Source of the DNA: Candidatus Parcubacteria bacterium
Lineage (GTDB): Bacteria; Patescibacteriota; Patescibacteriia; Magasanikbacterales; UBA922
Assembly (NCBI GenBank): GCA_002869205.1
Contig: PKTJ01000023.1
Coordinates: 1 to 48,440 of the forward strand
Length of the DNA: 48,440 nucleotides
Reading direction: 5' to 3'
This document shows positions 1-48,440 of this stretch, one piece after another; position 1 is the stretch's first letter; every line of letters begins with the position of its first letter. Position numbers and translations under genes: made by a program. The notes under the pieces were generated by a model. The model had not been told where the DNA came from. It saw only the letters and a program-made list of their open reading frames with translations, and made no database searches.

Positions 1-95
1 GCCATCCTTCAAATTATATTTATGTTAAATATATATCTATTTGATATTTTAAATATCATGGTTTTGTATGAGAAAGCGGGGCTAAGAGGATTGTT

Positions 96-506
96 ATGAA
101 ATTAAAAAAAATAAAAAGTATTATAATATTCCATACAGTGCTCAATTTATCAATGCTCATATTCTTTTTTATACCTTTTGTAAATGGCACAGCATTGACT
201 TCAGATTTATTTCACTTGAGATCCTCTCTTCTTTTTGTTGGACTCATTGGTCTCCTGCTATTACAATTTAAAAACAAGGTCATATTAATTATGGCAAGTA
301 TATTTAATCTAGGTTTATTGATGTTCATAATATTTCAGGGACATCTGGTGCGTTCGTTTTTATTACTTATCAATTATCAAGGCTCTTTTTCAATATATTA
401 TTCTGATTTATGGCTCCTCGGAAATATCTTAGGTGGATTATTGATAATAATTACTGTTGCTTGGAACTTAATTTTTACATTTAAAATATATGAAAAAAAT
501 ATTTAA
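96..506 (+). CDS. hypothetical polytopic membrane protein
   Basis: The 136-aa ORF is almost entirely hydrophobic segments (FFFIPFV, LLFVGLIGLLLL, LGLLMFIIF, LLGNILGGLLIIITVAW), giving about 4 TM helices. It overlaps the next ORF by 17 nt. No motif recognised. Confidence 0.45.
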   Translation: MKLKKIKSIIIFHTVLNLSMLIFFFIPFVNGTALTSDLFHLRSSLLFVGLIGLLLLQFKNKVILIMASIFNLGLLMFIIFQGHLVRSFLLLINYQGSFSIYYSDLWLLGNILGGLLIIITVAWNLIFTFKIYEKNI

Positions 507-1944
507 ATATACTTTATTTGCTCTGTTTGTCTGGCTTTTTGTACACACAATTGTATTGCTTGCGGTGGGATTGAGTAGTAATACAAAAAAAACTGATGTA
601 ATCTTGATATTAGGAAATAAGGTTGAAGTGGATGGAACTCCTTCAAAAAGACTGAAAAGTAGACTAGATACTGGTGCAGAGTTGTACCATAAAAAACAAG
701 CTCCACTTATCATTGTGAGCGGAGGACTTGGAAAAGAAGTATATGATGAGGCCAAGACCATGAAAGAATATTTAATATCAAAAGATATACCTAGTAGTAA
801 TATTATTGTTGATGATGAAGGAAATAATACATACATGACAGCGATGAACTACAAATCCATAGCAAGACAACGGAAATTAAAGAGTGTTACTGTGGTGTCA
901 CAATATTATCATCTTTTGAGAACAAAAATGACACTCAAAAAATTTGGAATTGATCATGTGTATACGTCAAAAGCACAGATGTTTCCTGAGCTCAGAGATT
1001 TTTATTCTATACCAAGAGAAATCGTTGGATATTATAGTTACCTCTTAAAAGATTATACGGCAGAGACGGCCTCTACTTTTTTTTCAGAGCCATATGTAGA
1101 GGTGAGGAAGGGTGATTTGTGGTATGGAGATGTGTATTTTGTAAATAAAGAGGGAAAAGGAGTCCTCGTGTCGACGTCTAAATCTGTAGAAAATGGTCTT
1201 GTTACCTCAGAATTTGATAGTATTTTTTATATAGATGCACTATTGTCTCCAGATGAAAGAAAAATAGCAATAGTCGGAGCATGTTGGGAAGATGATTGTG
1301 TGTCGGTGTATGATATTGATACAAAGGAATTACATGAAACATTTGTGGCTAGTTCACAAGTAGAATGGCTTGATGATGGCCGTCTAAAAATAGTAGGAGG
1401 ATGTAGTAATCCAGTAGATTTTTGTGGAGTGTATGAATCTCAAAATAGTTCGAAGCCGTGGGAACTAGAAAAGACCATCGGGCAAAAGACTAAAGATAAT
1501 ACATATTCTATAAAAAATTTGAATTTTGGTATCGAGGAAACCATCCCAATTTTATATAGAGGTTCATTTGGTTATGAAGAAAAAGAAAAATTTGTTGAAT
1601 TGGGAAGGCCTATGCCCGAAGATCTTTTTTGGGGATCAGTAGAATATTTATATACACCTAGAGGACAAGAGTTTAAGCTGCTTGCTCAGGCAAATATGTC
1701 TGACAACCTTGGGGACGGTGAATTTTATAATGGTTGGCTTACTAATGGAATGAAAACAGAGTATGTAAATACAGGTAAACTTATAGAGGCTACAAGATAT
1801 GGAGAAATAATCTATGGAAATGGATTTGTATCTGATTCAGATTATTCTGATTATCAAATTTATATTATTAGTAGAGAAAAGGGTGACGTTGGTGTATCTC
1901 CTAGGAACGAGATGGTTCTGACTGTATTACTTAAAGTTCAATAA
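490..1944 (+). CDS. DUF218 (YdcF/SanA/ElyC-like) domain protein with a long uncharacterised C-terminal extension
   Basis: An N-terminal TM helix is followed by a DUF218-type region (VILILGNKV..DGTPSKRLKSRLDTGAELY..APLIIVSGG..VTVVSQYYHLLR). Residues ~200-484 have no motif I recognise. Confidence 0.6.
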   Translation: MKKIFKYTLFALFVWLFVHTIVLLAVGLSSNTKKTDVILILGNKVEVDGTPSKRLKSRLDTGAELYHKKQAPLIIVSGGLGKEVYDEAKTMKEYLISKDIPSSNIIVDDEGNNTYMTAMNYKSIARQRKLKSVTVVSQYYHLLRTKMTLKKFGIDHVYTSKAQMFPELRDFYSIPREIVGYYSYLLKDYTAETASTFFSEPYVEVRKGDLWYGDVYFVNKEGKGVLVSTSKSVENGLVTSEFDSIFYIDALLSPDERKIAIVGACWEDDCVSVYDIDTKELHETFVASSQVEWLDDGRLKIVGGCSNPVDFCGVYESQNSSKPWELEKTIGQKTKDNTYSIKNLNFGIEETIPILYRGSFGYEEKEKFVELGRPMPEDLFWGSVEYLYTPRGQEFKLLAQANMSDNLGDGEFYNGWLTNGMKTEYVNTGKLIEATRYGEIIYGNGFVSDSDYSDYQIYIISREKGDVGVSPRNEMVLTVLLKVQ

Positions 1945-1981
1945 ATTAATCTTAGTTCGAACATAGTCCGTCCCCCCGAGC

Positions 1982-2006
1982 AAAAATCCCCAAAGGGGAT
2001 TTTTTG
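1982..2006 (+). terminator. intrinsic terminator after the DUF218 gene
   Basis: AAAATCCCC-AAA-GGGGATTTT stem-loop followed by a T-run, ~40 nt after the stop at 1944. Confidence 0.7.
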
Positions 2007-2092
2007 TTTTATGAAAGAAGTTTGTGTATTTTTCTTGAATATATTAAGGAATATAATATATACTGACAATATATAATTTTTAGTATAGAAAT

Positions 2093-2275
2093 ATGAAACA
2101 CAAAGTCCATCGCTTGGATGTAAAAAGCGATAACATGCAAGAGAAATTGCAACTTTTCTTAAATGATTTGAGAGGAGAGGTTGTTGCAGTAATTCCAAAT
2201 GTGAAGCCTACCTTCCAACTCATGGGAGCAACTGCCAAGATAAATTATTTGTTGATTGTGGAGAAAGTTGCTTAA
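2093..2275 (+). CDS. small hypothetical protein (60 aa)
   Basis: Only ORF in a ~400-bp gap. A TATAAT-like box lies ~15 nt upstream. No SD and no recognised family. Confidence 0.35.
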   Translation: MKHKVHRLDVKSDNMQEKLQLFLNDLRGEVVAVIPNVKPTFQLMGATAKINYLLIVEKVA

Positions 2276-2353
2276 ACGTATTTTTTGTATCGAACAGGTA
2301 AAACATATTTTTTTATATGAAAACTTGTGATATAATAAACACAATAAAACAAT

Positions 2354-3004
2354 ATGAGAATTGAAATTGCACACTATTATGACAATATAAAAACACCTGG
2401 CGAACTCGTGGCGGTTTTTTTGGTTATACCTGCAGAATTTCGAAATCAACTCATAGAGAAATACGGAAAAAAGTTTGAAGAACTTATACCAGACGCAACA
2501 ACATTGTTCAAAATCCTTGATAAAGTTAATGCTGAGGGTAGAAAGATGCTCTGCGAAAATATAACCTTGGATAATGTACTCAAGAATGCAGAAGAGGTGA
2601 GAGCGCTTACTATGAGATTGTTTTCTGGAAGTGACAAAATAATGATTTTGGGAAAACTTAATTTATCTCGATTGATTACAAACGCAAAAGAGCTTTCAGA
2701 AATTCTCGAATGGCTCGATGAAAAAGGAAAAGAATATCTCCTCAAACACGTCGATCTCAAAAAACTCATTCGAAATGTAAATGATTTTTGTCAGGTTGCA
2801 CGTCATCTGGGCGGGGTAGAAGAAATAAAACTCATCAAATCAAATAAAAAAATACTCAAACAAGGTATTACGGGAGAAGAAACACTTATTATGACGCTCA
2901 ATGCATTGAGTTTGTCTGGGGACTTATTTTTGGTGGATTTACCGTTTATCAAGAAATTACAAATCAGCAAACATCGTTGTGCAAATTATTTGCCAAAAAA
3001 ATAA
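2354..3004 (+). CDS. hypothetical helical-repeat protein
   Basis: 216-aa ORF preceded by an extended -10-like TGaTATAAT (~2327-2336). It contains internally repetitive Leu-rich helical segments and no catalytic motif. Confidence 0.5.
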   Translation: MRIEIAHYYDNIKTPGELVAVFLVIPAEFRNQLIEKYGKKFEELIPDATTLFKILDKVNAEGRKMLCENITLDNVLKNAEEVRALTMRLFSGSDKIMILGKLNLSRLITNAKELSEILEWLDEKGKEYLLKHVDLKKLIRNVNDFCQVARHLGGVEEIKLIKSNKKILKQGITGEETLIMTLNALSLSGDLFLVDLPFIKKLQISKHRCANYLPKK

Positions 3005-3007
3005 TAT

Positions 3008-3955
3008 ATGCCTAAAAAAACACGCATACTAGGTGGCTCAAAATACAAGATGAATGATGCGCATTTACATGTCGTTGATTTTATGCAAAATTCTCGTGAT
3101 TTTACTGACATCTTGCGTGAGATGAACAAGGCAAATATCCAAAAAGCAGCTATCTTTGGTCTGCCGGTGAAGAAAACATACTCTGAATTTGAATATAACA
3201 AACCTGCATACTATCTGGACAATAATGCGAAATGTTATTATTTTTCTGAGACCGATGATATTATTGTAAATAAATATAGAAAACTTACACAACAACAAAA
3301 AAAGCGTCTCGTCCCATTGCTTTGTGGGTTTAATCCGACAGACAGAAGCTCGGTAGATATTATTCGTGCAAAGTTAAAAAGATATAGAGGGGTTTTCAAA
3401 GGTGTGGGTGAAGTGATGCTTCGGCATGATGATCTGACCAATATGACACTTGGGCAAACACCACGTGGTAATACCGAAGCAATGATGGACGTGGCACAGC
3501 TCTGTCGTGAAGAAAACATTCCACTTCTCATTCATCACAATCTCACTTCTGTCTGGCTCGATACACATCCTGAGTATTTGCGTGAACTTCATGACTTGCT
3601 CCAGCGAAATCCAAACACGACTGTTGTGTGGGCTCACTGTGGTGCGTCTCGTCGAGTAAACATACCAAATTACGATACCATTATTCGCAACATGCTTACG
3701 TATTATCATAATCTATATGTAGATTATAGTTGGATTTTTTATGATGAAATTTTGTGTAGTAATGGTGAGCCACGTGAGGCATGGATAAAGTTGACTGAAG
3801 ATTTTTCTGATCGTATTATGCTTGGTAGTGATTTGTTTCTAAACTATGAATTACTAGGTCATGTCATGAAACGATATGACAACTTCTTGGATAGATTGAC
3901 ACCTAAGACGCGAGAGAAGGTTTGTACAGGGAATTTCAATAAGATATTTGGTTAG
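3008..3955 (+). CDS. amidohydrolase-family (TIM-barrel metal-dependent) hydrolase
   Basis: Ordered motifs AHLHVVDF (H-x-H), LLIHHN, VVWAHCG and GSDLF are typical of amidohydrolase-2 type enzymes. The start could instead be the internal Met at 3050. Confidence 0.6.
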   Translation: MPKKTRILGGSKYKMNDAHLHVVDFMQNSRDFTDILREMNKANIQKAAIFGLPVKKTYSEFEYNKPAYYLDNNAKCYYFSETDDIIVNKYRKLTQQQKKRLVPLLCGFNPTDRSSVDIIRAKLKRYRGVFKGVGEVMLRHDDLTNMTLGQTPRGNTEAMMDVAQLCREENIPLLIHHNLTSVWLDTHPEYLRELHDLLQRNPNTTVVWAHCGASRRVNIPNYDTIIRNMLTYYHNLYVDYSWIFYDEILCSNGEPREAWIKLTEDFSDRIMLGSDLFLNYELLGHVMKRYDNFLDRLTPKTREKVCTGNFNKIFG

Positions 3956-3981
3956 TGTGATAATTTAGTTTATATCGAAAT

Positions 3982-4007
3982 AAAAAACCCCAAACCCGGG
4001 GTTTTTA
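3982..4007. terminator. bidirectional intrinsic terminator
   Basis: AAAAACCCC-loop-GGGGTTTTT hairpin with an A-run on one side and a T-run on the other. It lies after the stop of the + strand hydrolase gene and at the 3' end of the minus-strand structured RNA. Confidence 0.7.
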
Positions 4008-4020
4008 AAATATTTGAGAA

Positions 4021-4218
4021 CGGATTTGGGGGAGGCGGGAGGTCAGCTGGAGTAGGTCGCTGATATATTATGCGCGCCGGAACTTAACCCTCCGATATGA
4101 CCAGAACGGTCAATGTAAGAGGCAATCCCTTGTGGTTAGGGAAAGGTTTCTAGGTGGGACGCGGCGTCCCGGGCGGCGCCGATGGACAACTGAACTCGAC
4201 GTCTCACCCCAAATCCGT
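4021..4218 (-). ncRNA. unclassified GC-rich structured RNA (~200 nt)
   Basis: No credible ORF. A 14-bp closing helix pairs 4021-4034 (CGGATTTGGGGGAG) with 4203-4217 (CTCaCCCCAAATCCG, one bulged A). Internal hairpins lie at 4099-4111, 4127-4141 and 4156-4170. A consensus promoter sits immediately upstream on the minus strand and a terminator at 3982-4007. I could not find the RNase P, tmRNA, SRP or 6S signatures I can recall. Confidence 0.55.
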
Positions 4219-4224
4219 GGCTAC

Positions 4225-4253
4225 ATAATAAATCAAAAATAGGGGAGTGTCAA
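4225..4253 (-). promoter_or_regulatory. sigma70-type promoter of the structured RNA
   Basis: On the minus strand, TTGACA (4253-4248), an exact 17-nt spacer, then TATTAT (4230-4225). The predicted TSS at ~4218 coincides with the 5' arm of the closing helix. Confidence 0.65.
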
Positions 4254-4354
4254 TTGTAAGACAAACAAAAAAACACCTTGCAATGGGAGTTTTCCTTTCC
4301 TCCCCGACCACGTACGTGCGACCGGGGAAGAGTGCGTCTTGGGTTGGAGAAAAG

Positions 4355-4390
4355 GGCGATTTTGAGATAAGAGGTCTCCTTCGGGACCTC
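4355..4390 (-). terminator. GC-rich stem-loop after the island-1 ORF
   Basis: GAGGTC-8 nt loop-GACCTC hairpin abutting the stop codon, followed on the minus strand by a partly U-rich stretch. Confidence 0.45.
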
Positions 4391-4860
4391 TAGGCGGCTT
4401 CGGCGCCGGGTCTGACGACCCAGTGGTTGATAGAGCCGTTGTCGATCATGATGACCGCCTCGCCGGGCTTGAGCTCGTCGAGGTTGGGAATGTTGTCGGC
4501 CTCTCTGAGGCTCACGAAGAACTCCGGGACGCTCTGCGCTTTCGTGAGCGGACATGTGGCGATCACCACCTCAGCGTGGATGGCCTCGACACTCATCGAA
4601 AGGCACGTCCGTGCGTAAGGTACCACAGTCTCGGTCAGGTTGGCGAAGTGGGTGTACTTAACAGTTCCTCTGGTCGCTTCGAGTGCTGTGCACAGTACCG
4701 CGGCGCAGGCCTCGGATTGCACGTCATCCTCGGACGCGAACACGACGATCCTGTCGTGCTGGTCGAAGATAGGCTTGAGTTCCCCTGCCAAGGTCGGCAT
4801 GAGATCAATATCCTCGGCCACGACGACGAAGATTCTACTGACGTTTTCCCAGTGAGGCAT
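4390..4860 (-). CDS. orphan high-GC protein (156 aa), function unknown
   Basis: The start was moved to the Met at 4860, which has a GGAGGAA SD ~5 nt upstream. Third codon positions are almost all G/C, unlike the overlapping ORFs in other frames. No catalytic motif recognised. There is only a vague resemblance to a SixA-like alpha/beta fold, without the RHG motif. Confidence 0.6.
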   Translation of the reverse strand: MPHWENVSRIFVVVAEDIDLMPTLAGELKPIFDQHDRIVVFASEDDVQSEACAAVLCTALEATRGTVKYTHFANLTETVVPYARTCLSMSVEAIHAEVVIATCPLTKAQSVPEFFVSLREADNIPNLDELKPGEAVIMIDNGSINHWVVRPGAEAA

Positions 4861-4909
4861 CCTATTCCTCCGTCCAGAAATCGCTGTGAGCGATGTTGGT
4901 TTCCTGTTT

Positions 4910-4938
4910 TTTATAGCATATTTACCGATTTTGTTCAA
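4910..4938 (-). promoter_or_regulatory. sigma70-type promoter of the island-1 ORF
   Basis: On the minus strand, TTGAAC (4938-4933), a 17-nt spacer, then TATAAA (4915-4910), ~50 nt upstream of the start codon. Confidence 0.5.
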
Positions 4939-5108
4939 GGCAGGGGATTTCATAAACAAAAAACCGTCATAGTTAATCTGGGAGGGGTAGTAGGGGGTTT
5001 CCCCCTACCTACAACCCTTCCGCCTCGTCGGCGGACACTCGACAAGATTGCTTTTTTCTAGTACAATTATCCGTGCTACGTAAAGCGTGACCGCAACGCA
5101 GTTTCACT

Positions 5109-6308
5109 ATGAAAAGACTCATAATTCTCATAATCCTTGGACTCGCCATACTTGGTGTAGTCTTTTTTGTGCGTTCGACCGCAGGGACAACTCTAGAGTT
5201 GTCCGAAGTGGACGTCACAGAACCGCCCAAACCACAATATGACATAACAGAATATATTGTAGGTGAAGATGATATTTTTGCGACCATTATGGAAGATTGG
5301 GGAATTGGGTATAGTGACATGCTTACCATGGTAGATGCTGTGTCGAGTACGTACGACCTTACACGCATTCGCGTTGGTCAACCGATCAGACTTGCAAAAA
5401 ATGAGTATGGACACAATGTGTATCTCGAATATGAACGAAACAAAGATTTATGTGTACGCGTGTATTTTGAAAATGGTGGATACAGAGCAGAAGAATATGA
5501 TGTAGAATATGATGTAGAAATTGTGAAGCAACGTGCGACCGTGAGTAGCTCGATGTATATTGATGGGCTCGAAGCCGATATTCCCGAAGAAATTATTATG
5601 GAATTTGCAGATACGTTTGCATGGACGATTGATTTTTCTGTACAAGTAAAAAAGGGAGATAGTTTTGAAGTCATGTATGAAAAGCGTTCTCGCAAGGGAG
5701 AAGATGCAGGGATGGGAAATATTCTTGCAGCTAAGTTTATGAACGTTGGTACAGAGTTTAGTGCATATTTGTTTGAAAATGAAGAGGGGGATCTGGCGTA
5801 TTATAGTGGAGAAGGAGAAAGCATGGTGCGACAGTTCTTGCGTGCGCCTTTGGATTTCCGTCGTATTTCATCTGGCTATACCTATGCACGATTTGATCCG
5901 ATCAATGGTAGAAAACAAAAGCATCTGGCAATTGATTATGCTGCAGCCATGGGCACACCAATTATGGCAGTGGGGGATGGGACTATTCGTTTTGCTGGCT
6001 GGAACAATCAAGGGTTTGGTAATTTTGTAAGTATTCGTCATAATGATGTCTATATTACTGAGTACGCACACATGTCTGGATTTGCAAAAGGAATTCGAAA
6101 TGGTGTATTTGTCAAACAAGGGCAAGTGATTGGCTATGTAGGATCTACTGGTTGGTCTACTGGTCCACATCTTCACTATCAGATCAAGAAGTATGGGTCA
6201 CTAGTAAATCCTCTTGCACTTGAACTTCCACCAGGAGATCCAGTACCAGAAGGAAAACAAGAAGCGTTTGAAAATATTAAACAAAAATATAACGACATGA
6301 TGAAATAA
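5109..6308 (+). CDS. M23 family metallopeptidase (peptidoglycan endopeptidase)
   Basis: N-terminal signal/TM segment. C-terminal M23 signatures HLAIDYAA, GDGTI, GFGNFVSIRH and GSTGWSTGPHLHYQI. Confidence 0.85.
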   Translation: MKRLIILIILGLAILGVVFFVRSTAGTTLELSEVDVTEPPKPQYDITEYIVGEDDIFATIMEDWGIGYSDMLTMVDAVSSTYDLTRIRVGQPIRLAKNEYGHNVYLEYERNKDLCVRVYFENGGYRAEEYDVEYDVEIVKQRATVSSSMYIDGLEADIPEEIIMEFADTFAWTIDFSVQVKKGDSFEVMYEKRSRKGEDAGMGNILAAKFMNVGTEFSAYLFENEEGDLAYYSGEGESMVRQFLRAPLDFRRISSGYTYARFDPINGRKQKHLAIDYAAAMGTPIMAVGDGTIRFAGWNNQGFGNFVSIRHNDVYITEYAHMSGFAKGIRNGVFVKQGQVIGYVGSTGWSTGPHLHYQIKKYGSLVNPLALELPPGDPVPEGKQEAFENIKQKYNDMMK

Positions 6309-6311
6309 CAT

Positions 6312-7118
6312 ATGTTTGAAACTCCAGAACTAATCGCATTTGCTCTTACTCTATTCGCTGGCCTCTCGACTGGTGTTGGTAGTGCGCTTGCGTTTTTTAC
6401 CAAGCGAACCAATACCAAGGCACTGTCACTTGCACTTGGGTTTAGTGCCGGTGTGATGCTGTATGTATCGTTTATAGAAATGATGCCAGCAGGATTTGAA
6501 AAAGCAGAAAGTGCATTTGGTGATGTGGGTGCATGGTATATTGTCGGATCATTTTTTCTTGGAATTGCTATTGTTGCACTTATTGATAAGTTGGTTCCTG
6601 AATTTGAAAATCCACATGAAGTGCATACTGTAGAAGATATGGAAAAAGAAGACGATGAGCATGATCACAAACATTTGATGCGCCTAGGAGTTCTTACGGC
6701 CGTTGCGCTTGCGATTCATAATTTCCCCGAAGGACTTGTGACATTTATTAGCGCACTCGATGATGTGACGGTTGGTGTCTCTATTGCGATTGCTGTTGCT
6801 ATTCACAATATTCCAGAAGGTATCGCAGTATCTGTACCTATTTACTATGCAACCAAGAGTAAGAAAAAAGCATTTTGGTATTCATTCTTGTCAGGTTTGG
6901 CAGAACCACTTGGTGCATTTCTCGGTTGTTTATTTTTTTGCAGTATCCTTGGAGACGGGGCATATGGAATTATCTTTGCGGCAGTGGCTGGTATTATGAT
7001 CTATGTTTCGCTCGATGAGCTCTTGCCTGCAGCACGCAGGTATGGTGAACACCATCTGGCAATCTATGGACTGATTGCTGGTATGGCTGTGATGGCAGTA
7101 AGCTTGTTAATCATCTAG
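6312..7118 (+). CDS. zupT: ZIP-family zinc transporter ZupT
   Basis: End-to-end resemblance to ZupT, including the duplicated HNFPEG/HNIPEG motifs, a His-rich loop and LAEPLGA. Confidence 0.85.
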   Translation: MFETPELIAFALTLFAGLSTGVGSALAFFTKRTNTKALSLALGFSAGVMLYVSFIEMMPAGFEKAESAFGDVGAWYIVGSFFLGIAIVALIDKLVPEFENPHEVHTVEDMEKEDDEHDHKHLMRLGVLTAVALAIHNFPEGLVTFISALDDVTVGVSIAIAVAIHNIPEGIAVSVPIYYATKSKKKAFWYSFLSGLAEPLGAFLGCLFFCSILGDGAYGIIFAAVAGIMIYVSLDELLPAARRYGEHHLAIYGLIAGMAVMAVSLLII

Positions 7119-7176
7119 CCTTTTAGAAGAGTTTAAAATGTGGTACAATAGTGCCACTTATTTTTTTAAAAAACCT

Positions 7177-7530
7177 ATGCAAGACATACAATCAGTATTC
7201 AACCGTATCCAAGAGTCAAAAAAAGAACAGCGAGATATTCGCAAAATGTACAAAGATGCATTGGACGGGGTGCAGGAATATCAAGAGATCCAAGAAAAAA
7301 CAAAATCACTTCGTGAAAAAAAGAAACGTATCGAAACAACAATTAAAGAACAATTTGCAAGTGAACTTACAAAACTGGAGGATCTCAAGATTGATATTGA
7401 ATCTGACACACAGATGATTACCGATATTGCGCTGAGTAAAATCACTAAGGGCGAAACAGTAGAAGTCACTGACCAGCATGACAATGAATATGAGCCAGTG
7501 TTTAATCTAAAATTTAAGAAGGTGAACTAG
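7177..7530 (+). CDS. hypothetical coiled-coil protein
   Basis: Start moved to the Met at 7177 because an extended -10 (TGgTACAAT, ~7140-7148) lies inside the longer ORF. The sequence is charged with heptad-like repeats. Confidence 0.45.
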   Translation: MQDIQSVFNRIQESKKEQRDIRKMYKDALDGVQEYQEIQEKTKSLREKKKRIETTIKEQFASELTKLEDLKIDIESDTQMITDIALSKITKGETVEVTDQHDNEYEPVFNLKFKKVN

Positions 7531-7536
7531 AATATT

Positions 7537-7570
7537 ATACGGATTTCCGGATAATCCAGATCTACGGATA
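7537..7570 (-). repeat. family-A element, truncated copy (A1)
   Basis: ATACGGATTTCCGGATAATCCAGATCTACGGATA matches the outer end plus one palindrome arm of the ~100-bp copies at 12130, 17027 and 32563. Confidence 0.6.
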
Positions 7571-7701
7571 AAAATGTGATTAAAAAAGAACGGTGGAAGC
7601 CGTTTTTTTATTTTTTTAAAACATGGTATGATGGATTAAGAAATAGTCGGCAAAAAGATTTTTTGTTGGCTCTGGCCACAACGTGCTCCATAGGAGGATG
7701 C

Positions 7702-7974
7702 ATGGCGTCAAACAGTGCGCGAAGGCGTAGGAACAGAGAGTCCAAGACGCGGGCTGCTGAACAAGAAGCCAAGAGGCAGAAGAGCTTCAAGCCTGGGCAA
7801 CAGGAGGAAGGCGGCATCTCTGCTGGTCCTGCTGTTCAAGCTCAGACAGCTTCGAAGAAGTCCGGTCGTCCGGTCATCCCCGCGGGTCGCAACATGACTC
7901 GTACACCGTTCGGGACTGACATCAGCCGGAGGAAGAACCTCTGGGAGAAGCCTCCGGGCGCCGCGAAGAAGTAG
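7702..7974 (+). CDS. orphan high-GC, highly basic low-complexity protein (90 aa)
   Basis: ATG at 7702 with an AGGAGG SD 4-5 nt upstream. The N-terminus is Arg/Lys-rich (ARRRRNRESKTR). Three successive stem-loops follow the stop. The antisense ORF 7708..8016 looks like a GC shadow. Confidence 0.45.
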   Translation: MASNSARRRRNRESKTRAAEQEAKRQKSFKPGQQEEGGISAGPAVQAQTASKKSGRPVIPAGRNMTRTPFGTDISRRKNLWEKPPGAAKK

Positions 7975-8144
7975 ACCCACTCTCTTCGTAGAGAGTTTGT
8001 CTTTTACATCGTACACCCCGCTAGGCCATGCAGCGGGGAGGAAGTCACATCAAACCTCCCATTTGGGAGGATTTTTTTATCCACAATTGACCAGATCTCT
8101 TAAAAGCGTACAATTATAGTAGTAATTTAATTAACTATAAGATT

Positions 8145-8375
8145 ATGAAAGCAGTAGTCTATTCTACCCCTTCATGTCCATATTGTAATCAGGCAAAAGA
8201 TTATTTCAAAGAAAATAATGTAGAGTTTGAAGATTTCAATGTAGCAGAAGATCAGGCAAAAGCTCAGGAGATGGTCAAAAAATCTGGCCAAATGGGTGTG
8301 CCAGTCATCGATCTTGAAGGAACTATCATTGTTGGTTTTGACAAAGCAAAGATCAACGAGGTTCTCGGATTATAA
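8145..8375 (+). CDS. glutaredoxin-like protein (NrdH/YruB type)
   Basis: 76 aa with a CPYC active site and GVPVI..G..IVGFD, as in small glutaredoxins. Confidence 0.8.
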   Translation: MKAVVYSTPSCPYCNQAKDYFKENNVEFEDFNVAEDQAKAQEMVKKSGQMGVPVIDLEGTIIVGFDKAKINEVLGL

Positions 8376-8390
8376 TATCTAGAATATACA

Positions 8391-8416
8391 AAAAAGTCCA
8401 CGTGTTGGACTTTTTT
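8391..8416 (+). terminator. intrinsic terminator
   Basis: AGTCCA-CGTGT-TGGACT hairpin followed by T6, 16 nt after the stop. Confidence 0.7.
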
Positions 8417-8504
8417 GTTTCACCCTCTTCGGGTGATGAATTTTACTTGTGGTGACAGGGGATTCATATTATACTTAAAATATATAAGTCTTAAGTAAGA
8501 ATAT

Positions 8505-8759
8505 ATGGAAAATCAATTATGTGATTCGTGTAGTTTACCACTGACACCAGATGTCGTGGCACCAAAGAATGTTACTCAGTGGAAGCTTTGTAAATATTGT
8601 GTAAAAGACGAGACAGGGGAGATGTGGTCACGTGAGGAAATACTAACGGGTATTCGAGATCATTTTTTCATTGCAGATCAGGGAATGGCAGAAGACGCTG
8701 CTCAGAGGGCTGCCGAAGAAGCATTGAAAAAAATGCCTGCGTGGAAAGATGCTGAGTAG
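8505..8759 (+). CDS. putative zinc-ribbon protein
   Basis: C-x2-C (CDSC) and C-x2-C (CKYC) pairs, followed by a helical acidic tail. Confidence 0.5.
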   Translation: MENQLCDSCSLPLTPDVVAPKNVTQWKLCKYCVKDETGEMWSREEILTGIRDHFFIADQGMAEDAAQRAAEEALKKMPAWKDAE

Positions 8760-8798
8760 ACTATTTATAATTCAAGAACCAATGTGTTTAATTATTAG

Positions 8799-8836
8799 AC
8801 CCCCTCTAACTCCCCCTATTAGGGGGAGGATTTTTT
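8799..8836 (+). repeat. family-C C-rich/G-rich hairpin motif (C1), probably acting as a terminator
   Basis: GACCCCCTCTAACTCCCCC-TATTA-GGGGGAGGATTTTTT. The same motif occurs at 38991-39022 and, inverted, at 39070-39105. Confidence 0.6.
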
Positions 8837-8895
8837 ATATAGAAGACTTTTTTAATTTTCAAAAATATGGTAAAATATAGTTCCTTAACTCACTT

Positions 8896-9005
8896 TGTCA
8901 TTTCGACCGAAACCCGAAGAGGTGAAGTGGAGGAATCTTTTTTCTAAATAAAATTTTCTTTTAGAAAGAGATCTCTCGACTCGCTATCGCTCGCTCGAGA
9001 TGACA
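8896..9005. repeat. family-B gene-less inverted doublet (MITE-like)
   Basis: The left unit TGTCATTTCGACC...GGAGGAATCTTTT and right unit AGAAAGAGATCTCTCGA...CTCGAGATGACA are inverted copies. The outer termini are TGTCATTTCGA and TGTCATCTCGA. They match the repeats flanking the GIY-YIG genes. Confidence 0.65.
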
Positions 9006-9019
9006 ATAATCGCGAATCT

Positions 9020-9607
9020 ATGTCTCGAGAAGTGATACTCGACATCGAAACCATTGGAGATATTCGAAATTTTGATAGTTTACAAATTACCGTTGTTTCT
9101 ATTTATGAATATGAAACAGATACATACAGATCTTTTTACGAAGAAGAACTTGGAGATTTGTGGCCAATACTCGAAAAATCAGAACGTCTCATAGGATTTA
9201 ATAGTGAACACTTCGATCTTCCTATCATGAATCGATACTATACAGGTGACTTACTTGGTTTCCCGCACCTCGATCTCCTCAAAGTTGTAAAGGAATCAAC
9301 GGGGAAACGATACAAGCTCGATGATCTTGCAAAAGCAACACTTGATAATGTATCAAAGAGTGCGAGCGGTCTTGAAGCGATAGAATGGTGGAAAGAAGGA
9401 CGCAAAGAAGATGTAAAAAAATATTGTGAACAAGATGTGAAGGTGACAAAAGAAGTGTATGAATATGGAAAGAAAAATCAGATGTTATATTTCCCAACAC
9501 TTACTGGAGAGATCCAACCGTTTGGTGTGAACTTTGATCCGCCACCAGAACCAATGAACGCGAGTGGTGAAGAGAGTGGGGGAATTAATATGACATTACC
9601 ACTTTAA
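9020..9607 (+). CDS. RNase H-like / DEDD 3'-5' exonuclease family protein
   Basis: Motifs LDIETIG (Exo I), FNSEHFDLPIM (Exo II) and YCEQDVKVT (Exo III, Y-type). Confidence 0.6.
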   Translation: MSREVILDIETIGDIRNFDSLQITVVSIYEYETDTYRSFYEEELGDLWPILEKSERLIGFNSEHFDLPIMNRYYTGDLLGFPHLDLLKVVKESTGKRYKLDDLAKATLDNVSKSASGLEAIEWWKEGRKEDVKKYCEQDVKVTKEVYEYGKKNQMLYFPTLTGEIQPFGVNFDPPPEPMNASGEESGGINMTLPL

Positions 9608-9722
9608 GTTGGTTAGTTTGTAAGTTTACTAGTTTTTATATTAAAAAGACCTTGATATTATCCAAGGTCTTTTTTGTTTCTAATAACTTGTTAACTGACC
9701 AACTTGCAAACTTGCAAACTTA
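9606..9722. repeat. family-D 8-nt-periodic AACTTG tracts as inverted arms around a bidirectional terminator
   Basis: Left arm AAGTTGGTTAGTTTGTAAGTTTACTAGTT and right arm AACTTGTTAACTGACCAACTTGCAAACTTGCAAACTT flank the hairpin GACCTTG-loop-CAAGGTC, which has A and T runs (9643-9676). The whole lies between convergent genes. Confidence 0.6.
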
Positions 9723-10403
9723 TTAAAATACCTCAAAATGTATGTCTTTCACATCTTTTCCATTATCAATCAAAATCTTTCTTACGTCTGTCACCATAGC
9801 AGGGGATCCGCAGAGGTAGAAATCAGAGTTACTTACTTCTTCTGGAATATGAGCCGAGACACGACCACCTAAACCTTTCCAAGAATCTTCTGGTTTTGAA
9901 AGTGTAATATCGTAGGTAAAGTTGTTGTGATTTTGAGCAAGGTTTTTTAAACGTTCTTGCCAAAAAATATCTGTCTCATGTTGTACACCAAAGAGAAGGT
10001 GGAGTTGTTTCTCAGAACCTTTTTTAAGTTCATTTTCAATCATTGACATGATTGGTGCAAGTCCTGCGCCTGTGGCAATAAAAAAGAGATCGTTGTTTGT
10101 ATTTTGGACAATAAATTTTCCATTTGCTTTTTTAAATTTGATTTCATCTCCTTCTCTACATGTTTTGAAAACATTTGAACCAAGGCCATTATCCAGAAGT
10201 TTGACACACAGTCCAATGTGGTCTTTGTCTGGAGTAGAGGAGATCGAATATGAGCGCAAGACTTCTTTACCATCTTGTTCAATAACGACCTGAATAAATT
10301 GCCCAGCATCAAATGTGAAGTCTTGAGGTTTTTCAATTTTAAGTTCCAAAACATTGTGGGTGAGCTCTGTTTTTTGTGTAATTTTAGATTTAAATGTATC
10401 CAT
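9723..10403 (-). CDS. ferredoxin-NADP reductase-like FAD/NAD(P)-binding oxidoreductase
   Basis: RSYSISS (FAD-binding R-x-Y-S), ATGAGLAP (NAD-binding G-x-G) and a C-terminal LCGSPAM. Confidence 0.75.
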   Translation of the reverse strand: MDTFKSKITQKTELTHNVLELKIEKPQDFTFDAGQFIQVVIEQDGKEVLRSYSISSTPDKDHIGLCVKLLDNGLGSNVFKTCREGDEIKFKKANGKFIVQNTNNDLFFIATGAGLAPIMSMIENELKKGSEKQLHLLFGVQHETDIFWQERLKNLAQNHNNFTYDITLSKPEDSWKGLGGRVSAHIPEEVSNSDFYLCGSPAMVTDVRKILIDNGKDVKDIHFEVF

Positions 10404-10472
10404 AGTGATTATTTGACAGAAAGAGTAAAATAATATATCATACTTCGCAAGTATACATTAATATATCACTTT

Positions 10473-10868
10473 ATGATTCACATGAGTAAACAAGTAGATT
10501 ATGCTATGCAACTACTTATTGCCTTGTCAAAGTTGGACAAAGAAACTTTTTTAAGTCTCCGTACCTTCTCTCAAGAGAGTAACATATCTTTTTTGTTTTT
10601 GCAAAGAATTGCACGTGCACTCAAGGAGGCGGGAATGGTAGACGCAGCACGTGGTGTACATGGCGGCTACTTTATGACACGTGATGCAAAAGGTATCAAT
10701 GTAAAAGAAGTGATTGAAACTGTCGATGGACCGTTTGGTATTACTTCGTGTACACGAGGCAAGCTTTGTCCGAGAAAAGGTAAGTGTACGAGTAAAAAAT
10801 TATTTGATAGTATCAATGTTAAAATCGAAAAAATTCTTACCCAGACACCAATTCTAGAAGTAAAATAA
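10473..10868 (+). CDS. Rrf2-family transcriptional regulator (IscR-like)
   Basis: The Rrf2 wHTH N-terminus (VDYAMQLLIALS.., ISFLFLQRIARALKEAGMV) and a C-terminal Cys cluster (C..C....C) sit directly upstream of the cysteine desulfurase. The start may be 10482. Confidence 0.8.
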   Translation: MIHMSKQVDYAMQLLIALSKLDKETFLSLRTFSQESNISFLFLQRIARALKEAGMVDAARGVHGGYFMTRDAKGINVKEVIETVDGPFGITSCTRGKLCPRKGKCTSKKLFDSINVKIEKILTQTPILEVK

Positions 10869-10869
10869 T

Positions 10870-12126
10870 ATGGTATTTCCTCAGAAACCAGAAGAAAAAA
10901 AATTGGTGTACCTGGATCACGCAGCAACAACTCCTACAGATGAGCGTGTAGTCGAAGCAATGCAACCATATTTCACTGAAAAGTTTGCAAATCCTTCGGG
11001 TCTTTATGCAATTGGTAGGGATGTGAATGGTGCTCTCAATGATGCACGTCGTAGTATTGCTCAATCACTCCACGCACTCCCAGACACCATCATCTTTACT
11101 GGTGGTGGTACTGAGTCAGACAATATGGCTATCTTTGGTGTAGCGCGAAAATACATAGACAAAGGCAAACATATTATTACCACAACGATTGAACATCATG
11201 CCGTTTTGCATTCATGTGAACAGCTTGAAAAAGAAGGGTTTGACGTGACGTATTTAGAACCAGATTCACAAGGATTTATTTCTCCAAAAAAAGTTACAGC
11301 AGCTCTACGAGAAGATACAATACTCGTGTCTATTATGTATGCGAATAACGAAGTGGGCACTATTGAGCCTATTGATGATATTGGAAGAGAAATTCTTAAA
11401 TGGAGAAAGAAGCACGCTACCAAATTTCCTTTTTTTCACACTGATGCGTGTCAAGCTCCTGGCGCATGTGAACTTGATGTTGAAAAGTTACATACTGATT
11501 TGTTGACACTCAACGGCAGTAAGATTTATGGACCAAAGGGTGTGGGGATTTTGTATAAACGTCGCAATGTTCAATTACAACCAATTATTTTTGGTGGCGG
11601 ACAAGAGATGCGTTTGCGTAGTGGTACCGAAAATGTTCCAGGTATTGTAGGGCTTGCAAAAGCATTGCAGCTTGCGCAAGAAAATAGCCAAGATGAAAAT
11701 ATGCGTCTTATTGATTTGCGAAATTATTTTTGGGATAGACTGGAAAAAGAAATACCAAAAGTCAGACTCAATGGTGCTGACTTGGGGTTGACACGATTGC
11801 CAAACAATTTGAATATATCAATTTTGGATATCGAAGGAGAAGCATTACTCTTGTATCTAGATGAATATGGAATTGTTTGTTCAACAGGGTCTGCATGTAC
11901 CTCAGACTCGCTCGATCCATCACACGTCTTGCTTGCGATGGGAATGCCGTATGAATATGCACACGGAAGTTTACGTTTTACCTTAGGTAAAACTACCACA
12001 AAAGAAGATGTAGATTATGTCATGACTTATTTGCCAGGAATTGTAGAAAAGCTTCGTCAAATTTCTCCTGTAAATCTGACACAAAATCCAAAAGAAAATA
12101 CTCATCCAAAGTATCATCAACGATAG
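10870..12126 (+). CDS. iscS: cysteine desulfurase (NifS/IscS class V aminotransferase)
   Basis: Full-length resemblance, including YLDHAATTP, GGTESDN, the PLP-lysine region LNGSKIYGPKG and the active-site loop SSGSACTS variant STGSACTSD. Confidence 0.9.
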   Translation: MVFPQKPEEKKLVYLDHAATTPTDERVVEAMQPYFTEKFANPSGLYAIGRDVNGALNDARRSIAQSLHALPDTIIFTGGGTESDNMAIFGVARKYIDKGKHIITTTIEHHAVLHSCEQLEKEGFDVTYLEPDSQGFISPKKVTAALREDTILVSIMYANNEVGTIEPIDDIGREILKWRKKHATKFPFFHTDACQAPGACELDVEKLHTDLLTLNGSKIYGPKGVGILYKRRNVQLQPIIFGGGQEMRLRSGTENVPGIVGLAKALQLAQENSQDENMRLIDLRNYFWDRLEKEIPKVRLNGADLGLTRLPNNLNISILDIEGEALLLYLDEYGIVCSTGSACTSDSLDPSHVLLAMGMPYEYAHGSLRFTLGKTTTKEDVDYVMTYLPGIVEKLRQISPVNLTQNPKENTHPKYHQR

Positions 12127-12129
12127 AAA

Positions 12130-12231
12130 CTATCCTGATATCCTGATAATCCAGATTTTCCGGATACAATATCCGTAAATCTGGATTATTCCCGTAGATG
12201 AATGCCCTAGGGGTATCTGGAAATCCGTATC
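12130..12231 (+). repeat. family-A ~100-bp palindrome-containing element (A2)
   Basis: It contains TAATCCAGATTTtCCGGAT-N5-ATCCGTAAATCTGGATTA plus the conserved tail CCCGTAGATGAATGCCCTAGGGGTATCTGGAAATCCGTATC. It fills the nifS-nifU gap. A near-identical inverted copy lies at 17027-17127. Confidence 0.8.
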
Positions 12232-12245
12232 TAAATTATAGTAGT

Positions 12246-12911
12246 ATGAATAAGTCTAAAGGAGCATCCATTAGAGATAATCAAGGTAACTCTTGGTTGT
12301 ATTCTGATACAGTAAAAGAACACTTTTTTAATCCAAAAAATATTTTGTTTGCTGGCGAAGAAGAGGATTATCATGCTGATGCAATGGGAAGAGTTGGTTC
12401 TCCTGCATGTGGAGATGAGATGGTGTTGTGGCTCAAAATTGACAAAGATAGTGAACGTATTACTGAATGCAAATGGCAAACATTTGGGTGTGGTAGTGCT
12501 ATTGCATCCACCTCTATGCTTTCTGTCATGCTTTCAGAAAATGGTGGTATGACACTCGTTGAAGCACTCAATGTAAAACCGCAAGATATTATGGAGCGTC
12601 TGGGTGGTTTGCCAAATCGCAAAATTCACTGTTCGGTACTTGGTGACAAGGCATTACAGTCTGCAATCAATGATTGGTTTCGCAAGATGGGACAACACGA
12701 CCGCGTAGTTACTCAAGGTACAAAAATTATTGATGAAGCATTGAATATTACTGATCATGATATAGAAGAAGCGGTGCTTGAAGGTGCTCAGACACTCGAA
12801 GATGTGCAGAAAAAATTGAAAGTCGGTGCAGCAAGCCCAGAATCTGTCCCAGAAATTGAACAACTTATTAGATTTTATAGTGAAAAATATTATGGAGAAA
12901 CCTTTATCTAA
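12246..12911 (+). CDS. nifU: NifU/IscU-type Fe-S cluster scaffold with C-terminal extension
   Basis: IscU domain with three conserved Cys (GSPACGD, FGCGSAIAS, HCSVLG). The start was moved to the Met at 12246 because the longer ORF reads through repeat A2. Confidence 0.8.
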   Translation: MNKSKGASIRDNQGNSWLYSDTVKEHFFNPKNILFAGEEEDYHADAMGRVGSPACGDEMVLWLKIDKDSERITECKWQTFGCGSAIASTSMLSVMLSENGGMTLVEALNVKPQDIMERLGGLPNRKIHCSVLGDKALQSAINDWFRKMGQHDRVVTQGTKIIDEALNITDHDIEEAVLEGAQTLEDVQKKLKVGAASPESVPEIEQLIRFYSEKYYGETFI

Positions 12912-13336
12912 ATCCCGAACGTATGTGAGGGATCTTTCTTAAAGAAAAATGTCTTATGTACAATATGTGGGGAAAACTAATTATTACGTTTATATTTTAG
13001 CCAGTCTTAGTGGTGTTATTTATGTAGGTTTTACTGATTGTCTTGTAAAGCGTATAAAACAACATAAAAATGGATTTTACAAGAATGCATTTACGAAAAA
13101 ATATAATGTGCATAAGCTTGTATATTGGGAGCATTTTTTTCAAGGCAAGATGCACTTGATAGAGAACGACAAATAAAGTCATATAATCGAAATAAAAAAA
13201 TTAATTTAATTGAAAAAGAGAATAAACATTGGAATGATCTTTATCCTTTCATTATAGAATTGTCTAAGAGGCGTCCAATAATTTAGTTAATTAGCTATGT
13301 CATCATCAGGAAAGATTCCTCGCTCTGCTCGGAATA
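12903..13336 (+). mobile_element. degenerate GIY-YIG element bounded by inverted family-B hairpin repeats
   Basis: The left repeat (..ATCCCGAACGTATGTGAGGGATCTTTCTT, 12903-12940) and right repeat (GAAAGATTCCTCGCTCTGCTCGGAAT, ~13309-13336) are inverted copies bracketing the frameshifted GIY-YIG gene. Confidence 0.55.
12949..13286 (+). pseudogene. GIY-YIG nuclease (COG2827/UPF0213-like) interrupted by a frameshift in a T7 run
   Basis: Frame 1 gives YYVYILAS..IYVGFT..RIKQHK..LVYWEHFF, then stops at 13176. A -1 shift at the T7 run (13134-13140) continues as SRQDALDRERQIKSYNRNKKINLIEKENKHWNDLY up to the stop at 13286. This is collinear with, and the same length as, the intact copy at 19765. Confidence 0.65.
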
Positions 13337-13605
13337 TTAAAATAGAAGTTTGTTGTGGAGGGAACTGTCTTGGTAGAGGTTCTCAAAAAGTACTTGATAC
13401 CTTGGAAAAAGAATTTGAAAGTGCACAGATGTGTGGATGTCTAGGAAATTGTGGTAAGGGTCCAAATGTTTTGGTTGACGAGAAAAAAATTTTGCACTAT
13501 AGTAATGAACATACAGTAGTTGAACGTGTTAAAAATAAAGAAGGGGAAATGTTTAAACGTTTTAATGAAGAAGAATTAACTGATGATTTTTTAAACGATA
13601 TATAA
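13297..13605 (+). CDS. thioredoxin-like [2Fe-2S] ferredoxin
   Basis: Cys pattern CCGGNC ... CGCLGNCGKGPNV, typical of NuoE-like 2Fe-2S ferredoxins. The first ~14 codons are encoded by the family-B repeat. Confidence 0.6.
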   Translation: MSSSGKIPRSARNIKIEVCCGGNCLGRGSQKVLDTLEKEFESAQMCGCLGNCGKGPNVLVDEKKILHYSNEHTVVERVKNKEGEMFKRFNEEELTDDFLNDI

Positions 13606-13607
13606 TT

Positions 13608-13901
13608 ATGTCAGATCAAGAACCAAAATTACCAGACAATCTTCCCGAAGATATTTCAATGAAAATAAAAAAAGGTGGAAAGATCCGTCGTATTGTGGTG
13701 GATAGGGAAGCATGTATTGGTGCACAGTCGTGTGTGGTAGTAGCACCAGGTGTGTTTCAGATGGATGATGAGAATCTGGCATATGTGACTGATCCAGACA
13801 GTACTGAGGACGATATGATCATGCTTGCGGCACAATCGTGTCCAGTGCTGTGTGTGCATCTCTACGATGAGAACGGAAAACAGATTTTTCCAGAAGAGTA
13901 G
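13608..13901 (+). CDS. single-cluster ferredoxin (3Fe-4S/4Fe-4S type)
   Basis: VDREACIGAQSCVVVAPGVFQMDD...AAQSCPV pattern of mono-cluster ferredoxins. Confidence 0.7.
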   Translation: MSDQEPKLPDNLPEDISMKIKKGGKIRRIVVDREACIGAQSCVVVAPGVFQMDDENLAYVTDPDSTEDDMIMLAAQSCPVLCVHLYDENGKQIFPEE

Positions 13902-13923
13902 GGTCGTGTAACAATTTTAAAAC

Positions 13924-13956
13924 AAAAAACAGTCTGTTTGCAGGCTGTTTTTTATT
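13924..13956 (+). terminator. intrinsic terminator (left copy of a duplicated terminator)
   Basis: ACAGTCTG-TTTG-CAGGCTGT followed by T6. The 16-nt CAGGCTGTTTTTTATT is repeated exactly at 14308-14323. Confidence 0.7.
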
Positions 13957-13997
13957 ATGATAAGATGGTGAAGATCTTAATCGCCAAAGAGGAGAAG

Positions 13998-14213
13998 ATG
14001 CCCGTAAACTACACCAGTTTCGGGAAAACCAGGTTCTGTCCTGGTTGTCAGGAGAACAAAACGGTCGAGACAGGTCTTGATACGAGAAGTGGCGAATACG
14101 TCCACAGATGTATCAAGGGTTCCTGTGAGTGTGAGTTTGTGGTCCGAGATGGACAGTCGGTCCGTTGGACCGAGCTCGCGCTTGTAGCGGACGAAACTCC
14201 CGACGCCACCTAG
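13998..14213 (+). CDS. orphan high-GC zinc-ribbon-like protein (71 aa)
   Basis: ATG at 13998 with an AGAGGAG SD. Cys/His pattern CPGC ... HRC..GSCEC. G/C-ending codons. A 10-bp GC hairpin (CCCTCGACGT/ACGTCGAGGG) lies downstream. Confidence 0.5.
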   Translation: MPVNYTSFGKTRFCPGCQENKTVETGLDTRSGEYVHRCIKGSCECEFVVRDGQSVRWTELALVADETPDAT

Positions 14214-14290
14214 GCGTCGTGACGTCACCGCGTCGACCAGATCGCAGCCCCTCGACGTCCGGAAACGTCGAGGGCATTCTCACAAATTAA

Positions 14291-14323
14291 AACAGCCTTG
14301 TTTATCACAGGCTGTTTTTTATT
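14291..14323. terminator. bidirectional terminator (right copy of the duplicated terminator)
   Basis: ACAGCCT-10 nt loop-AGGCTGT followed by T6 on the + strand and an A/T run on the other side. It also lies just after the clpB stop on the minus strand. Confidence 0.65.
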
Positions 14324-14344
14324 GAGATATAATAAATCGCGTCT

Positions 14345-16987
14345 TTACGTTATTTTTATTTTATTTTTTACCACATCAACTTTTGCATTATCTCCTTCAT
14401 CAATTTTCTTTTCAATGATCTGCATGGCAAGTGGGTCGAGTAGTTCTGTTTGAATGACACGTTTGAGTGGTCGTGCACCGAGATTTTCATCGTACCCTTT
14501 TTCTGCTAGCCAATCTTTTGCTTTTTTTGTAATCTCTAATTTTATTTTTTGTTCCTCAAGTCGTCTTGTTACCAATTCGAGTTGCAAGTCGACGATTGAT
14601 CTAATTTGTTCTTTTTCAAGTGTGTGGAATATGATTATTTCATCCACGCGGTTTAGAAATTCTGGTTTGAAGTGCTCACGAAGTTGATCCATAACACGAT
14701 CATTTATTTTTTCTTCTTTTTGTTTTGTTCCTTTCTTGCCACTGGTCTTGGCTTCAAACCCGAAGTCACCTTTGCGTCCGAGAGACACAATAAGTTCACT
14801 TGCAATGTTACTTGTCATGATAATGACCGTATTTTTAAAGTTGACTTTACGGCCCTTGGCATCTGTTAAATGTCCGTCTTCGAGAATTTGTAACATTACA
14901 TTGAACACATCGGGATGAGCCTTTTCTATCTCATCAAACAGAAGTACTGAGTATGGTTTGCGTCGAACCATTTCGGTAAGTTGCCCACCTTCGTCAAACC
15001 CAACATACCCAGGAGGGGAGCCAATCATTTTACTCACTGTATGTTTTTCCATATACTCACTCATGTCTACACGGATGAGAGAGTCTTCGTCATTAAATAG
15101 AAATTCTGCTAGAGTTTTTGCGAGTTCAGTTTTTCCTACACCAGTGGGCCCCATAAATATGAATGATCCAATAGGGCGTTTTTCTTCTGAAATACCTGCG
15201 CGACTTCTACGTATTGCATTGGAAACAGAGGTGATTGCTTCTGATTGACCAATGACACGTTTCTTTAACTCATCTTCCATCTTGGCAAGCTTTATCACTT
15301 CATCCTGGAGCATCTTACTCACAGGAATACCTGTCCAACGCGCAACAACACCAGCAATATCTTCTTCAGTTACTTCTTCTTTGAGAATACTTGATTTCTT
15401 TTGTAGGTCAGCAAGTTTTTCTTCGTATTTTTTTATCGCTTCTTCAATCATAGGAATTTTTCCATAGCGAAGTTCAGCCACCTTTTGGAGGTCACCTTTA
15501 CGTTCTTCTATTTCTGCTTCTTGTTTGAGCTTGTCAATTTGTTTTTTATTATCTCTAATTTTGGTGATGATTTCTTTTTCATTTTGCCATTTCATTTCAA
15601 TTTCTTTGCTTTGATCTTTGATATTCGCAAGTTCTTCTTTTAATTTTTTCTGACGTTCTTTACTGTCAGCATCTTTTTCTTTGTGTAGTGCCTTGAGTTC
15701 AATCTCGATTTTCATCATCTGACGTTTCATCTTATCGAGATTGTCTGGCATTGAGTCAATTTGCATTTTGAGAGCACTGGCTGCTTCATCAATGAGATCA
15801 ATTGCTTTGTCTGGGAGAAATCTATCAGTAATATAACGATTTGATAAGTGAACAGCAGAGACAAGAGATGGGTCAGTGATGCGAACACCGTGGTGTACTT
15901 CGTATTTTTCTTTGATACCACGTAGAATCGCAATCGCATCTTCTTCAGTAGGTTCAGTTACAAGTACTGGCTGGAAACGACGTTCAAAAGCTGCATCTTT
16001 TTCAATATGTTTTTGATATTCTTTGAGTGTGGTTGCACCAACCATATGCAGTTCGCCACGAGCAAGACCAGGTTTTAGCATGTTGCTTGCGTCCACCGCA
16101 CCTTCTGAACTACCCGCACCGACAATTGTGTGAAGTTCATCAATAAATAATATAATCTTGCCCTGTGCATCAGTAATCTCTTTGATCACTGCTTTGAAAC
16201 GCTCCTCAAACTCACCTCTAAACTTTGTTCCTGCAAGTAGGGAGCCAACATCAAGAGAAATAATTTCCTTATCTTTTAGATTTTCTGGTACATCTCCATT
16301 TACAATACGTTGCGCGAGCCCTTCTGCAATAGCAGTTTTACCAACACCTGGTTCACCAATAAGCACCGGATTATTTTTTGTGCGTCTCGTGAGCACTTGC
16401 ATCACACGACGGATTTCATCATCACGTCCAATCACTGGGTCGAGTTTTTCTTTTCGTGCACGTTCGGTTAAATTCAAACCATATTTTTCAAGCGCTTGAT
16501 ACGTACTTTCTGGAGTAGGGGAATCTACACGTTGAGTTCCACGAATGGTTTTGAGTACATTTAAAATATCGTCATACTGAACTTCCTGCCGTGAAAGTGC
16601 ATCGCTGACAGGATTTTTGTTTGTCATAAACGAGAGAAGCAGGTGTTCAACAGAAATAAAGTCATCCTTCATTTTTTTTGCTTCTTTGTCTGCGTTTTGT
16701 AATATATAGAGCATTGCTTGGCCGAGCATGACTTGTCCCATACCGCCAGCAGGCACCTGAGCCTGTTGTTTTGGTAGTTCATTTATCATGTTTTGGACAT
16801 CTTCTCGTAATTCTTCAATATTGGCACTTAATTTTTTAAAAATAGAAATCACCACACCCTCTTCTTGGTTGAGTAAGCTCAAAAACAGATGAGGTGGTTC
16901 AATCTGTGGTTGACCATTTTCATGGGCGAGTCCCTGAGCAGTCTGAATTGCTTCTTGGGATTTTTGTGTAAAGTTTTGAGGCATCAT
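14345..16987 (-). CDS. clpB: ATP-dependent chaperone/disaggregase ClpB
   Basis: 880 aa with a Clp N domain, two AAA+ modules (GEPGVGKT and GPTGVGKT Walker A), a long coiled-coil M domain and a ClpB-type C-terminus. Confidence 0.95.
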
Positions 16988-17026
16988 ACGTTTGTCTTTG
17001 TATAAAAAAATATTTTTGAATATTGA

Positions 17027-17127
17027 GATACGGATTTCCAGATACCCCTAGGGCATTCATCTACGGGAATAATCCAGATTTACGGATATTATATCCGTAA
17101 ATCTGGATTATCTGTATATCAGGATAG
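17027..17127 (-). repeat. family-A element (A3), inverted relative to A2
   Basis: The reverse complement aligns almost base-for-base with 12130-12231. It lies in the divergent gap between the clpB and thpR starts. Confidence 0.8.
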
Positions 17128-17240
17128 TAAAAAAGAAGTAAGTTATTTATCACTCTAATAACCCGAGTGATAATACTATAACATTCTGGTAATTTTTGTC
17201 AACATATGATAAAATTATACCATATTTAGCTAAAAAAAGT

Positions 17241-17798
17241 ATGAAACAGCGCATATTTATTGCCTTTCGTGTGGCTGAAGAAGTGAGAGAAGAGCTCAAG
17301 CGTGTTCAGGATGGTTTGAAGAGTAAGAATAAGAAAGCTCATGTCACGTGGTCCAAACCTCGTGGGTTTCATGTTACCGTGCAATTTATTGGAGAGATAG
17401 AGGAATATGAGGTCGAGCAGGTAAAGGACGCGCTTCTTCATATTGCAAATACACATCATGGTTTTAAATATTGGATTGATAGACTGGATGGATTTCCCAA
17501 TCCGGCTCATCCAAAAATTATTACGATGCGATGTGAAGAAGAAAATCGTGCTGGGTATGCAATCAACGAAGATTTTGTAAAAAAGTTAAAGGAATTAGAT
17601 CTTGTCCATGATGATAAGCCATGGAAACCACATATTACACTTGGGCGCAATCGTGGGGACGCAGGAATCCAAGGGTTTGATACGATTCAGTTTGAAAAAA
17701 AGGTATGGTATGTGGACACGATTGAGCTTATACGAAGTGATTCACAAGATGGTGGTGCCAAATATACGATACTAGAAAGTTATGAATTGAGTTCTTAA
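17241..17798 (+). CDS. thpR: RNA 2',3'-cyclic phosphodiesterase / 2'-5' RNA ligase family (ThpR/LigT)
   Basis: Two H-x-T-x motifs (FHVTVQF, PHITLGR). The start was moved from the TTG at 17196 to the ATG at 17241, and a TGaTAAAAT extended -10 lies in between. Confidence 0.75.
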   Translation: MKQRIFIAFRVAEEVREELKRVQDGLKSKNKKAHVTWSKPRGFHVTVQFIGEIEEYEVEQVKDALLHIANTHHGFKYWIDRLDGFPNPAHPKIITMRCEEENRAGYAINEDFVKKLKELDLVHDDKPWKPHITLGRNRGDAGIQGFDTIQFEKKVWYVDTIELIRSDSQDGGAKYTILESYELSS

Positions 17799-17878
17799 AG
17801 TTCATAAAGTTATAAAGTTTAAAATAATTTGACCAATAGGTTGCTTTATAAACTTTGTAACTTTCAAACTTTATGAAC
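17797..17878. repeat. family-D 8-nt-periodic AAAGTT/AACTTT inverted arms
   Basis: The left arm AAAGTTCATAAAGTTATAAAGTTT and right arm CTTTATAAACTTTGTAACTTTCAAACTTTATGAAC span from the thpR stop to the first codons of the next gene. Confidence 0.6.
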
Positions 17879-18628
17879 CTACTCGGAGTTACATTAGATA
17901 ATTTCTCAAAGAAAGAGGTGTTGAAAAAAATCTCTACTTTTTTGGATTCAGATGGGCAATACAAGATTTTTACTCCCAATCCTGAAATGCTGGTAGATGT
18001 CCAAAAGGATTTTTATTTTAGAGAAGTATTGAATGAGGGAGACCTCAATATTGCCGATGGCTTTGGATTGAGCCTTGTCTCCTTTGGGAAAATTTCTCGG
18101 TTTCCTGGTGTGGATTTGATGAAAGAAATGCTTAGTATGGCTGAACAAAAAAAGCGTTCAGTATATTTTCTTGGGAGTGGCCGTGAAGAAATAATTAAAA
18201 ATTTAAAATCAAAAATTAAAAATCAGTTTCCTGACCTTACTATTATTGGGGCTCACCCTGGGTATGAAGTAGACACACTGAAAGTCGATGGTAAGGTAGA
18301 ACTTAGATTAGACAAAGAAAAAAACAATGAACTCATAGCAGATATCGCTATGCAGGCACCAGATATTTTGTTTGTCGCATTTGGGCACGGAAAACAAGAA
18401 AAGTGGATCCATGAATATTTAAGAGATTTACCAAGTGTAAAGATTGCTATGGGTGTTGGAGGATCGTTTGATTTTCTTTCAGAAAATAAAAAACGCGCTC
18501 CAAAGTGGATGCGTTATGTAGGACTTGAATGGTTGCATCGATTGATGAGAGAACCTCACCGTTTTAAGAGAATTTGGAAAGCTACGGCTGTGTTTTTAGG
18601 ACTTGTGTTATTCAAAAGAAGTTCTTAG
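17873..18628 (+). CDS. WecB/TagA/CpsF-family glycosyltransferase
   Basis: Family-typical segments FTPNPEM, ADGFGL, FLGS, AFGHGKQEKWI, MGVGGSFDF and RAPKWMRYVGLEWLHRL. Confidence 0.8.
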   Translation: MNLLGVTLDNFSKKEVLKKISTFLDSDGQYKIFTPNPEMLVDVQKDFYFREVLNEGDLNIADGFGLSLVSFGKISRFPGVDLMKEMLSMAEQKKRSVYFLGSGREEIIKNLKSKIKNQFPDLTIIGAHPGYEVDTLKVDGKVELRLDKEKNNELIADIAMQAPDILFVAFGHGKQEKWIHEYLRDLPSVKIAMGVGGSFDFLSENKKRAPKWMRYVGLEWLHRLMREPHRFKRIWKATAVFLGLVLFKRSS

Positions 18629-18661
18629 ACAAGTGAAGGCCCCGTCCTTTCCCGCCGGGGC

Positions 18662-18865
18662 TCATGGATCTTTTCGCGAACCAACGTCGATCTTGGTGAT
18701 AGAGCAGAGGAGTGCGTTCCAATTGGCGCCTCGGAGGCGCGGCCCGTCAATTCTAATATTGCTCGGATGAGCAGACACGGAAATACCGGGCGCTGTGATA
18801 TGGACACATTCTCCTGTCGATCGCGCTTGATCGAGTTTTCTCCTGATCTCGGCAAGTGAGACCAT
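18662..18865 (-). CDS. orphan high-GC small protein (67 aa)
   Basis: The start was moved to the Met at 18865 because a consensus promoter lies inside the longer ORF. A GAGGGG SD-like site sits 6 nt upstream and a GC-rich hairpin follows the stop. No family recognised. The alternative frame 18625..18855 cannot be fully excluded. Confidence 0.35.
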   Translation of the reverse strand: MVSLAEIRRKLDQARSTGECVHITAPGISVSAHPSNIRIDGPRLRGANWNALLCSITKIDVGSRKDP

Positions 18866-18895
18866 TCCTAACCCCTCTCCGTATAGGAAGATCCT

Positions 18896-18924
18896 ATTAT
18901 ATAGATTATTATATATATCGTCAA
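18896..18924 (-). promoter_or_regulatory. consensus sigma70-type promoter for the island-4 ORF
   Basis: On the minus strand, TTGACG (18924-18919), an exact 17-nt spacer, then TATAAT (18901-18896). It is divergent from the trmH-like gene. Confidence 0.6.
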
Positions 18925-18928
18925 ACAT

Positions 18929-19693
18929 ATGTTACAAAAGAAAATAGCAAAACATCTTAAACAGCTTGGGCAAAAAAAGTTTCGCAAAGAATTCGAAGAG
19001 TTTGTCGTAGAAGGAATAAAAGGTGTGGGAGAAGCACTCAAGTCTGATGCAGAGGTGGTATTACTTGTGGTAGAAGGAAATAGGAGAGACGAAGATGAGA
19101 TTGCAAAACTTATTGTATTGGCGCAGCAAGATAATATTCCGGTAGAGTTTTGTGGACGAAAAGATGTGGATGAAATTAAGACAACGGATACGTTTCCTGG
19201 TGTGTTGGCTGTTGTAGGTCAAGAAGAAAATGATTTGGAAGATATTGTGGATGCTCCGATCATTTGTTTACATGAAGTAAAAGATCCGGGAAATCTGGGA
19301 ACAATTATAAGAACTGCAGATTGGTTTGGTATAAAAAATATTTTACTCAGTGAAGAGTGTGTAGATGTGTACAATCCAAAAGTGTTCAGAAGTACGATGG
19401 GTTCTCTATTTCACACAACTATTTTTCGTTCCGGAAACATTTCAAAGACGCTTGAAAGACTAAAAGAAGAATTTGACTATGAAGTGAATGCTCTTGATAT
19501 GGATGGTAATGATGTTAGTAAATTAAAATCAAAAAATAATGCAGTATATCTATTTGGAAGTGAATCTCACGGTGTTTCAGACACCCTTGAAGAGCTCATA
19601 GATAATCGCTATACTATATCTGGTAAAGGAGACGCAGAATCACTTAATTTGGCTATTTCTGCAGGGATTGTTCTTTATAAACTGTCATCCTGA
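18929..19693 (+). CDS. TrmH/SpoU-family RNA 2'-O-methyltransferase
   Basis: SpoU motifs DPGNLGTIIRTADWFG, LFGSESHGVS and SLNLAISAGIVLY. The last codons and the stop lie inside the left repeat of the GIY-YIG element. Confidence 0.8.
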   Translation: MLQKKIAKHLKQLGQKKFRKEFEEFVVEGIKGVGEALKSDAEVVLLVVEGNRRDEDEIAKLIVLAQQDNIPVEFCGRKDVDEIKTTDTFPGVLAVVGQEENDLEDIVDAPIICLHEVKDPGNLGTIIRTADWFGIKNILLSEECVDVYNPKVFRSTMGSLFHTTIFRSGNISKTLERLKEEFDYEVNALDMDGNDVSKLKSKNNAVYLFGSESHGVSDTLEELIDNRYTISGKGDAESLNLAISAGIVLYKLSS

Positions 19694-20136
19694 CCCTGAG
19701 CGACCAGAGGGAGTCGAATGGGGAAGGATCTCTCTTAAAAGGTGTGGGGCTAACACACCAAAATATGGTTAGACAACATAACTACTATGTATACATAATG
19801 GCAAGCGTCAGTAAAGTATTATATGTAGGCGTTACAAATGACTTAGTACGTAGAGCGATGCAACATAAATCTGGATTATTTGAAGGATTTACTAAAAAAT
19901 ATAATTGTAAACGATTAGTATATTACGAACATTTTACAGACATAAGAAAAGCTATAAAAAGAGAAAAAGAATTAAAAGGTTGGAAACGGTATAAAAAAGT
20001 TGAGCTTATTGAAGAAATTAATGTTGAATGGTCTGATCATTATCAGACCATAATAACGTTCTCTAGAATAAAACCAAGATAAATTATTTAAACATGAACG
20101 AGGTAAGAGAGATTCTTCACTGCGTTCAGAATGACA
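19683..20136 (+). mobile_element. GIY-YIG element with terminal inverted hairpin repeats (apparently intact copy)
   Basis: The outer termini are TGTCATCCTGA (19683-) and TTCAGAATGACA (-20136), whose reverse complement is TGTCATTCTGAA. The inner ends are AGAGATCC / GAGAGATTC. It encloses one 105-aa GIY-YIG ORF. Confidence 0.6.
19765..20082 (+). CDS. GIY-YIG nuclease family protein (COG2827/UPF0213-like)
   Basis: YYVYIMAS..LYVGVTNDLVRRAMQHK..LVYYEHF..AIKREKELKGW matches the GIY-(x10)-YVG and R/E core. The start was moved to the ATG at 19765. Confidence 0.8.
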   Translation: MVRQHNYYVYIMASVSKVLYVGVTNDLVRRAMQHKSGLFEGFTKKYNCKRLVYYEHFTDIRKAIKREKELKGWKRYKKVELIEEINVEWSDHYQTIITFSRIKPR

Positions 20137-20141
20137 GGATT

Positions 20142-21605
20142 ATGATAAAAACTAGATTTGCACCATCACCAACAGGATTTCTCCACGTAGGAGGATTGCG
20201 AAGTGCGCTTTATGCTTATTTATTTGCCAAGAAAAATGGCGGAACTTTTTTGCTTCGCATAGAAGATACTGATCGTGAAAGATTTGTAGAAGGTGCCGTA
20301 GAAAATATGGTAAGTGCGCTGCATTGGGCTGGGATTGCGATTGATGAGGGTGTGGATATGGATGAAGGCGACAAAGTGTTTCAAAAGGGTGATAATGGTC
20401 CGTATATGCAATCAGAACGTCTTGAAATTTATAAAAAGTATGTTGATCAACTTGTAGACCAGGGCGATGCGTATTATTGTTTTTGTAGTAAAGAACGTCT
20501 CACAGAAGTCCGTGAATACCAACAACTGAATAAATTGCCAACAGGGTATGATGGTCATTGTCGTGATCTAGATCTTTCAGAGGCAAAAAAACGCGTTGAA
20601 GCGGGAGAAGGTTGTATTGTGCGCATGAAAATGCCAAAGGAAGGAGTAACTACAATTGAAGATATGGTTCGTGGTAAGGTTGAATTTCAAAACAAACTTA
20701 TTGATGATCAAGTAATTCTGAAGGCTGATGGATTTCCAACATATCATATGGCAGTAGTTGTAGATGATCATGAAATGGGAATTACGCATGTAATCCGTGG
20801 AGAGGAGTGGCTTCCGTCAACACCAAAGCATGTTGCGCTTTATAATATGCTTGGATGGGAATTGCCGCAGTTTGCTCATCTGTCCATGTTGGTGAATGAA
20901 CAAAAACAAAAATTGAGCAAACGTCACGGAGATGTGTCAGTAGAAGATTTCAAAGAAAAAGGATATCTACCAGAAGCAATGGTAAATTTTATTGCATTTC
21001 TTGGTTGGAATCCAGGCGGTGATCGAGAATTATTTACCTTGTCGGAACTTGAAAAAGAATTTGATTTTGCAAAAGTTCACAAACCAGCTGCGGTTTTTAA
21101 TCGTGAAAAATTGGACTGGTATAATAAACATTATATTGCGAACTTGGATACAACAGAGCTTGTGGAAAGATGTAAGTCTTTTTTTACAAACCAAGGATTG
21201 GAATATGAGGCATGGAACATGGAACAGATTGTGAAGCTGGAGCAGGGGAGAGCAAATACATTACTTGAGCTTGTGGACAATGTAAGTTTTGTATTTGCAG
21301 AAAATTTAGAATATGATCCAGAATTAATTGTTTGGAAAAAATCTACACGTGAAGATGCAAAAGAAAAATTAACTCTTCTTTCAGAATTTTTAGAAAGCCT
21401 AGAAGGGGAGTGGTCTACAGGATTGCTTGAAGAAAAGGTTTTGCCTTGGATAAAGGACCAAGGATTTGGTAATGGTGATGTGTTATGGCCTACGCGTGTT
21501 GCACTTAGCGGTCAGAAGAATTCTTCTGGTCCATTTGAAATTGCAGGAGTGCTTGGACAAGAAAAAACACTATCTCGAATTAAAAAAGCTATCGAACTTC
21601 TTTAG
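20142..21605 (+). CDS. gltX: glutamyl-tRNA synthetase
   Basis: RFAPSPTGFLHVGG (HIGH-type) and KLSKRH (KMSKS-type). The start was moved to the Met at 20142 because the longer ORF reads through the family-B repeat. Confidence 0.9.
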   Translation: MIKTRFAPSPTGFLHVGGLRSALYAYLFAKKNGGTFLLRIEDTDRERFVEGAVENMVSALHWAGIAIDEGVDMDEGDKVFQKGDNGPYMQSERLEIYKKYVDQLVDQGDAYYCFCSKERLTEVREYQQLNKLPTGYDGHCRDLDLSEAKKRVEAGEGCIVRMKMPKEGVTTIEDMVRGKVEFQNKLIDDQVILKADGFPTYHMAVVVDDHEMGITHVIRGEEWLPSTPKHVALYNMLGWELPQFAHLSMLVNEQKQKLSKRHGDVSVEDFKEKGYLPEAMVNFIAFLGWNPGGDRELFTLSELEKEFDFAKVHKPAAVFNREKLDWYNKHYIANLDTTELVERCKSFFTNQGLEYEAWNMEQIVKLEQGRANTLLELVDNVSFVFAENLEYDPELIVWKKSTREDAKEKLTLLSEFLESLEGEWSTGLLEEKVLPWIKDQGFGNGDVLWPTRVALSGQKNSSGPFEIAGVLGQEKTLSRIKKAIELL

Positions 21606-21624
21606 CTTGTGGTATACTAAAACC

Positions 21625-22866
21625 ATGAAAAAGAAGATTTACCTCCTTACTATCTTATGTATTTCAATGGGATTGTTCACACAACCCTTTTTTGGGTTTG
21701 CTGAGGACCAGGGTGGGAATAAAGAAGAAATAGATGTCTTGAATAATAAAATTTCTGAAAAAAGAGAAAAAATAAAACAACTTGAAGAGAGTATAAACCA
21801 GTATAAGAAGAAAATAGAGGTTAAACGTGGTGAAGCTGTGTCTCTTTCAAATCAACTTGCAATACTTGATAATTATTTGGCTCAAATTGAACTTGATATT
21901 GAGATGACAGAAGAAAAGCTAGAAACACTCACTCTGGAGATCGAAGGATTGTCACTTTCTATTGAAGAAAAAGAAGGGGTAATCGATCGTCAGGCTGAGA
22001 TATTGGCAGAACTTATCCGGGTTATTTATTATGAAAATAATAAGAAGTATATAGAAGTGGTGGCAGCGTATGATAGTTTTTCTGATTTTTATAATCGTGT
22101 TCACTATGTGAAAAGTTTGGAACGCGATCTGGGTAAGAGTGCGAAGACAGTTCGACTTGCCAAAGAAGAATTGGAAAGAAAAAAAACACAAACAGAGGAG
22201 CGTCAAAAAAGTTATGAAGACTTGAAGGAAAAGCTCGATAATCGCAAGGAAGATTACGGAGAACAGGCTGATTACAAAGAAAATCTACTTTTCCAAACCC
22301 ATTCATCAGAAATGCAATACAAAACACTTCTTGCAAACTTGCGTGGACAGTATAGTGCTATAGAAAATGAAATTACGAGTATTGAGCAAGAGGTTCGTCG
22401 TAAATTGGCAGATCAAGATAAATTTTCTGGAGTGGTGGATACCACACAGCTTTCCTGGCCTTCTCAAAGTAGATATGTGACTGCATACTTTTATGACAAG
22501 AACTATCCATATAAACATATTTTTGAACACAATGCGATAGATATTCGTGCAGCACACGGAACACCTATCAAAGCTGCGGCGTCAGGATATATTGCACGTG
22601 CACGTACCTGTTCTACGGCAAGTTGTTATGCATATGTTATGATTGTTCATTCAGGTGGACTATCTACCGTATATGGTCATTTGAGCCAGATACATGTGAG
22701 TGCAGATCAGTTTGTGACACGCGGAGATGTTATTGGTTATTCTGGTGGAACTCCTGGAACAGTTGGAGCTGGTCCATTTACGACCGGCCCTCATCTTCAC
22801 TTCGAGGTGCGTAAGAATGGTATTCCAGTTAATCCACTTAGTTATTTAGTTAGAGATTGGGAATAG
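21625..22866 (+). CDS. M23 peptidase with N-terminal coiled-coil (EnvC-like)
   Basis: A signal/TM segment at the Met at 21625 and a long coiled coil, then HNAIDIRA, GYSGGTPG and GPHLHFEV. The longer ORF would overlap gltX. Confidence 0.85.
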   Translation: MKKKIYLLTILCISMGLFTQPFFGFAEDQGGNKEEIDVLNNKISEKREKIKQLEESINQYKKKIEVKRGEAVSLSNQLAILDNYLAQIELDIEMTEEKLETLTLEIEGLSLSIEEKEGVIDRQAEILAELIRVIYYENNKKYIEVVAAYDSFSDFYNRVHYVKSLERDLGKSAKTVRLAKEELERKKTQTEERQKSYEDLKEKLDNRKEDYGEQADYKENLLFQTHSSEMQYKTLLANLRGQYSAIENEITSIEQEVRRKLADQDKFSGVVDTTQLSWPSQSRYVTAYFYDKNYPYKHIFEHNAIDIRAAHGTPIKAAASGYIARARTCSTASCYAYVMIVHSGGLSTVYGHLSQIHVSADQFVTRGDVIGYSGGTPGTVGAGPFTTGPHLHFEVRKNGIPVNPLSYLVRDWE

Positions 22867-22868
22867 AT

Positions 22869-23384
22869 ATGAAACATTTTTCGAACAACATAATTTTTTT
22901 CGACACTGAATTTACTCACCTTGATATTAACAAAGGTGAGCTTTTGTCTATTGGTCTTGTTAAACAGAGTGGGGAAGAGCTCTACCTCGAGCTTGAGTAT
23001 GAAGGAAAAGAAATTCATCCATGGGTAGAAGATCACGTGTTGCCATTTTTGACCGGAGAACAAATGAAAAAAGAAGATGTGCGGATGAAGCTCTGGGAGT
23101 TTATTGGGGATGACAAACCGTATCTCATGGCATATGTAAATCAGTTTGATGCGATGTATTGGTACAGACTTTTTGCTGACCCAAAGGATCATCCAGCATT
23201 TTGGATTCCTATTGATTTCGCATCAATATTATTTGGTCAGGGCCGTGACCCAGAGGAGATGAGAAAGGATAGCTTTTTTGAGGAGCTCGGGATTGATAGA
23301 TCAAAATATAAACATCACAACGCACTTGAAGACGCAAAGATGCTCAGAGATGTGTACAATGAATTTATAAAGATGACGAAATAG
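22869..23384 (+). CDS. DEDDh-type 3'-5' exonuclease-like protein
   Basis: FFDTEFT (Exo I), NQFDAMYW (Exo II) and HHNALEDA (Exo III, H-type). Confidence 0.6.
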   Translation: MKHFSNNIIFFDTEFTHLDINKGELLSIGLVKQSGEELYLELEYEGKEIHPWVEDHVLPFLTGEQMKKEDVRMKLWEFIGDDKPYLMAYVNQFDAMYWYRLFADPKDHPAFWIPIDFASILFGQGRDPEEMRKDSFFEELGIDRSKYKHHNALEDAKMLRDVYNEFIKMTK

Positions 23385-23387
23385 CTT

Positions 23388-23401
23388 GTGTCGCACAATA
23401 T
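23388..23401 (+). repeat. GTGTCGCACAATAT box (copy 1), contains the palindrome TTGTG-N3-CACAA
   Basis: Its exact reverse complement occurs at 23932-23945 and a direct variant at 23719-23730. Confidence 0.7.
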
Positions 23402-23630
23402 TAGGACAGGGGATTGAGATGAGGAGAGGAGGGGTAATTGAAGTGTCAATTTTAGTGATAAGATATTACAATACATTTTTAAATTTAAAATTAAAAGTTT
23501 GGAATTGTCATGTATTTACTGAAAATATAATTTGAATTTAAAAATATAAAAATTTCAATATTCATATCGTAAATTGTCAAAATTAATGATATAGATTGAG
23601 AAGGTAGTGATAAAGATACTAAAAAATAAC

Positions 23631-23654
23631 AACCAGCATAGTGCTGGTTTTTTC
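23631..23654. terminator. bidirectional intrinsic terminator inside the gene-free gap
   Basis: AACCAGCA-TAG-TGCTGGTT with T6 downstream and an A-run upstream. Confidence 0.6.
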
Positions 23655-23718
23655 GTAGCGAATTTCTTATAAAAAAGATGGTATAGTATACCCCCTAGTT
23701 TTGAACGGCTATTTTGTA

Positions 23719-23730
23719 GTGTCGCAAAAT
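23719..23730 (+). repeat. GTGTCGCAAAAT box (copy 2, direct)
   Basis: Like copy 1, it is followed ~10 nt later by a purine-rich GGGGAGGAG tract. Confidence 0.55.
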
Positions 23731-23752
23731 GTGTAGATAGGGGAGGAGAATC

Positions 23753-23827
23753 ATGAAAAGAGAGATAGTAATATATATACATATTTGTGTTAAAACTAGT
23801 GAGTATGTAAGAGGATATTATATATAA
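23753..23827 (+). CDS. candidate micro-ORF (24 aa, MKREIVIYIHICVKTSEYVRGYYI)
   Basis: A GGAGGAG SD lies 6 nt upstream and a TGgTATAGT extended -10 at ~23679-23687. It is below the ORF-track size cutoff and is purely predicted. Confidence 0.15.
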   Translation: MKREIVIYIHICVKTSEYVRGYYI

Positions 23828-23931
23828 TATATTTTAAAAATGTTTTTCAAAATAAAAAAATCTATATGGTTAATAGAATTATAGATTTATTAGATAATAG
23901 ATAGAATGCTCTCTATAGTGTCGTATAAGAT

Positions 23932-23945
23932 ATATTGTGCGACAC
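23932..23945 (-). repeat. GTGTCGCACAATAT box (copy 3, inverted)
   Basis: ATATTGTGCGACAC is the exact reverse complement of 23388-23401. Confidence 0.7.
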
Positions 23946-23982
23946 TTCTACTCTCTTATAATATCACCCTTATTACTCTTCC

Positions 23983-25008
23983 CTATTGAAAATAGACTCT
24001 TCCTTCATAACGCAAGTCTACATAGTTTACGTGTGGACGTGTAACTTTTTCATTCAAAATTGTTTTGAGCTTTTCAATTTGAGAAGTGGGGTTGTTTGCA
24101 ACATGCGTCTTTATAACCCATCCTTCATAGGTTGCCACTACCAAGTCCCCTACTTCTCCGTCTATCACAAAATATTTGAGTGGTATGTCTGTTGTCTTGG
24201 TCAAAATATTAAACCATTCTATGATTGATTGAACCTCTTCATTGTTTAAGACCTGTTCGTTGATATCAACACTTTTTTCTCGTGTATCATATACGATTGG
24301 ATAATCACCAAGTTCATGAATAAGTGACTTGGTGTCAGGGACGTGTCTTCTTTCAATAATTTCCTCGTGAGTTTCTGTTTCACCTTGTTCGTTGGTGCTT
24401 GTGGTGGTTTCAGTTTTTACCTGCCACTCATACTCCCCTACATTCCTCATTTTTTCTACGACATTACCCTCAAGTCCGATATAACTATATTCTTTTCCAT
24501 TATCATAAATAAGTGTAGAAATTTTTTCTTCTATAATTACTGAAAGTTTATTTGGAAATGTTTTTTGTACAATGACTGAACGTATCGGAAAGCGTTCTTT
24601 TAATATATCACGTATTTCATCTATATCTGTAAGAAAATAACTTTTTCGTGGAAATATATTAAATGTTTTGTATGAAGATATGCCGTCTAGTGTGCTTCTT
24701 ATTTCAGTCTCACTTATTCTTTGTAGTCCTGTGATAGATATATCAGTCATGTGGAAAAAAGAACTGTATATACATGTTACAAATATAATAATAGTGCTTA
24801 TAACAAGTATGCTTATTTTGATAATAAAGCTCCAGTCACGATTCTTTTTTCTCGTACAATATGGATTTGTGGCTCGTCCTTGCCATGAAAAATCTTTTTT
24901 TCTTTTCTTTTTTGATCCAAAAATATCTGACAAAAAACTATGAGAACGTTTGAATTTGCGTCCCACTTGTTTTTTTATCTTATGATGATTGACGATTCTC
25001 CTTCTCAT
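23983..25008 (-). CDS. FtsQ-like cell-division protein (POTRA domain)
   Basis: A basic N-terminus and a single TM helix, then a POTRA-like ITGLQRISETEIRSTL. The position is at the end of a murF-containing operon. Confidence 0.65.
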   Translation of the reverse strand: MRRRIVNHHKIKKQVGRKFKRSHSFLSDIFGSKKKRKKDFSWQGRATNPYCTRKKNRDWSFIIKISILVISTIIIFVTCIYSSFFHMTDISITGLQRISETEIRSTLDGISSYKTFNIFPRKSYFLTDIDEIRDILKERFPIRSVIVQKTFPNKLSVIIEEKISTLIYDNGKEYSYIGLEGNVVEKMRNVGEYEWQVKTETTTSTNEQGETETHEEIIERRHVPDTKSLIHELGDYPIVYDTREKSVDINEQVLNNEEVQSIIEWFNILTKTTDIPLKYFVIDGEVGDLVVATYEGWVIKTHVANNPTSQIEKLKTILNEKVTRPHVNYVDLRYEGRVYFQ

Positions 25009-25016
25009 GTGTCTTA

Positions 25017-26039
25017 TTAAAAACCACGTTTTATACGACGTAATGTTTCAATACTCCAATTGATCCAGTATTTCCACGAGACGATGTAGTCATGAGCATG
25101 TAATACATCTTTGCTAAAGCCACCAAAACCTTTTTTGAAGTGTGTTATACCAAAGAAAGGGTGTTTTCTGTCAGCTCCGTCTGGTGCAATACCCCAGAAA
25201 TTATAATATTGCAATCCTCTTTTCTTTGCATCTTGAATAACATTCCATTGTATGAGGTATGATGAAGGTAGTTTCTTGTTTATATTTAATGAAGCGCTGT
25301 GTCGATATGCCGCCATCTTGCCATAAAAATATATCACTGCTGACGCATCAAGTGTGCCATCTGGTAAGTACGCATTATATACACACACTTCCCCGTCATG
25401 TTCAAACGGTTTGAATTCCTCTTCTATATATTTTTTTGGAAAACGATGAAAGTTATGTTTTTTTGCTGTGTGATCGAGCAACTCATTGAGTTTGTCCAAA
25501 TCTTTTATATTGGTTTTCTTTTCTATACGAATCCCCTCTCTGTCACAGCGACGTATAAGATTTCGATGATTTTTGTTCATTGCACTGAGTAGTTCATCTT
25601 CACTTGGTGTGAGATCGAGGAGCCATGTGTTTTCTGCTAGAGCGTGAATAGGTGCTTTTCTATATCCTACATCAGTATATAATTTGATGTGTTCTTCGGT
25701 CGCATCTGTAAAAGGGCTTACACGTATAAAGGAATAGTTTTCTTTTTTTGCAAATTTTGCAATATGCTTGGTGAGCATATTCAAGACATTCTCTTTATCT
25801 TTGGTAATGATAGGGCCGTATGGAAGATATAGGTAGTCGCCTCGTCGTGCATGTGTAGACAGTACCAGCGCTCCTGCAATCAATACATCTTGTTCATATA
25901 CCCCAAATACCCAAAAATTTTCATCGAGATTTTTATAAAATTCTCCATACTTCCAACTTTGGTTCATGAGTGTGAACTGTTGTTTTTTTACAAATGTTTC
26001 CCACTCTTGTTTTTGTGTAATTTGTTTTATGGTATACAT
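25017..26039 (-). CDS. FemAB-family peptidoglycan peptide-bridge aminoacyltransferase
   Basis: Family-typical QSWKYGEF, LYLPYGP, AYRHSASL, YLIQW.., YNFWGI and HFKKGFGG. Confidence 0.8.
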   Translation of the reverse strand: MYTIKQITQKQEWETFVKKQQFTLMNQSWKYGEFYKNLDENFWVFGVYEQDVLIAGALVLSTHARRGDYLYLPYGPIITKDKENVLNMLTKHIAKFAKKENYSFIRVSPFTDATEEHIKLYTDVGYRKAPIHALAENTWLLDLTPSEDELLSAMNKNHRNLIRRCDREGIRIEKKTNIKDLDKLNELLDHTAKKHNFHRFPKKYIEEEFKPFEHDGEVCVYNAYLPDGTLDASAVIYFYGKMAAYRHSASLNINKKLPSSYLIQWNVIQDAKKRGLQYYNFWGIAPDGADRKHPFFGITHFKKGFGGFSKDVLHAHDYIVSWKYWINWSIETLRRIKRGF

Positions 26040-26047
26040 AACTGATA

Positions 26048-27040
26048 TTAGGACAGTGGGTGACCAGCCTTGGCTCTCCCCTTTCTTAATTTTTGTATGA
26101 GTTTGAATAGTGTGTATTTTGGTGAATGCAAAATAATTTCTTGTGCATCTGGATATGATTTTAATTCACCATTAAATCCAGCCTTGAATCGCGCTACTCC
26201 TGTGAGATTGTGATCAGCTTCCCAACAATAATTGTGGTAACAACTTTCTTTGCCACTTCCCTGTTTTGACGGCGGAGCCATTCCCCAGAAATCATATATC
26301 TCACAACCAAGTTCTTTTCCTAATTGTATTGCTTTCCATTGTAATAGATATGGTGCCATTAAGTTTCTATATTCATTTGCAGAGGCTCCGATAAAATAAT
26401 ATAGATTATTTCTGTGTTTAAACAATATGACACACGCGACAGGTTTTTCTTCAAAATACGCATTAATCTGATAGGTGTTTGGGAGTTCGAGTAATTTTTT
26501 ACAATAACTTTTTGGGTGACTTTGGTATCTATTACGCTCTGTGGTGGTCATGTTTAGATCCCAAAAGAGGTCCAGGTCTTTCTTATTATCCACAGTAACA
26601 CCTTTTCGATCTGCCAGACGAATATTATATCGTGTTTTTGAGTGCATTGCAGTGAGCAACTCGTCTTTCGTTTTCTTTATATCCAGTCTCCATGTGTTAC
26701 GTACTTGAATATTTTCAAATGGTTTTATTTTGTATTTTTGAGTATTAGTTTTTTTTAATAGTTCTGCTCGTACAAATGAAATTTTTTGAGTTTTGAAATA
26801 ATGTAATACATGTTCTAGTTCTGACTTTGAGATATCAGCCCATGGGATATATACATATGAAATTCCTAGAGGCAAGGTCGTAAGTATATATTGTATTTGT
26901 GTTGCACTATCCCCTTCTCCTATTTGAATTCGTTTGATGTTACGCCCCACTGTTTTCAAAAATTCACCGTATTCCCAAGACTGAAGAAATTCCGGACTGT
27001 CTTTCCATTCATTTTTATTTGTAATTTCTCTAATGTTCAT
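26048..27040 (-). CDS. FemAB-family aminoacyltransferase (second paralog)
   Basis: Same architecture as the previous gene (QSWEYGEF, YVYIPW, YFIGASA, YLLQW, YDFWGM, RFKAGFNG). Confidence 0.75.
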   Translation of the reverse strand: MNIREITNKNEWKDSPEFLQSWEYGEFLKTVGRNIKRIQIGEGDSATQIQYILTTLPLGISYVYIPWADISKSELEHVLHYFKTQKISFVRAELLKKTNTQKYKIKPFENIQVRNTWRLDIKKTKDELLTAMHSKTRYNIRLADRKGVTVDNKKDLDLFWDLNMTTTERNRYQSHPKSYCKKLLELPNTYQINAYFEEKPVACVILFKHRNNLYYFIGASANEYRNLMAPYLLQWKAIQLGKELGCEIYDFWGMAPPSKQGSGKESCYHNYCWEADHNLTGVARFKAGFNGELKSYPDAQEIILHSPKYTLFKLIQKLRKGRAKAGHPLS

Positions 27041-28259
27041 AGCTATTCACAAAGTCTATGATTTTTTGCGCTTGCTTTATATCAATGTGGCGATTTGTTG
27101 GTAAATTGACTGACTGTGCAGATAATTTTTCAGCATTTGGACACGTTCCTTTTATATAGCCACTCATTTCTATATTACAATCTCCTGGAGCTACAACTGC
27201 ATTGTACCAATTTCCAAGCATGATGCCATGTTTCTTTGCCTGTATGATCATGTGAATTGGATTTTCTACTGAGAGTGGGTATCGCAGGTAAATTGAATCA
27301 GAACTTTTTTCTGGAAGTGTTATTAGTTTGTTTGTAATTTTTTCGTCGTAGAGTTTGGCAATTTTTTGCCGGTGTTTATTTGTGTTTTCCATTTCCTCTA
27401 ACTGTCCACGTAGTATAGATGCAAATGAGTTGGCAAATTGTGATGGATAAAAAGAAATCTGTTCACCTCTCTTCTCTGCGTCATACATGATTCTGCCCAA
27501 AATATTCAGCTTCTTTAATACACCAAGAAAATGTCTCCCTCCTACTCTGTAGAGTGGCTTACCAATGGCAAATGCTGGAAATGCAATTAAATATTGAATT
27601 GTTTTTACTACGCGAGGTGTGGGTAAATCGTGTTGTATCTTCTCAATCTTCTTACCTGTATTTTCGTCAGATGTTATGAGTGCGCCGCCACGCATGGCTG
27701 ACACAACTTTGTCAGTACCAAAACTAAACATACCAATATCTCCATGCGTTCCTACGAGTTTTTCTTTGTGTTTCGCACCAAGTGAGTGTGCACAGTCTTC
27801 TATAACTTTTAGATTATGTTTTTTTGCAATCGCTAATAGTGCTTCTAGATCTGCAGGCTTTCCAAATGTGTGTTGAATAATAAGTACTTTTGTTTTTTCA
27901 GTTATCTTTTTTTCTAAATCGCGTGGATTCATGTTTAGATCATCTTTCACATCAATATATACAGGAGTTCCTCCTGCCCATTTGATAGCATTACTCACCA
28001 CCATGCATGTGTATGCTTGCACAAGCACCTCGTCACCTTCTTTTACACCCAAGACTTCTAACCCTTTTTGTAGAGCTGTTCTACCACTATCAAAGGTGGA
28101 TACATGTGATACGTTGAAATATGTTCTAAGCCACTCCTCTACTCTTTTATTTTCTTTTCCTTTTCGTAAACAAAACCATTTCCATGGTAATAATAAAAAT
28201 GCAAGACTTTTGAATAGGTCTTTTGTTGTGGCGTTGGGAAGAAATCCAGTGAATATCAT
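27030..28259 (-). CDS. DegT/DnrJ/EryC1/StrS-family PLP aminotransferase
   Basis: IEDCAHSLGA and the PLP-lysine segment FSFGTDKVVS. It overlaps both neighbours by 11 nt and 4 nt. Confidence 0.85.
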   Translation of the reverse strand: MIFTGFLPNATTKDLFKSLAFLLLPWKWFCLRKGKENKRVEEWLRTYFNVSHVSTFDSGRTALQKGLEVLGVKEGDEVLVQAYTCMVVSNAIKWAGGTPVYIDVKDDLNMNPRDLEKKITEKTKVLIIQHTFGKPADLEALLAIAKKHNLKVIEDCAHSLGAKHKEKLVGTHGDIGMFSFGTDKVVSAMRGGALITSDENTGKKIEKIQHDLPTPRVVKTIQYLIAFPAFAIGKPLYRVGGRHFLGVLKKLNILGRIMYDAEKRGEQISFYPSQFANSFASILRGQLEEMENTNKHRQKIAKLYDEKITNKLITLPEKSSDSIYLRYPLSVENPIHMIIQAKKHGIMLGNWYNAVVAPGDCNIEMSGYIKGTCPNAEKLSAQSVNLPTNRHIDIKQAQKIIDFVNSYEH

Positions 28260-29872
28260 GCGTTTTGCTTTATTTCATCTTTTACAATTTGAGGTATAAT
28301 GTTTTCAAGTAATATAGCAGAGGATGTGTCTTTGAGAGATTTGACATAATCTAACAATTCTTTTGGTTCAGTAATTACACGGATTTTTAGATTAAATTTA
28401 GAGGCCACAGCACCCTTGGTGAGTGGTTCCACAAAGTCTGGTGTGATGATGACGAGCTCATCAGCCATAAATGATATCTCACCACCTATTTTTTGATGCA
28501 TCTCTTCACTTCTGTTTCCAAGCTCTATCATTCCCCGAGTAATCACAATGCGTTTTTGGTGTGATTTTTGTGCATTGAGCATCTCAAGGGCAGCTTTGAA
28601 TCCATCGGGATTTGAATTGTAGCTGTCATCTAATATGACTGAATTACCATATGGTGTGGGCTTGAGCGCGCGACTCATGTCTTGGGGTCGAGCATCTGAT
28701 GCAATGATTTCATCTCGTGACATGCCTAGAAATAGTCCGGCAAGTGTACAAGGGGCCAGATTGAGAACATTGTGTTCGCCAAAGATTTTGGTTTGAACTT
28801 CGCGTTCTTCTGTTTCTTTGTTATCTTGTATAATTTCAGTTTTACAATAAATGCCTTCTGGTTTTGTTTTTATATCTGTTATGAGAAGTGTTGGATCAAA
28901 CTCTTCGTCCACGCCAAATGTCTGCACTTTGCACGTTAGTTCATGTAAAAATTCTCTACAATATTTATTATCAGAATTAGTAATGGCGAGTCCGTTATCT
29001 GGTAGAGATCTTAGTAATTCATACTTGGCTGTTTGTGTGTTCTCTATAGATCCAAAAAGGCTCATGTGCTGTTCATTGATTGCGGTGAGAATTCCTACTT
29101 TTGGTTTTACGATATCGCAGATTAGTTTAACATCCCCTATCTCATCAGCCCCAATTTCTATAACAAAGATATCTTTGTCACTAAAATCAGTATTCAATAT
29201 AAAACGTAAGATGCCAAAGTGGCTGTTGATGTTTTGTGGTGTTTTGATAACATTGAACTTTTCTGACAGCATGTGTGCCAAGAAGTTTTTTACAGACGTT
29301 TTGGCATAGCTTCCGGTAATACCAACAACTGTGAGATTGTTATATGCTTTCATTTTTTGTGTTGCTCGTCTGATATATATATTTTTTATAATTTTCGTAA
29401 TTCCATTTAATATCAATACCACTAAACTAATGGTAAATAATCTCAACATGAGCGCAAGAATAAGTATTTGCCAGTCTCTTGAGAGAACAAGCCATGATGC
29501 TTCTGCGCTCATTGATAATAGAATAATTGCAAGTGCCTTTATACTAAATTGTGGTCTCTTTACTTTCTTTTGAAGGAATCTGTATGCATTGACACCAAGG
29601 TCAGTGAGGAAAAACGCAACAATAATGTATTTTAAGGTTTCAATATCATTGAGTGGCCAGAGAAATACCATGATTGCTATAATACTTCGATATAGCAGGC
29701 TGTAGCGTGCCATAAATTCTTTTCCTTGTTTGGTGGTAAGGAAATCTTTGAAACGATCTAGTCTATACCATTTTAATTGCCAGACATAGCATAGCCCTGC
29801 GTAATCAAACGTAGCACTAATAAACCATAGTAGTGCGATAGTAATATTAAGTAATGTGAAATATTCAAACAT
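28256..29872 (-). CDS. Mur ligase (MurF-like) fused to an N-terminal polytopic membrane domain
   Basis: Residues 1-~175 are hydrophobic helices. These are followed by the Mur ligase P-loop GITGSYAKTS, the central domain and a C-terminal DDSYNSNP motif. Confidence 0.75.
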   Translation of the reverse strand: MFEYFTLLNITIALLWFISATFDYAGLCYVWQLKWYRLDRFKDFLTTKQGKEFMARYSLLYRSIIAIMVFLWPLNDIETLKYIIVAFFLTDLGVNAYRFLQKKVKRPQFSIKALAIILLSMSAEASWLVLSRDWQILILALMLRLFTISLVVLILNGITKIIKNIYIRRATQKMKAYNNLTVVGITGSYAKTSVKNFLAHMLSEKFNVIKTPQNINSHFGILRFILNTDFSDKDIFVIEIGADEIGDVKLICDIVKPKVGILTAINEQHMSLFGSIENTQTAKYELLRSLPDNGLAITNSDNKYCREFLHELTCKVQTFGVDEEFDPTLLITDIKTKPEGIYCKTEIIQDNKETEEREVQTKIFGEHNVLNLAPCTLAGLFLGMSRDEIIASDARPQDMSRALKPTPYGNSVILDDSYNSNPDGFKAALEMLNAQKSHQKRIVITRGMIELGNRSEEMHQKIGGEISFMADELVIITPDFVEPLTKGAVASKFNLKIRVITEPKELLDYVKSLKDTSSAILLENIIPQIVKDEIKQNA

Positions 29873-29885
29873 ATGACATTATACG

Positions 29886-30590
29886 TTATACTTTTTTGAG
29901 TATTTCTAACAATTTTTCTCTGTTGTGCATGTGTAGACCGTGACGTCCTTTTTCAATAATCTCAAGAGATGCGTTTGGAATTATTTTTGCGATTCTTTTT
30001 CCTTGTTCGAGTGGTGTGTAATCATCATGCTCTCCCCAGACTACGAGCGTGGGGACTTGAATGTCTGGCAAGAGGTGTTCCAAATCTTGCCGTATTATTT
30101 TTTTGAAGATTTCTTTTTTTGTACCCGAAGTGTGCGTGTAGTCAGGTGATTTTGCAAGACGGTATAATACTTTTTTCATCACCAGGTCAAGTCGATTGAG
30201 AATAGGAAGTTTGAAAAAAACTTTTCCTATCTTTGCTACCACACAAAAGATCATTCGTTTACAACTCTTCTTTGGTCTAAATGTTGCTGCGCCGCTCAAG
30301 ACCAGTTTGTCTACGAGTTTGGGATTTTTTGCCATCAAGTATGTCGCAACTTGTCCACCAAAGGAATGACCAAAAAGAATTTTTTCACCTTCTATACCTT
30401 TTATTTTTTCTTTGACAAATTCTGCATAGTCCTCTACTCCCCATACCGTGTCTGGACAGGGCTCATTACCAAAACAAGGAAGTTCAATGCACGTGACTTC
30501 AAAGTATCGTTCTGCCAGGTTGGAAAATTCTAACCATGTCTGAAAATTCCCTCCCCACCCTGGTATAATAATGAGGTTTGGTTTATTCAT
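29886..30590 (-). CDS. alpha/beta hydrolase
   Basis: Nucleophile elbow GHSFGG plus late D and H (GEHDD, GRHGLH). Confidence 0.75.
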   Translation of the reverse strand: MNKPNLIIIPGWGGNFQTWLEFSNLAERYFEVTCIELPCFGNEPCPDTVWGVEDYAEFVKEKIKGIEGEKILFGHSFGGQVATYLMAKNPKLVDKLVLSGAATFRPKKSCKRMIFCVVAKIGKVFFKLPILNRLDLVMKKVLYRLAKSPDYTHTSGTKKEIFKKIIRQDLEHLLPDIQVPTLVVWGEHDDYTPLEQGKRIAKIIPNASLEIIEKGRHGLHMHNREKLLEILKKV

Positions 30591-30591
30591 G

Positions 30592-31188
30592 TTAGTTCAA
30601 TAATGTTGGTAATATGTCTACACCATTAAATTCGTCGAGTATAATTTCTACTACTTCATTTTCTTCGAACATGACATAGAGTCCGGTGGCTTCTTCAGAT
30701 GAGGTGTGATATACCCAAACCTGACTTGTTGGATAATTTCGAAGTAATACCGGTGGTTCACCAAGTAATTCACGTACTTCATCCACGTCTTTGCCTACTA
30801 ATTCTGACACAACTTCTTCTTCACTGTTTTCATCCTCTGGTACTGCTGGTATATATGTTTCCCAGCCTTCTTTTGGGTTTTCTACCACCTGCATGAGTGT
30901 CATGAGATTGTTTTTCTCTTCTTCAAGAGAAGCCACATCGTTAGTAAGGTCGTTTATCTCATTTTGTTGTTCAGCATTGAGCTGAGCCACTTCTACACAA
31001 CTTTTTGAATTAAGTATTTCTACCTTTTTCATTTCTTTGCTGTGCCATGAGTACATGAGGCTCACTGCAACAATGGCAGTGATAACACATGTCGTACCAA
31101 TAATCGCACCAAACGGACACATTTTCGGAGGTAATGGTGCTGGTGTTACGACAGGTTTTTTGGCTGTGGTTTTCTTTTTTGGAGGCAT
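30592..31188 (-). CDS. membrane-anchored coiled-coil protein, unknown function
   Basis: A Lys/Pro-rich N-terminus, one TM helix and a coiled-coil segment. Confidence 0.45.
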   Translation of the reverse strand: MPPKKKTTAKKPVVTPAPLPPKMCPFGAIIGTTCVITAIVAVSLMYSWHSKEMKKVEILNSKSCVEVAQLNAEQQNEINDLTNDVASLEEEKNNLMTLMQVVENPKEGWETYIPAVPEDENSEEEVVSELVGKDVDEVRELLGEPPVLLRNYPTSQVWVYHTSSEEATGLYVMFEENEVVEIILDEFNGVDILPTLLN

Positions 31189-31196
31189 AGTGTTTA

Positions 31197-31240
31197 GGTT
31201 ATAAAGTTAAAAAGTTATAAAGTTATAAAGTTTGTAAAGT
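31197..31240 (-). repeat. family-D 8-nt-periodic tract (ATAAAGTT units)
   Basis: GGTTATAAAGTTAAAAAGTTATAAAGTTATAAAGTTTGTAAAGT, between serS and the next gene. Confidence 0.6.
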
Positions 31241-31288
31241 CGATACCCATAGGGCATCAGTGTGCCCTGAAAGGTAAAAGTACAGAGT

Positions 31289-31316
31289 GTAGGACTTAGG
31301 ACTTAGGACTTAGGAC
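31289..31316 (-). repeat. GTCCTAA heptamer tandem repeat at the serS stop
   Basis: Three perfect heptamers plus one degenerate heptamer on the coding strand. They encode the last residues (VLSPKS) and supply the stop codon. Confidence 0.7.
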
Positions 31317-32543
31317 TTTTTTGTTCATATATGGTTGTAAGACTTTTGGGATGGTGACGCTTCCGTCTTTTTGTTGATTGTTTTCAATGAGGGCGATTGG
31401 GAAACGACTCATGACAACAGCGGTTCCATTTAGGGTGTGAACATATTCATTTTTTCCTTCCTCATTTTTGTACTTGATATTAAGTCTGCGAGATTGGTAG
31501 TCGGTGCAGTTGCTGGTGCTCGTAATTTCTCCGTACCCATCAAGCATTGTCATGTGTGCCTCCAGATCATATTTGCGGTACGCCGGGCCACCAAGATCCC
31601 CTGTTGCAATATCGATAACACGGTATGGGAATTCAAGTCCATCACAAATTTCTTTTTCAATAGTGAGTAATTCTTCGTGAAGTTTTTCACTATCTTTTGG
31701 TTTACAAAACACAAACATTTCAAGTTTGGTAAATTGATGTACACGATATAATCCTTTGCTTGTTCTACCATAGCTTCCAGCTTCGGTGCGGAAGCAGTGT
31801 GAGAGTGCTACATATTTTTTTGGTCCGTTACTAAGGTCGAGAACTTCATCTGCATGATATCCAAGTACTGTGATCTCTGCAGTGCCCACGAGACTTAGAT
31901 CTTCATCTTCAATATTATAAATTTGTTTTTCTTCTCCACGTGGATTGAATCCTGCACCTTTTAAAATTTCATGTTTTGCCAAGTCTGGAGTTTCGAGTAA
32001 TTCAAATCCATGATTGCCTACAACATCAAGTCCATAATTAATAAGTGCCTGATTGAGACGCACCATGTCATTTTTTACAAAGTAGAATTTACTTCCAGCC
32101 ACTTTTGCACCGCGTTCGAAGTCAATCAAATTTAAGTTGGTGAGAAGTTCTTCATGATCCTTTGGTTCAAAGTCAAAGTCAGGTTTCTTTCCATATTCAG
32201 CAACAGTTACAAAGTCTTCTTCACCGCCAATAGGACTGTCAGGGTGTGTACTATTTGGAATTTGTAAGAGTAAGTCAGTATATTCTGTTTCGATTTCTGT
32301 TTGACGTTCTTCAAATTGTTTTATTTTATCCCCCACTTCGCGCATATGGGTGATTTCCTCGTCACTTGGCTTACCTTTGCTTTTTTGATTTCTCTCGGCA
32401 CGCAGGGTATCGATTTGTTGTTGAAAATCTCGACGTTCTTCATCAAGCTCCAACAATCGTTCAATATTTACATTGACGTGCCTGTTTTTGCAATTTTCTT
32501 TTATGGCGTCCACGTTTTCGCGGATGTATTTTATATCGAGCAT
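31296..32543 (-). CDS. serS: seryl-tRNA synthetase
   Basis: N-terminal coiled-coil arm plus class II motifs (FRTEAGS.., GTAVVMSR). Confidence 0.95.
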   Translation of the reverse strand: MLDIKYIRENVDAIKENCKNRHVNVNIERLLELDEERRDFQQQIDTLRAERNQKSKGKPSDEEITHMREVGDKIKQFEERQTEIETEYTDLLLQIPNSTHPDSPIGGEEDFVTVAEYGKKPDFDFEPKDHEELLTNLNLIDFERGAKVAGSKFYFVKNDMVRLNQALINYGLDVVGNHGFELLETPDLAKHEILKGAGFNPRGEEKQIYNIEDEDLSLVGTAEITVLGYHADEVLDLSNGPKKYVALSHCFRTEAGSYGRTSKGLYRVHQFTKLEMFVFCKPKDSEKLHEELLTIEKEICDGLEFPYRVIDIATGDLGGPAYRKYDLEAHMTMLDGYGEITSTSNCTDYQSRRLNIKYKNEEGKNEYVHTLNGTAVVMSRFPIALIENNQQKDGSVTIPKVLQPYMNKKVLSPKS

Positions 32544-32562
32544 ATGTTTTAGTTATAACATT

Positions 32563-32662
32563 AGATTCGGATATTCGGATAATCCAGATTTACGGATTCT
32601 ACATCTGTAAATCTGGATTATCCCCGAAGATGGATGCCCTGCGGGTATCCGGAAATCAGTAT
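32563..32662 (+). repeat. family-A element (A4)
   Basis: It has the same order and orientation as A2 (GATAATCCAGATTTACGGAT..ATCTGTAAATCTGGATTAT..GATGGATGCCCTGCGGGTATCCGGAAATC). It fills the gap between the Ham1-Nudix stop and the serS start. Confidence 0.8.
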
Positions 32663-32667
32663 ATTAT

Positions 32668-33708
32668 TTACAAATTATGTTTTTTTATTATATTTTCTAG
32701 CTCTTCCATTATTTCATCAAGAAAATCGTTATCACCTGCAAGGAATTCAAAATTTCTATGTTGATCAAGCTCGATCCATTCCATTTCCAACACTTCTGTT
32801 TTGTTAAAATTTCCTTTCCCACCAAGAAGTCTGCATACATATGGTACGAGATACACTTGGTAGCTAAAATCTGGAAAGGTGTGGTCTTTTATTTTTATTT
32901 TTGAAATTTGTTGCACTACCTCAACATCGTAGTCAGCCTCTTCTTTTGCTTCTTTTACTGCAGTACTTTCTCCTGTTTCTCCCAAGTCTACAATACCACC
33001 AGGAAATTCCCATTTGCCATGCGTTTCTTCTCGGTGTGGATCATTACGTTTTGTGATGAGGAGTTTTCCATTCTGTATAATCATGGGTAGTGATACAACA
33101 ATATGCTTGGCACCGTAATTGTTTTGCAAAAAATATTTGATTTTATTGAGTGCTTGTCCACGATGACTAATTGCATTTTTTTCATGCAGAGGTGTCTCAT
33201 CAAATGTTTTATTTAGCTGCTCAGAAAAAAACATAGGATCGTAGCCGTGTCCGTATTTATTTTTTTTAGGTATGTGATCTAAGATTGTTCCGTCAACCTT
33301 ACCTTGTGTCAGAAATTGGTTTTTTGTTTTTGGGTCATATAGTGCAATAACGCCGCGAAAAGATGCCTGACGATTTTCTTTTCCCTCCATTTTTTCAAGG
33401 AGTAGCTGACAACGCGCTTCATCTGTTTTTGCAACGCGTGCAGCGTGTATTCCTGGCCACATGTCGAGTGCATTTACAAATAGACCAGTGTCGTCCGCAA
33501 GAGTTATGATTCCTGACTTTTCACCATAGTATTGAGCCTTTTTCATGGCGTTTTCTTCTAGCGTAGCACCGTCTTCTTCAGGCTCTGGATAGTTTTGATC
33601 CAAATCATTGAGGCCAAGTATTTCAAATGGTAAGTCATCCAAAAATAACTTGATTTCTTCAAGCTTTCCTTGGTTAGCTGTGCCAATTAAAAGTTGTTTA
33701 TTTTTCAT
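32668..33708 (-). CDS. fusion of a RdgB/Ham1 non-canonical NTP pyrophosphatase with a Nudix hydrolase
   Basis: The N-terminal half has Ham1 motifs (IGTANQGKLEE, ADDTGL, FRGVIAL, GHGYDP, ISHRGQAL). The C-terminal half carries a Nudix box (GGIVDLGETGESTAVKEAKEEADY). The start was set at the ATG at 33708, 1 nt after the upstream stop. Confidence 0.8.
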   Translation of the reverse strand: MKNKQLLIGTANQGKLEEIKLFLDDLPFEILGLNDLDQNYPEPEEDGATLEENAMKKAQYYGEKSGIITLADDTGLFVNALDMWPGIHAARVAKTDEARCQLLLEKMEGKENRQASFRGVIALYDPKTKNQFLTQGKVDGTILDHIPKKNKYGHGYDPMFFSEQLNKTFDETPLHEKNAISHRGQALNKIKYFLQNNYGAKHIVVSLPMIIQNGKLLITKRNDPHREETHGKWEFPGGIVDLGETGESTAVKEAKEEADYDVEVVQQISKIKIKDHTFPDFSYQVYLVPYVCRLLGGKGNFNKTEVLEMEWIELDQHRNFEFLAGDNDFLDEIMEELENIIKKHNL

Positions 33709-33709
33709 A

Positions 33710-34129
33710 CTAGACAATTCGTTCAATATATTTTCGTATTTTTCCTGATTTGAATTTATGTTCTTGGTATGGAGTTAATCTGACAATTTCTGATTCTAGA
33801 TTTACTTGTGTGAGAAAGTCAGAAAGTTTGTCTACATATTCTTTTTGATCATAGCCCAGAGCAATAATATCAGGTCTGTGTTTTTCTATAATTTTATAAG
33901 GATTTTCTTTGTCTCCAAGACACACGAGATCTATAACGTCGATGTGTTTCAAGAATTTGAGACGTTCTTCTTCTGAGTGTAATGACCCTATTCCTTTTAT
34001 TCTCTCTACATTGCAGTCTCGCCCTACGACTACGATGAGGTGATCACCATATTCTCGTGCTTGTTTGAACATATGGATGTGACCCATGTGCACAATATCA
34101 AATGTACCAAAGACCATTACTTTTTTCAT
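33710..34129 (-). CDS. cytidylyltransferase-like nucleotidyltransferase (RibL-type FAD synthetase-like)
   Basis: 139 aa with GTFDIVHMGHIHMF (the (H/T)xGH motif). Length and layout match archaeal RibL / cyt_tran_rel proteins. Confidence 0.65.
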   Translation of the reverse strand: MKKVMVFGTFDIVHMGHIHMFKQAREYGDHLIVVVGRDCNVERIKGIGSLHSEEERLKFLKHIDVIDLVCLGDKENPYKIIEKHRPDIIALGYDQKEYVDKLSDFLTQVNLESEIVRLTPYQEHKFKSGKIRKYIERIV

Positions 34130-34134
34130 AGCAG

Positions 34135-36231
34135 TTATTTGAGACCGATATCCCCTGCAATTTCACGCATAGAATCAATTGCAATAGTCAAAAATTCATC
34201 CAAAGTCAATCCTAGCTGCTCACATTCTTTTATGACATTCCGGTCAACGTTTGCAGCAAATTTTTTATCTTTCATTTTTTTCTTTACTGACTTTGCTTCA
34301 AGGTCCATAATTTTGTTTGGACGCATGAGTGATGTGGAATAAATAAGTCCGGTCACTGTTTCGCTGCACGCTAGAGCATGTTCGAGTTCTTGTGAGCGTT
34401 TCATATCTTTCATGCCTGCACAATCAAAACCATATCCGTGAGATAGGACAATAGTAATGAAGTCTTCGTCAAATCCTTTTTCTTTGAGAAGTTCCGGAGC
34501 TTTTGTAAGATGTGTGGTGGAGTCGTGTTCAGTAATTTCCCAATCAATATCATGAAGGAGTCCGAGCATTCCCCAATATTCTTCGTCTTTTCCTAAGTGT
34601 TTTGCAAGACCGCGCATCACGGCTTCGGATTCTAAATAGTGATTTAAGTTTGCTTCTTTTTTTGTATATTCTTTTACAAACGCAAGAGCTTCTTCTCGAG
34701 AGATAGGGAGAATATAATCTATATTTTTTTTATTGTTAACTTGCTTACTTGTCAACTTGCTAACTTGAAGACTAGAATGTTCTGGTTTCATGAGTGGAAA
34801 CAAAACACATTCGCGAATAGGTTTGTCCATCATAAATGCAAAGAGTCTTTCACCAAATCCAAATCCACATGTTGGTGGCATACCGTGTTCGAGCATCTCT
34901 ACAAATTCAAAATCTGGCATCATAGCTTCGTCATCCCCTCTTTCGATAAGCTTTTGTTGTAGTTCAAATCGTTCGCGCTGGTCTACCGGATCGTTTAACT
35001 CTGAATAACCATTTCCTACTTCACTTCCAGCAATGATCACTTGGAAGCGTTCAGTCGTTTCTAAATCTTCTGGACGTGCTTTTGCTAGTGGCGAAATAAG
35101 TTTTGGGTGATTGATGAGAAATGCCGGCCCTGCAATATTACGTCGACAATATTTCCAGAGTGTGTCTGTGAGTCGTTCTTTGTTATCACCTTCATATTTC
35201 ACCTTTAATTTCTCAAGTTTTTTCTTCATCTCATCTTCAGTGGCTTTTGTGATGTCGATCTTTGTTTGTTTTTTGATTTCTTTTGCATATTCAACATGAG
35301 GCCACTCACCTGCAAGATCATATTCATATTCTTTTGTCTTGAACTTTGTGGTACCAAAGACTTCCTCAGCAATGCGTTGATATAATTCTTGGGTCAATTT
35401 CATGCCATCATTATAATTTGCATATGCCCAATAAAATTCCATGTTGGTAAATTCTTGCAAATGGTCAGGACTAGACCCTTCATTACGAAATACCTTGCCA
35501 ATTTCAAATGTCTTTTCAAATCCTGCTGCCATGAGACGTTTTTGCAAAAGTTCTCCGACAGAAATACGTAAGAAGACATCCAGATCAAAATCATTATGAT
35601 GTGTAGCAAATGGAGTTGCTTCTGCGCCACCTGTTGTGGTTTCGAGATAAGGAGTTTCTACTTCAAAAAATCCTTTTTCTTTCATAAATGTTCTTGTAAC
35701 ATCCCAAAATTTTGCTTTTTTATAAAACATGTCACGAATTTCTGGATTCAAGAGCAAATCAAGATAGCGTTTGCGTAGTCGTAGTTCTTCGTCTTGGATA
35801 CCGTGAAATTTGTCTGGCAATGGAAGGATTGCTTTTGAAAGAAGTGTCCATGTTTTTATTAAAACAGATTCTTCACCTTTATGTGTTTGAAATCTTTCGC
35901 CATCAATCAAAATAATATCACCAATATCAATTTTTTTGGTAAATAGTTTGTAGTTTTCATTTCCGAGCTCATCTTGCTTGAAAGCTATTTGCATTTTTCC
36001 TGATTCGTCCTGAAGATGACAAAAGGTAAGTTTACCCATGTCGCGTTTTGTCATGATACGGCCTGACACTTGCACTGACTCCCCTGCTTTCATGCCTAGA
36101 GCTTCAGAAACTGAATGGTTATTTTCAGTGTGAGCTGGGTATGGATTAATTCCAGATTCTTTCAAATCAGCGAGTTTTTTTAGGCGAATTTCGCGCTCAT
36201 CGTTTATGTTTAATTCAGGTTGTTTAGTCAT
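34135..36231 (-). CDS. lysS: lysyl-tRNA synthetase (class II) fused to a C-terminal HD-domain hydrolase
   Basis: The LysRS OB and class II core run up to ..CVLFPLMKPEH. A 20-aa linker follows, then an HD domain (GLLHDIDWE.., VLSHGYGF). The start was moved to the Met at 36231 (MTKQPEL). Confidence 0.9.
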   Translation of the reverse strand: MTKQPELNINDEREIRLKKLADLKESGINPYPAHTENNHSVSEALGMKAGESVQVSGRIMTKRDMGKLTFCHLQDESGKMQIAFKQDELGNENYKLFTKKIDIGDIILIDGERFQTHKGEESVLIKTWTLLSKAILPLPDKFHGIQDEELRLRKRYLDLLLNPEIRDMFYKKAKFWDVTRTFMKEKGFFEVETPYLETTTGGAEATPFATHHNDFDLDVFLRISVGELLQKRLMAAGFEKTFEIGKVFRNEGSSPDHLQEFTNMEFYWAYANYNDGMKLTQELYQRIAEEVFGTTKFKTKEYEYDLAGEWPHVEYAKEIKKQTKIDITKATEDEMKKKLEKLKVKYEGDNKERLTDTLWKYCRRNIAGPAFLINHPKLISPLAKARPEDLETTERFQVIIAGSEVGNGYSELNDPVDQRERFELQQKLIERGDDEAMMPDFEFVEMLEHGMPPTCGFGFGERLFAFMMDKPIRECVLFPLMKPEHSSLQVSKLTSKQVNNKKNIDYILPISREEALAFVKEYTKKEANLNHYLESEAVMRGLAKHLGKDEEYWGMLGLLHDIDWEITEHDSTTHLTKAPELLKEKGFDEDFITIVLSHGYGFDCAGMKDMKRSQELEHALACSETVTGLIYSTSLMRPNKIMDLEAKSVKKKMKDKKFAANVDRNVIKECEQLGLTLDEFLTIAIDSMREIAGDIGLK
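34733..34770 (-). repeat. family-D AACTTG-type 8-nt-periodic tract embedded in the lysS-HD linker
   Basis: TTGTTAACTTGCTTACTTGTCAACTTGCTAACTTGAAG has the same unit as the intergenic tract at 9685-9720. It is translated as ..LQVSKLTSKQVNN.. Confidence 0.6.
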
Positions 36232-36295
36232 ACAAAAAAACAAAGAAATTATGCTTAAATATAGGATAATTGTACCAAAAATGTGAGGAAAATAC

Positions 36296-36322
36296 AAATA
36301 CCCCCATCATGGGGGTATTTTT
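36296..36322 (-). terminator. intrinsic terminator after greA
   Basis: AAATACCCCC-ATCAT-GGGGGTATTT with flanking T/A runs. Confidence 0.65.
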
Positions 36323-36335
36323 GATGAAAATTGGC

Positions 36336-36800
36336 TTATTTTACTTCCAAAATTTTATAATCTTGGACTCCTGCAGGAAGGGTTATTTGTATTTTGTCTC
36401 CCTTGTTTTTTCCGATAAATGCGCTTCCTAGGGGAGATTCATTAGATATCTTGCCTGATAGAGGGTCTGCTTCTTGGGCTCCCACAATCGTATATTCTTT
36501 TTCAATCTTGTTTGACTTTACTCGGATTGTAGATCCAATCTGCACTGTCTTACTACCTGTGTTGGTGATGACCTCTGCATCATCAATAAGACGTTGGAGT
36601 TCTTTGACTCTGCTTTGGGCCCATGCCATTTCGTCTCGAGCTGAATGATATTCTGCATTTTCAGACAAATCTCCCAATTGGCGAGCCTCATCAATTCTTT
36701 TTGCGATTGTTGGGATTTTTTCAGATTTCAAATCACGATATTCCTTTTCGAGTTCATCGAGTTTATCTTGAGACATATATTGTGTCTTTTCATCAGTCAT
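36336..36800 (-). CDS. greA: transcription elongation factor GreA
   Basis: Typical length for GreA, with a coiled-coil N-domain carrying LSENAEYH..A and the C-terminal GreA/B fold. Confidence 0.9.
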   Translation of the reverse strand: MTDEKTQYMSQDKLDELEKEYRDLKSEKIPTIAKRIDEARQLGDLSENAEYHSARDEMAWAQSRVKELQRLIDDAEVITNTGSKTVQIGSTIRVKSNKIEKEYTIVGAQEADPLSGKISNESPLGSAFIGKNKGDKIQITLPAGVQDYKILEVK

Positions 36801-36844
36801 ATTTGGCTTAACTTAGTAAAACCTCGCACCATGTGGTACTGGGT

Positions 36845-36872
36845 AAAAAAAAGGGGTCGCTTGTGTGCGACT
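36845..36872 (-). terminator. intrinsic terminator after the PBP2 gene
   Basis: On the minus strand, a GTCGC-ACACAA-GCGAC hairpin followed by CCC and T8. Confidence 0.6.
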
Positions 36873-36920
36873 AAAATTAGTATATCATCCTTATTAAAAA
36901 GATCAATGAGGTTATCCACA

Positions 36921-38936
36921 TCAATTTTGAGTCTTGTATTGAGCCCACCACTCGAGAAATTCAGCTGCAATTGGTTCTGCAACCCAACCACCTTCCCCAC
37001 CCTCTTCTACAAGAATAGTAACAGCAATTTCTGGATTGTCGTATGGTGCAAAAGCAGTAAACCAGGCATGTGTGTCTCTGTTGCTATTCCATTGTGCTGT
37101 TCCTGTTTTTCCACCTGAGCCAAAAGGTAAACGACGTAAATCCCAACATGATCCGTGATCTACACAGTCGTACATCCCGAGCTTAATTGTTTCTAAATGA
37201 TTTTGATCTATGAAGTCACTATTAAGTACCTCTGATTGGATATATGTCTCTTCTCCTGTGTCTGGATCTATCATTTTTTGCACCACATGTGGTTTGTATA
37301 ACTTTCCTCCATTTGAGATTGCGGCTGTTACTGCTGTGATTTGCAGCGGTGTAATTAGTAAGTCACCTTGTCCGATTGATAAGTTGTACGTGTCACCCAC
37401 ATACCAACGCTCTCCTTTTTTGTCTTTTTTCCATTCAGGTGATGGTAAGAAGCCTTTTGCTTCCGATGGTAGATCTATACCAAGTTTTTCACTTAGTCCA
37501 TATTCTTTCAAATAATCTGTAATACGTTTTACCCCAAGGCCGACAAATTCTCTATATCCTCCACCAATATAGTAATAAAATGTATTAACAGACCAGGCAA
37601 TTGATTCTCGTACGTCTGTAATACCATGACCCCCTGCTTTCCAGTCTGGGAAAAACCATTGACCAACAGCAATACCACCTACACTTTTGAATGTCGTACG
37701 TGAGGTGATTACTTTTTCTTGAAGTGCGGCCGAGGCAATTGCGGGTTTGATAACTGAACCAGATGGATAGGTACCAGCAATAGATCTGTTGAAGAGTGGC
37801 CTACTTTCGTCTTGAATATAAGATGAATAGGTTTCGCTATCAATGCCACCAGAAAAATCATTATTATCAAACCCCGGTAGACTCACTAAGGCGAGTATTT
37901 CTCCTGTCTGTGGGTCCATTGCCACGCCTGCTGCGCGGGTTCGATTGACTTTATCCATACCTTTTTGCAAAAATAGTTCGAGTTGTTTTTGCATTTCATT
38001 ATCAATAGACAAGACAATATGAGCGCCTGATTTTGGAGATTCTTCCGCAAGAATTTGTTGTTCCTTACCTCGGGCATTTACTTCTATACGTTTTTTTCCA
38101 TAGACACCACGTAGGAATTCTTCGTATGTTTTTTCTACACCAATTTTTCCTATAGAATCAGACGGAAGGTAGCCTTTTTCATAGTAGGTCTCTAATTCTT
38201 CAGGTGAAAGTTTTCCAACATATCCGAGGATGTGGGAAATACTTGCGTGGTTGGAATCTAATTCTTCTTCATATATTTTTGTATCAGTAATTTCGTTCAT
38301 TCCTTCGTGTATGTAGAGCCGTTTACTTCCTCGTTGTATGTGAATACCTGGTAGTTCGCTTGCTGCAATTTGTACTTTTAGGGCGATTTCATAGGGTATG
38401 TCTTCATCCACGACAATAGATTCTCGTTGGTAGTGTCTGTATTTTTGTATAATATCTGAAATCTCTTCAACACTCTTGTTGGTAATGTCTGCTAGAGATA
38501 CAATGACCTGGTTTAATTCTATATTATCACGTGGTAAATCTTGTGGAATAACGGTTAGTGAGAAGTTTGGTACATTTTGTGTGAGTTGAATATTATTTCG
38601 ATCAAAGACAAGGCCGCGTTCAGATGGAATAGGTATAATACGTTGTCTATTCCCTTCTGCACGTGCACGATATTCATCACCTTGGAGAATTTGTAAATAT
38701 AATAATCGAGATACAATAAATACAAAACTCAGGGTGATCAACATGAGGAAATAGAATAATTTTTTTGTAGTAAAGCTACTGCCAATGTGCGAACTTCCTG
38801 AATCTACCACCTCTTCTCTTTGATTTGCGCCACCCATAGTCAAAGAATCCTCTACCCATGAGAGTTTATATCTACCACCTAGTGTATTGTTTTGATCCTT
38901 TGGGGAAATTGCAAAGGGATCGAAATCGTCGTACAT
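36921..38936 (-). CDS. mrdA: penicillin-binding protein 2 (elongasome transpeptidase)
   Basis: N-terminal TM and dimerisation domain, then transpeptidase motifs SGSVIK (SxxK), an SxN-region and KTGTA. It lies directly downstream of mreBCD. Confidence 0.85.
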   Translation of the reverse strand: MYDDFDPFAISPKDQNNTLGGRYKLSWVEDSLTMGGANQREEVVDSGSSHIGSSFTTKKLFYFLMLITLSFVFIVSRLLYLQILQGDEYRARAEGNRQRIIPIPSERGLVFDRNNIQLTQNVPNFSLTVIPQDLPRDNIELNQVIVSLADITNKSVEEISDIIQKYRHYQRESIVVDEDIPYEIALKVQIAASELPGIHIQRGSKRLYIHEGMNEITDTKIYEEELDSNHASISHILGYVGKLSPEELETYYEKGYLPSDSIGKIGVEKTYEEFLRGVYGKKRIEVNARGKEQQILAEESPKSGAHIVLSIDNEMQKQLELFLQKGMDKVNRTRAAGVAMDPQTGEILALVSLPGFDNNDFSGGIDSETYSSYIQDESRPLFNRSIAGTYPSGSVIKPAIASAALQEKVITSRTTFKSVGGIAVGQWFFPDWKAGGHGITDVRESIAWSVNTFYYYIGGGYREFVGLGVKRITDYLKEYGLSEKLGIDLPSEAKGFLPSPEWKKDKKGERWYVGDTYNLSIGQGDLLITPLQITAVTAAISNGGKLYKPHVVQKMIDPDTGEETYIQSEVLNSDFIDQNHLETIKLGMYDCVDHGSCWDLRRLPFGSGGKTGTAQWNSNRDTHAWFTAFAPYDNPEIAVTILVEEGGEGGWVAEPIAAEFLEWWAQYKTQN

Positions 38937-38990
38937 ATTCTTAAGATATTTCGGTTTATATAATTACTTTGTATATATTTATAATATAAA

Positions 38991-39022
38991 CCCCTCCCTA
39001 ACCCTCCCCTATGAGGGGTGGG
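38991..39022 (+). repeat. family-C hairpin motif (C2)
   Basis: CCCCTCCCTAACCCTCCCC-TATGA-GGGGTGGG. Confidence 0.55.
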
Positions 39023-39069
39023 TAAAACATGTATTTTATTTATCTGTTTACTCTGTTAATTATTTATCT

Positions 39070-39105
39070 GACCCCCCTTCGTAGGGGGAGTTGGAGGGGG
39101 TGTGG
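39070..39105 (-). repeat. family-C hairpin motif (C3, inverted)
   Basis: The reverse complement CCACACCCCCTCCAACTCCCCCTACGAAGGGGGGTC aligns with C1 at 8799. Confidence 0.55.
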
Positions 39106-39144
39106 TTTTAATTAAATTAAGTTTGATTTTATAATTTTACCTAC

Positions 39145-39648
39145 CTATAGAAAAGATGAGGTAAACTTTTTTGAAAATGTGGTTATGAGAAAATAAGAAA
39201 TGATTGTTCCAAGCATGGTAAATAACAATTCCCATGCAAATTTTATAAATAAATTATATATGAGAATATCTGCGACAAATGACATTAATACAATGTAGAG
39301 TATTCGGAATATGACTAAACCAGTAAGTGTAATGGCAAAAACAGAAAGCAAGGACTGGTTCGTAAAAAATCCTTTGTGTAACCAATAGAGAAAAAGGATG
39401 GAAAGTGTACCTGATATGATATACACACCGAATGGCGAGATACTATATATGTCCATAAAAAAATGTAAGATAAAAGAAAACCAAACAATTTTTCCAGAAC
39501 CATTAAAGACAATGAGTAGTATTAACACCAGAAAAGTGATGTTGAGGGTATTGAGAGGTGTTGGGAGTATATTAAAAAGGCCTATGTGGGCCATAGTAAG
39601 AAATAATGCAAATAGTAGTATAAGAATGCTATCAAGAATCTTCTTCAT
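39145..39648 (-). CDS. mreD: rod shape-determining protein MreD-like membrane protein
   Basis: 167 aa, fully hydrophobic with ~5 TM helices. It overlaps mreC by 17 nt in the canonical mreBCD position. The sequence itself is uninformative. Confidence 0.55.
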   Translation of the reverse strand: MKKILDSILILLFALFLTMAHIGLFNILPTPLNTLNITFLVLILLIVFNGSGKIVWFSFILHFFMDIYSISPFGVYIISGTLSILFLYWLHKGFFTNQSLLSVFAITLTGLVIFRILYIVLMSFVADILIYNLFIKFAWELLFTMLGTIISYFLITTFSKKFTSSFL

Positions 39649-40462
39649 AAGGTATAACGTCTCGTGTTATGTGTGTAATGATACTTACCACACTTAGGTG
39701 TGAAAGATCGGCTGTTGGGTTGAGGACTGCTTGTTGGAATGGTTCGTGTGGTTGTTTTTCTATTACCTCTACTACACCTATTACTAGACCACGAGGCATT
39801 CCTTCGGTAAGACCTGAAGTAACGATAGTATCTCCTGGTGAGACAACTTCATTTTGAGGAATAAAATTCATATGAACACCGAGTCCATAACCTCCTTCAA
39901 CAAGCCCAATGCTTTTTTCTCCATTGAGTATCATGGCCCCTACCCTACTCGTATTGTCATTGATAAGTTTTACAATTGCACTGTGTTTTTCTGTAGATAC
40001 GACTTTTCCAATGAGTATTCCTTTGCCGATGATAACAGGGTTGTTTTGGAATAATCCATGTAATTCACCTTTGTCTATGACGATTGTTGTTCCAAGAGGA
40101 TCCACAGTTCTTCCTATTACTTCTGCTCCGACATGTGTATATTGCCCAGATGACAAGAATTCTAGTTGACTTTTTAATTCTGTATTTTCATCTTCGAGAA
40201 GAGTCAGTCGTGTTTTGTCAACAAGGTTATTCTCCAATTCTTGTTCAAGATTTTTTACACTCTCTACAAGAGTTTGTTTATCCAGCTTCCCTACTTCTCG
40301 TGAGTCAAAGAATGTGCCTACGGAAGTAAAAGGTTTTGATCCAAGCTGGAGTAATGTAGAAAAACCATTTTCTATAGGTTTGAGCCAGCCTGCAGAATGT
40401 AAAAAAATGGTAAATATAATAATTACCAAAATTGCTATAAATGTTTTTTTCTTTGACACCAT
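39632..40462 (-). CDS. mreC: rod shape-determining protein MreC
   Basis: N-terminal TM helix, a coiled coil (LEDENTELKSQLE) and two beta-barrel-like G-rich segments. Confidence 0.8.
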   Translation of the reverse strand: MVSKKKTFIAILVIIIFTIFLHSAGWLKPIENGFSTLLQLGSKPFTSVGTFFDSREVGKLDKQTLVESVKNLEQELENNLVDKTRLTLLEDENTELKSQLEFLSSGQYTHVGAEVIGRTVDPLGTTIVIDKGELHGLFQNNPVIIGKGILIGKVVSTEKHSAIVKLINDNTSRVGAMILNGEKSIGLVEGGYGLGVHMNFIPQNEVVSPGDTIVTSGLTEGMPRGLVIGVVEVIEKQPHEPFQQAVLNPTADLSHLSVVSIITHITRDVIPYEEDS

Positions 40463-40476
40463 AGAGATGGTGGAGA

Positions 40477-41523
40477 TTATTTTTCGTTACGAGCTGATGG
40501 AAGTACCACTTCTTTCAAGAGTTCATCTTCTTCGAGTAGAATTCCTGCACCACGAACTACTGCAGTGAGAGGATCATCAATTACACGAACAGGAATTTCA
40601 GCAGCTTGTGATATCACAGTGTCGAGTCCTTTGAGAAGTGCTCCACCGCCCACAAGGAGTAGTCCTCGCTCGTGAATATCAGCGGTCAGTTCTGGAGGTG
40701 TAATTTCGAGTGTCATTTTTACATAATCAACAATTGTCTTTACACTTCGTTCGATAGCTTCGCGAATATGTTCATCAGAAATAGTAACTTCTTTTGGAAG
40801 ACCAGTGACGACGTCTCTACCTTTCATAGGAAATTCTATATGCTCATTATTTGTCATGGCAGAACCTACTTTTTTCTTTATTTCTTCGGCGTGAGTTTCA
40901 CCAACAAGTAGGCTAAACACTTCACGGGCGTATTGTATGATGTTTCTATTCATCTCATCTCCTGCAATAGGAGTAGATTTCCAAGTGACAACACCACTAA
41001 GTGATATAACTGCAATTTCAGTATTTCCTCCACCAATGTCCACCACCATGTTTCCTACTGCTTCGCGAATAGGAAGGCGTGCTCCGATTGCTGCTGCCAT
41101 AGGTTCTTGTACCACGTGCACTTCACGCGCTCCTGCTGAGAGTGTTGCATCTTCTACTGCCTTGATTTCTACTTCTGTCACATCTAGTGGTACTACGATT
41201 ACTACACGTGGGCGTGAGGCTAGAGAGAAGCCTTCTTGATGAACTTTATCAATAAAGTATTTAAGCATTTTTTCAGTTACCTCATAATCTGAAATCACAC
41301 CTTCGGTAAGAGGGCGGGTAACTTGAATATGGGGTGGAGTTTTACCAAGCATCTGTTTTGCTTCGTGTCCCACAGACAAAATTTGCTCTGTTTTGGTGTT
41401 TATAGCCACTACAGACGGTTCATCTATCACAATCCCCTTTTCCGGCGTGTATACGAGCGTATTTGCCGTCCCTAGATCAATAGCAACGTCTTTTCCTAGT
41501 TTTTTGAATAGTCCTTTGAACAT
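40477..41523 (-). CDS. mreB: rod shape-determining actin homolog MreB
   Basis: End-to-end MreB resemblance (DLGTANTLVY, VVDIGGGNTE, LVGGGALL). Confidence 0.95.
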   Translation of the reverse strand: MFKGLFKKLGKDVAIDLGTANTLVYTPEKGIVIDEPSVVAINTKTEQILSVGHEAKQMLGKTPPHIQVTRPLTEGVISDYEVTEKMLKYFIDKVHQEGFSLASRPRVVIVVPLDVTEVEIKAVEDATLSAGAREVHVVQEPMAAAIGARLPIREAVGNMVVDIGGGNTEIAVISLSGVVTWKSTPIAGDEMNRNIIQYAREVFSLLVGETHAEEIKKKVGSAMTNNEHIEFPMKGRDVVTGLPKEVTISDEHIREAIERSVKTIVDYVKMTLEITPPELTADIHERGLLLVGGGALLKGLDTVISQAAEIPVRVIDDPLTAVVRGAGILLEEDELLKEVVLPSARNEK

Positions 41524-41526
41524 ACT

Positions 41527-42012
41527 TTATTTTTTAATCTGTCCTTTGAGAAAATCAAGACCTGATTCTTTAATTGGATAGTTAAATGTCCTAACTAAGT
41601 TTTTTATAATCTTAAAGTGTTTTCTTCGAAAATTCAATTTATAATCTGAAGATCTTTTGAGACTATTTATTATGTGTATACTAATCCAATAACTTGAAGA
41701 ACCTCCATTTTGTGCTACTTTTTCATAAACACGTACATTTTTTATATTTGATTTTTGTATAAAAAATTTTTGACCTCGTTTTTCAATGATAAGATGATCT
41801 TTTTCTATGGTGAGATAGCTCCATGCAAATACTATTGGTATTGCAAACAAGACAAGTATTACAATCCATAAAGGTACTATATTATAATCTGACATGTCAA
41901 GAATAACATCAAATATATTCATTTTATATATCGCATAGAGTAATAAAACAAATACAACATAATATACAAATGTCTTATAATCAAGATCTAATACTCTAAA
42001 TCTTTGTTGCAT
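41527..42012 (-). CDS. hypothetical membrane protein (two N-terminal TM helices plus a soluble beta-rich domain)
   Basis: The hydrophobic N-terminal half is followed by LTIEKDHLIIEKRGQKFFIQKSNIKNVRVYEK, which may be bacterial PH-like. Confidence 0.4.
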   Translation of the reverse strand: MQQRFRVLDLDYKTFVYYVVFVLLLYAIYKMNIFDVILDMSDYNIVPLWIVILVLFAIPIVFAWSYLTIEKDHLIIEKRGQKFFIQKSNIKNVRVYEKVAQNGGSSSYWISIHIINSLKRSSDYKLNFRRKHFKIIKNLVRTFNYPIKESGLDFLKGQIKK

Positions 42013-42015
42013 ATC

Positions 42016-43251
42016 TTAAGCTTCATCAATATTTACTAAATTAGATTCTCCTTCATTTCTCATTTTAACTTCAACACTGTTTTGCTCCAAAGTTTTTGGA
42101 CTTATGATGATTCTCTTTGGAATACCAATGAGATCGCTATCTGCAAATTTTTGACCTGGACGAACACCTTCTCGGTCATCATACAGGACTTCAATACCTT
42201 GGTCTTGTAATTTCTTGTATATTTCATCAGCTTTTTTGATATCTTCTTCATCGCGACAAAGTGAAACAAGGTGTACGCTGTATGGTGCGACAGACTCTGG
42301 CCAGACAATACCGTGCTCATCAGATAAGATTTCTACGATTGCCCCCATGAGTCGTCCAAGACCAATACCGTAAGAACCCATGAACACGTGTTTGTTTTCT
42401 CCGTTTTCATCTGCATATACGAGATCAAAAGGTTCTGAAAATTTAGTACCTAGGGTAAAGATATTACCTACCTCAATTGCTTTTTTCTCGACAAGTTCGT
42501 CTTTGTTCAATTCAAGTTCAGATAGTACTTCATCTGTGTATACTTCTTTGTTCACTGCCAATTCTTTTTTCTCATCTACGTAAATGGTATCTTCACCAGC
42601 ATCAGTAATGGCTTGGAACTCATGTGAAAATTTTGAAAATGTACCACCTGAAGCAAACGTGATGTAGGTTAATTCTCCAATACCAACACGATTGAAAATA
42701 TTCTTGTATGCGATTTTTGATTTTTCATAAAAGTCGTTGTGTTGTTCCTCATCTTTTGAAAATGAGTACAATGCTTTCCAGAAAAATTCACGACCTCTCA
42801 TGATACCAGATTTACTTCTTGTTTCATTTCGAAAAATTTCTTTGAAATCATACGGATAGACAGGTAAATCTTTGTATGAATGTATATATTGTTTTAGAAT
42901 ATTTGAGTAGGCTTCTTCATTGGTAAAAGATAAGCCTACCTCTGTGCCATTTTTTAAGCTTGTTTTAAACCAATTATCCACGACACTGTCATCCCAACGG
43001 TTTGATTTTTCCCAGACCTCTTTGTTTTGTAATATAGAGGTCTTCATCTCCATACCGCCTACCACATCCATTTCTTCTCTGATAATATCTTCAATTTTTT
43101 TCATTACACGCAATCCTAATGGTAGATAGGTATAAACACCAGCCATTTCTTTGTGCAAAAATCCTGCTCGGATCAATAATTGAGCATTTTTGGAAACCTC
43201 GTCACTTGGAGCTTCTTTTCGTGTTTTGGTGAACAATTGTGTTTGTCTCAT
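42016..43251 (-). CDS. proS: prolyl-tRNA synthetase, short form without the large editing insertion
   Basis: Bacterial-type N-terminus (MRQTQLF.KT.KE.PSDE..KNAQLLIRAGF), class II core and anticodon-binding C-terminus. It is only 411 aa. Confidence 0.8.
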   Translation of the reverse strand: MRQTQLFTKTRKEAPSDEVSKNAQLLIRAGFLHKEMAGVYTYLPLGLRVMKKIEDIIREEMDVVGGMEMKTSILQNKEVWEKSNRWDDSVVDNWFKTSLKNGTEVGLSFTNEEAYSNILKQYIHSYKDLPVYPYDFKEIFRNETRSKSGIMRGREFFWKALYSFSKDEEQHNDFYEKSKIAYKNIFNRVGIGELTYITFASGGTFSKFSHEFQAITDAGEDTIYVDEKKELAVNKEVYTDEVLSELELNKDELVEKKAIEVGNIFTLGTKFSEPFDLVYADENGENKHVFMGSYGIGLGRLMGAIVEILSDEHGIVWPESVAPYSVHLVSLCRDEEDIKKADEIYKKLQDQGIEVLYDDREGVRPGQKFADSDLIGIPKRIIISPKTLEQNSVEVKMRNEGESNLVNIDEA

Positions 43252-43655
43252 AATTCTAGATTAGTTGTTGAAGAATTTTTGTGTTTTATTGAAATGGTAA
43301 ATGAAATAACTAGTATAAATATCACGAATAGAAGTAACGCGTTCCAGATGTTTAAAAATCCCCCACCTCGTAAGTACAAAAACATAATAATGAAGGCGGT
43401 GATAAAAACTGATTGTTTGAAACTAATTTGTACATAGCGGAATAGTGGTAAGTCTCGTGATGCAAACAATTTGTAAGACAGGAACGTAAGAAGAGATATT
43501 GTTCCGAGAAGCGCCAGAAAGAAGCTCATATAAAAAAAGACAAATCCCAGATAAGTGGTCTGGAATGGATCAACATTGATAATCACAAATACCCAAGATA
43601 TCCAACACAGGATGGTTGCAAATAGCATGGTAAAGATGTATTGGCGAAGGGTCAT
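43248..43655 (-). CDS. hypothetical polytopic membrane protein
   Basis: 135 aa with four hydrophobic helices and a 4-nt overlap (ATGA) with proS. Confidence 0.5.
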   Translation of the reverse strand: MTLRQYIFTMLFATILCWISWVFVIINVDPFQTTYLGFVFFYMSFFLALLGTISLLTFLSYKLFASRDLPLFRYVQISFKQSVFITAFIIMFLYLRGGGFLNIWNALLLFVIFILVISFTISIKHKNSSTTNLEL

Positions 43656-43659
43656 ATAG

Positions 43660-43786
43660 TGTAATCTCGAATCCGAACGATAGTGAGTGATGAGAGATCT
43701 TTCTTACAAAGCGCACCTCTCTTTGGCTATTTTGTGAATTAGAGGTGTTTAATTTATGAAAGATTCCTCACTCTGTTCGGAATGAA
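43660..43786. repeat. family-B gene-less inverted doublet (MITE-like)
   Basis: The left unit TGTAATCTCGAATCCGAACGATAGTGAGTGATGAGAGATCTTTCTT and right unit GAAAGATTCCTCACTCTGTTCGGAATGAAT are inverted copies. A central CACCTCT/AGAGGTG hairpin lies between them. The doublet starts 5 nt from a gene start. Confidence 0.65.
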
Positions 43787-43853
43787 TATAAAAATAGCTC
43801 TTATCAAGCTATCTTATTTTACCGCTTTTGTGGGTTTTTGACAAGTTTTGTTC

Positions 43854-44153
43854 TTAGGCCAAATATCGTATACGATCCACCTCATTTTTGCCTAATTTTT
43901 CATTCATTTTTTCTACTATTTCAGCCTGATTGAGTCTAATTTCTCCGGCTATGGCAGAACTCGAACAGCTTACAGTAAGTGTTCTGTTTTTCAAAAACAA
44001 CGGCTTTGCTTGCAACGCCATTTCTTTTTCAAACATCTCCTCAAACACACTTTGTGCAATTTCAATAATTTCAGCTTCTTCGAGCTGTTTTTTCCCTGCA
44101 GCATCTTTTTCTGAATTGTCATGGAGTGTGTCTCCAAGTGGTGTAAATGGCAT
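43854..44153 (-). CDS. DUF721 / DciA-like protein
   Basis: 99 aa with a LKNRTLTVSCSSSAIAGEIRLNQAEIVEKMNEKLG pattern typical of DUF721. Confidence 0.6.
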   Translation of the reverse strand: MPFTPLGDTLHDNSEKDAAGKKQLEEAEIIEIAQSVFEEMFEKEMALQAKPLFLKNRTLTVSCSSSAIAGEIRLNQAEIVEKMNEKLGKNEVDRIRYLA

Positions 44154-44164
44154 AGTTATATTAA

Positions 44165-44683
44165 CTAGACTTTGTATATGTATATAGTATCATCTTTTGC
44201 GACAGGTTGCCAGTCCGGAAAGGTAAACGCATGTGAAACAATACGACTTCCTGGCTTCATTTCACGTTTTATTTTCTTTTTTAGCTTATTCATCCAGTGA
44301 GGAATAAAGTAAATTGAAATCACATCATACTCACTCAAATCAACATTCCAGAGGGTGTCACGTATGAGTGTGGTATTTTTGCTTTTACTTTTTGTCTTTT
44401 TTAGTTTACTTATGATATGCAAAAGTGGGCTGATTTCTACTCCTGTTGCATGTTTGCATTTTTTTGCGGCTGCAAATACCAGTCTCCCATCACCAGAACC
44501 AAGATCTATGAACTTTTCATCTTGTTTTAATTCTACAAGCTTGAGCATCCTCTCTACCTTTGTATGATTTGTTGGCACAAATGGTGCTCCGCTAATCATG
44601 GCATAGAGTGCATAGAGCAAATATACGAGAATCGCGATATAAATTAACGAAAATACAATTATGATTGCCCAAAGCATAAGCAT
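44165..44683 (-). CDS. class I SAM-dependent methyltransferase with N-terminal TM helix
   Basis: Motif I FIDLGSGDGRLVFAAA, with later acidic and aromatic motifs. Confidence 0.7.
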   Translation of the reverse strand: MLMLWAIIIVFSLIYIAILVYLLYALYAMISGAPFVPTNHTKVERMLKLVELKQDEKFIDLGSGDGRLVFAAAKKCKHATGVEISPLLHIISKLKKTKSKSKNTTLIRDTLWNVDLSEYDVISIYFIPHWMNKLKKKIKREMKPGSRIVSHAFTFPDWQPVAKDDTIYIYKV

Positions 44684-44709
44684 CTTATAAGATTATTAGT
44701 TATGATCTA

Positions 44710-47661
44710 TTACAATTGTCTAAATTCACAAATTTCTTTGAAATCGCAATATTTACACACATGTTTTCCTGGTGTTGGTGTGAAGTTTCCCTCTCTGATT
44801 TTTTCCATTACACCGAGGAGTTTTTGTTGTAATTTTTCCATGTCTTTGTCTTTGCCAACAAACGAGGTTTTCAGATCATCATTTACATAGTAGAAGGTTA
44901 GTTTTCCTACCTCACCAATATTTCGATATTCAGGCAATGTCTGAGCAGCAATCTGATAGATGAGAAGCTGTTGTTTGTCATCTGTGGCAAGCTTATCCTT
45001 ACCTTTTCCAGTTTTGTAGTCAATAATTTCAAGTGTGCCATCTTCTAATTTGTCTATACGATCAATACGACCATTGATGAGGTAATCCCCTACTTTGATT
45101 TTGAAGAAACCCTCAAGACTTACTGGTACTGTCCAGTTGTCTTCCTGAGAGGTGTAAAAAACTTTAAGAATATCCTTTCCTTTTTTATAATAACTCTCAC
45201 GTTGTTTTTTACTTTTATACCAGTCTCCTATCCATTTGTCCTCATACATTTCCAGAAGCTCTTCCATATTTGGCACTTTTATGCCATTCGCCTTTGTTTC
45301 TGAGGGTTTTTCAGCAGGTAGTCCGAAGAGTGAGGCTTGTTTTACATTGTTTAGTTCCTGAACACGTTCGTAAAATTCTTGCAGTGTGTTGTGAATACTA
45401 TTACCAAAACTAAATGCCGCACTACCTTTCATAGGGATTTTCAAAATATGTGCAAGTTTGTATTGATATGGGCAACGTTGATATGAATTGAGTTGAGAGA
45501 ATGAAAATTTTGATGGAGGTGTGTACTCAAATTCACCAACATCTGTTGAAGTTACTTCATTGTTAAAATGTTTCATTGTGTTTTGAGGGTCTTTGTTTTT
45601 TTCAATCACTTCCTTTCCCTCTGTGGTGAATCCGAGTTCATGCAAGAATCTACTTACTTTCTTTTGTCTCACACCCCCATAATTATCTGCACTACTAAAG
45701 AAGAGGTGTTGTTTTGCACGTGTTGCTGCTACATAAAACAGACGTCTTTCTTCTGCATAATGTATATCATTTGATTCAGGTAGAGACTCTTTTATGAGTT
45801 CGTCTGGTAAATCTATGTCTCCGCCGCGTCTCCGTGTAGGGAATCTTTCTTCTACACAATTTACTACAAAAACATATTTGTATTCCAGACCTTTGGCACC
45901 GTGAACAGTGATAATATTGACTGAATCAGGTGTGTCAGTTGGTTGATACATTTTTCCACCATCCCCTGATTCGATAATATAGTTATAATGTTCTACAAAT
46001 CCAGCCACATGTGCTCCGGGGATTGCACGTTCATAGTTTGAAATAAGATCAAAAAGTTGCTTGAGGTGATATATTTGTCTAATCACTTCTCTATTTCCTT
46101 GATTCTCTTCGTGTGTAAGATATGAAAAATAACCACTGCTTTCCATAAATTCATATAGGATCGAAGTTGGTTTTTCAAATTTTATGTGCTTCATTCCATC
46201 GTGCACCCAGGCGATTAAGTTGCTCGCAATGGTGACTCCTTCTGGTGATATATAAAATTCTTTTGATCGTTTTAGTGCCTCATAATAACTTATTGACTTC
46301 TTTTTTGCACTGGCAGTTATTTTTTGTATATCATTTTCTGTGAATTTCAAAAATGGCATGCGTAAGAGTCTATACCAGGCTCTATCATCTTGGATGTGTT
46401 CGAGGATGTTTAAAAAATTTATAGCATCAAGTACTACTGGCTGACGATAAAGTCCGGATGAGGCAATAAATTCATATGGTATACCCGAGGATTCTAATCT
46501 GCTCAAGAAAGGTTCTGTATGACTATTCGCACGCACGAGAATCGCAAAGTCATCCCAATCTGCAGATTCTTTTTCACGTATATCACTGATTTTTTGTATT
46601 ACACCAGCTACCTCATCATCGAGAGTGGAAAAATGCAAATGTTCTACATTTCCTTTAATTTTAGCCTTGGATTCAAGCTTTTTATCAAGTCCTAATTTTT
46701 CTTCTAGTCTCTCAGGATTATTATTCAAAATACTTTTGTATGCAAGATCCAAAATCTCTTGTCCCGAGCGATAGTTTTCTGTAAGTACTATTTCTTTTGC
46801 TTGTTTGTAATCTTCTTTAAACCTCATGATGATGGATACGTTTGAACCGCGAAATGCATAGATAGATTGATCGTCATCTCCCACAACAGTGAGTTGAGAA
46901 TCTTCTCCTGTCAGAAGTCTGATGAGCTGGTATTGAGCCCAGTTTACATCTTGAAATTCGTCTACAAGAATATACTTAAATCTCTCTTGAAGTTTCTTTA
47001 AAATATTTGGACGTTCTTGTAATAGCTTTACACAATAAAAAATCAGATCACCAAAGTCTAATGCCTGATTGTCTAGAAGTAACTGGTCATATGTGTGATA
47101 TGCGTTGGCGATTTCAACACGTTTATTTTTTTCTTGAATCTCCGCTTCATCTTTGTCGAGAGTCAGACCTTCTGCATATTCCAGATAATCTTTTGAAGTA
47201 ATTAATTCATCTTTTGCTTTTGAAAAATGTGAAAGTAGGGTGTGAATTTGTCCGGTTGGGTTACCGAGTGGACGATAATAATCCAAATTAAAATCATAAA
47301 TATGTTCTCTTACAAGAAGCCATGCGTCTGTTCCAGAAAGAAGTTTGAAATGTGGAGGTAATCCTAAATCTACGCCATATTCTTCGAGAAGCCTCTGACA
47401 AAAGGCGTGAAATGTGGAAATTTGAAGATCAATGTAACCTATTTCAAGCATTTCATCCACACGTTCCTGCATTTCTGCAGCAGCCTTGTCAGTAAACGTG
47501 AGAGCCAATATTTCTTCAGCCTTTGCTTTCTTGGAATCAATAAGATGGGTAATCTTTTGTGTCACCACCGTTGTCTTCCCTGTACCTGCCCCCGCAACAA
47601 TCAGAAGAGGGCCGTCGTTGTATTCGACTGCCTCGCGTTGTGCTTTGTTTAGTTTATACAT
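44710..47661 (-). CDS. UvrD/PcrA/AddA-type superfamily 1 helicase fused to a C-terminal PD-(D/E)xK nuclease with a Cys cluster
   Basis: AGAGTGKT (Walker A), VDEFQD (motif II) and VHGAKGLEY. The C-terminus has C...GRIDRID..IIDYKTG...CKYCDFKEIC (AddB/Cas4-like). The start was moved to the ATG at 47661 because the GTG-initiated extension runs into the high-GC block. Confidence 0.85.
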   Translation of the reverse strand: MYKLNKAQREAVEYNDGPLLIVAGAGTGKTTVVTQKITHLIDSKKAKAEEILALTFTDKAAAEMQERVDEMLEIGYIDLQISTFHAFCQRLLEEYGVDLGLPPHFKLLSGTDAWLLVREHIYDFNLDYYRPLGNPTGQIHTLLSHFSKAKDELITSKDYLEYAEGLTLDKDEAEIQEKNKRVEIANAYHTYDQLLLDNQALDFGDLIFYCVKLLQERPNILKKLQERFKYILVDEFQDVNWAQYQLIRLLTGEDSQLTVVGDDDQSIYAFRGSNVSIIMRFKEDYKQAKEIVLTENYRSGQEILDLAYKSILNNNPERLEEKLGLDKKLESKAKIKGNVEHLHFSTLDDEVAGVIQKISDIREKESADWDDFAILVRANSHTEPFLSRLESSGIPYEFIASSGLYRQPVVLDAINFLNILEHIQDDRAWYRLLRMPFLKFTENDIQKITASAKKKSISYYEALKRSKEFYISPEGVTIASNLIAWVHDGMKHIKFEKPTSILYEFMESSGYFSYLTHEENQGNREVIRQIYHLKQLFDLISNYERAIPGAHVAGFVEHYNYIIESGDGGKMYQPTDTPDSVNIITVHGAKGLEYKYVFVVNCVEERFPTRRRGGDIDLPDELIKESLPESNDIHYAEERRLFYVAATRAKQHLFFSSADNYGGVRQKKVSRFLHELGFTTEGKEVIEKNKDPQNTMKHFNNEVTSTDVGEFEYTPPSKFSFSQLNSYQRCPYQYKLAHILKIPMKGSAAFSFGNSIHNTLQEFYERVQELNNVKQASLFGLPAEKPSETKANGIKVPNMEELLEMYEDKWIGDWYKSKKQRESYYKKGKDILKVFYTSQEDNWTVPVSLEGFFKIKVGDYLINGRIDRIDKLEDGTLEIIDYKTGKGKDKLATDDKQQLLIYQIAAQTLPEYRNIGEVGKLTFYYVNDDLKTSFVGKDKDMEKLQQKLLGVMEKIREGNFTPTPGKHVCKYCDFKEICEFRQL

Positions 47662-47715
47662 AACATTATGACAATAACGTGGAATCCAGCTCTGAGCCTC
47701 CGAGGATCCCACTTC

Positions 47716-48177
47716 TCAGAGCCGGTTATCTCCCGGCACCTTGCATACGTACTTCATGATGCGTGCGAACAGTCCAAAAGGACCAGTGTGCGTCTTGAAG
47801 TAGTAGGTGCCGTAGTTGAGCACAACGCTCGTCGTGAATGTGAGGACTGTGGGGGCGATTACGCTCCAAAACAACTCAGGTGTTTCGTTGAAGAACTGTC
47901 CAGCGAAATGCCAGGAGAATGTCGTGAGTGTGGGGATTGCTGTTCCTAGAGTGTATGACCACAGTCTGTTTTCCCAAGCGGCGAACCACTGGATTACACC
48001 GGTCATAGTGCCTGTTATTGCAACCCCTGTTACACCTGCTACAAGTCCTGCACGGAGAGATTCCTCCCAGCCGTGCGATATGTTCACAAGAGCTGTCATC
48101 GATCCAATGACAGGAAGTGCCCACCAACCGAGCCGAGGATTAAAGATGTTCTGGAAGAACCATTTGACCCAATTCAT
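47716..48177 (-). CDS. orphan higher-GC 4-TM membrane protein (153 aa)
   Basis: Four hydrophobic Trp/Gly/Thr-rich helices and an AAGGA SD ~5 nt upstream. Composition is clearly richer in G+C than the neighbours. No family recognised. Confidence 0.55.
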   Translation of the reverse strand: MNWVKWFFQNIFNPRLGWWALPVIGSMTALVNISHGWEESLRAGLVAGVTGVAITGTMTGVIQWFAAWENRLWSYTLGTAIPTLTTFSWHFAGQFFNETPELFWSVIAPTVLTFTTSVVLNYGTYYFKTHTGPFGLFARIMKYVCKVPGDNRL

Positions 48178-48440
48178 GGCCGTCCTTCAGGTGGTTAGTT
48201 ATGCATATAGTATCATATCTGGTTTGTAATATAAAGAAAAAGTTCTGTTGAAAACAGAACTTTTAAAAAAGATTTTCTAAGGGTTAGCAACCACAACCGC
48301 CGCCCCCAAGATTTTTAGGACACACCATAGATAAATATTAATAATTAATATAAATATAGTATGATTTAAGTAAGGAGATTGGTCAATTGTGTATAAGTCT
48401 ATTAGTCAACTTTGTGAATGTTATTTTGACGTATCATTCC

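Follow-up and report, generated by a model that had tools for sequence, protein, structure and literature searches.

How do short, GC-rich stretches of DNA come to lie between the conserved genes of an AT-rich, streamlined genome, and what do they encode? The window analysed here, a 48,440-nt stretch of the chromosome of a Candidatus Magasanikbacteria-like CPR bacterium, has a mean G+C content of 0.377, and a sliding-window profile revealed peaks of 0.51-0.60 at 3.9-5.1, 7.65-8.1, 13.95-14.4, 18.45-18.9 and 47.55-48.15 kb. Together with the third-position G+C content (GC3) of the ORFs, this profile upheld the original prediction of five discrete, sharply bounded blocks (~4010-5100, ~7670-8075, ~13985-14282, ~18629-18880 and ~47690-48190), which within these limits have a G+C content of 0.52-0.57, compared with 0.30-0.43 in their 300-bp flanks. 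As had also been predicted, the gaps that they fill separate conserved housekeeping genes in a reduced CPR genome. The five blocks are genuine and differ in presence between relatives, and we favour, with moderate confidence, the view that they are independent foreign-type islets at intergenic hot spots of gain and loss, resembling the morons of phages.

Those window genes that match a Pfam family are ordinary cellular ones, mostly housekeeping, and a few ORFs are without a match; integrase, transposase and reverse transcriptase genes are absent from the window. A sixth, weaker peak at 41.0-41.2 kb (0.51 G+C) lies inside mreB and was rejected as a further block, being a different phenomenon.

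Composition and expression signals of the blocks

The five block ORFs (B1 to B5; 156, 90, 71, 67 and 153 aa) match the predicted sizes and preference for G/C-ending codons. They have a foreign-type composition, with a G+C content of 0.51-0.60 and a GC3 of 0.52-0.78, 5 to 11 standard deviations above the GC3 of native ORFs (n=46; mean G+C 0.369; GC3 0.298, sd 0.045, maximum 0.40). Codon choice is inverted between block and native ORFs (Lys AAG, 0.75 vs 0.22; Ile ATC, 0.72 vs 0.20; Leu CTC, 0.58 vs 0.21). Each block does contain the small ORF originally described, but that it should be exactly one is a choice of frame, as overlapping antisense ORFs also arise in the GC-rich DNA of the blocks. 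When compared with composition-matched shuffles, ORF length is clearly exceptional only for B1 and B5 (both p=0.001) and marginal for B3 (p=0.02), B4 (p=0.04) and B2 (p=0.07).

Shine-Dalgarno (SD)-like sites precede all five block ORFs (GGAGG, AGGAGG, AGGAG, GGAG and AAGGA, from B1 to B5), whereas 43 of 44 native starts have none, and when the window and relatives were scanned without bias, the complete ATG-led ORFs with an upstream SD were essentially the GC-rich ones. GC-rich hairpins follow the stop codon of every block ORF; both features had been predicted and were recovered by sequence inspection and folding, as were near-consensus promoters with 17-nt spacers for B4, B1 and the block-1 RNA. 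Judged from these signals, each block would form a transcription unit of its own, consisting of an AT-rich sigma-70-type promoter, an SD, a small ORF and GC-rich 3' hairpins.

Blocks 1-3 are covered by assembly L163 (ENA ERZ794998; 99.74% identity, 44 SNPs, 0 indels), block 4 by L001 (JGI 3300007102) and block 5 by L165, L166 and L167. The junctions of every block are identical in four assemblies (NCBI contig, JGI, ENA and Logan), some with SNPs of their own. Since all five blocks recur in independent assemblies that differ at the level of SNPs, they are not chimeras, a possibility raised with the original prediction; every boundary is crossed in this comparison, which is one of assemblies and not of mapped reads.

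Elements encoded in the individual blocks

Block 1 holds, as predicted, a structured RNA. Its gene of ~200 nt (4021..4219, minus strand; fold z=-4.0 on that strand) has a long, interrupted closing helix of ~35 bp, which joins the 5' and 3' ends, and internal hairpins. The RNA is identical in the independent assembly L163 and contains no ORF; it has no Rfam match at the gathering threshold or at E<=10, and no homolog among the loci searched by nhmmer or covariance model. It is separately promoted by TTGACA-17-TATTAT (4225..4253, minus strand), with the lineage-typical extended -35 context ACAATTGAC and a -10 element whose end lies 6 nt before the closing helix begins. The hairpin AAAAACCCCAAACCCGGGGTTTTT at 3984..4010 reads as a bidirectional terminator, which would serve both the upstream amidohydrolase gene (plus strand) and the ncRNA (minus strand), and a 15-nt imperfect direct repeat (family D3) is common to this hairpin and the 5' end of the ncRNA.

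The second unit of block 1, B1 (4390..4860, minus strand), is clearly coding and a complete ORFan. Its G+C content is 0.59 (GC1/2/3 = 0.60/0.40/0.78), its codon-phase periodicity is strong (chi2=45.9, p=1e-10), and its SD, GGAGG, lies 6 nt upstream of the start. The encoded 156-aa acidic alpha/beta protein, plausibly cytoplasmic, gave an AF2 single-sequence model with four beta-alpha units and a hairpin (pLDDT 63, pTM 0.62), and had only a self-match among 5.8e9 clusters and 1.84e9 HMMER-scanned representatives. A putative promoter, TTGAAC-17-TATAAA, was read at 4910..4938 on the minus strand, and the 3' UTR (4262..4389, minus strand) comprises two GC-rich hairpins and a T-run in the fold of 4262-4392, a likely terminator region. 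A third unit, c, is a GC-rich double hairpin (4966..5036; z=-2.7 on one strand and -3.1 on the other) between the promoters of B1 and of an M23 peptidase.

B5 (47716..48177, minus strand) encodes a 153-aa integral membrane protein with four hydrophobic segments, plausibly an accessory protein of the membrane. It is coding and under purifying selection: its one ortholog, P0005 (80% identity), located on the AT-rich contig L082 beside a different neighbour, gives a dN/dS of 0.09 at a pS of 0.61. This sole testable ortholog is conserved, coding and GC-rich (GC3 0.58 vs 0.56); neither a lack of conservation or coding signal nor an AT-rich ortholog, either of which would have counted against the original prediction, was observed. 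The SD is likewise kept (AAGGA vs GGAGG), and a hairpin similar to that 3' of B5 (47678..47710, minus strand) follows the L082 ortholog. The AF2 model of B5 was unusable (pLDDT 31). Its candidate promoter region (48200..48216, minus strand), with the extended -10 element TGATACTAT, is a 17-nt direct repeat (82% identity) of the adjoining promoter at 48349-48365.

B2 (7702..7974, plus strand; SD AGGAGG), of uncertain coding status, would encode a very basic 90-aa product (pI 11.7) with disorder predicted from its composition. The extended -10 element TGGTATGAT (7624..7632, plus strand) aligns with TGATATGAT in the relative L083, and the 3' region (7979..8079, plus strand) comprises hairpins at 7979-7996 and 8016-8038 and an apparent intrinsic terminator at 8055-8070 followed by a T-run. 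A homologous cassette in L083 keeps the hairpin 8016-8038, a 5' hairpin, the SD (as GGAGG) and the ATG. Identity amounts to 53% in the 5' half, which diverges at about the neutral rate and yet has ~0.6 G+C in both genomes, 81% in the 3' half and 95% in a 62-nt core; in this core and in the 3' hairpin, conservation exceeds the neutral level. In L003 the site measures only 72 bp between conserved flanks.

B3 (13998..14213, plus strand; SD AGGAG) is either a 71-aa Cys-rich ORF (CPGC...C-x5-C-x-C) or the core of a structured RNA of ~300 nt, with the GC-rich 3' hairpin CCCCTCGACGTCCGGAAACGTCGAGGG at 14248..14274 (plus strand). The cassette is flanked by two copies of a 22-nt direct repeat, 91% identical and spaced by 367. 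The left copy (13941..13962, plus strand) spans a terminator 3' arm, T-run and AT-rich -10-like stretch, and the right copy (14308..14329, plus strand) lies within the ancestral clpB-side terminator, which is orthologous in L002 and L003. The site is occupied differently elsewhere: ~95 bp with a single terminator and conserved flanks in L003, a 3-kb sigma/anti-sigma-like insert in L002 and L083, and a GC-rich membrane-protein gene in L005.

B4 (18662..18865, minus strand; SD-like GGAG) is a candidate coding ORF of 67 aa, with a putative promoter, TTGACG-17-TATAAT, matching 11 of 12 positions (18896..18924, minus strand) and a GC-rich 3' hairpin (18633..18656, minus strand). Three relatives (L002/L083 and L003) hold three small ORFs at this site, likewise on the minus strand, GC-rich and SD-led but unrelated, with no detectable homology among the occupants.

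Origin of the blocks

We infer, rather than observe, a horizontal origin, acts of integration, actual expression and every function proposed here. Most likely, gene-sized pieces of foreign-type DNA would have been gained piecemeal, one by one, between conserved genes, each piece then being individually kept, replaced or lost in related lineages. In this way five self-contained accessory transcription units, or six with the block-1 RNA, would have come to occupy variable intergenic gaps; each GC-rich core, with a 5' UTR bearing an SD, a small ORF or structured RNA and GC-rich 3' hairpins, would be driven by a local-type AT-rich sigma-70-type promoter and insulated by terminators. Regarding the predicted repeated acquisitions from a high-GC donor, the acquisitions fit the empty sites, the unrelated occupants, the foreign-type codons and the SDs in an otherwise SD-free genome, but a single donor does not fit, given the GC3 range of 0.52-0.78 and the lack of a donor homolog. 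For none of the blocks did ~15 billion proteins yield a donor or a homolog from beyond the lineage, and all called versions of the block proteins are singleton 90% clusters.

Some observations run against a foreign origin. The promoters are native-type, including the lineage-specific -35 context of the ncRNA, which is unexpected for freshly imported DNA. Furthermore, no donor, mobility gene or conserved end motif was found at the blocks, and flanking direct repeats occur at block 3 only.

For B2-B4, plausibly small proteins and/or small RNAs, it is possible, if on the whole doubtful, that they are structured RNAs, like that of block 1, whose ORFs are chance products of stop-poor GC-rich sequence. 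Codon-phase periodicity is absent in B2, B3 and B4 (p=0.30, 0.40 and 0.94), the ORFs are only marginally longer than in shuffles, and the folds of region 13970-14285 around B3 (z=-5.4, structured-RNA-like) and of B2 (z=-3.1) are stable. The L083 homolog of B2 is interrupted in frame by a TAG at codon 17 and no longer has its own stop, its substitutions show no codon-position pattern or third-position excess, and conservation is concentrated in the core and 3' hairpin; the gene caller skipped B3 in L163. The logic by which long GC-rich intergenic regions (GC-IGRs) are searched for RNAs applies as well (PMC11109978, PMC6429828). On the other hand, the SDs of B2-B4 are correctly spaced to an ATG, both being kept for B2 in L083, the indels between the B2 copies total multiples of three, the Cys pattern of B3 is zinc-ribbon-like, B4 is not significantly structured (z=-0.8), and none of B2-B4 has an Rfam match. 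Of the five genes originally proposed, B1 and B5 are coding and B2-B4 show no positive evidence of translation.

Rather unlikely, in our estimate, is that the blocks are native, lineage-specific elements whose GC-richness and SDs are held by selection and are not relics of transfer. Their transcripts might have to be highly structured or stable, forming a class with its own expression regime; a structured GC-rich mRNA would be barred from A/U-rich, SD-independent initiation and would therefore need an SD. The native-type promoters and the folds of B3, the ncRNA and B2 agree with this, as do all three relatives at the block-4 site, which keep a GC-rich, SD-led, terminated minus-strand unit. The B5 ortholog has kept its GC3 and SD while a neighbouring native gene reached a pS of 0.71, and B2 its G+C content, SD and 5' and 3' hairpins despite the divergence of its 5' half, which can also be read as native composition held by selection. 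However, divergence at four-fold sites is unsaturated (51% identity vs 26% expected by chance) and the GC4 of B5 is only 0.39-0.46, so that neutral decay from an ancestral GC3 of ~0.75-0.8 fits equally well. The elements are also dispensable, because L003 lacks an occupant at both site 2 and site 3. No homology is detectable between the occupants of site 4, and neither the B1 nor the B5 transcript is structured to an unusual degree (z=-1.8 and -1.7).

That the blocks constitute one dispersed system of co-regulated micro-genes, as the original prediction offered, is very improbable. They do have their layout (promoter, SD, small ORF, GC-rich hairpins) and composition in common, but they do not co-occur: L003 has neither block 2 nor block 3, L083 has block 2 without block 3 and another gene at site 4, and B5 in L082 has another neighbour. 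No sequence, promoter motif, repeat or protein family was found to be shared among the five, and the searches returned no defence-system or other family match, in line with the predicted lack of recognisable motifs. Finally, sharp compositional boundaries and the low coverage of the ENA assemblies (~4-5x, per contig names) would suit reads of a GC-rich organism spliced into an AT-rich contig during assembly or binning, but this is virtually inconceivable given the identical junctions in four assemblies, insertions placed exactly between terminators and promoters, and the recurrence of B2 and B5 in the same context in different species.

Comparison with known systems

Independent foreign-type islets, the reading we prefer, represent ordinary hot spots of gene gain in an unusual form and not a new coordinated system. 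The original prediction knew of no described system with such a layout, but it is the layout of phage morons, of which the blocks would be a chromosomal counterpart, and of single-gene islets. Phage morons are extra genes, of the type described by Hendrix, in lambdoid prophages. Like them, the blocks carry a lone small gene between conserved neighbours, with its own promoter and terminator, deviant composition and a patchy presence in relatives; unlike them, they reside in a chromosome region of ordinary cellular genes, and no phage homologs were found for them. Single-gene islets at hot spots of horizontal transfer, or flexible genomic islets, belong to the concept of chromosomal hot spots. 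They resemble the blocks in the varying accessory content of the same core-gene intervals (here sites 3 and 4), in atypical composition and in ORFans. The blocks differ in being extremely small (0.25-1.1 kb), GC-richer and not AT-richer than the host, SD-bearing in an otherwise SD-free genome, and devoid of any integrase, tRNA or mobile-element hallmark, in a reduced-genome CPR host.

The GC-IGR pipeline takes long GC-rich intergenic regions of AT-rich genomes as ncRNA candidates, and most such regions proved to be ORFs known elsewhere ('Known ORFs', 2948/4714; PMC11109978, PMC6429828). The signal is identical here, and the block-1 RNA, possibly also B3 and B2, would fit a novel structured ncRNA candidate. 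In contrast to such candidates, however, the blocks have no known RNA family match, B1 and B5 at least encode proteins, and the blocks are polymorphic in presence, unlike conserved regulatory RNAs. GC islands that lack an explanation occur commonly in CPR loci and have no protein family in common; none turned up among the AT-rich Firmicutes and archaeal loci checked by name.

The anti-SD motif is missing in about half of Parcubacteria (PMC9297842). In SD-poor Bacteroidia, rpsU is a rare SD-led gene, autoregulated with a sequestered anti-SD (PMC7797042, PMC13000453). The two cases are alike in that native genes have no SD and strong SDs are confined to very few genes, but the SD-led genes of the window are accessory ORFans and not a ribosomal protein gene.

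GC-rich blocks and their Shine-Dalgarno-led units

The window is a complete contig of 48,440 bp with a G+C content of 37.7%, against which a 300-nt sliding profile showed five peaks of 0.51-0.60 G+C, coinciding with the five segments of the original prediction. As delimited, these intergenic blocks (blocks 1-5) average 0.52-0.57 G+C, compared with 0.30-0.43 in the adjoining 300 bp, and each contains the small ORF that had been proposed, at the proposed length (B1-B5; 156, 90, 71, 67 and 153 aa). The ORFs have a G+C content of 0.51-0.60 and GC3 values of 0.78, 0.66, 0.60, 0.52 and 0.58, whereas native ORFs (n=46) have a GC3 of 0.298±0.045 with a maximum of 0.40, and the codon preferences are the reverse of those of native genes (Lys AAG 0.75 vs 0.22; Ile ATC 0.72 vs 0.20; Leu CTC 0.58 vs 0.21). 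By sliding G+C, comparison with the flanks, GC3 and codon choice alike, the blocks are real and far beyond chance. A sixth, weaker peak within mreB is unrelated to them.

Blocks 1-3 are spanned by L163 (ENA ERZ794998; 99.74% identical, 44 SNPs, no indels), block 4 by L001 (JGI 3300007102) and block 5 by three further loci (L165, L166, L167), while L164 (Logan SRR5894287), 100% identical, reaches the right edge of block 1 only (window 4871-7443). The junctions are the same throughout, and the number of SNPs within the five ORFs is zero. Because other assemblies carry every block at identical junctions, a chimeric contig, the objection raised with the original prediction, is excluded for practical purposes, and an assembly artefact of any kind is vanishingly improbable.

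Each block is a self-contained unit; promoters and terminators were called as consensus matches, so they are predicted elements. Block 1 comprises a structured RNA of ~200 nt on the minus strand (block-1 RNA, 4219 to 4021), its ends closed by a ~35-bp interrupted helix; B1, also on the minus strand (4860 to 4390), with a predicted promoter (TTGAAC-17-TATAAA), a Shine-Dalgarno site (SD) GGAGG and two 3' hairpins; and a GC-rich double hairpin (4966-5036). The block-1 RNA has a near-consensus predicted promoter (TTGACA-17-TATTAT, 4253-4225, minus strand) ending 6 nt before it, and is followed by a bidirectional terminator (4010-3984). In block 2, the 90-aa ORF is preceded by an extended -10 element (TGGTATGAT), a 5' hairpin and an SD (AGGAGG), and followed by two hairpins and an intrinsic terminator. 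Block 3, 367 bp long, is enclosed by 22-nt direct repeats, formed by the 3' arm and T-run of the local terminator; its 71-aa ORF is accompanied by an SD (AGGAG) and a GC-rich hairpin. Block 4 combines a predicted promoter matching the consensus at 11 of 12 positions (TTGACG-17-TATAAT), an SD-like GGAG, the 67-aa ORF and a hairpin, and block 5 an extended -10 element duplicating the neighbouring promoter, an SD (AAGGA), the 153-aa ORF and a hairpin. The SD-like site and hairpin foreseen for each block are thus present in all five, and the near-consensus promoters with 17-nt spacers were recovered, as consensus matches, for B1, B4 and the block-1 RNA. Apart from the 22-nt repeat at B3, a 15-nt imperfect repeat flanks the block-1 RNA; blocks 2, 4 and 5 have no flanking direct repeats.

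An extended -35 context, (C/T)(C/T)ACAATTGAC(C/A), occurs at 8081-8091 (plus strand), 48382-48392 (minus) and 4249-4259 (minus), in the promoters of a glutaredoxin gene, a micropeptide ORF near B5 and the block-1 RNA; it recurs at 7794-7806 of the related locus L003 and in L082 and L083. Its 11-mer core is not enriched across the window (20 matches vs 18 expected).

All five GC-rich ORFs are preceded by an SD, which is absent from 43 of 44 native genes, whose leaders are A/T-rich. To judge from these leaders, the organism seems to use SD-independent initiation, against which the SD-led GC-rich ORFs stand out. An unbiased scan of the window and eight relatives for an SD, spacer, ATG and ORF of at least 40 aa returned, at true ORF starts, essentially GC-rich island ORFs (e.g. 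L083 14383-14628; L005 13437-14231; L092 12214-12513), and the SD is kept in the B2 and B5 orthologs despite different adjacent bases. About half of the 16S rRNAs of Parcubacteria are reported to lack the anti-SD motif (PMC9297842). Native starts in the window (e.g. 490, 2354, 5109, 8145, 10870, 20094) have short A/T-rich leaders, and in many cases a -10 box lies 15-25 nt before the ATG.

Protein-coding and RNA potential

B1 is coding: its G+C content by codon phase is 0.60/0.40/0.78 (chi2=45.9, p=1e-10), and its length exceeds all but 0.1% of shuffles. A single-sequence AF2 model gave an alpha/beta fold (pTM 0.62), and B1 is taken as a cytoplasmic alpha/beta protein; Foldseek against the PDB returned generic Rossmann-like, TIR or GT-A-like matches with TM of at most 0.37, from which no assignment was made. 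A proposed resemblance to a GC-rich, possibly receiver-like 162-aa ORF in L046 received no support from BLASTP. B5, to judge from its sequence conservation, is coding as well: its sole ortholog, P0005 on the related locus L082, is 80% identical with a dN/dS of 0.09. With four hydrophobic segments, it is a membrane protein; its AF2 model was unusable (pLDDT 31) and was discarded.

For B2, B3 and B4, codon phase carries no signal (p=0.30, 0.40 and 0.94), and the lengths of the ORFs stand out no more than marginally (p=0.07, 0.02 and 0.04). A cassette homologous to B2 occupies the same place in L083, directly upstream of the glutaredoxin promoter; in this copy, codon 17 is an in-frame TAG and the stop codon has been lost. 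Substitutions between the two are not in excess at third positions, identity in the 5' half is 53%, which is about the neutral level for these genomes, and a 62-nt core (95% identical) and the 3' hairpin are conserved. The alignment contains 12 double-sided changes, which with two sequences are not decisive. Fold z-scores of the transcript regions are -5.4 for B3, -3.1 for B2, -1.8 for B1, -1.7 for B5 and -0.8 for B4. Because of these codon-phase, ORF-length, homolog and folding results, we take B2-B4 as candidates for small proteins and/or small RNAs. That these three are all structured sRNAs, a reading partly overlapping those of origin considered below, finds its best folding in B3 and its poorest in B4, and is possible, if doubtful.

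Folding energy significantly below that of dinucleotide shuffles marks the block-1 RNA (z=-4.0), which also has its own predicted promoter and terminator, as well as the candidates B3 and B2. The block-1 RNA matched no Rfam family, even at E≤10, and had no homolog in about 1-2 Mb of related loci. 6S RNA is rod-shaped, ~180-200 nt long, and has a large central bubble between its closing and terminal stems; the block-1 RNA resembles it in length, closing stem and an asymmetric AU-rich internal loop. The identification was rejected on its multi-branched interior and on the 6S families, which remained unscored even at E≤10. The block-1 RNA is a candidate new ncRNA, and B3 is perhaps a candidate new structured RNA too.

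Turnover at equivalent sites in relatives

The nearest public genomes are MAGs of Candidatus Magasanikbacteria/Parcubacteria, sampled here around one marker gene; the closest loci are L002/L083 (SufS 90% identical to that of the window, ~82% nucleotide identity) and L003/L084 (SufS 83%). Where Pfam gave a match, the neighbours of the blocks are ordinary genes of the cell, for the most part housekeeping ones (ClpB, GluRS, LysRS-HD, SerRS, a second class-II synthetase, SufS/NifU, MreBCD, PBP2, a Mur ligase, FemAB, GreA, DciA and a UvrD-PD-(D/E)XK helicase), and a few ORFs went unmatched. Genes for an integrase, a transposase or a reverse transcriptase are absent from the window, as are phage genes.

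Between these close relatives, with the flanking genes conserved, the blocks are present, absent or replaced. At site 2, the intergenic position of block 2, 72 bp separate the flanking genes in L003 vs 614 bp in the window, and L083 carries the B2-homologous cassette together with an adjoining GC-rich 155-aa ORF. Site 3 holds a single bidirectional terminator (about 95 bp) in L003, a 3-kb insert of normal composition in L002/L083, which by eye looks like a sigma factor with its anti-sigma factor, a GC-rich 264-aa membrane-protein gene in L005 and a 340-aa enzyme gene in L106. Site 4 is occupied in the window, L002/L083 and L003 by a GC-rich (0.52-0.56), minus-strand, SD-led and hairpin-terminated small ORF, and between these three occupants no similarity was detectable in sequences or proteins. 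At site 5, B5 and its upstream region, including a conserved 14-aa Cys/Gly peptide ORF and a sulfatase gene, are syntenic between L082 and the window, and the downstream neighbour differs. Finally, the equivalent of site 1 in L003 (UBA11699), which lies upstream of an M23 peptidase gene, is taken up by a tRNA-Asn(GUU) whose anticodon loop is interrupted by a group I intron (4770-5185, minus strand; Rfam 58 bits). ARAGORN missed this tRNA; in the window neither a tRNA of any kind nor a group I intron match was found. These site-by-site differences argue that the islets are gained, lost or replaced individually at recurrent intergenic slots and do not travel together.

GC islands unexplained by tRNA genes are frequent in the CPR relatives whose loci were compared (those of 17 loci were also checked against Rfam); of the loci checked by name, the AT-rich ones from Firmicutes and archaea had none. 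The ORFs of the CPR islands have no common family; an apparently conserved island ORF in L104 and L102 was dismissed, the two genomes being near-identical and the ORF lying inside a longer gene.

Two islets of the relatives have no counterpart in the window: the 155-aa ORF of L083 (1-620), SD-led, beside the B2 homolog and at the contig start, and a second GC-rich islet between clpB and a LigT-like gene (L083 12701-13000, equivalent to L002 9081-9400). Both illustrate rapid islet turnover. Just upstream of B5, a tiny ORF (48284-48328, minus strand; MVCPKNLGGGGCGC, then a stop) has its own predicted promoter and terminator; its L082 counterpart reads MVCPKNLGGGGCSC, and the product may be a micropeptide rich in Cys and Gly, or else a leader peptide. 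Another group I intron match lies at L006 569-833.

Origin of the blocks

CPR genomes are commonly seen as minimal and streamlined, with little room for accessory DNA. The contig suggests otherwise: defined intergenic slots between ordinary cellular, mostly housekeeping genes are filled, with turnover, by units the size of a gene and foreign in composition, which bring, or need, an SD that native genes leave unused. On balance, we read the blocks as independent, gene-sized islets of foreign type at hot spots of gain and loss between the genes of a CPR chromosome, where they would be expressed from local AT-rich predicted promoters. Composition and codon usage deviate as in islets (GC3 0.52-0.78 vs 0.30±0.045), and a profile such as the 0.60/0.40/0.78 of B1 is that of an unameliorated gene from a genome of ~60% G+C under GC1/2/3 scaling. 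Like a phage moron, each is a single gene of deviant composition with its own predicted promoter and hairpin or terminator; unlike a moron, it lies among ordinary cellular, mostly housekeeping genes rather than phage genes, and PHROG matches are lacking. Integron cassettes form a tandem array beside intI and each of them ends in an attC recombination site, whereas the blocks are spread over 44 kb with no integrase and no common end repeat.

No donor, and no homolog outside the lineage, was found for the blocks in searches that went deepest for the proteins B1 and B5. B1 is a complete ORFan that, among 5.8e9 clusters and when 1.84e9 representatives were scanned in full with HMMER, matched nothing but itself, apart from a repeat artefact: the match to the protein P0006 (E=1e-5) is spurious, a 31-residue match multiplied by eight DUF5801 repeats. 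The called versions of the block ORFs are all singleton 90% clusters; for B3 and B4, homologs were sought among the 90% clusters by exact look-up, with local tblastn and in family libraries, and in PDB sequences for B3 only. Furthermore, there were no matches to viral contigs (B1, B2, B5), plasmids (B1), phage genomes (block 1) or PDB sequences (B1, B3 and B5), nor to PADLOC defence systems, PHROGs, NCBIfam, known Rfam families or group I intron and tRNA remnants.

The main rival, itself unlikely, is that the blocks are native and belong to a class of GC-rich micro-genes and RNAs that depend on an SD and are maintained by selection. Divergence of B5 bears on this choice. NG86 pS is 0.61 for B5 and 0.71 for the neighbouring sulfatase gene, from which it had been argued that synonymous sites are saturated and GC-richness therefore selected; this argument was withdrawn, as four-fold divergence is not saturated (51% identical in B5 vs 26% expected by chance, GC4 0.39-0.46; 50-53% vs 33-37% in native genes). 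Such unsaturated divergence is compatible both with neutral amelioration of an import and with selection on composition. By a rough two-state relaxation argument, the ancestor of both B5 copies would have had a GC3 of ~0.75-0.8, equal to that of B1 today. GC-biased gene conversion was rejected, since it predicts raised G+C in recombining flanks and the flanks show none.

A bolder form of selective maintenance, in which the SD-led micro-genes and RNAs have their own expression regime within an SD-less CPR lineage, is distinctly improbable. Their GC-rich structured transcripts would be translated only via SD/anti-SD pairing and hence be controlled separately from the bulk proteome initiated at A/U leaders, much like, by analogy, rpsU in Bacteroidia; sequences would turn over rapidly at fixed intergenic slots, with composition, promoter, SD and terminator kept. 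A single coordinated system, the dispersed set belonging together that the original prediction offered as an alternative, is highly improbable, because the islets do not travel together across relatives and their ORFs share no family. If the islets are imports, they would provide a tractable record of the DNA captured by these episymbionts and of the kind of donor; if GC-richness and SD are selected, they would point to a second regime of translation initiation, in a lineage that may or may not have kept the anti-SD.

Several further features of the window were observed. A fusion protein of 720 aa (34135-36297, minus strand) joins lysyl-tRNA synthetase to an HD phosphohydrolase domain at the C terminus. 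Two small GIY-YIG ORFs (12949-13176 and 19744-20082, both plus strand), low in G+C (0.29-0.30) and intergenic-like, each lie within ~1 kb of a GC-rich block and may be free-standing homing-endonuclease-like genes. An AT-rich repeat of ~85-108 bp, centred on a 22-bp perfect palindrome (GGATAATCCAGATTTACGGATA / TATCCGTAAATCTGGATTATCC), occurs at 12129-12236, 17022-17128 (minus strand) and 32578-32662, in the SufS-NifU and ClpB-LigT intergenic regions and upstream of SerRS, with a partial copy (7551-7570) just left of block 2. The repeat, which may be an operator or a MITE-like element, is matched at two places in L002/L083, of which the one after SufS is the equivalent site.

Follow-up and report, generated by a model that had tools for sequence, protein, structure and literature searches.

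Several described kinds of RNA resemble in their architecture the element reported here. 6S RNA (RF00013 and related families) is the product of an independent gene, measures ~180-200 nt and is closed by a long interrupted stem formed from its 5' and 3' ends, with a central bubble and a terminal stem inside. The msr-msd RNAs of retrons, encoded in accessory or variable regions, are multi-hairpin molecules of ~200 nt closed by terminal inverted repeats (a1/a2). Long-range helices formed by transcript ends also enclose structured cores in the RNase III stalks that flank rRNAs and excised RNAs. A further group comprises the "moron"-type sRNA genes of prophages and islands, self-contained units of foreign base composition that are transcribed from a sigma-70-type promoter into a short, structured, non-coding RNA ending at an intrinsic terminator, and that are located at tRNA-associated integration hot spots and absent from close relatives. 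We know of no characterised small RNA in bacteria of the candidate phyla radiation (CPR); our searches of the literature linking the radiation to noncoding RNA and GC-rich sequence, or to 6S RNA, found none, and a wider search on Patescibacteria and structured RNA found nothing relevant.

We studied an intergenic element on the minus strand of a 48,440-bp stretch of DNA (the whole stretch that was analysed, hereafter the window). The relatives of the M23 peptidase gene in the window (5109-6308) showed 84%, 71% and 56-65% identity and were found in MAGs labelled as Candidatus Parcubacteria, Candidatus Magasanikbacteria or Patescibacteria group; the window itself is a contig from a CPR bacterium resembling Candidatus Magasanikbacteria. 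Our preferred but tentative reading, taken from the sequence, is that the element is an independently transcribed, non-coding, structured sRNA gene, an unclassified singleton on a lineage-specific, GC-rich variable island. Its transcript would run on the minus strand from ~4218 to ~3982, with a body of ~200 nt, or ~235 nt with the terminator. The body has a GC content of 57%, as against 37.7% for the window. The features of the unit, in the order of the predicted transcript, are:

4225 to 4253, minus strand: putative sigma-70-type promoter TTGACA-17-TATTAT, with 11 of the 12 consensus positions matched
4187 to 4218, minus strand: 5' arm of the closing helix, beginning at the predicted transcription start
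4156 to 4170, minus strand: inner hairpin 1, GGGACG-CCG-CGUCCC, in both the MFE and the centroid structures
4126 to 4142, minus strand: inner hairpin 2, UCCCU-AACCACA-AGGGA (5-bp stem, 7-nt loop), in both MFE and centroid
4090 to 4122, minus strand: inner hairpin 3, a two-tier stem CCUCU...GACC-GUUCU-GGUC...GGAGG, in both MFE and centroid
4050 to 4076, minus strand: A/U-rich segment GCAUAAUAUAUCAGCGACCUACUCC between hairpin 3 and the closing helix, predicted single-stranded in the centroid structure
4020 to 4049, minus strand: 3' arm of the closing helix, which has 27 pairs in total and a perfect 12-bp core at 4020-4031 of this arm
3982 to 4007, bidirectional: terminator-like hairpin flanked by A and T runs, which folds and was not flagged by a consensus scan

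The original prediction had placed a TTGACA-17-TATTAT promoter at 4253-4225 with a start near 4218 and a closing helix beginning at that start, and both parts agree with our results: the predicted transcription start is A4218, 7 nt past the -10 hexamer on the minus strand, and it is the first base of the helix. Four sites of 11/12 quality were present in the 48-kb window, whereas block shuffles gave an expectation of ~2.4, and the count of near-consensus promoters is by itself not significant. All four were located directly upstream of transcription units, namely the Rrf2 gene, clpB, a GC-rich ORF at 18865 and the RNA element.

The 206-nt body folded at -79 kcal/mol, compared with -58.2 +/- 4.2 kcal/mol for dinucleotide shuffles (z = -4.92; none of 200 shuffles was as good), and the body together with the terminator at -91 kcal/mol (z = -4.88). 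The plus strand of the same region also folded significantly (z = -3.39), so folding alone cannot fix the strand. Assignment of the strand from G-U pairs was considered and set aside, the imperfections of the inverted repeat being tolerated on both strands with neither favoured. A closing helix had been proposed as 14 bp with one bulged A; the helix itself was recovered, but it proved longer, at 27 pairs, with a perfect 12-bp core (4207-4218 paired with 4020-4031) followed by a remainder interrupted by one bulge and three small internal loops. In the RNA the base that bulges out is U4206, the A being that of the plus strand. A perfect stem of at least 12 bp occurred anywhere in one of 1000 dinucleotide shuffles and between the two ends in none of 1000. 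The inner hairpins that had been described at 4156-4170, 4127-4141 and 4099-4111 were all found again in MFE and centroid structures, with small shifts in the limits of the last two (4126-4142 and 4098-4112); the 4098-4112 hairpin is nested inside the longer stem 4090-4122. In the centroid structure the three hairpins stand separately in a multiloop, whereas the MFE structure has a branched end, both being predictions from a single sequence.

The region appeared to be non-coding, as had been claimed. No ORF longer than 36 aa was found in it, and its GC content by codon phase was flat (0.60/0.56/0.56), in contrast with 0.60/0.40/0.78 in a neighbouring ORF of equal GC (ORF156, see below).

A transcript end at a hairpin plus U-run (3982-4007) had also been predicted. 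The hairpin, AAAAACCCC-GGGUUU-GGGGUUUUUU, does fold, at -12 kcal/mol, 13 nt beyond the closing helix, and the transcript would end there. The minus strand reads AAAAACCCCGGGUUUGGGGUUUUUU at 4007-3982, the stem is short (only 4 G-C pairs) and symmetric, and a pattern scanner gave no flag. The same hairpin could also serve the convergent amidohydrolase gene that ends at 3955. Note that the 3' arm of the closing helix, CCCCAAAUCCG (4021-4031), could also pair with the 3' half of the terminator hairpin, CGGGUUUGGGG (3988-3998), over 11 nt that include a single mismatch or wobble, which may be an alternative pairing or a coincidence of low complexity. An attenuator built on this complementarity was rejected because there is no downstream gene to regulate. 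Taken together, the promoter, the closing helix, the hairpins and the terminator-like hairpin bear out the proposed anatomy of a stand-alone structured RNA transcription unit.

Searches with Rfam 15 at the gathering score gave zero matches in the whole 48-kb window, and at E <= 10 gave only chance matches (e.g., to miRNA and snoRNA models) on a 1.7-kb query and on a 256-nt query, the latter with lax filters. ARAGORN found neither tRNA nor tmRNA in the window. Within the reach of covariance models, these results exclude 6S, SRP, RNase P, tmRNA, riboswitches, ribozymes and group I/II introns. The original statement that the element is not recognisable as RNase P, tmRNA, SRP or 6S RNA thus stands, and the Rfam covariance-model search suggested with it returned no confident match to a housekeeping RNA. 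Other classes were considered and rejected on different grounds. A riboswitch or attenuator is contradicted by the next gene (3008-3955), which is on the opposite strand and convergent, and no Rfam cis-regulatory match was obtained; for a type III toxin-antitoxin RNA, direct repeats were lacking, the RNA is downstream of the ORF and no PADLOC family was found; and for a tRNA gene with a group I intron, Rfam, ARAGORN and blastn/nhmmer comparisons with the tRNA-Asn genes of relatives were all blank. A degenerate tRNA or intron was also sought in the window, where both the T-loop and the tRNA-Asn 5' motif were absent.

Searches for homologues of the RNA covered the loci fetched from relatives and others, phage and plasmid collections and viral contigs, while the scans of genome and metagenome collections used protein anchors. 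Comparison of the RNA with 58 loci by blastn and nhmmer revealed no homologue. A covariance model (R1), for which the centroid structure of this one sequence served as the basis, found no match over ~660 kb of loci from relatives and others. The phage and plasmid collections were equally negative by BLAST, and apart from two matches by chance within unrelated coding sequence, four exact or degenerate patterns found nothing in viral contigs. The single frame that is open across the whole RNA (plus strand) was also used as a protein query, to catch spurious ORF calls over homologues, and gave no match. The closest relative sampled is only 84% identical in the M23 protein, so the species has been sampled once.

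The synteny to the right of the island (M23, ZIP, a 117-aa gene, glutaredoxin, exonuclease and so on) was conserved in the relatives. In every readable relative, the slot upstream of and divergent from M23 contained a tRNA-Asn(GUU) gene split by a group I intron (loci L002/L057/L058, L003/L063, L005, L062 and L067); in L060 only the promoter end of the tRNA gene was left on the contig. The intron is located in the anticodon loop and is conserved across the Magasanikbacteria relatives. ARAGORN missed all of these split genes, and Rfam detected the intron in most of them, except in L067, where it is evident by eye. Their positions are:

L002, 800 to 1320, minus strand: intron-split tRNA-Asn(GUU)
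L003, 9440 to 9830, minus strand: intron-split tRNA-Asn(GUU)
L005, 9239 to 9655: intron-split tRNA-Asn(GUU)
L062, 9190 to 9820, minus strand: intron-split tRNA-Asn(GUU)
L067, 4290 to 4810, minus strand: intron-split tRNA-Asn(GUU)

The intron-containing gene is flanked by partial copies of the tRNA 5' or 3' ends fused to a small hairpin, CCCGA-NNNN-TCGGG, and in L062 and in L067 one such copy is found inside the tRNA gene itself. These copies may be traces of repeated integration or of intron-associated duplication:

L002, 1270 to 1320, minus strand: partial tRNA copy
L062, 9770 to 9820 and 9650 to 9700, minus strand: partial tRNA copies
L067, 4180 to 4235 and 4740 to 4770, minus strand: partial tRNA copies

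Signs of mobile elements were present at the slot, with a serine-recombinase fragment in L058 and a phage-integrase island in L059, and L057 and L058 carry different DNA directly past the 3' end of the tRNA. The slot is a variable, mobile-element-prone integration hot spot. Homology between the window and L002 ends just past a conserved hairpin at ~4985; in place of the tRNA the window carries a promoter followed by the GC-rich ORF156 (4860-4390), a GC hairpin with a T-run, the RNA unit and the convergent amidohydrolase gene. None of the relatives sampled had the RNA element or ORF156 at this slot. The missing tRNA may lie past the contig end, the island having either replaced the tRNA or been inserted beside it. 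Two assemblies of this organism, the window (position 1) and ERZ794998 NODE_1001 (L001, position 14991), have left ends within ~40 bp of each other, and this coincidence suggests a repeat at that point, which might be the missing tRNA/intron locus or else a mobile element. Elsewhere in the group, the Magasanikbacteria MAG L004 presented two Rfam RNAs unrelated to the sRNA candidate, Acido-Lenti-1 (11251-11296, minus strand, 55.8 bits) and DUF3800-II (523-599, minus strand, 49.3 bits).

The neighbour of the RNA in the island is a GC-rich orphan gene with its own promoter:

4390 to 4860, minus strand: ORF156, GC-rich orphan ORF of 156 aa, with GC1/2/3 of 0.60/0.40/0.78 and no convincing homologue
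4258 to 4340, minus strand: 3' module of the ORF156 cassette, with a 14-bp GC hairpin (4300-4331), then CTCCC... and a T-run (4264-4270); z = -3.5

The coding signature of ORF156 is that of a GC-rich source, with a GC3 of 0.78 compared with ~0.31 for host genes. Among 5.8 billion clustered proteins, a word-indexed search retrieved nothing but ORF156 itself, and a full HMMER scan of 1.84 billion representatives added a single weak local match (E = 9.8e-06, query residues 114-144, in a 2,242-aa protein) that we treated as not informative. No family was identified in Pfam, PADLOC, PHROGs or NCBIfam. The single-sequence AlphaFold model had a mean pLDDT of 63 and the form of a generic alpha/beta sandwich, for which Foldseek found nothing in the PDB at E < 1e-3, only generic alpha/beta folds with TM < 0.4.

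ORF156 is not the only unit of its kind. At least three more GC-rich units were found in the window, each consisting of a small orphan ORF followed by a CCCC...GGGG hairpin, and others were found in the relatives, either at the same intergenic slots or elsewhere between genes:

4258 to 4960, minus strand: window unit of ORF156
7640 to 8077, plus strand: window unit (7702-8077) with a 90-aa basic ORF
13998 to 14290, plus strand: window unit with a 71-aa Cys-rich ORF
18630 to 18930, minus strand: window unit (18865-18630) with a 67-aa ORF
L002, 4180 to 4790 and 4880 to 5260: GC-rich units
L061, 4737 to 5533: GC-rich unit
L062, 13194 to 13423 and 19473 to 19960: GC-rich units

These units have a GC content of 52-60%, compared with 32-41% in the genome stretches fetched (about 37% in most). 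Their small orphan ORFs had no match in Pfam, PHROGs or NCBIfam. The unit at 18865 has an 11/12 promoter directly upstream, detected by the scan, and the other two have extended -10-like sequences recognised by eye only; some units also carry a strong AT-rich promoter or a second terminator hairpin. Thus the architecture of AT-rich promoter, GC-rich payload and terminator recurs among other GC-rich islands of the window. The presence of the units differs among close relatives, L060 and L003 having none upstream of glutaredoxin. To our knowledge such GC-rich cassettes have not been described.

Cassettes with unrelated ORFs have a 3' module in common, composed of T-CCCCG-loop-CGGGG, a short spacer, a CTCCC-loop-GGGAG hairpin and a T-run. 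An alignment of five sequences only showed double changes in 3 of 10 pairs, and in L061 two tandem cassettes share a 3' segment of 106 nt at 93% identity. The copies are:

8000 to 8078: 3' module in the window
4258 to 4340, minus strand: 3' module in the window
L002, 5215 to 5262: 3' module
L061, 5040 to 5135 and 5460 to 5552: 3' modules

The 90-aa basic ORF (…SGRPVIPAGRNMTRTPFGTDISRRKNLW…; window 7702-7974) is homologous to L002 4935-5180. The 66 nt that encode the conserved C-terminal part are ~95% identical in DNA, against 80% for the whole cassette, and the L002 homologue has N-terminal indels and an in-frame TAG. Three explanations may be offered for the high identity over the 66 nt: conservation of a peptide motif, nucleotide-level selection and a recent exchange.

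The 3' module of ORF156 aligned with those of the glutaredoxin-upstream cassettes in the window, L002 and L061. Its T-run ends at 4264, upstream of the -35 hexamer of the RNA, and the module probably ends the upstream unit before the RNA promoter. An RNA like the candidate was absent behind all three glutaredoxin-upstream cassettes. Since matching 3' modules occur elsewhere with no RNA behind them, adjacency is what is left to connect the RNA with the protein. The suggestion that the RNA and the 156-aa protein form a pair therefore found no support, ORF156 having its own promoter and 3' module and the cassettes that share this module being without the RNA.

If the element is an sRNA gene, the RNA would be transcribed from its own promoter and would end at the bidirectional hairpin. 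The end-to-end helix may guard it from exonucleases, or may act as an RNase III processing stalk that releases a core of ~135 nt. For the three hairpins and the A/U-rich single strand, presentation to a protein partner is proposed rather than antisense pairing; apart from A/T-rich chance matches, the window contained no stretch of 13 nt or more complementary to the RNA, so antisense action is not indicated. The RNA would then be an accessory "moron"-type self-contained unit, as in prophages, rather than a housekeeping RNA.

Other explanations of the element were weighed against this one. A rather unlikely one, still more probable than the others that follow, is that the element is an inert relic, i.e., a foreign GC-rich fragment with an imperfect 30-bp inverted repeat (a MITE, an IS end remnant or a recombination/attachment site) that a promoter-like sequence adjoins by chance, the terminator belonging to the convergent gene. 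The slot would suit such an origin, being an integration hot spot (the recombinase fragment of L058, the integrase island of L059 and the divergence of L057 and L058) with partial tRNA duplications flanking the tRNA in relatives; moreover, both strands of the element fold, it is a singleton in the searches made, and promoter-like sites as good as this one are not rare by chance in an AT-rich window, as the shuffles showed. Terminal inverted repeats, with imperfect arms of ~30 bp, are indeed present, but there is no target-site duplication beside them (the flanks, gtagcc and ttctca, share nothing) and no second copy of an arm was found in the 48-kb window, with up to 3 mismatches allowed, or in ~660 kb of relatives' loci. 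Against a relic there are also the three further stable hairpins inside the terminal repeat, with an overall z of -4.9, and the exact coincidence of the helix start with the predicted +1 of a promoter that ranks among the window's four best. It is improbable that the RNA is the 3' part of the ORF156 unit, transcribed together with the ORF156 mRNA or processed out of it, and acting in cis or on ORF156 as a stabilising 3' structure, a processed 3'-UTR sRNA, an RNA antitoxin or a partner of the 156-aa protein, the last being the pair originally suggested. The RNA is on the same strand as ORF156 and begins 170 nt beyond its stop codon, the two have a high GC content in common, relatives have neither, and degeneration of the second hairpin in the ORF156 3' module makes read-through plausible. 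However, the same module ends cassettes elsewhere that have no RNA downstream, and the RNA carries its own near-consensus promoter; tandem repeats as in type III antitoxins and extended complementarity between the RNA and ORF156 were both absent, and ORF156 belongs to no recognisable RNA-binding or nuclease family (pLDDT 63, Foldseek blank).

That the element is a very divergent housekeeping RNA missed by the Rfam models in a CPR lineage, with 6S RNA as the best candidate, is very unlikely and the least probable of the readings considered. Its length of ~200 nt, its long interrupted closing stem and its organisation as a stand-alone unit with a strong promoter would all fit 6S RNA, and GC-rich islands in AT-rich genomes are typically structured RNAs. 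The 256-nt query searched with lax filters nevertheless matched no 6S, SRP, RNase P or tmRNA model even at E <= 10, and the predicted interior is a multi-branch of three hairpins. A housekeeping RNA is expected to be conserved across the genus, whereas this element belongs to a lineage-specific island; in all relatives a tRNA gene occupies the slot, and ~660 kb of related loci yielded nothing similar. The probability that remains outside the sRNA gene and these three rivals covers other, unlisted possibilities. It is also conceivable, as a long shot, that a new class of structured RNAs, of which this would be the first member, is carried like the neighbouring orphan minigenes by GC-rich promoter-plus-payload cassettes in the intergenic slots of AT-rich Magasanikbacteria. 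The element would be the RNA-only cargo of such cassettes and might work with ORF156; the cassettes would then make up a previously undescribed system of accessory genes, mobile or exchanged rapidly, among ultra-small symbiotic bacteria.

If transcribed, the candidate would be among the very few sRNAs proposed for CPR/Patescibacteria, whose RNA biology is essentially uncharted, and variable intergenic slots would take up RNA genes besides orphan minigenes. Being one sequence for which no relatives were found, it is no basis for a family or for covariation analysis and gives no indication of function. A more general and more promising lead comes from its context, in which genomes of ~37% GC contain scattered GC-rich cassettes that are self-contained, have strong promoters of the host type and share a hairpin module at the 3' end. 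If real, the element is a new sRNA that has no family and, in kind, another orphan island-borne sRNA candidate.

Compared with the systems described at the outset, the candidate shares with retron RNAs the terminal inverted repeats closing a multi-hairpin RNA of ~200 nt in an accessory or variable region, but a reverse transcriptase gene or domain is absent among the annotated neighbours, the downstream gene being the convergent amidohydrolase. It resembles 6S RNA in size, in the long interrupted closing stem and in being an independent gene, and differs from it in giving no covariance-model match at any threshold tried, in its three-hairpin interior (a single-sequence prediction) in place of a central bubble and terminal stem, and in its lack of conservation at the locus in relatives. 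As in the RNase III stalks, a long-range helix of ~27 bp between the transcript ends encloses a structured core, whereas this core matches no rRNA or other known RNA and its processing is only presumed. The candidate is longer and more extensively paired than typical base-pairing sRNAs. It departs from the sRNA genes of prophages and islands in having no integrase or mobile-element gene linked to it in the window and no target complementarity, and agrees with them in its putative sigma-70-type promoter, its predicted short structured non-coding transcript with a probable intrinsic terminator, its foreign base composition, its place in a tRNA-associated integration hot spot and its absence from close relatives.

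Follow-up and report, generated by a model that had tools for sequence, protein, structure and literature searches.

The small nuclease gene and the hairpin repeats that lie between trmH and gltX are a fresh example of the Ssn/SRM system published in 2025 and not a new kind of element. [quoted passage not shown] (2025, Nat Commun; PMC11893778), and its substrates, bound and cut as single-stranded DNA, are the hairpin repeats (NTS/SRM) that flank it. Taking the evidence as one joint explanation, we consider it probable that the locus is a Patescibacteria member of this system, carried in the window (the whole 48,440-nucleotide stretch of DNA analysed here) as a cassette that has been moved by Ssn nicks and host replication or repair. 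The original prediction regarded such an arrangement as undescribed for this family. That part fails, since Chenal et al. (2025, PMC11893778) characterised Ssn together with its repeats and made the comparison with insertion sequences (IS) and REP/RAYT explicit; with the pairing of enzyme and repeat already published, this locus adds no new category. What the locus does add is comparative evidence for movement, which was only hypothesised in PMC11893778: exact ends, empty orthologous sites, deletion derivatives, and at least five insertion loci.

By sequence, the 105-aa ORF (19765-20082) is an Ssn-type GIY-YIG nuclease. It matches the Pfam GIY-YIG profile over residues 6-76 (E=5.6e-15) with no other domain found, in keeping with the size and domain content of the Ssn family (approximately 94-110 aa, a single GIY-YIG domain, and no extra DNA-binding domain). 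The reference used for comparison was the 94-aa SsnA orthologue of N. gonorrhoeae, which carries the published Y6/Y17/E64. The two proteins are 51% identical over their full length (BLASTP pairwise E=4e-29) and are linked by tblastn at E=4e-19 in a 7.3-Gb database, values that lie below the working threshold for Ssn homology of E<1e-10 to characterised SsnA (Chenal et al. 2025, PMC11893778). Residues Y10, Y20, and E67 of the window protein align with the published catalytic residues and are invariant across 30 homologs. NCBIfam and PHROGs searches of the protein gave no matches, and a PADLOC search gave a single weak match (Effector/Endonuclease PDLC00747, E=0.0061, 13.7 bits) that was taken as uninformative. 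The UPF0213/YhbQ/SLX1-like proteins (PDB 1zg2, 1ywl) are also small GIY-YIG proteins, once grouped under COG2827, but they are distant (E=5.4e-6, 30 bits to 1zg2) and constitute a separate family for which we know of no repeat association. Similarly, homing endonucleases of the I-TevI type share the GIY-YIG catalytic domain and a selfish-element lifestyle, whereas the window Ssn has neither a DNA-binding domain nor an intron or intein context, and the substrate of the Ssn family is single-stranded hairpin DNA and not a double-stranded homing site. No further description turned up in literature searches on COG2827 or on GIY-YIG combined with REP, transposase, or Patescibacteria.

Element 1 is delimited by TGTCAT at 19683 and ATGACA at 20136 (Table 1). 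As predicted, its ssn gene is bracketed by inverted repeats: an inverted-repeat search recovered inner arms of 15 nt (19723-19737 and 20104-20118, 93% complementary) and outer arms of 12 nt (19682-19693 and 20126-20137, 92% complementary), with both units oriented so that the GTC end points outward. The loop of the left unit varies in length among related elements, from 7 nt in L165 and 14 nt in L084 to 38 nt in L164, compared with 29 nt in the window. The small stem-loop ahead of ssn is kept in the related elements of L165 and L172, which sit at other loci.

Table 1. Coordinates of the cassettes, their component parts, and the gene-less repeat pairs in the window.
Feature	Position	Strand	Remarks
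Element 1, complete SRM-ssn-SRM	19683..20136	+	After the trmH stop, before the gltX start
Left hairpin unit, TGTC-ATCCT-GA-[29-nt loop]-GA-AGGAT-C-TCTCTTA	19683..19737	+	
Small stem-loop, GGTGTG-GGGCTAA-CACACC	19741..19759	+	Just upstream of the ssn start codon; read from sequence
ssn, intact 105-aa single-domain GIY-YIG nuclease gene (Ssn family, predicted)	19765..20082	+	
Right hairpin unit, TGTC-ATTCT-GA-ACGCAGT-GA-AGAAT-C-TCTCTTA	20104..20136	-	
Element 2, old decayed unit	12903..13339	+	Between nifU and the 2Fe-2S ferredoxin gene
ssn copy 2, frameshifted	12949..13286	+	Split into frames 12949-13176 and 13125-13286
Gene-less inverted pair, TGTCAT ends intact	8896..9005		Between promoter-like TATGGTAAAATA and the ATG at 9020
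Gene-less inverted pair, degenerate outer ends TGTAAT / ATTCAT	43660..43786		

The eight arms in the window are versions of one unit, TGTC-AT[YYY]-GA-loop-GA-[RRR]AT-C-TTTCTTA, which is found on both sides of each ssn copy and in two gene-less pairs elsewhere. Judged on their sequence, these units are a TGTC-tagged variant of the SRM, with a 5-bp stem, a tandem GA, and a variable loop, and are putative targets of Ssn. A 25-nt degenerate pattern for the right arm found three sites in the window and 0.00 in shuffles, and a stricter structural definition gave seven units in 48 kb, all seven within the four pairs. Two extra candidates from a loose 12-mer search, at 48055 and 13678, were rejected because they lie inside coding sequence and form no hairpin. 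The expectation that each repeat can itself fold was upheld by stem covariation and not by folding energy. Among 134 units from other genomes, chosen by fixing nothing but GTCAT..GA...GA..ATC, the three stem positions left free are all complementary in 117, with nine triplet types represented; by single-unit folding as single-stranded DNA, the window units are not more stable than shuffled sequence (z -1.0 to +1.6). Since folding energy alone is not significant, support for the hairpin comes from the covariation. In Neisseria and Wolbachia, Ssn binds the repeat only in single-stranded form, and its cut falls a few nucleotides to the 5' side of the GTC preceding the stem, with the C after the stem being key for binding and the GTC for cleavage (PMC11893778). 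These functional determinants (5' GTC, hairpin stem, and a C immediately 3' to it) are present in the window units, the C in eight of eight and the GTC in only four of eight, namely those of element 1 and of the pair at 8896-9005.

Membership in the SRM class was judged by these determinants in place of the published pattern, HGTCWYN(0-2)YYVSBRHN(0-5)WNVSBRGN(0-2)RNCYNB, which had no matches in the window (0.04 in shuffles). This miss is real, since identical code detected nine such sites in the 3.3 kb around Neisseria ssnA (in N. gonorrhoeae, the gene sits among nine canonical NTS repeats). The published pattern misses a common variant, GTCAT-YYY-GA...GA-RRR-ATC: it matched near the gene in only 8 of 70 related loci, and the GA..GA form is carried by 128 of 264 distinct units in loci from other phyla. 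The reported SRM association figures of 71% and 42% (PMC11893778) are therefore probably underestimates. In the 70 loci, drawn from many phyla, at least one unit lies within 200 nt of the gene in 49, of which 32 have the window's arrangement, and the background density is 0.37 units per kb; the opposite orientation, with GTC toward the gene, occurs in 12 of the 70. No Rfam family covers the units in the window at the gathering threshold, or even at E values as high as 10, and 10 related loci, some of them from Bacteroidota, likewise gave none at the gathering threshold. The idea of a 'COG2827 RNA motif' thus found no support in these Rfam searches.

Comparison with relatives shows that, at the level of genome sequence, SRM-ssn-SRM forms a discrete cassette, bounded exactly by TGTCAT...ATGACA, that occupies different loci in different genomes and is present or absent at orthologous sites. 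The closest ssn homologs (64-89% identical) lie at no fewer than five different loci (Na_Ca_ex|?, guaB|purA, atpG|?, ?|atpA/D, and DUF3467|dnaJ), each with the same ends, and homology between elements ends at the termini. For example, element 1 and the element of L165 share 84.8% identity over 414 nt; the latter sits at a different locus, after guaB, and the match stops exactly at ATGACA. About 15 relatives that share the gene order have an empty trmH|gltX junction, and in seven loci (six distinct sequences, as L089 and L112 look the same) the junction is occupied by a full element, by a pair, or by a remnant. These seven fall in at least four clades, each with an empty sister, in a neighbour-joining analysis of one 254-aa protein with no support values. 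Relative to L169, which lacks both ssn and units across 20.7 kb, homology is lost at 19669 and regained at 20145. The element is present in all of three independent same-species assemblies (L001-L003, 99.6-99.98% identical), and four sites differ between the window and L167.

Gene-less pairs are left behind by deletion of the interior, as seen in the sequences of the related loci. At trmH|gltX, L084 has a gene-less pair and the window, in a sister lineage, a gene-bearing one. The gene-less pair of L084/L167 retains 58 nt of element-specific interior, which is also found inside the gene-bearing elements of the window, L165, and L172 (there as GAACGAGGTA[A/G]GA[G/A]AG); on this ground, the pair is read as an internal deletion derivative of the full element. 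Thus, the central idea of the original prediction, that gene and hairpin repeats form one mobile-type unit with gene-less derivatives, is borne out by the exact ends, the several loci, and the 58-nt interior, and the same bounded unit at non-orthologous loci together with empty sites in relatives is what is expected of an insertion sequence. Two observations named beforehand as contrary to it, GIY-YIG copies without repeats and repeats fixed at orthologous positions, were not made: both window copies are flanked, and the relatives that were checked for empty sites have them, at trmH|gltX, in L169, and at the 8896-9005 site. Since the two ssn copies of the window are only 50% identical to each other, this genome shows no trace of recent movement.

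The second, frameshifted gene was likewise found to be bracketed by the same unit, with the nifU stop in the left unit and the start of the 2Fe-2S ferredoxin ORF (13297) inside the element. Element 2 has lost GTC at both ends, the left now being TAA (the nifU stop codon) and the right TAAT, and relative to L169, homology is lost at 12910 and regained at 13339. The frame of ssn copy 2 breaks in a T run near 13134-13140, and the identical break recurs in the independent assembly L002, where it gives a 75-aa truncated gene call. The orthologous element 2 of L167 has an intact gene, to which copy 2 is 92% identical. That element 2 was already fixed, its ends dead, when the lineages of the window and L167 separated, and yet has an intact gene in L167, suggests selection for a host-level function. 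Both of the predicted gene-less pairs are present; the one at 8896-9005 is missing at the orthologous site in L167 and L169, and the other lies 4 nt from the start of a minus-strand gene (43248-43655).

A model for movement of the cassette is proposed on this basis. Once exposed as single strands, for example at a replication fork or in DNA taken up by the cell, the ends would fold; Ssn would then nick both strands immediately beyond the element, and host replication or repair would copy or relocate it. Gene-less pairs that retain their GTC ends (8896-9005) would be acted on in trans, and units without GTC (element 2 and 43660-43786) would be immobile fossils. With GTC oriented outward, the cuts are predicted to fall at the boundaries of the element, making it directly testable whether Ssn mobilises its own cassette. 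To our knowledge, GIY-YIG enzymes hydrolyse DNA and have no known strand transfer activity, so Ssn alone could not complete transposition. A further-reaching reading, that SRM-ssn-SRM is a true autonomous transposon with the GIY-YIG single-stranded-DNA nuclease as its only enzyme, nicking strands outside the outward hairpin ends for copying by the host and giving rise to gene-less pairs as MITE-like derivatives, is one that we entertain only tentatively. If true, it would be, as far as we know, the first prokaryotic mobile element class driven by a GIY-YIG enzyme, and a mobilising enzyme would have been found for the long-orphan CGTC-tagged REPs (dRS3, RPE-4/6).

Alternatively, Ssn and its SRMs may form a domesticated host system that serves the cell by trimming or restricting incoming single-stranded DNA or by shaping recombination, with presence and absence arising from deletion and repeat recombination. 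SsnA of N. meningitidis lowers integration of NTS-bearing transforming DNA approximately 5-fold (PMC11893778), and L167, with an intact gene between dead element 2 termini and the gene lost at the other site, looks as if at least one working ssn copy per genome were kept; the window has one intact and one broken copy. Host service of this kind is not exclusive of a cassette moved by Ssn nicks and host repair, but by itself it leaves unexplained why the close relatives of copy 1 lie, as whole exact-ended cassettes, in at least five unrelated operons and why an intact-ended gene-less pair occurs at a site where both same-order relatives are empty, and we think it rather unlikely.

It is also conceivable, though improbable, that the SRM pairs spread by other means, as independent REPIN-like elements, and that ssn is a selfish passenger entering pre-existing pairs, or swapped between them, via the repeat arms. 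The repeats would offer portable homology for such exchange, and gene-less and gene-bearing pairs do share the trmH|gltX junction in sister lineages (L084 and the window); the 58-nt interior, however, makes the L084/L167 pair a deletion derivative and not an unoccupied target. We find it very improbable that the repeats act at the RNA level, as terminators, stabilisers, or attenuators in transcripts whose position near ssn reflects its regulation. RNA roles for REPs have been proposed (Di Nocera et al. 2013, PMC3733652), and the four Patescibacteria examples with both neighbours known all lie in co-oriented operons, which makes transcription of the units probable. However, SsnA does not bind RNA (PMC11893778), the units have no Rfam match and no intrinsic-terminator T-run, and movement of the cassette between loci would be unexplained.

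Among known systems, the described Ssn NTS/SRM loci resemble the window most directly in having an approximately 100-aa single-domain protein with conserved catalytic residues, a gene flanked on both sides by oriented repeats with GTC, a stem starting AT, and C, and the same repeats scattered without the gene. The window differs in its host lineage (Patescibacteria, Magasanikbacteria-like), in its 5-bp, AT-richer stems with tandem GA and loops of 7-38 nt, in having GTC ends outward whereas those at Neisseria ssnA face inward to the gene, and in an element wedged into operons, supplying stop and start codons. The units also share the features of the CGTC-tagged REP superfamily, which includes dRS3 and RPE-4/RPE-6 (Di Nocera et al. 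2013, PMC3733652): one end carries an unpaired CGTC/TGTC tag, the first two stem pairs are A-T, a short tail starts with C, and the units occur mostly as inverted dimers, often 'heterodimers' (ATCCT versus ATTCT stems in the window). The described stems are 8-9 bp with loops of 4-5 nt, unlike the 5 bp plus GA/GA and longer loops seen here, the described families are mainly from Alphaproteobacteria, and that study (PMC3733652) reported no dedicated enzyme for them.

REP/REPIN-RAYT and IS200/IS605 elements likewise have one small enzyme gene between hairpin repeats recognised as single-stranded DNA and many gene-less inverted doublets. Inspection of the 4 nt outside approximately 16 ends revealed no target-site duplication or target consensus, which speaks against movement of the cassette; IS200/IS605 elements also lack target-site duplications. 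In place of the HUH (Y1) tyrosine transposase of REP/RAYT, however, the window encodes a GIY-YIG hydrolase, for which no covalent intermediate or strand transfer is expected. Furthermore, both ends of IS200/IS605 are cut on the same strand, whereas the window ends are symmetric and would therefore offer one cleavable end per strand. The relation to REP/RAYT is an analogy of layout only.

The fit of element 1 to its neighbours was as predicted. The last codons of trmH (L-S-S-stop, with TGA) come from the left unit, the SpoU/TrmH Pfam match running out at residue 250 of 254, and the right unit adjoins gltX, stopping 5 nt short of the ATG at 20142. In compact genomes, the survivors would be only those insertions that restore the upstream stop and spare the downstream start. 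Survival of only harmless insertions would explain the flush fit, and placement at gene ends may thus reflect which insertions survive where intergenic space is almost absent. The units also mislead annotation by giving housekeeping genes false extensions at the N or C terminus; an example is the 503-aa gltX call starting at 20094.

The 105-aa ORF at 19765-20082 (copy 1) carries a GIY-YIG domain (Pfam, E=5.6e-15) and lies between inverted arms, confirming the observation of a nuclease gene between hairpin repeats. Window G+C is 37.7%, and the proteins have matches in Patescibacteria, for most of them in Magasanikbacteria. A single unit, TGTC-AT[YYY]-GA-loop-GA-[RRR]AT-C-TTTCTTA, is common to all eight aligned arms of the four pairs: element 1 (19683-20136, around copy 1), element 2 (12903-13339, a decayed cassette around copy 2), and the gene-less pairs 8896-9005 and 43660-43786. 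Its TGTCAT end faces outward in each pair. Such units are far more frequent in the window than expected by chance, as a degenerate 25-mer found 3 sites versus 0.00 in shuffles and a structural definition found seven units, all seven within the four pairs; the eighth, missed by that definition, has one G-T mismatch. The expected fit of element 1 to gene boundaries was borne out: its left end encodes the L-S-S-stop of the SpoU/TrmH gene, and its right end lies 5 nt upstream of the gltX ATG at 20142. Gene callers place the gltX start at 20094, within element 1, adding 16 in-frame, repeat-encoded codons (MNEVREILHCVQNDRI); this extension (20094-20144) is a translation of the right hairpin unit, and relatives begin at MIKTR. 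Repeat-derived tails also occur on several database homologs (e.g., RDPSLRSG and CHPEG). The left-unit loop (19694-19722) is 29 nt, related or orthologous left ends having loops of 7 (L165), 14 (L084), and 38 nt (L164); the longer loops resemble nested mini-hairpins with GA bounds.

The original prediction that this pairing had not been described for the family was wrong, since both the association of Ssn with hairpin repeats and the REP/RAYT analogy are published (Chenal et al. 2025, PMC11893778). Neisseria meningitidis SsnA, a 94-aa single-domain GIY-YIG protein of CDD family cd10448, binds the hairpin repeat NTS (CGTCATTCCCGCGMAVGCGGGAATCYRG) as single-stranded DNA only, and its cut falls a few nucleotides upstream of the repeat; cutting depends most on the three nucleotides preceding the stem, and binding on the C following it (PMC11893778). 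A related motif, SRM, is near 71% of Ssn homologs and on both sides in 42%, and NTS-ssnA-NTS was likened to an insertion sequence, IS200/IS605, and REP/RAYT (PMC11893778). For comparison we used PLSDB, where two N. gonorrhoeae chromosomes are filed as plasmids; one was matched by the window protein at E=4e-19. The sequence used, L171, is NZ_CP119140.1, 1880787-1884056, from a 2.17-Mb chromosome entered as a plasmid. Its 94-aa ORF has Y6, Y17, and E64, as published for SsnA, and the locus has nine NTS matches in 3.3 kb. Pairwise, the window protein is 51% identical to gonococcal SsnA (E=4e-29), with Y10, Y20, and E67 aligned to these catalytic residues. UPF0213 proteins with solved structures are only distant relatives. 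These alignments identify the window ORF as a member of the Ssn family.

What the locus adds is comparative evidence of mobility and a repeat variant that escapes the published search pattern, which had zero matches in the whole window. Compared with the published SRM, the 5-bp stem is prolonged by GA/GA, loops range from 7 to 38 nt, and GTC ends that face the gene around Neisseria ssnA face outward here. In a survey of 70 homolog loci from many phyla, using a unit definition looser than the published pattern, 49 had a unit within 200 nt of ssn and 32 had the window's arrangement. The GA..GA variant is common in these loci (128 of 264 distinct units). Stems covary, with 117 of 134 units complementary across nine triplet types; folding energy gave no support for the unit stem. 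The window repeats also match features of the "CGTC-tagged REP" superfamily, which includes dRS3 and RPE-4/6: a tag frequently reading TGTC, stems starting with AT, a C tail, and inverted dimers of two often unlike units (Di Nocera et al. 2013). The same study concluded that these repeats "apparently lack a dedicated transposase."

Comparisons among relatives indicate that the SRM-ssn-SRM cassette is mobile, with nonautonomous, MITE-like derivatives. Different loci, empty sites, and a deletion derivative support the original prediction in part; its autonomous element is putative, and its novelty falls to the published work (PMC11893778). Cassette boundaries are sharp: element 1 aligns with the L165 element over 414 nt at 84.8% identity, and the match stops exactly at ATGACA, beyond which the flanks are unrelated. 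The nearest homologs of copy 1 have the same unit type at every end located within a contig, and there the TGTCAT tag is intact except at the L166 left end (TTTTCAT). About 30 relatives share the wecG-trmH-gltX order; in about 15 of them the trmH/gltX junction is empty, with only 3 to 39 nt between genes. At this junction, L084, L091, and L110 carry a gene-less pair, L089/L112 a full element, and L096 and L097 remnants. On a crude TrmH tree, unit-bearing junctions are spread over at least four clades, every one of which has a sister with an empty junction. The L084/L167 pair retains 11 nt from the start and 58 nt from the end of element 1 without the inner 385 nt and is therefore a deletion derivative. 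Neither ssn nor units were found throughout the 20.7-kb stretch of L169, which, like L167, shares the window's gene order. The relative L169/L170 carries a 95-aa FeS_assembly_P gene between nifU and the ferredoxin gene (L169 10675-10997); it is absent from the window (12911-13338) and L167, with the ssn element in its place. In Candidatus Desulfacyla euxinica, two 517-bp copies (L022 and L025, 2874-3390 each) are 98.6% identical at different loci of one genome and consist of a canonical NTS-ssn-NTS inside an additional outer terminal inverted repeat (GCATTACCAGTTTGTTAAAG), being either a larger element type or a cassette captured by another transposon.

Repeat arms, junction states, homologous cassettes, and copies of the second repeat family
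Feature	Window	L167	L169	Identity to copy 1	Location
Outer arms around copy 1	19682-19693, 20126-20137
Inner arms around copy 1	19723-19737, 20104-20118
trmH/gltX	full element	gene-less pair	empty
nifU/ferredoxin	frameshifted ssn	intact orthologue, 92% identical	FeS_assembly_P gene instead
Upstream of 195-aa gene (9020-9607)	gene-less pair	none	none
After 130-aa ORF (7138-7530; 117 aa in L167)	none	gene-less pair
P0001				89%	downstream of Na/Ca exchanger gene
P0002				83%	downstream of guaB; contig stops at right terminus
P0003				80%	downstream of atpG
P0004				76%	guaB/purA
P0005				76%	upstream of ATP synthase alpha/beta-family gene (atpA or atpD)
P0009				64%	DUF3467/dnaJ
GGATAATCCAGATTTACGGAT family	7549-7569, 12171-12191, 17067-17113, 32577-32623

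GIY-YIG chemistry is hydrolytic, which argues against Ssn itself being a transposase, as do the lack of a visible target-site duplication at the element ends, the only 50% identity between the two window copies, and the retention of an intact ssn in a dead element of L167. In copy 2 (12949-13286), a frameshift within a T run breaks the ORF, and an independent assembly has the identical break. Ssn may nick each strand immediately outside the outward-facing ends once these are single-stranded, and host replication or repair would perform the remaining steps. GTC is kept in element 1 and in the lineage-specific pair 8896-9005; in old element 2 and pair 43660-43786 it is lost and the binding C retained, a pattern that fits this nicking model. 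The intact gene inside the dead L167 element suggests a host-level role, as shown in Neisseria.

A second palindromic family (GGATAATCCAGATTTACGGAT), unrelated to SRM units, has six copies in the window versus 0 expected. Two are perfect 21-nt hairpins, one lies at the exact position of an SRM pair in L167, and a 108-nt version forms inverted copies at 12129-12236 and 17022-17128 (94% identical). Between wecG and trmH (18630-18890) lies an island of about 260 nt with 54 to 57% G+C versus 38% for the genome; it had no Rfam match, and neither strand folded better than shuffled sequence. Among relatives, the distance from wecG to trmH varies from 13 to >400 nt, making the island another insertion/deletion polymorphism. 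On the minus strand at 45683-45783, within a 1000-aa ORF, Rfam gave a subthreshold match for n00280, a C. difficile sRNA (44 bits versus a gathering score of 65; E=3.9e-4). The match probably reflects a coding sequence similar to that of the helicase gene hosting this sRNA. L167 also carries a group I intron (1492-1852; 87 bits) within a tRNA gene, adjoining a serine recombinase gene.
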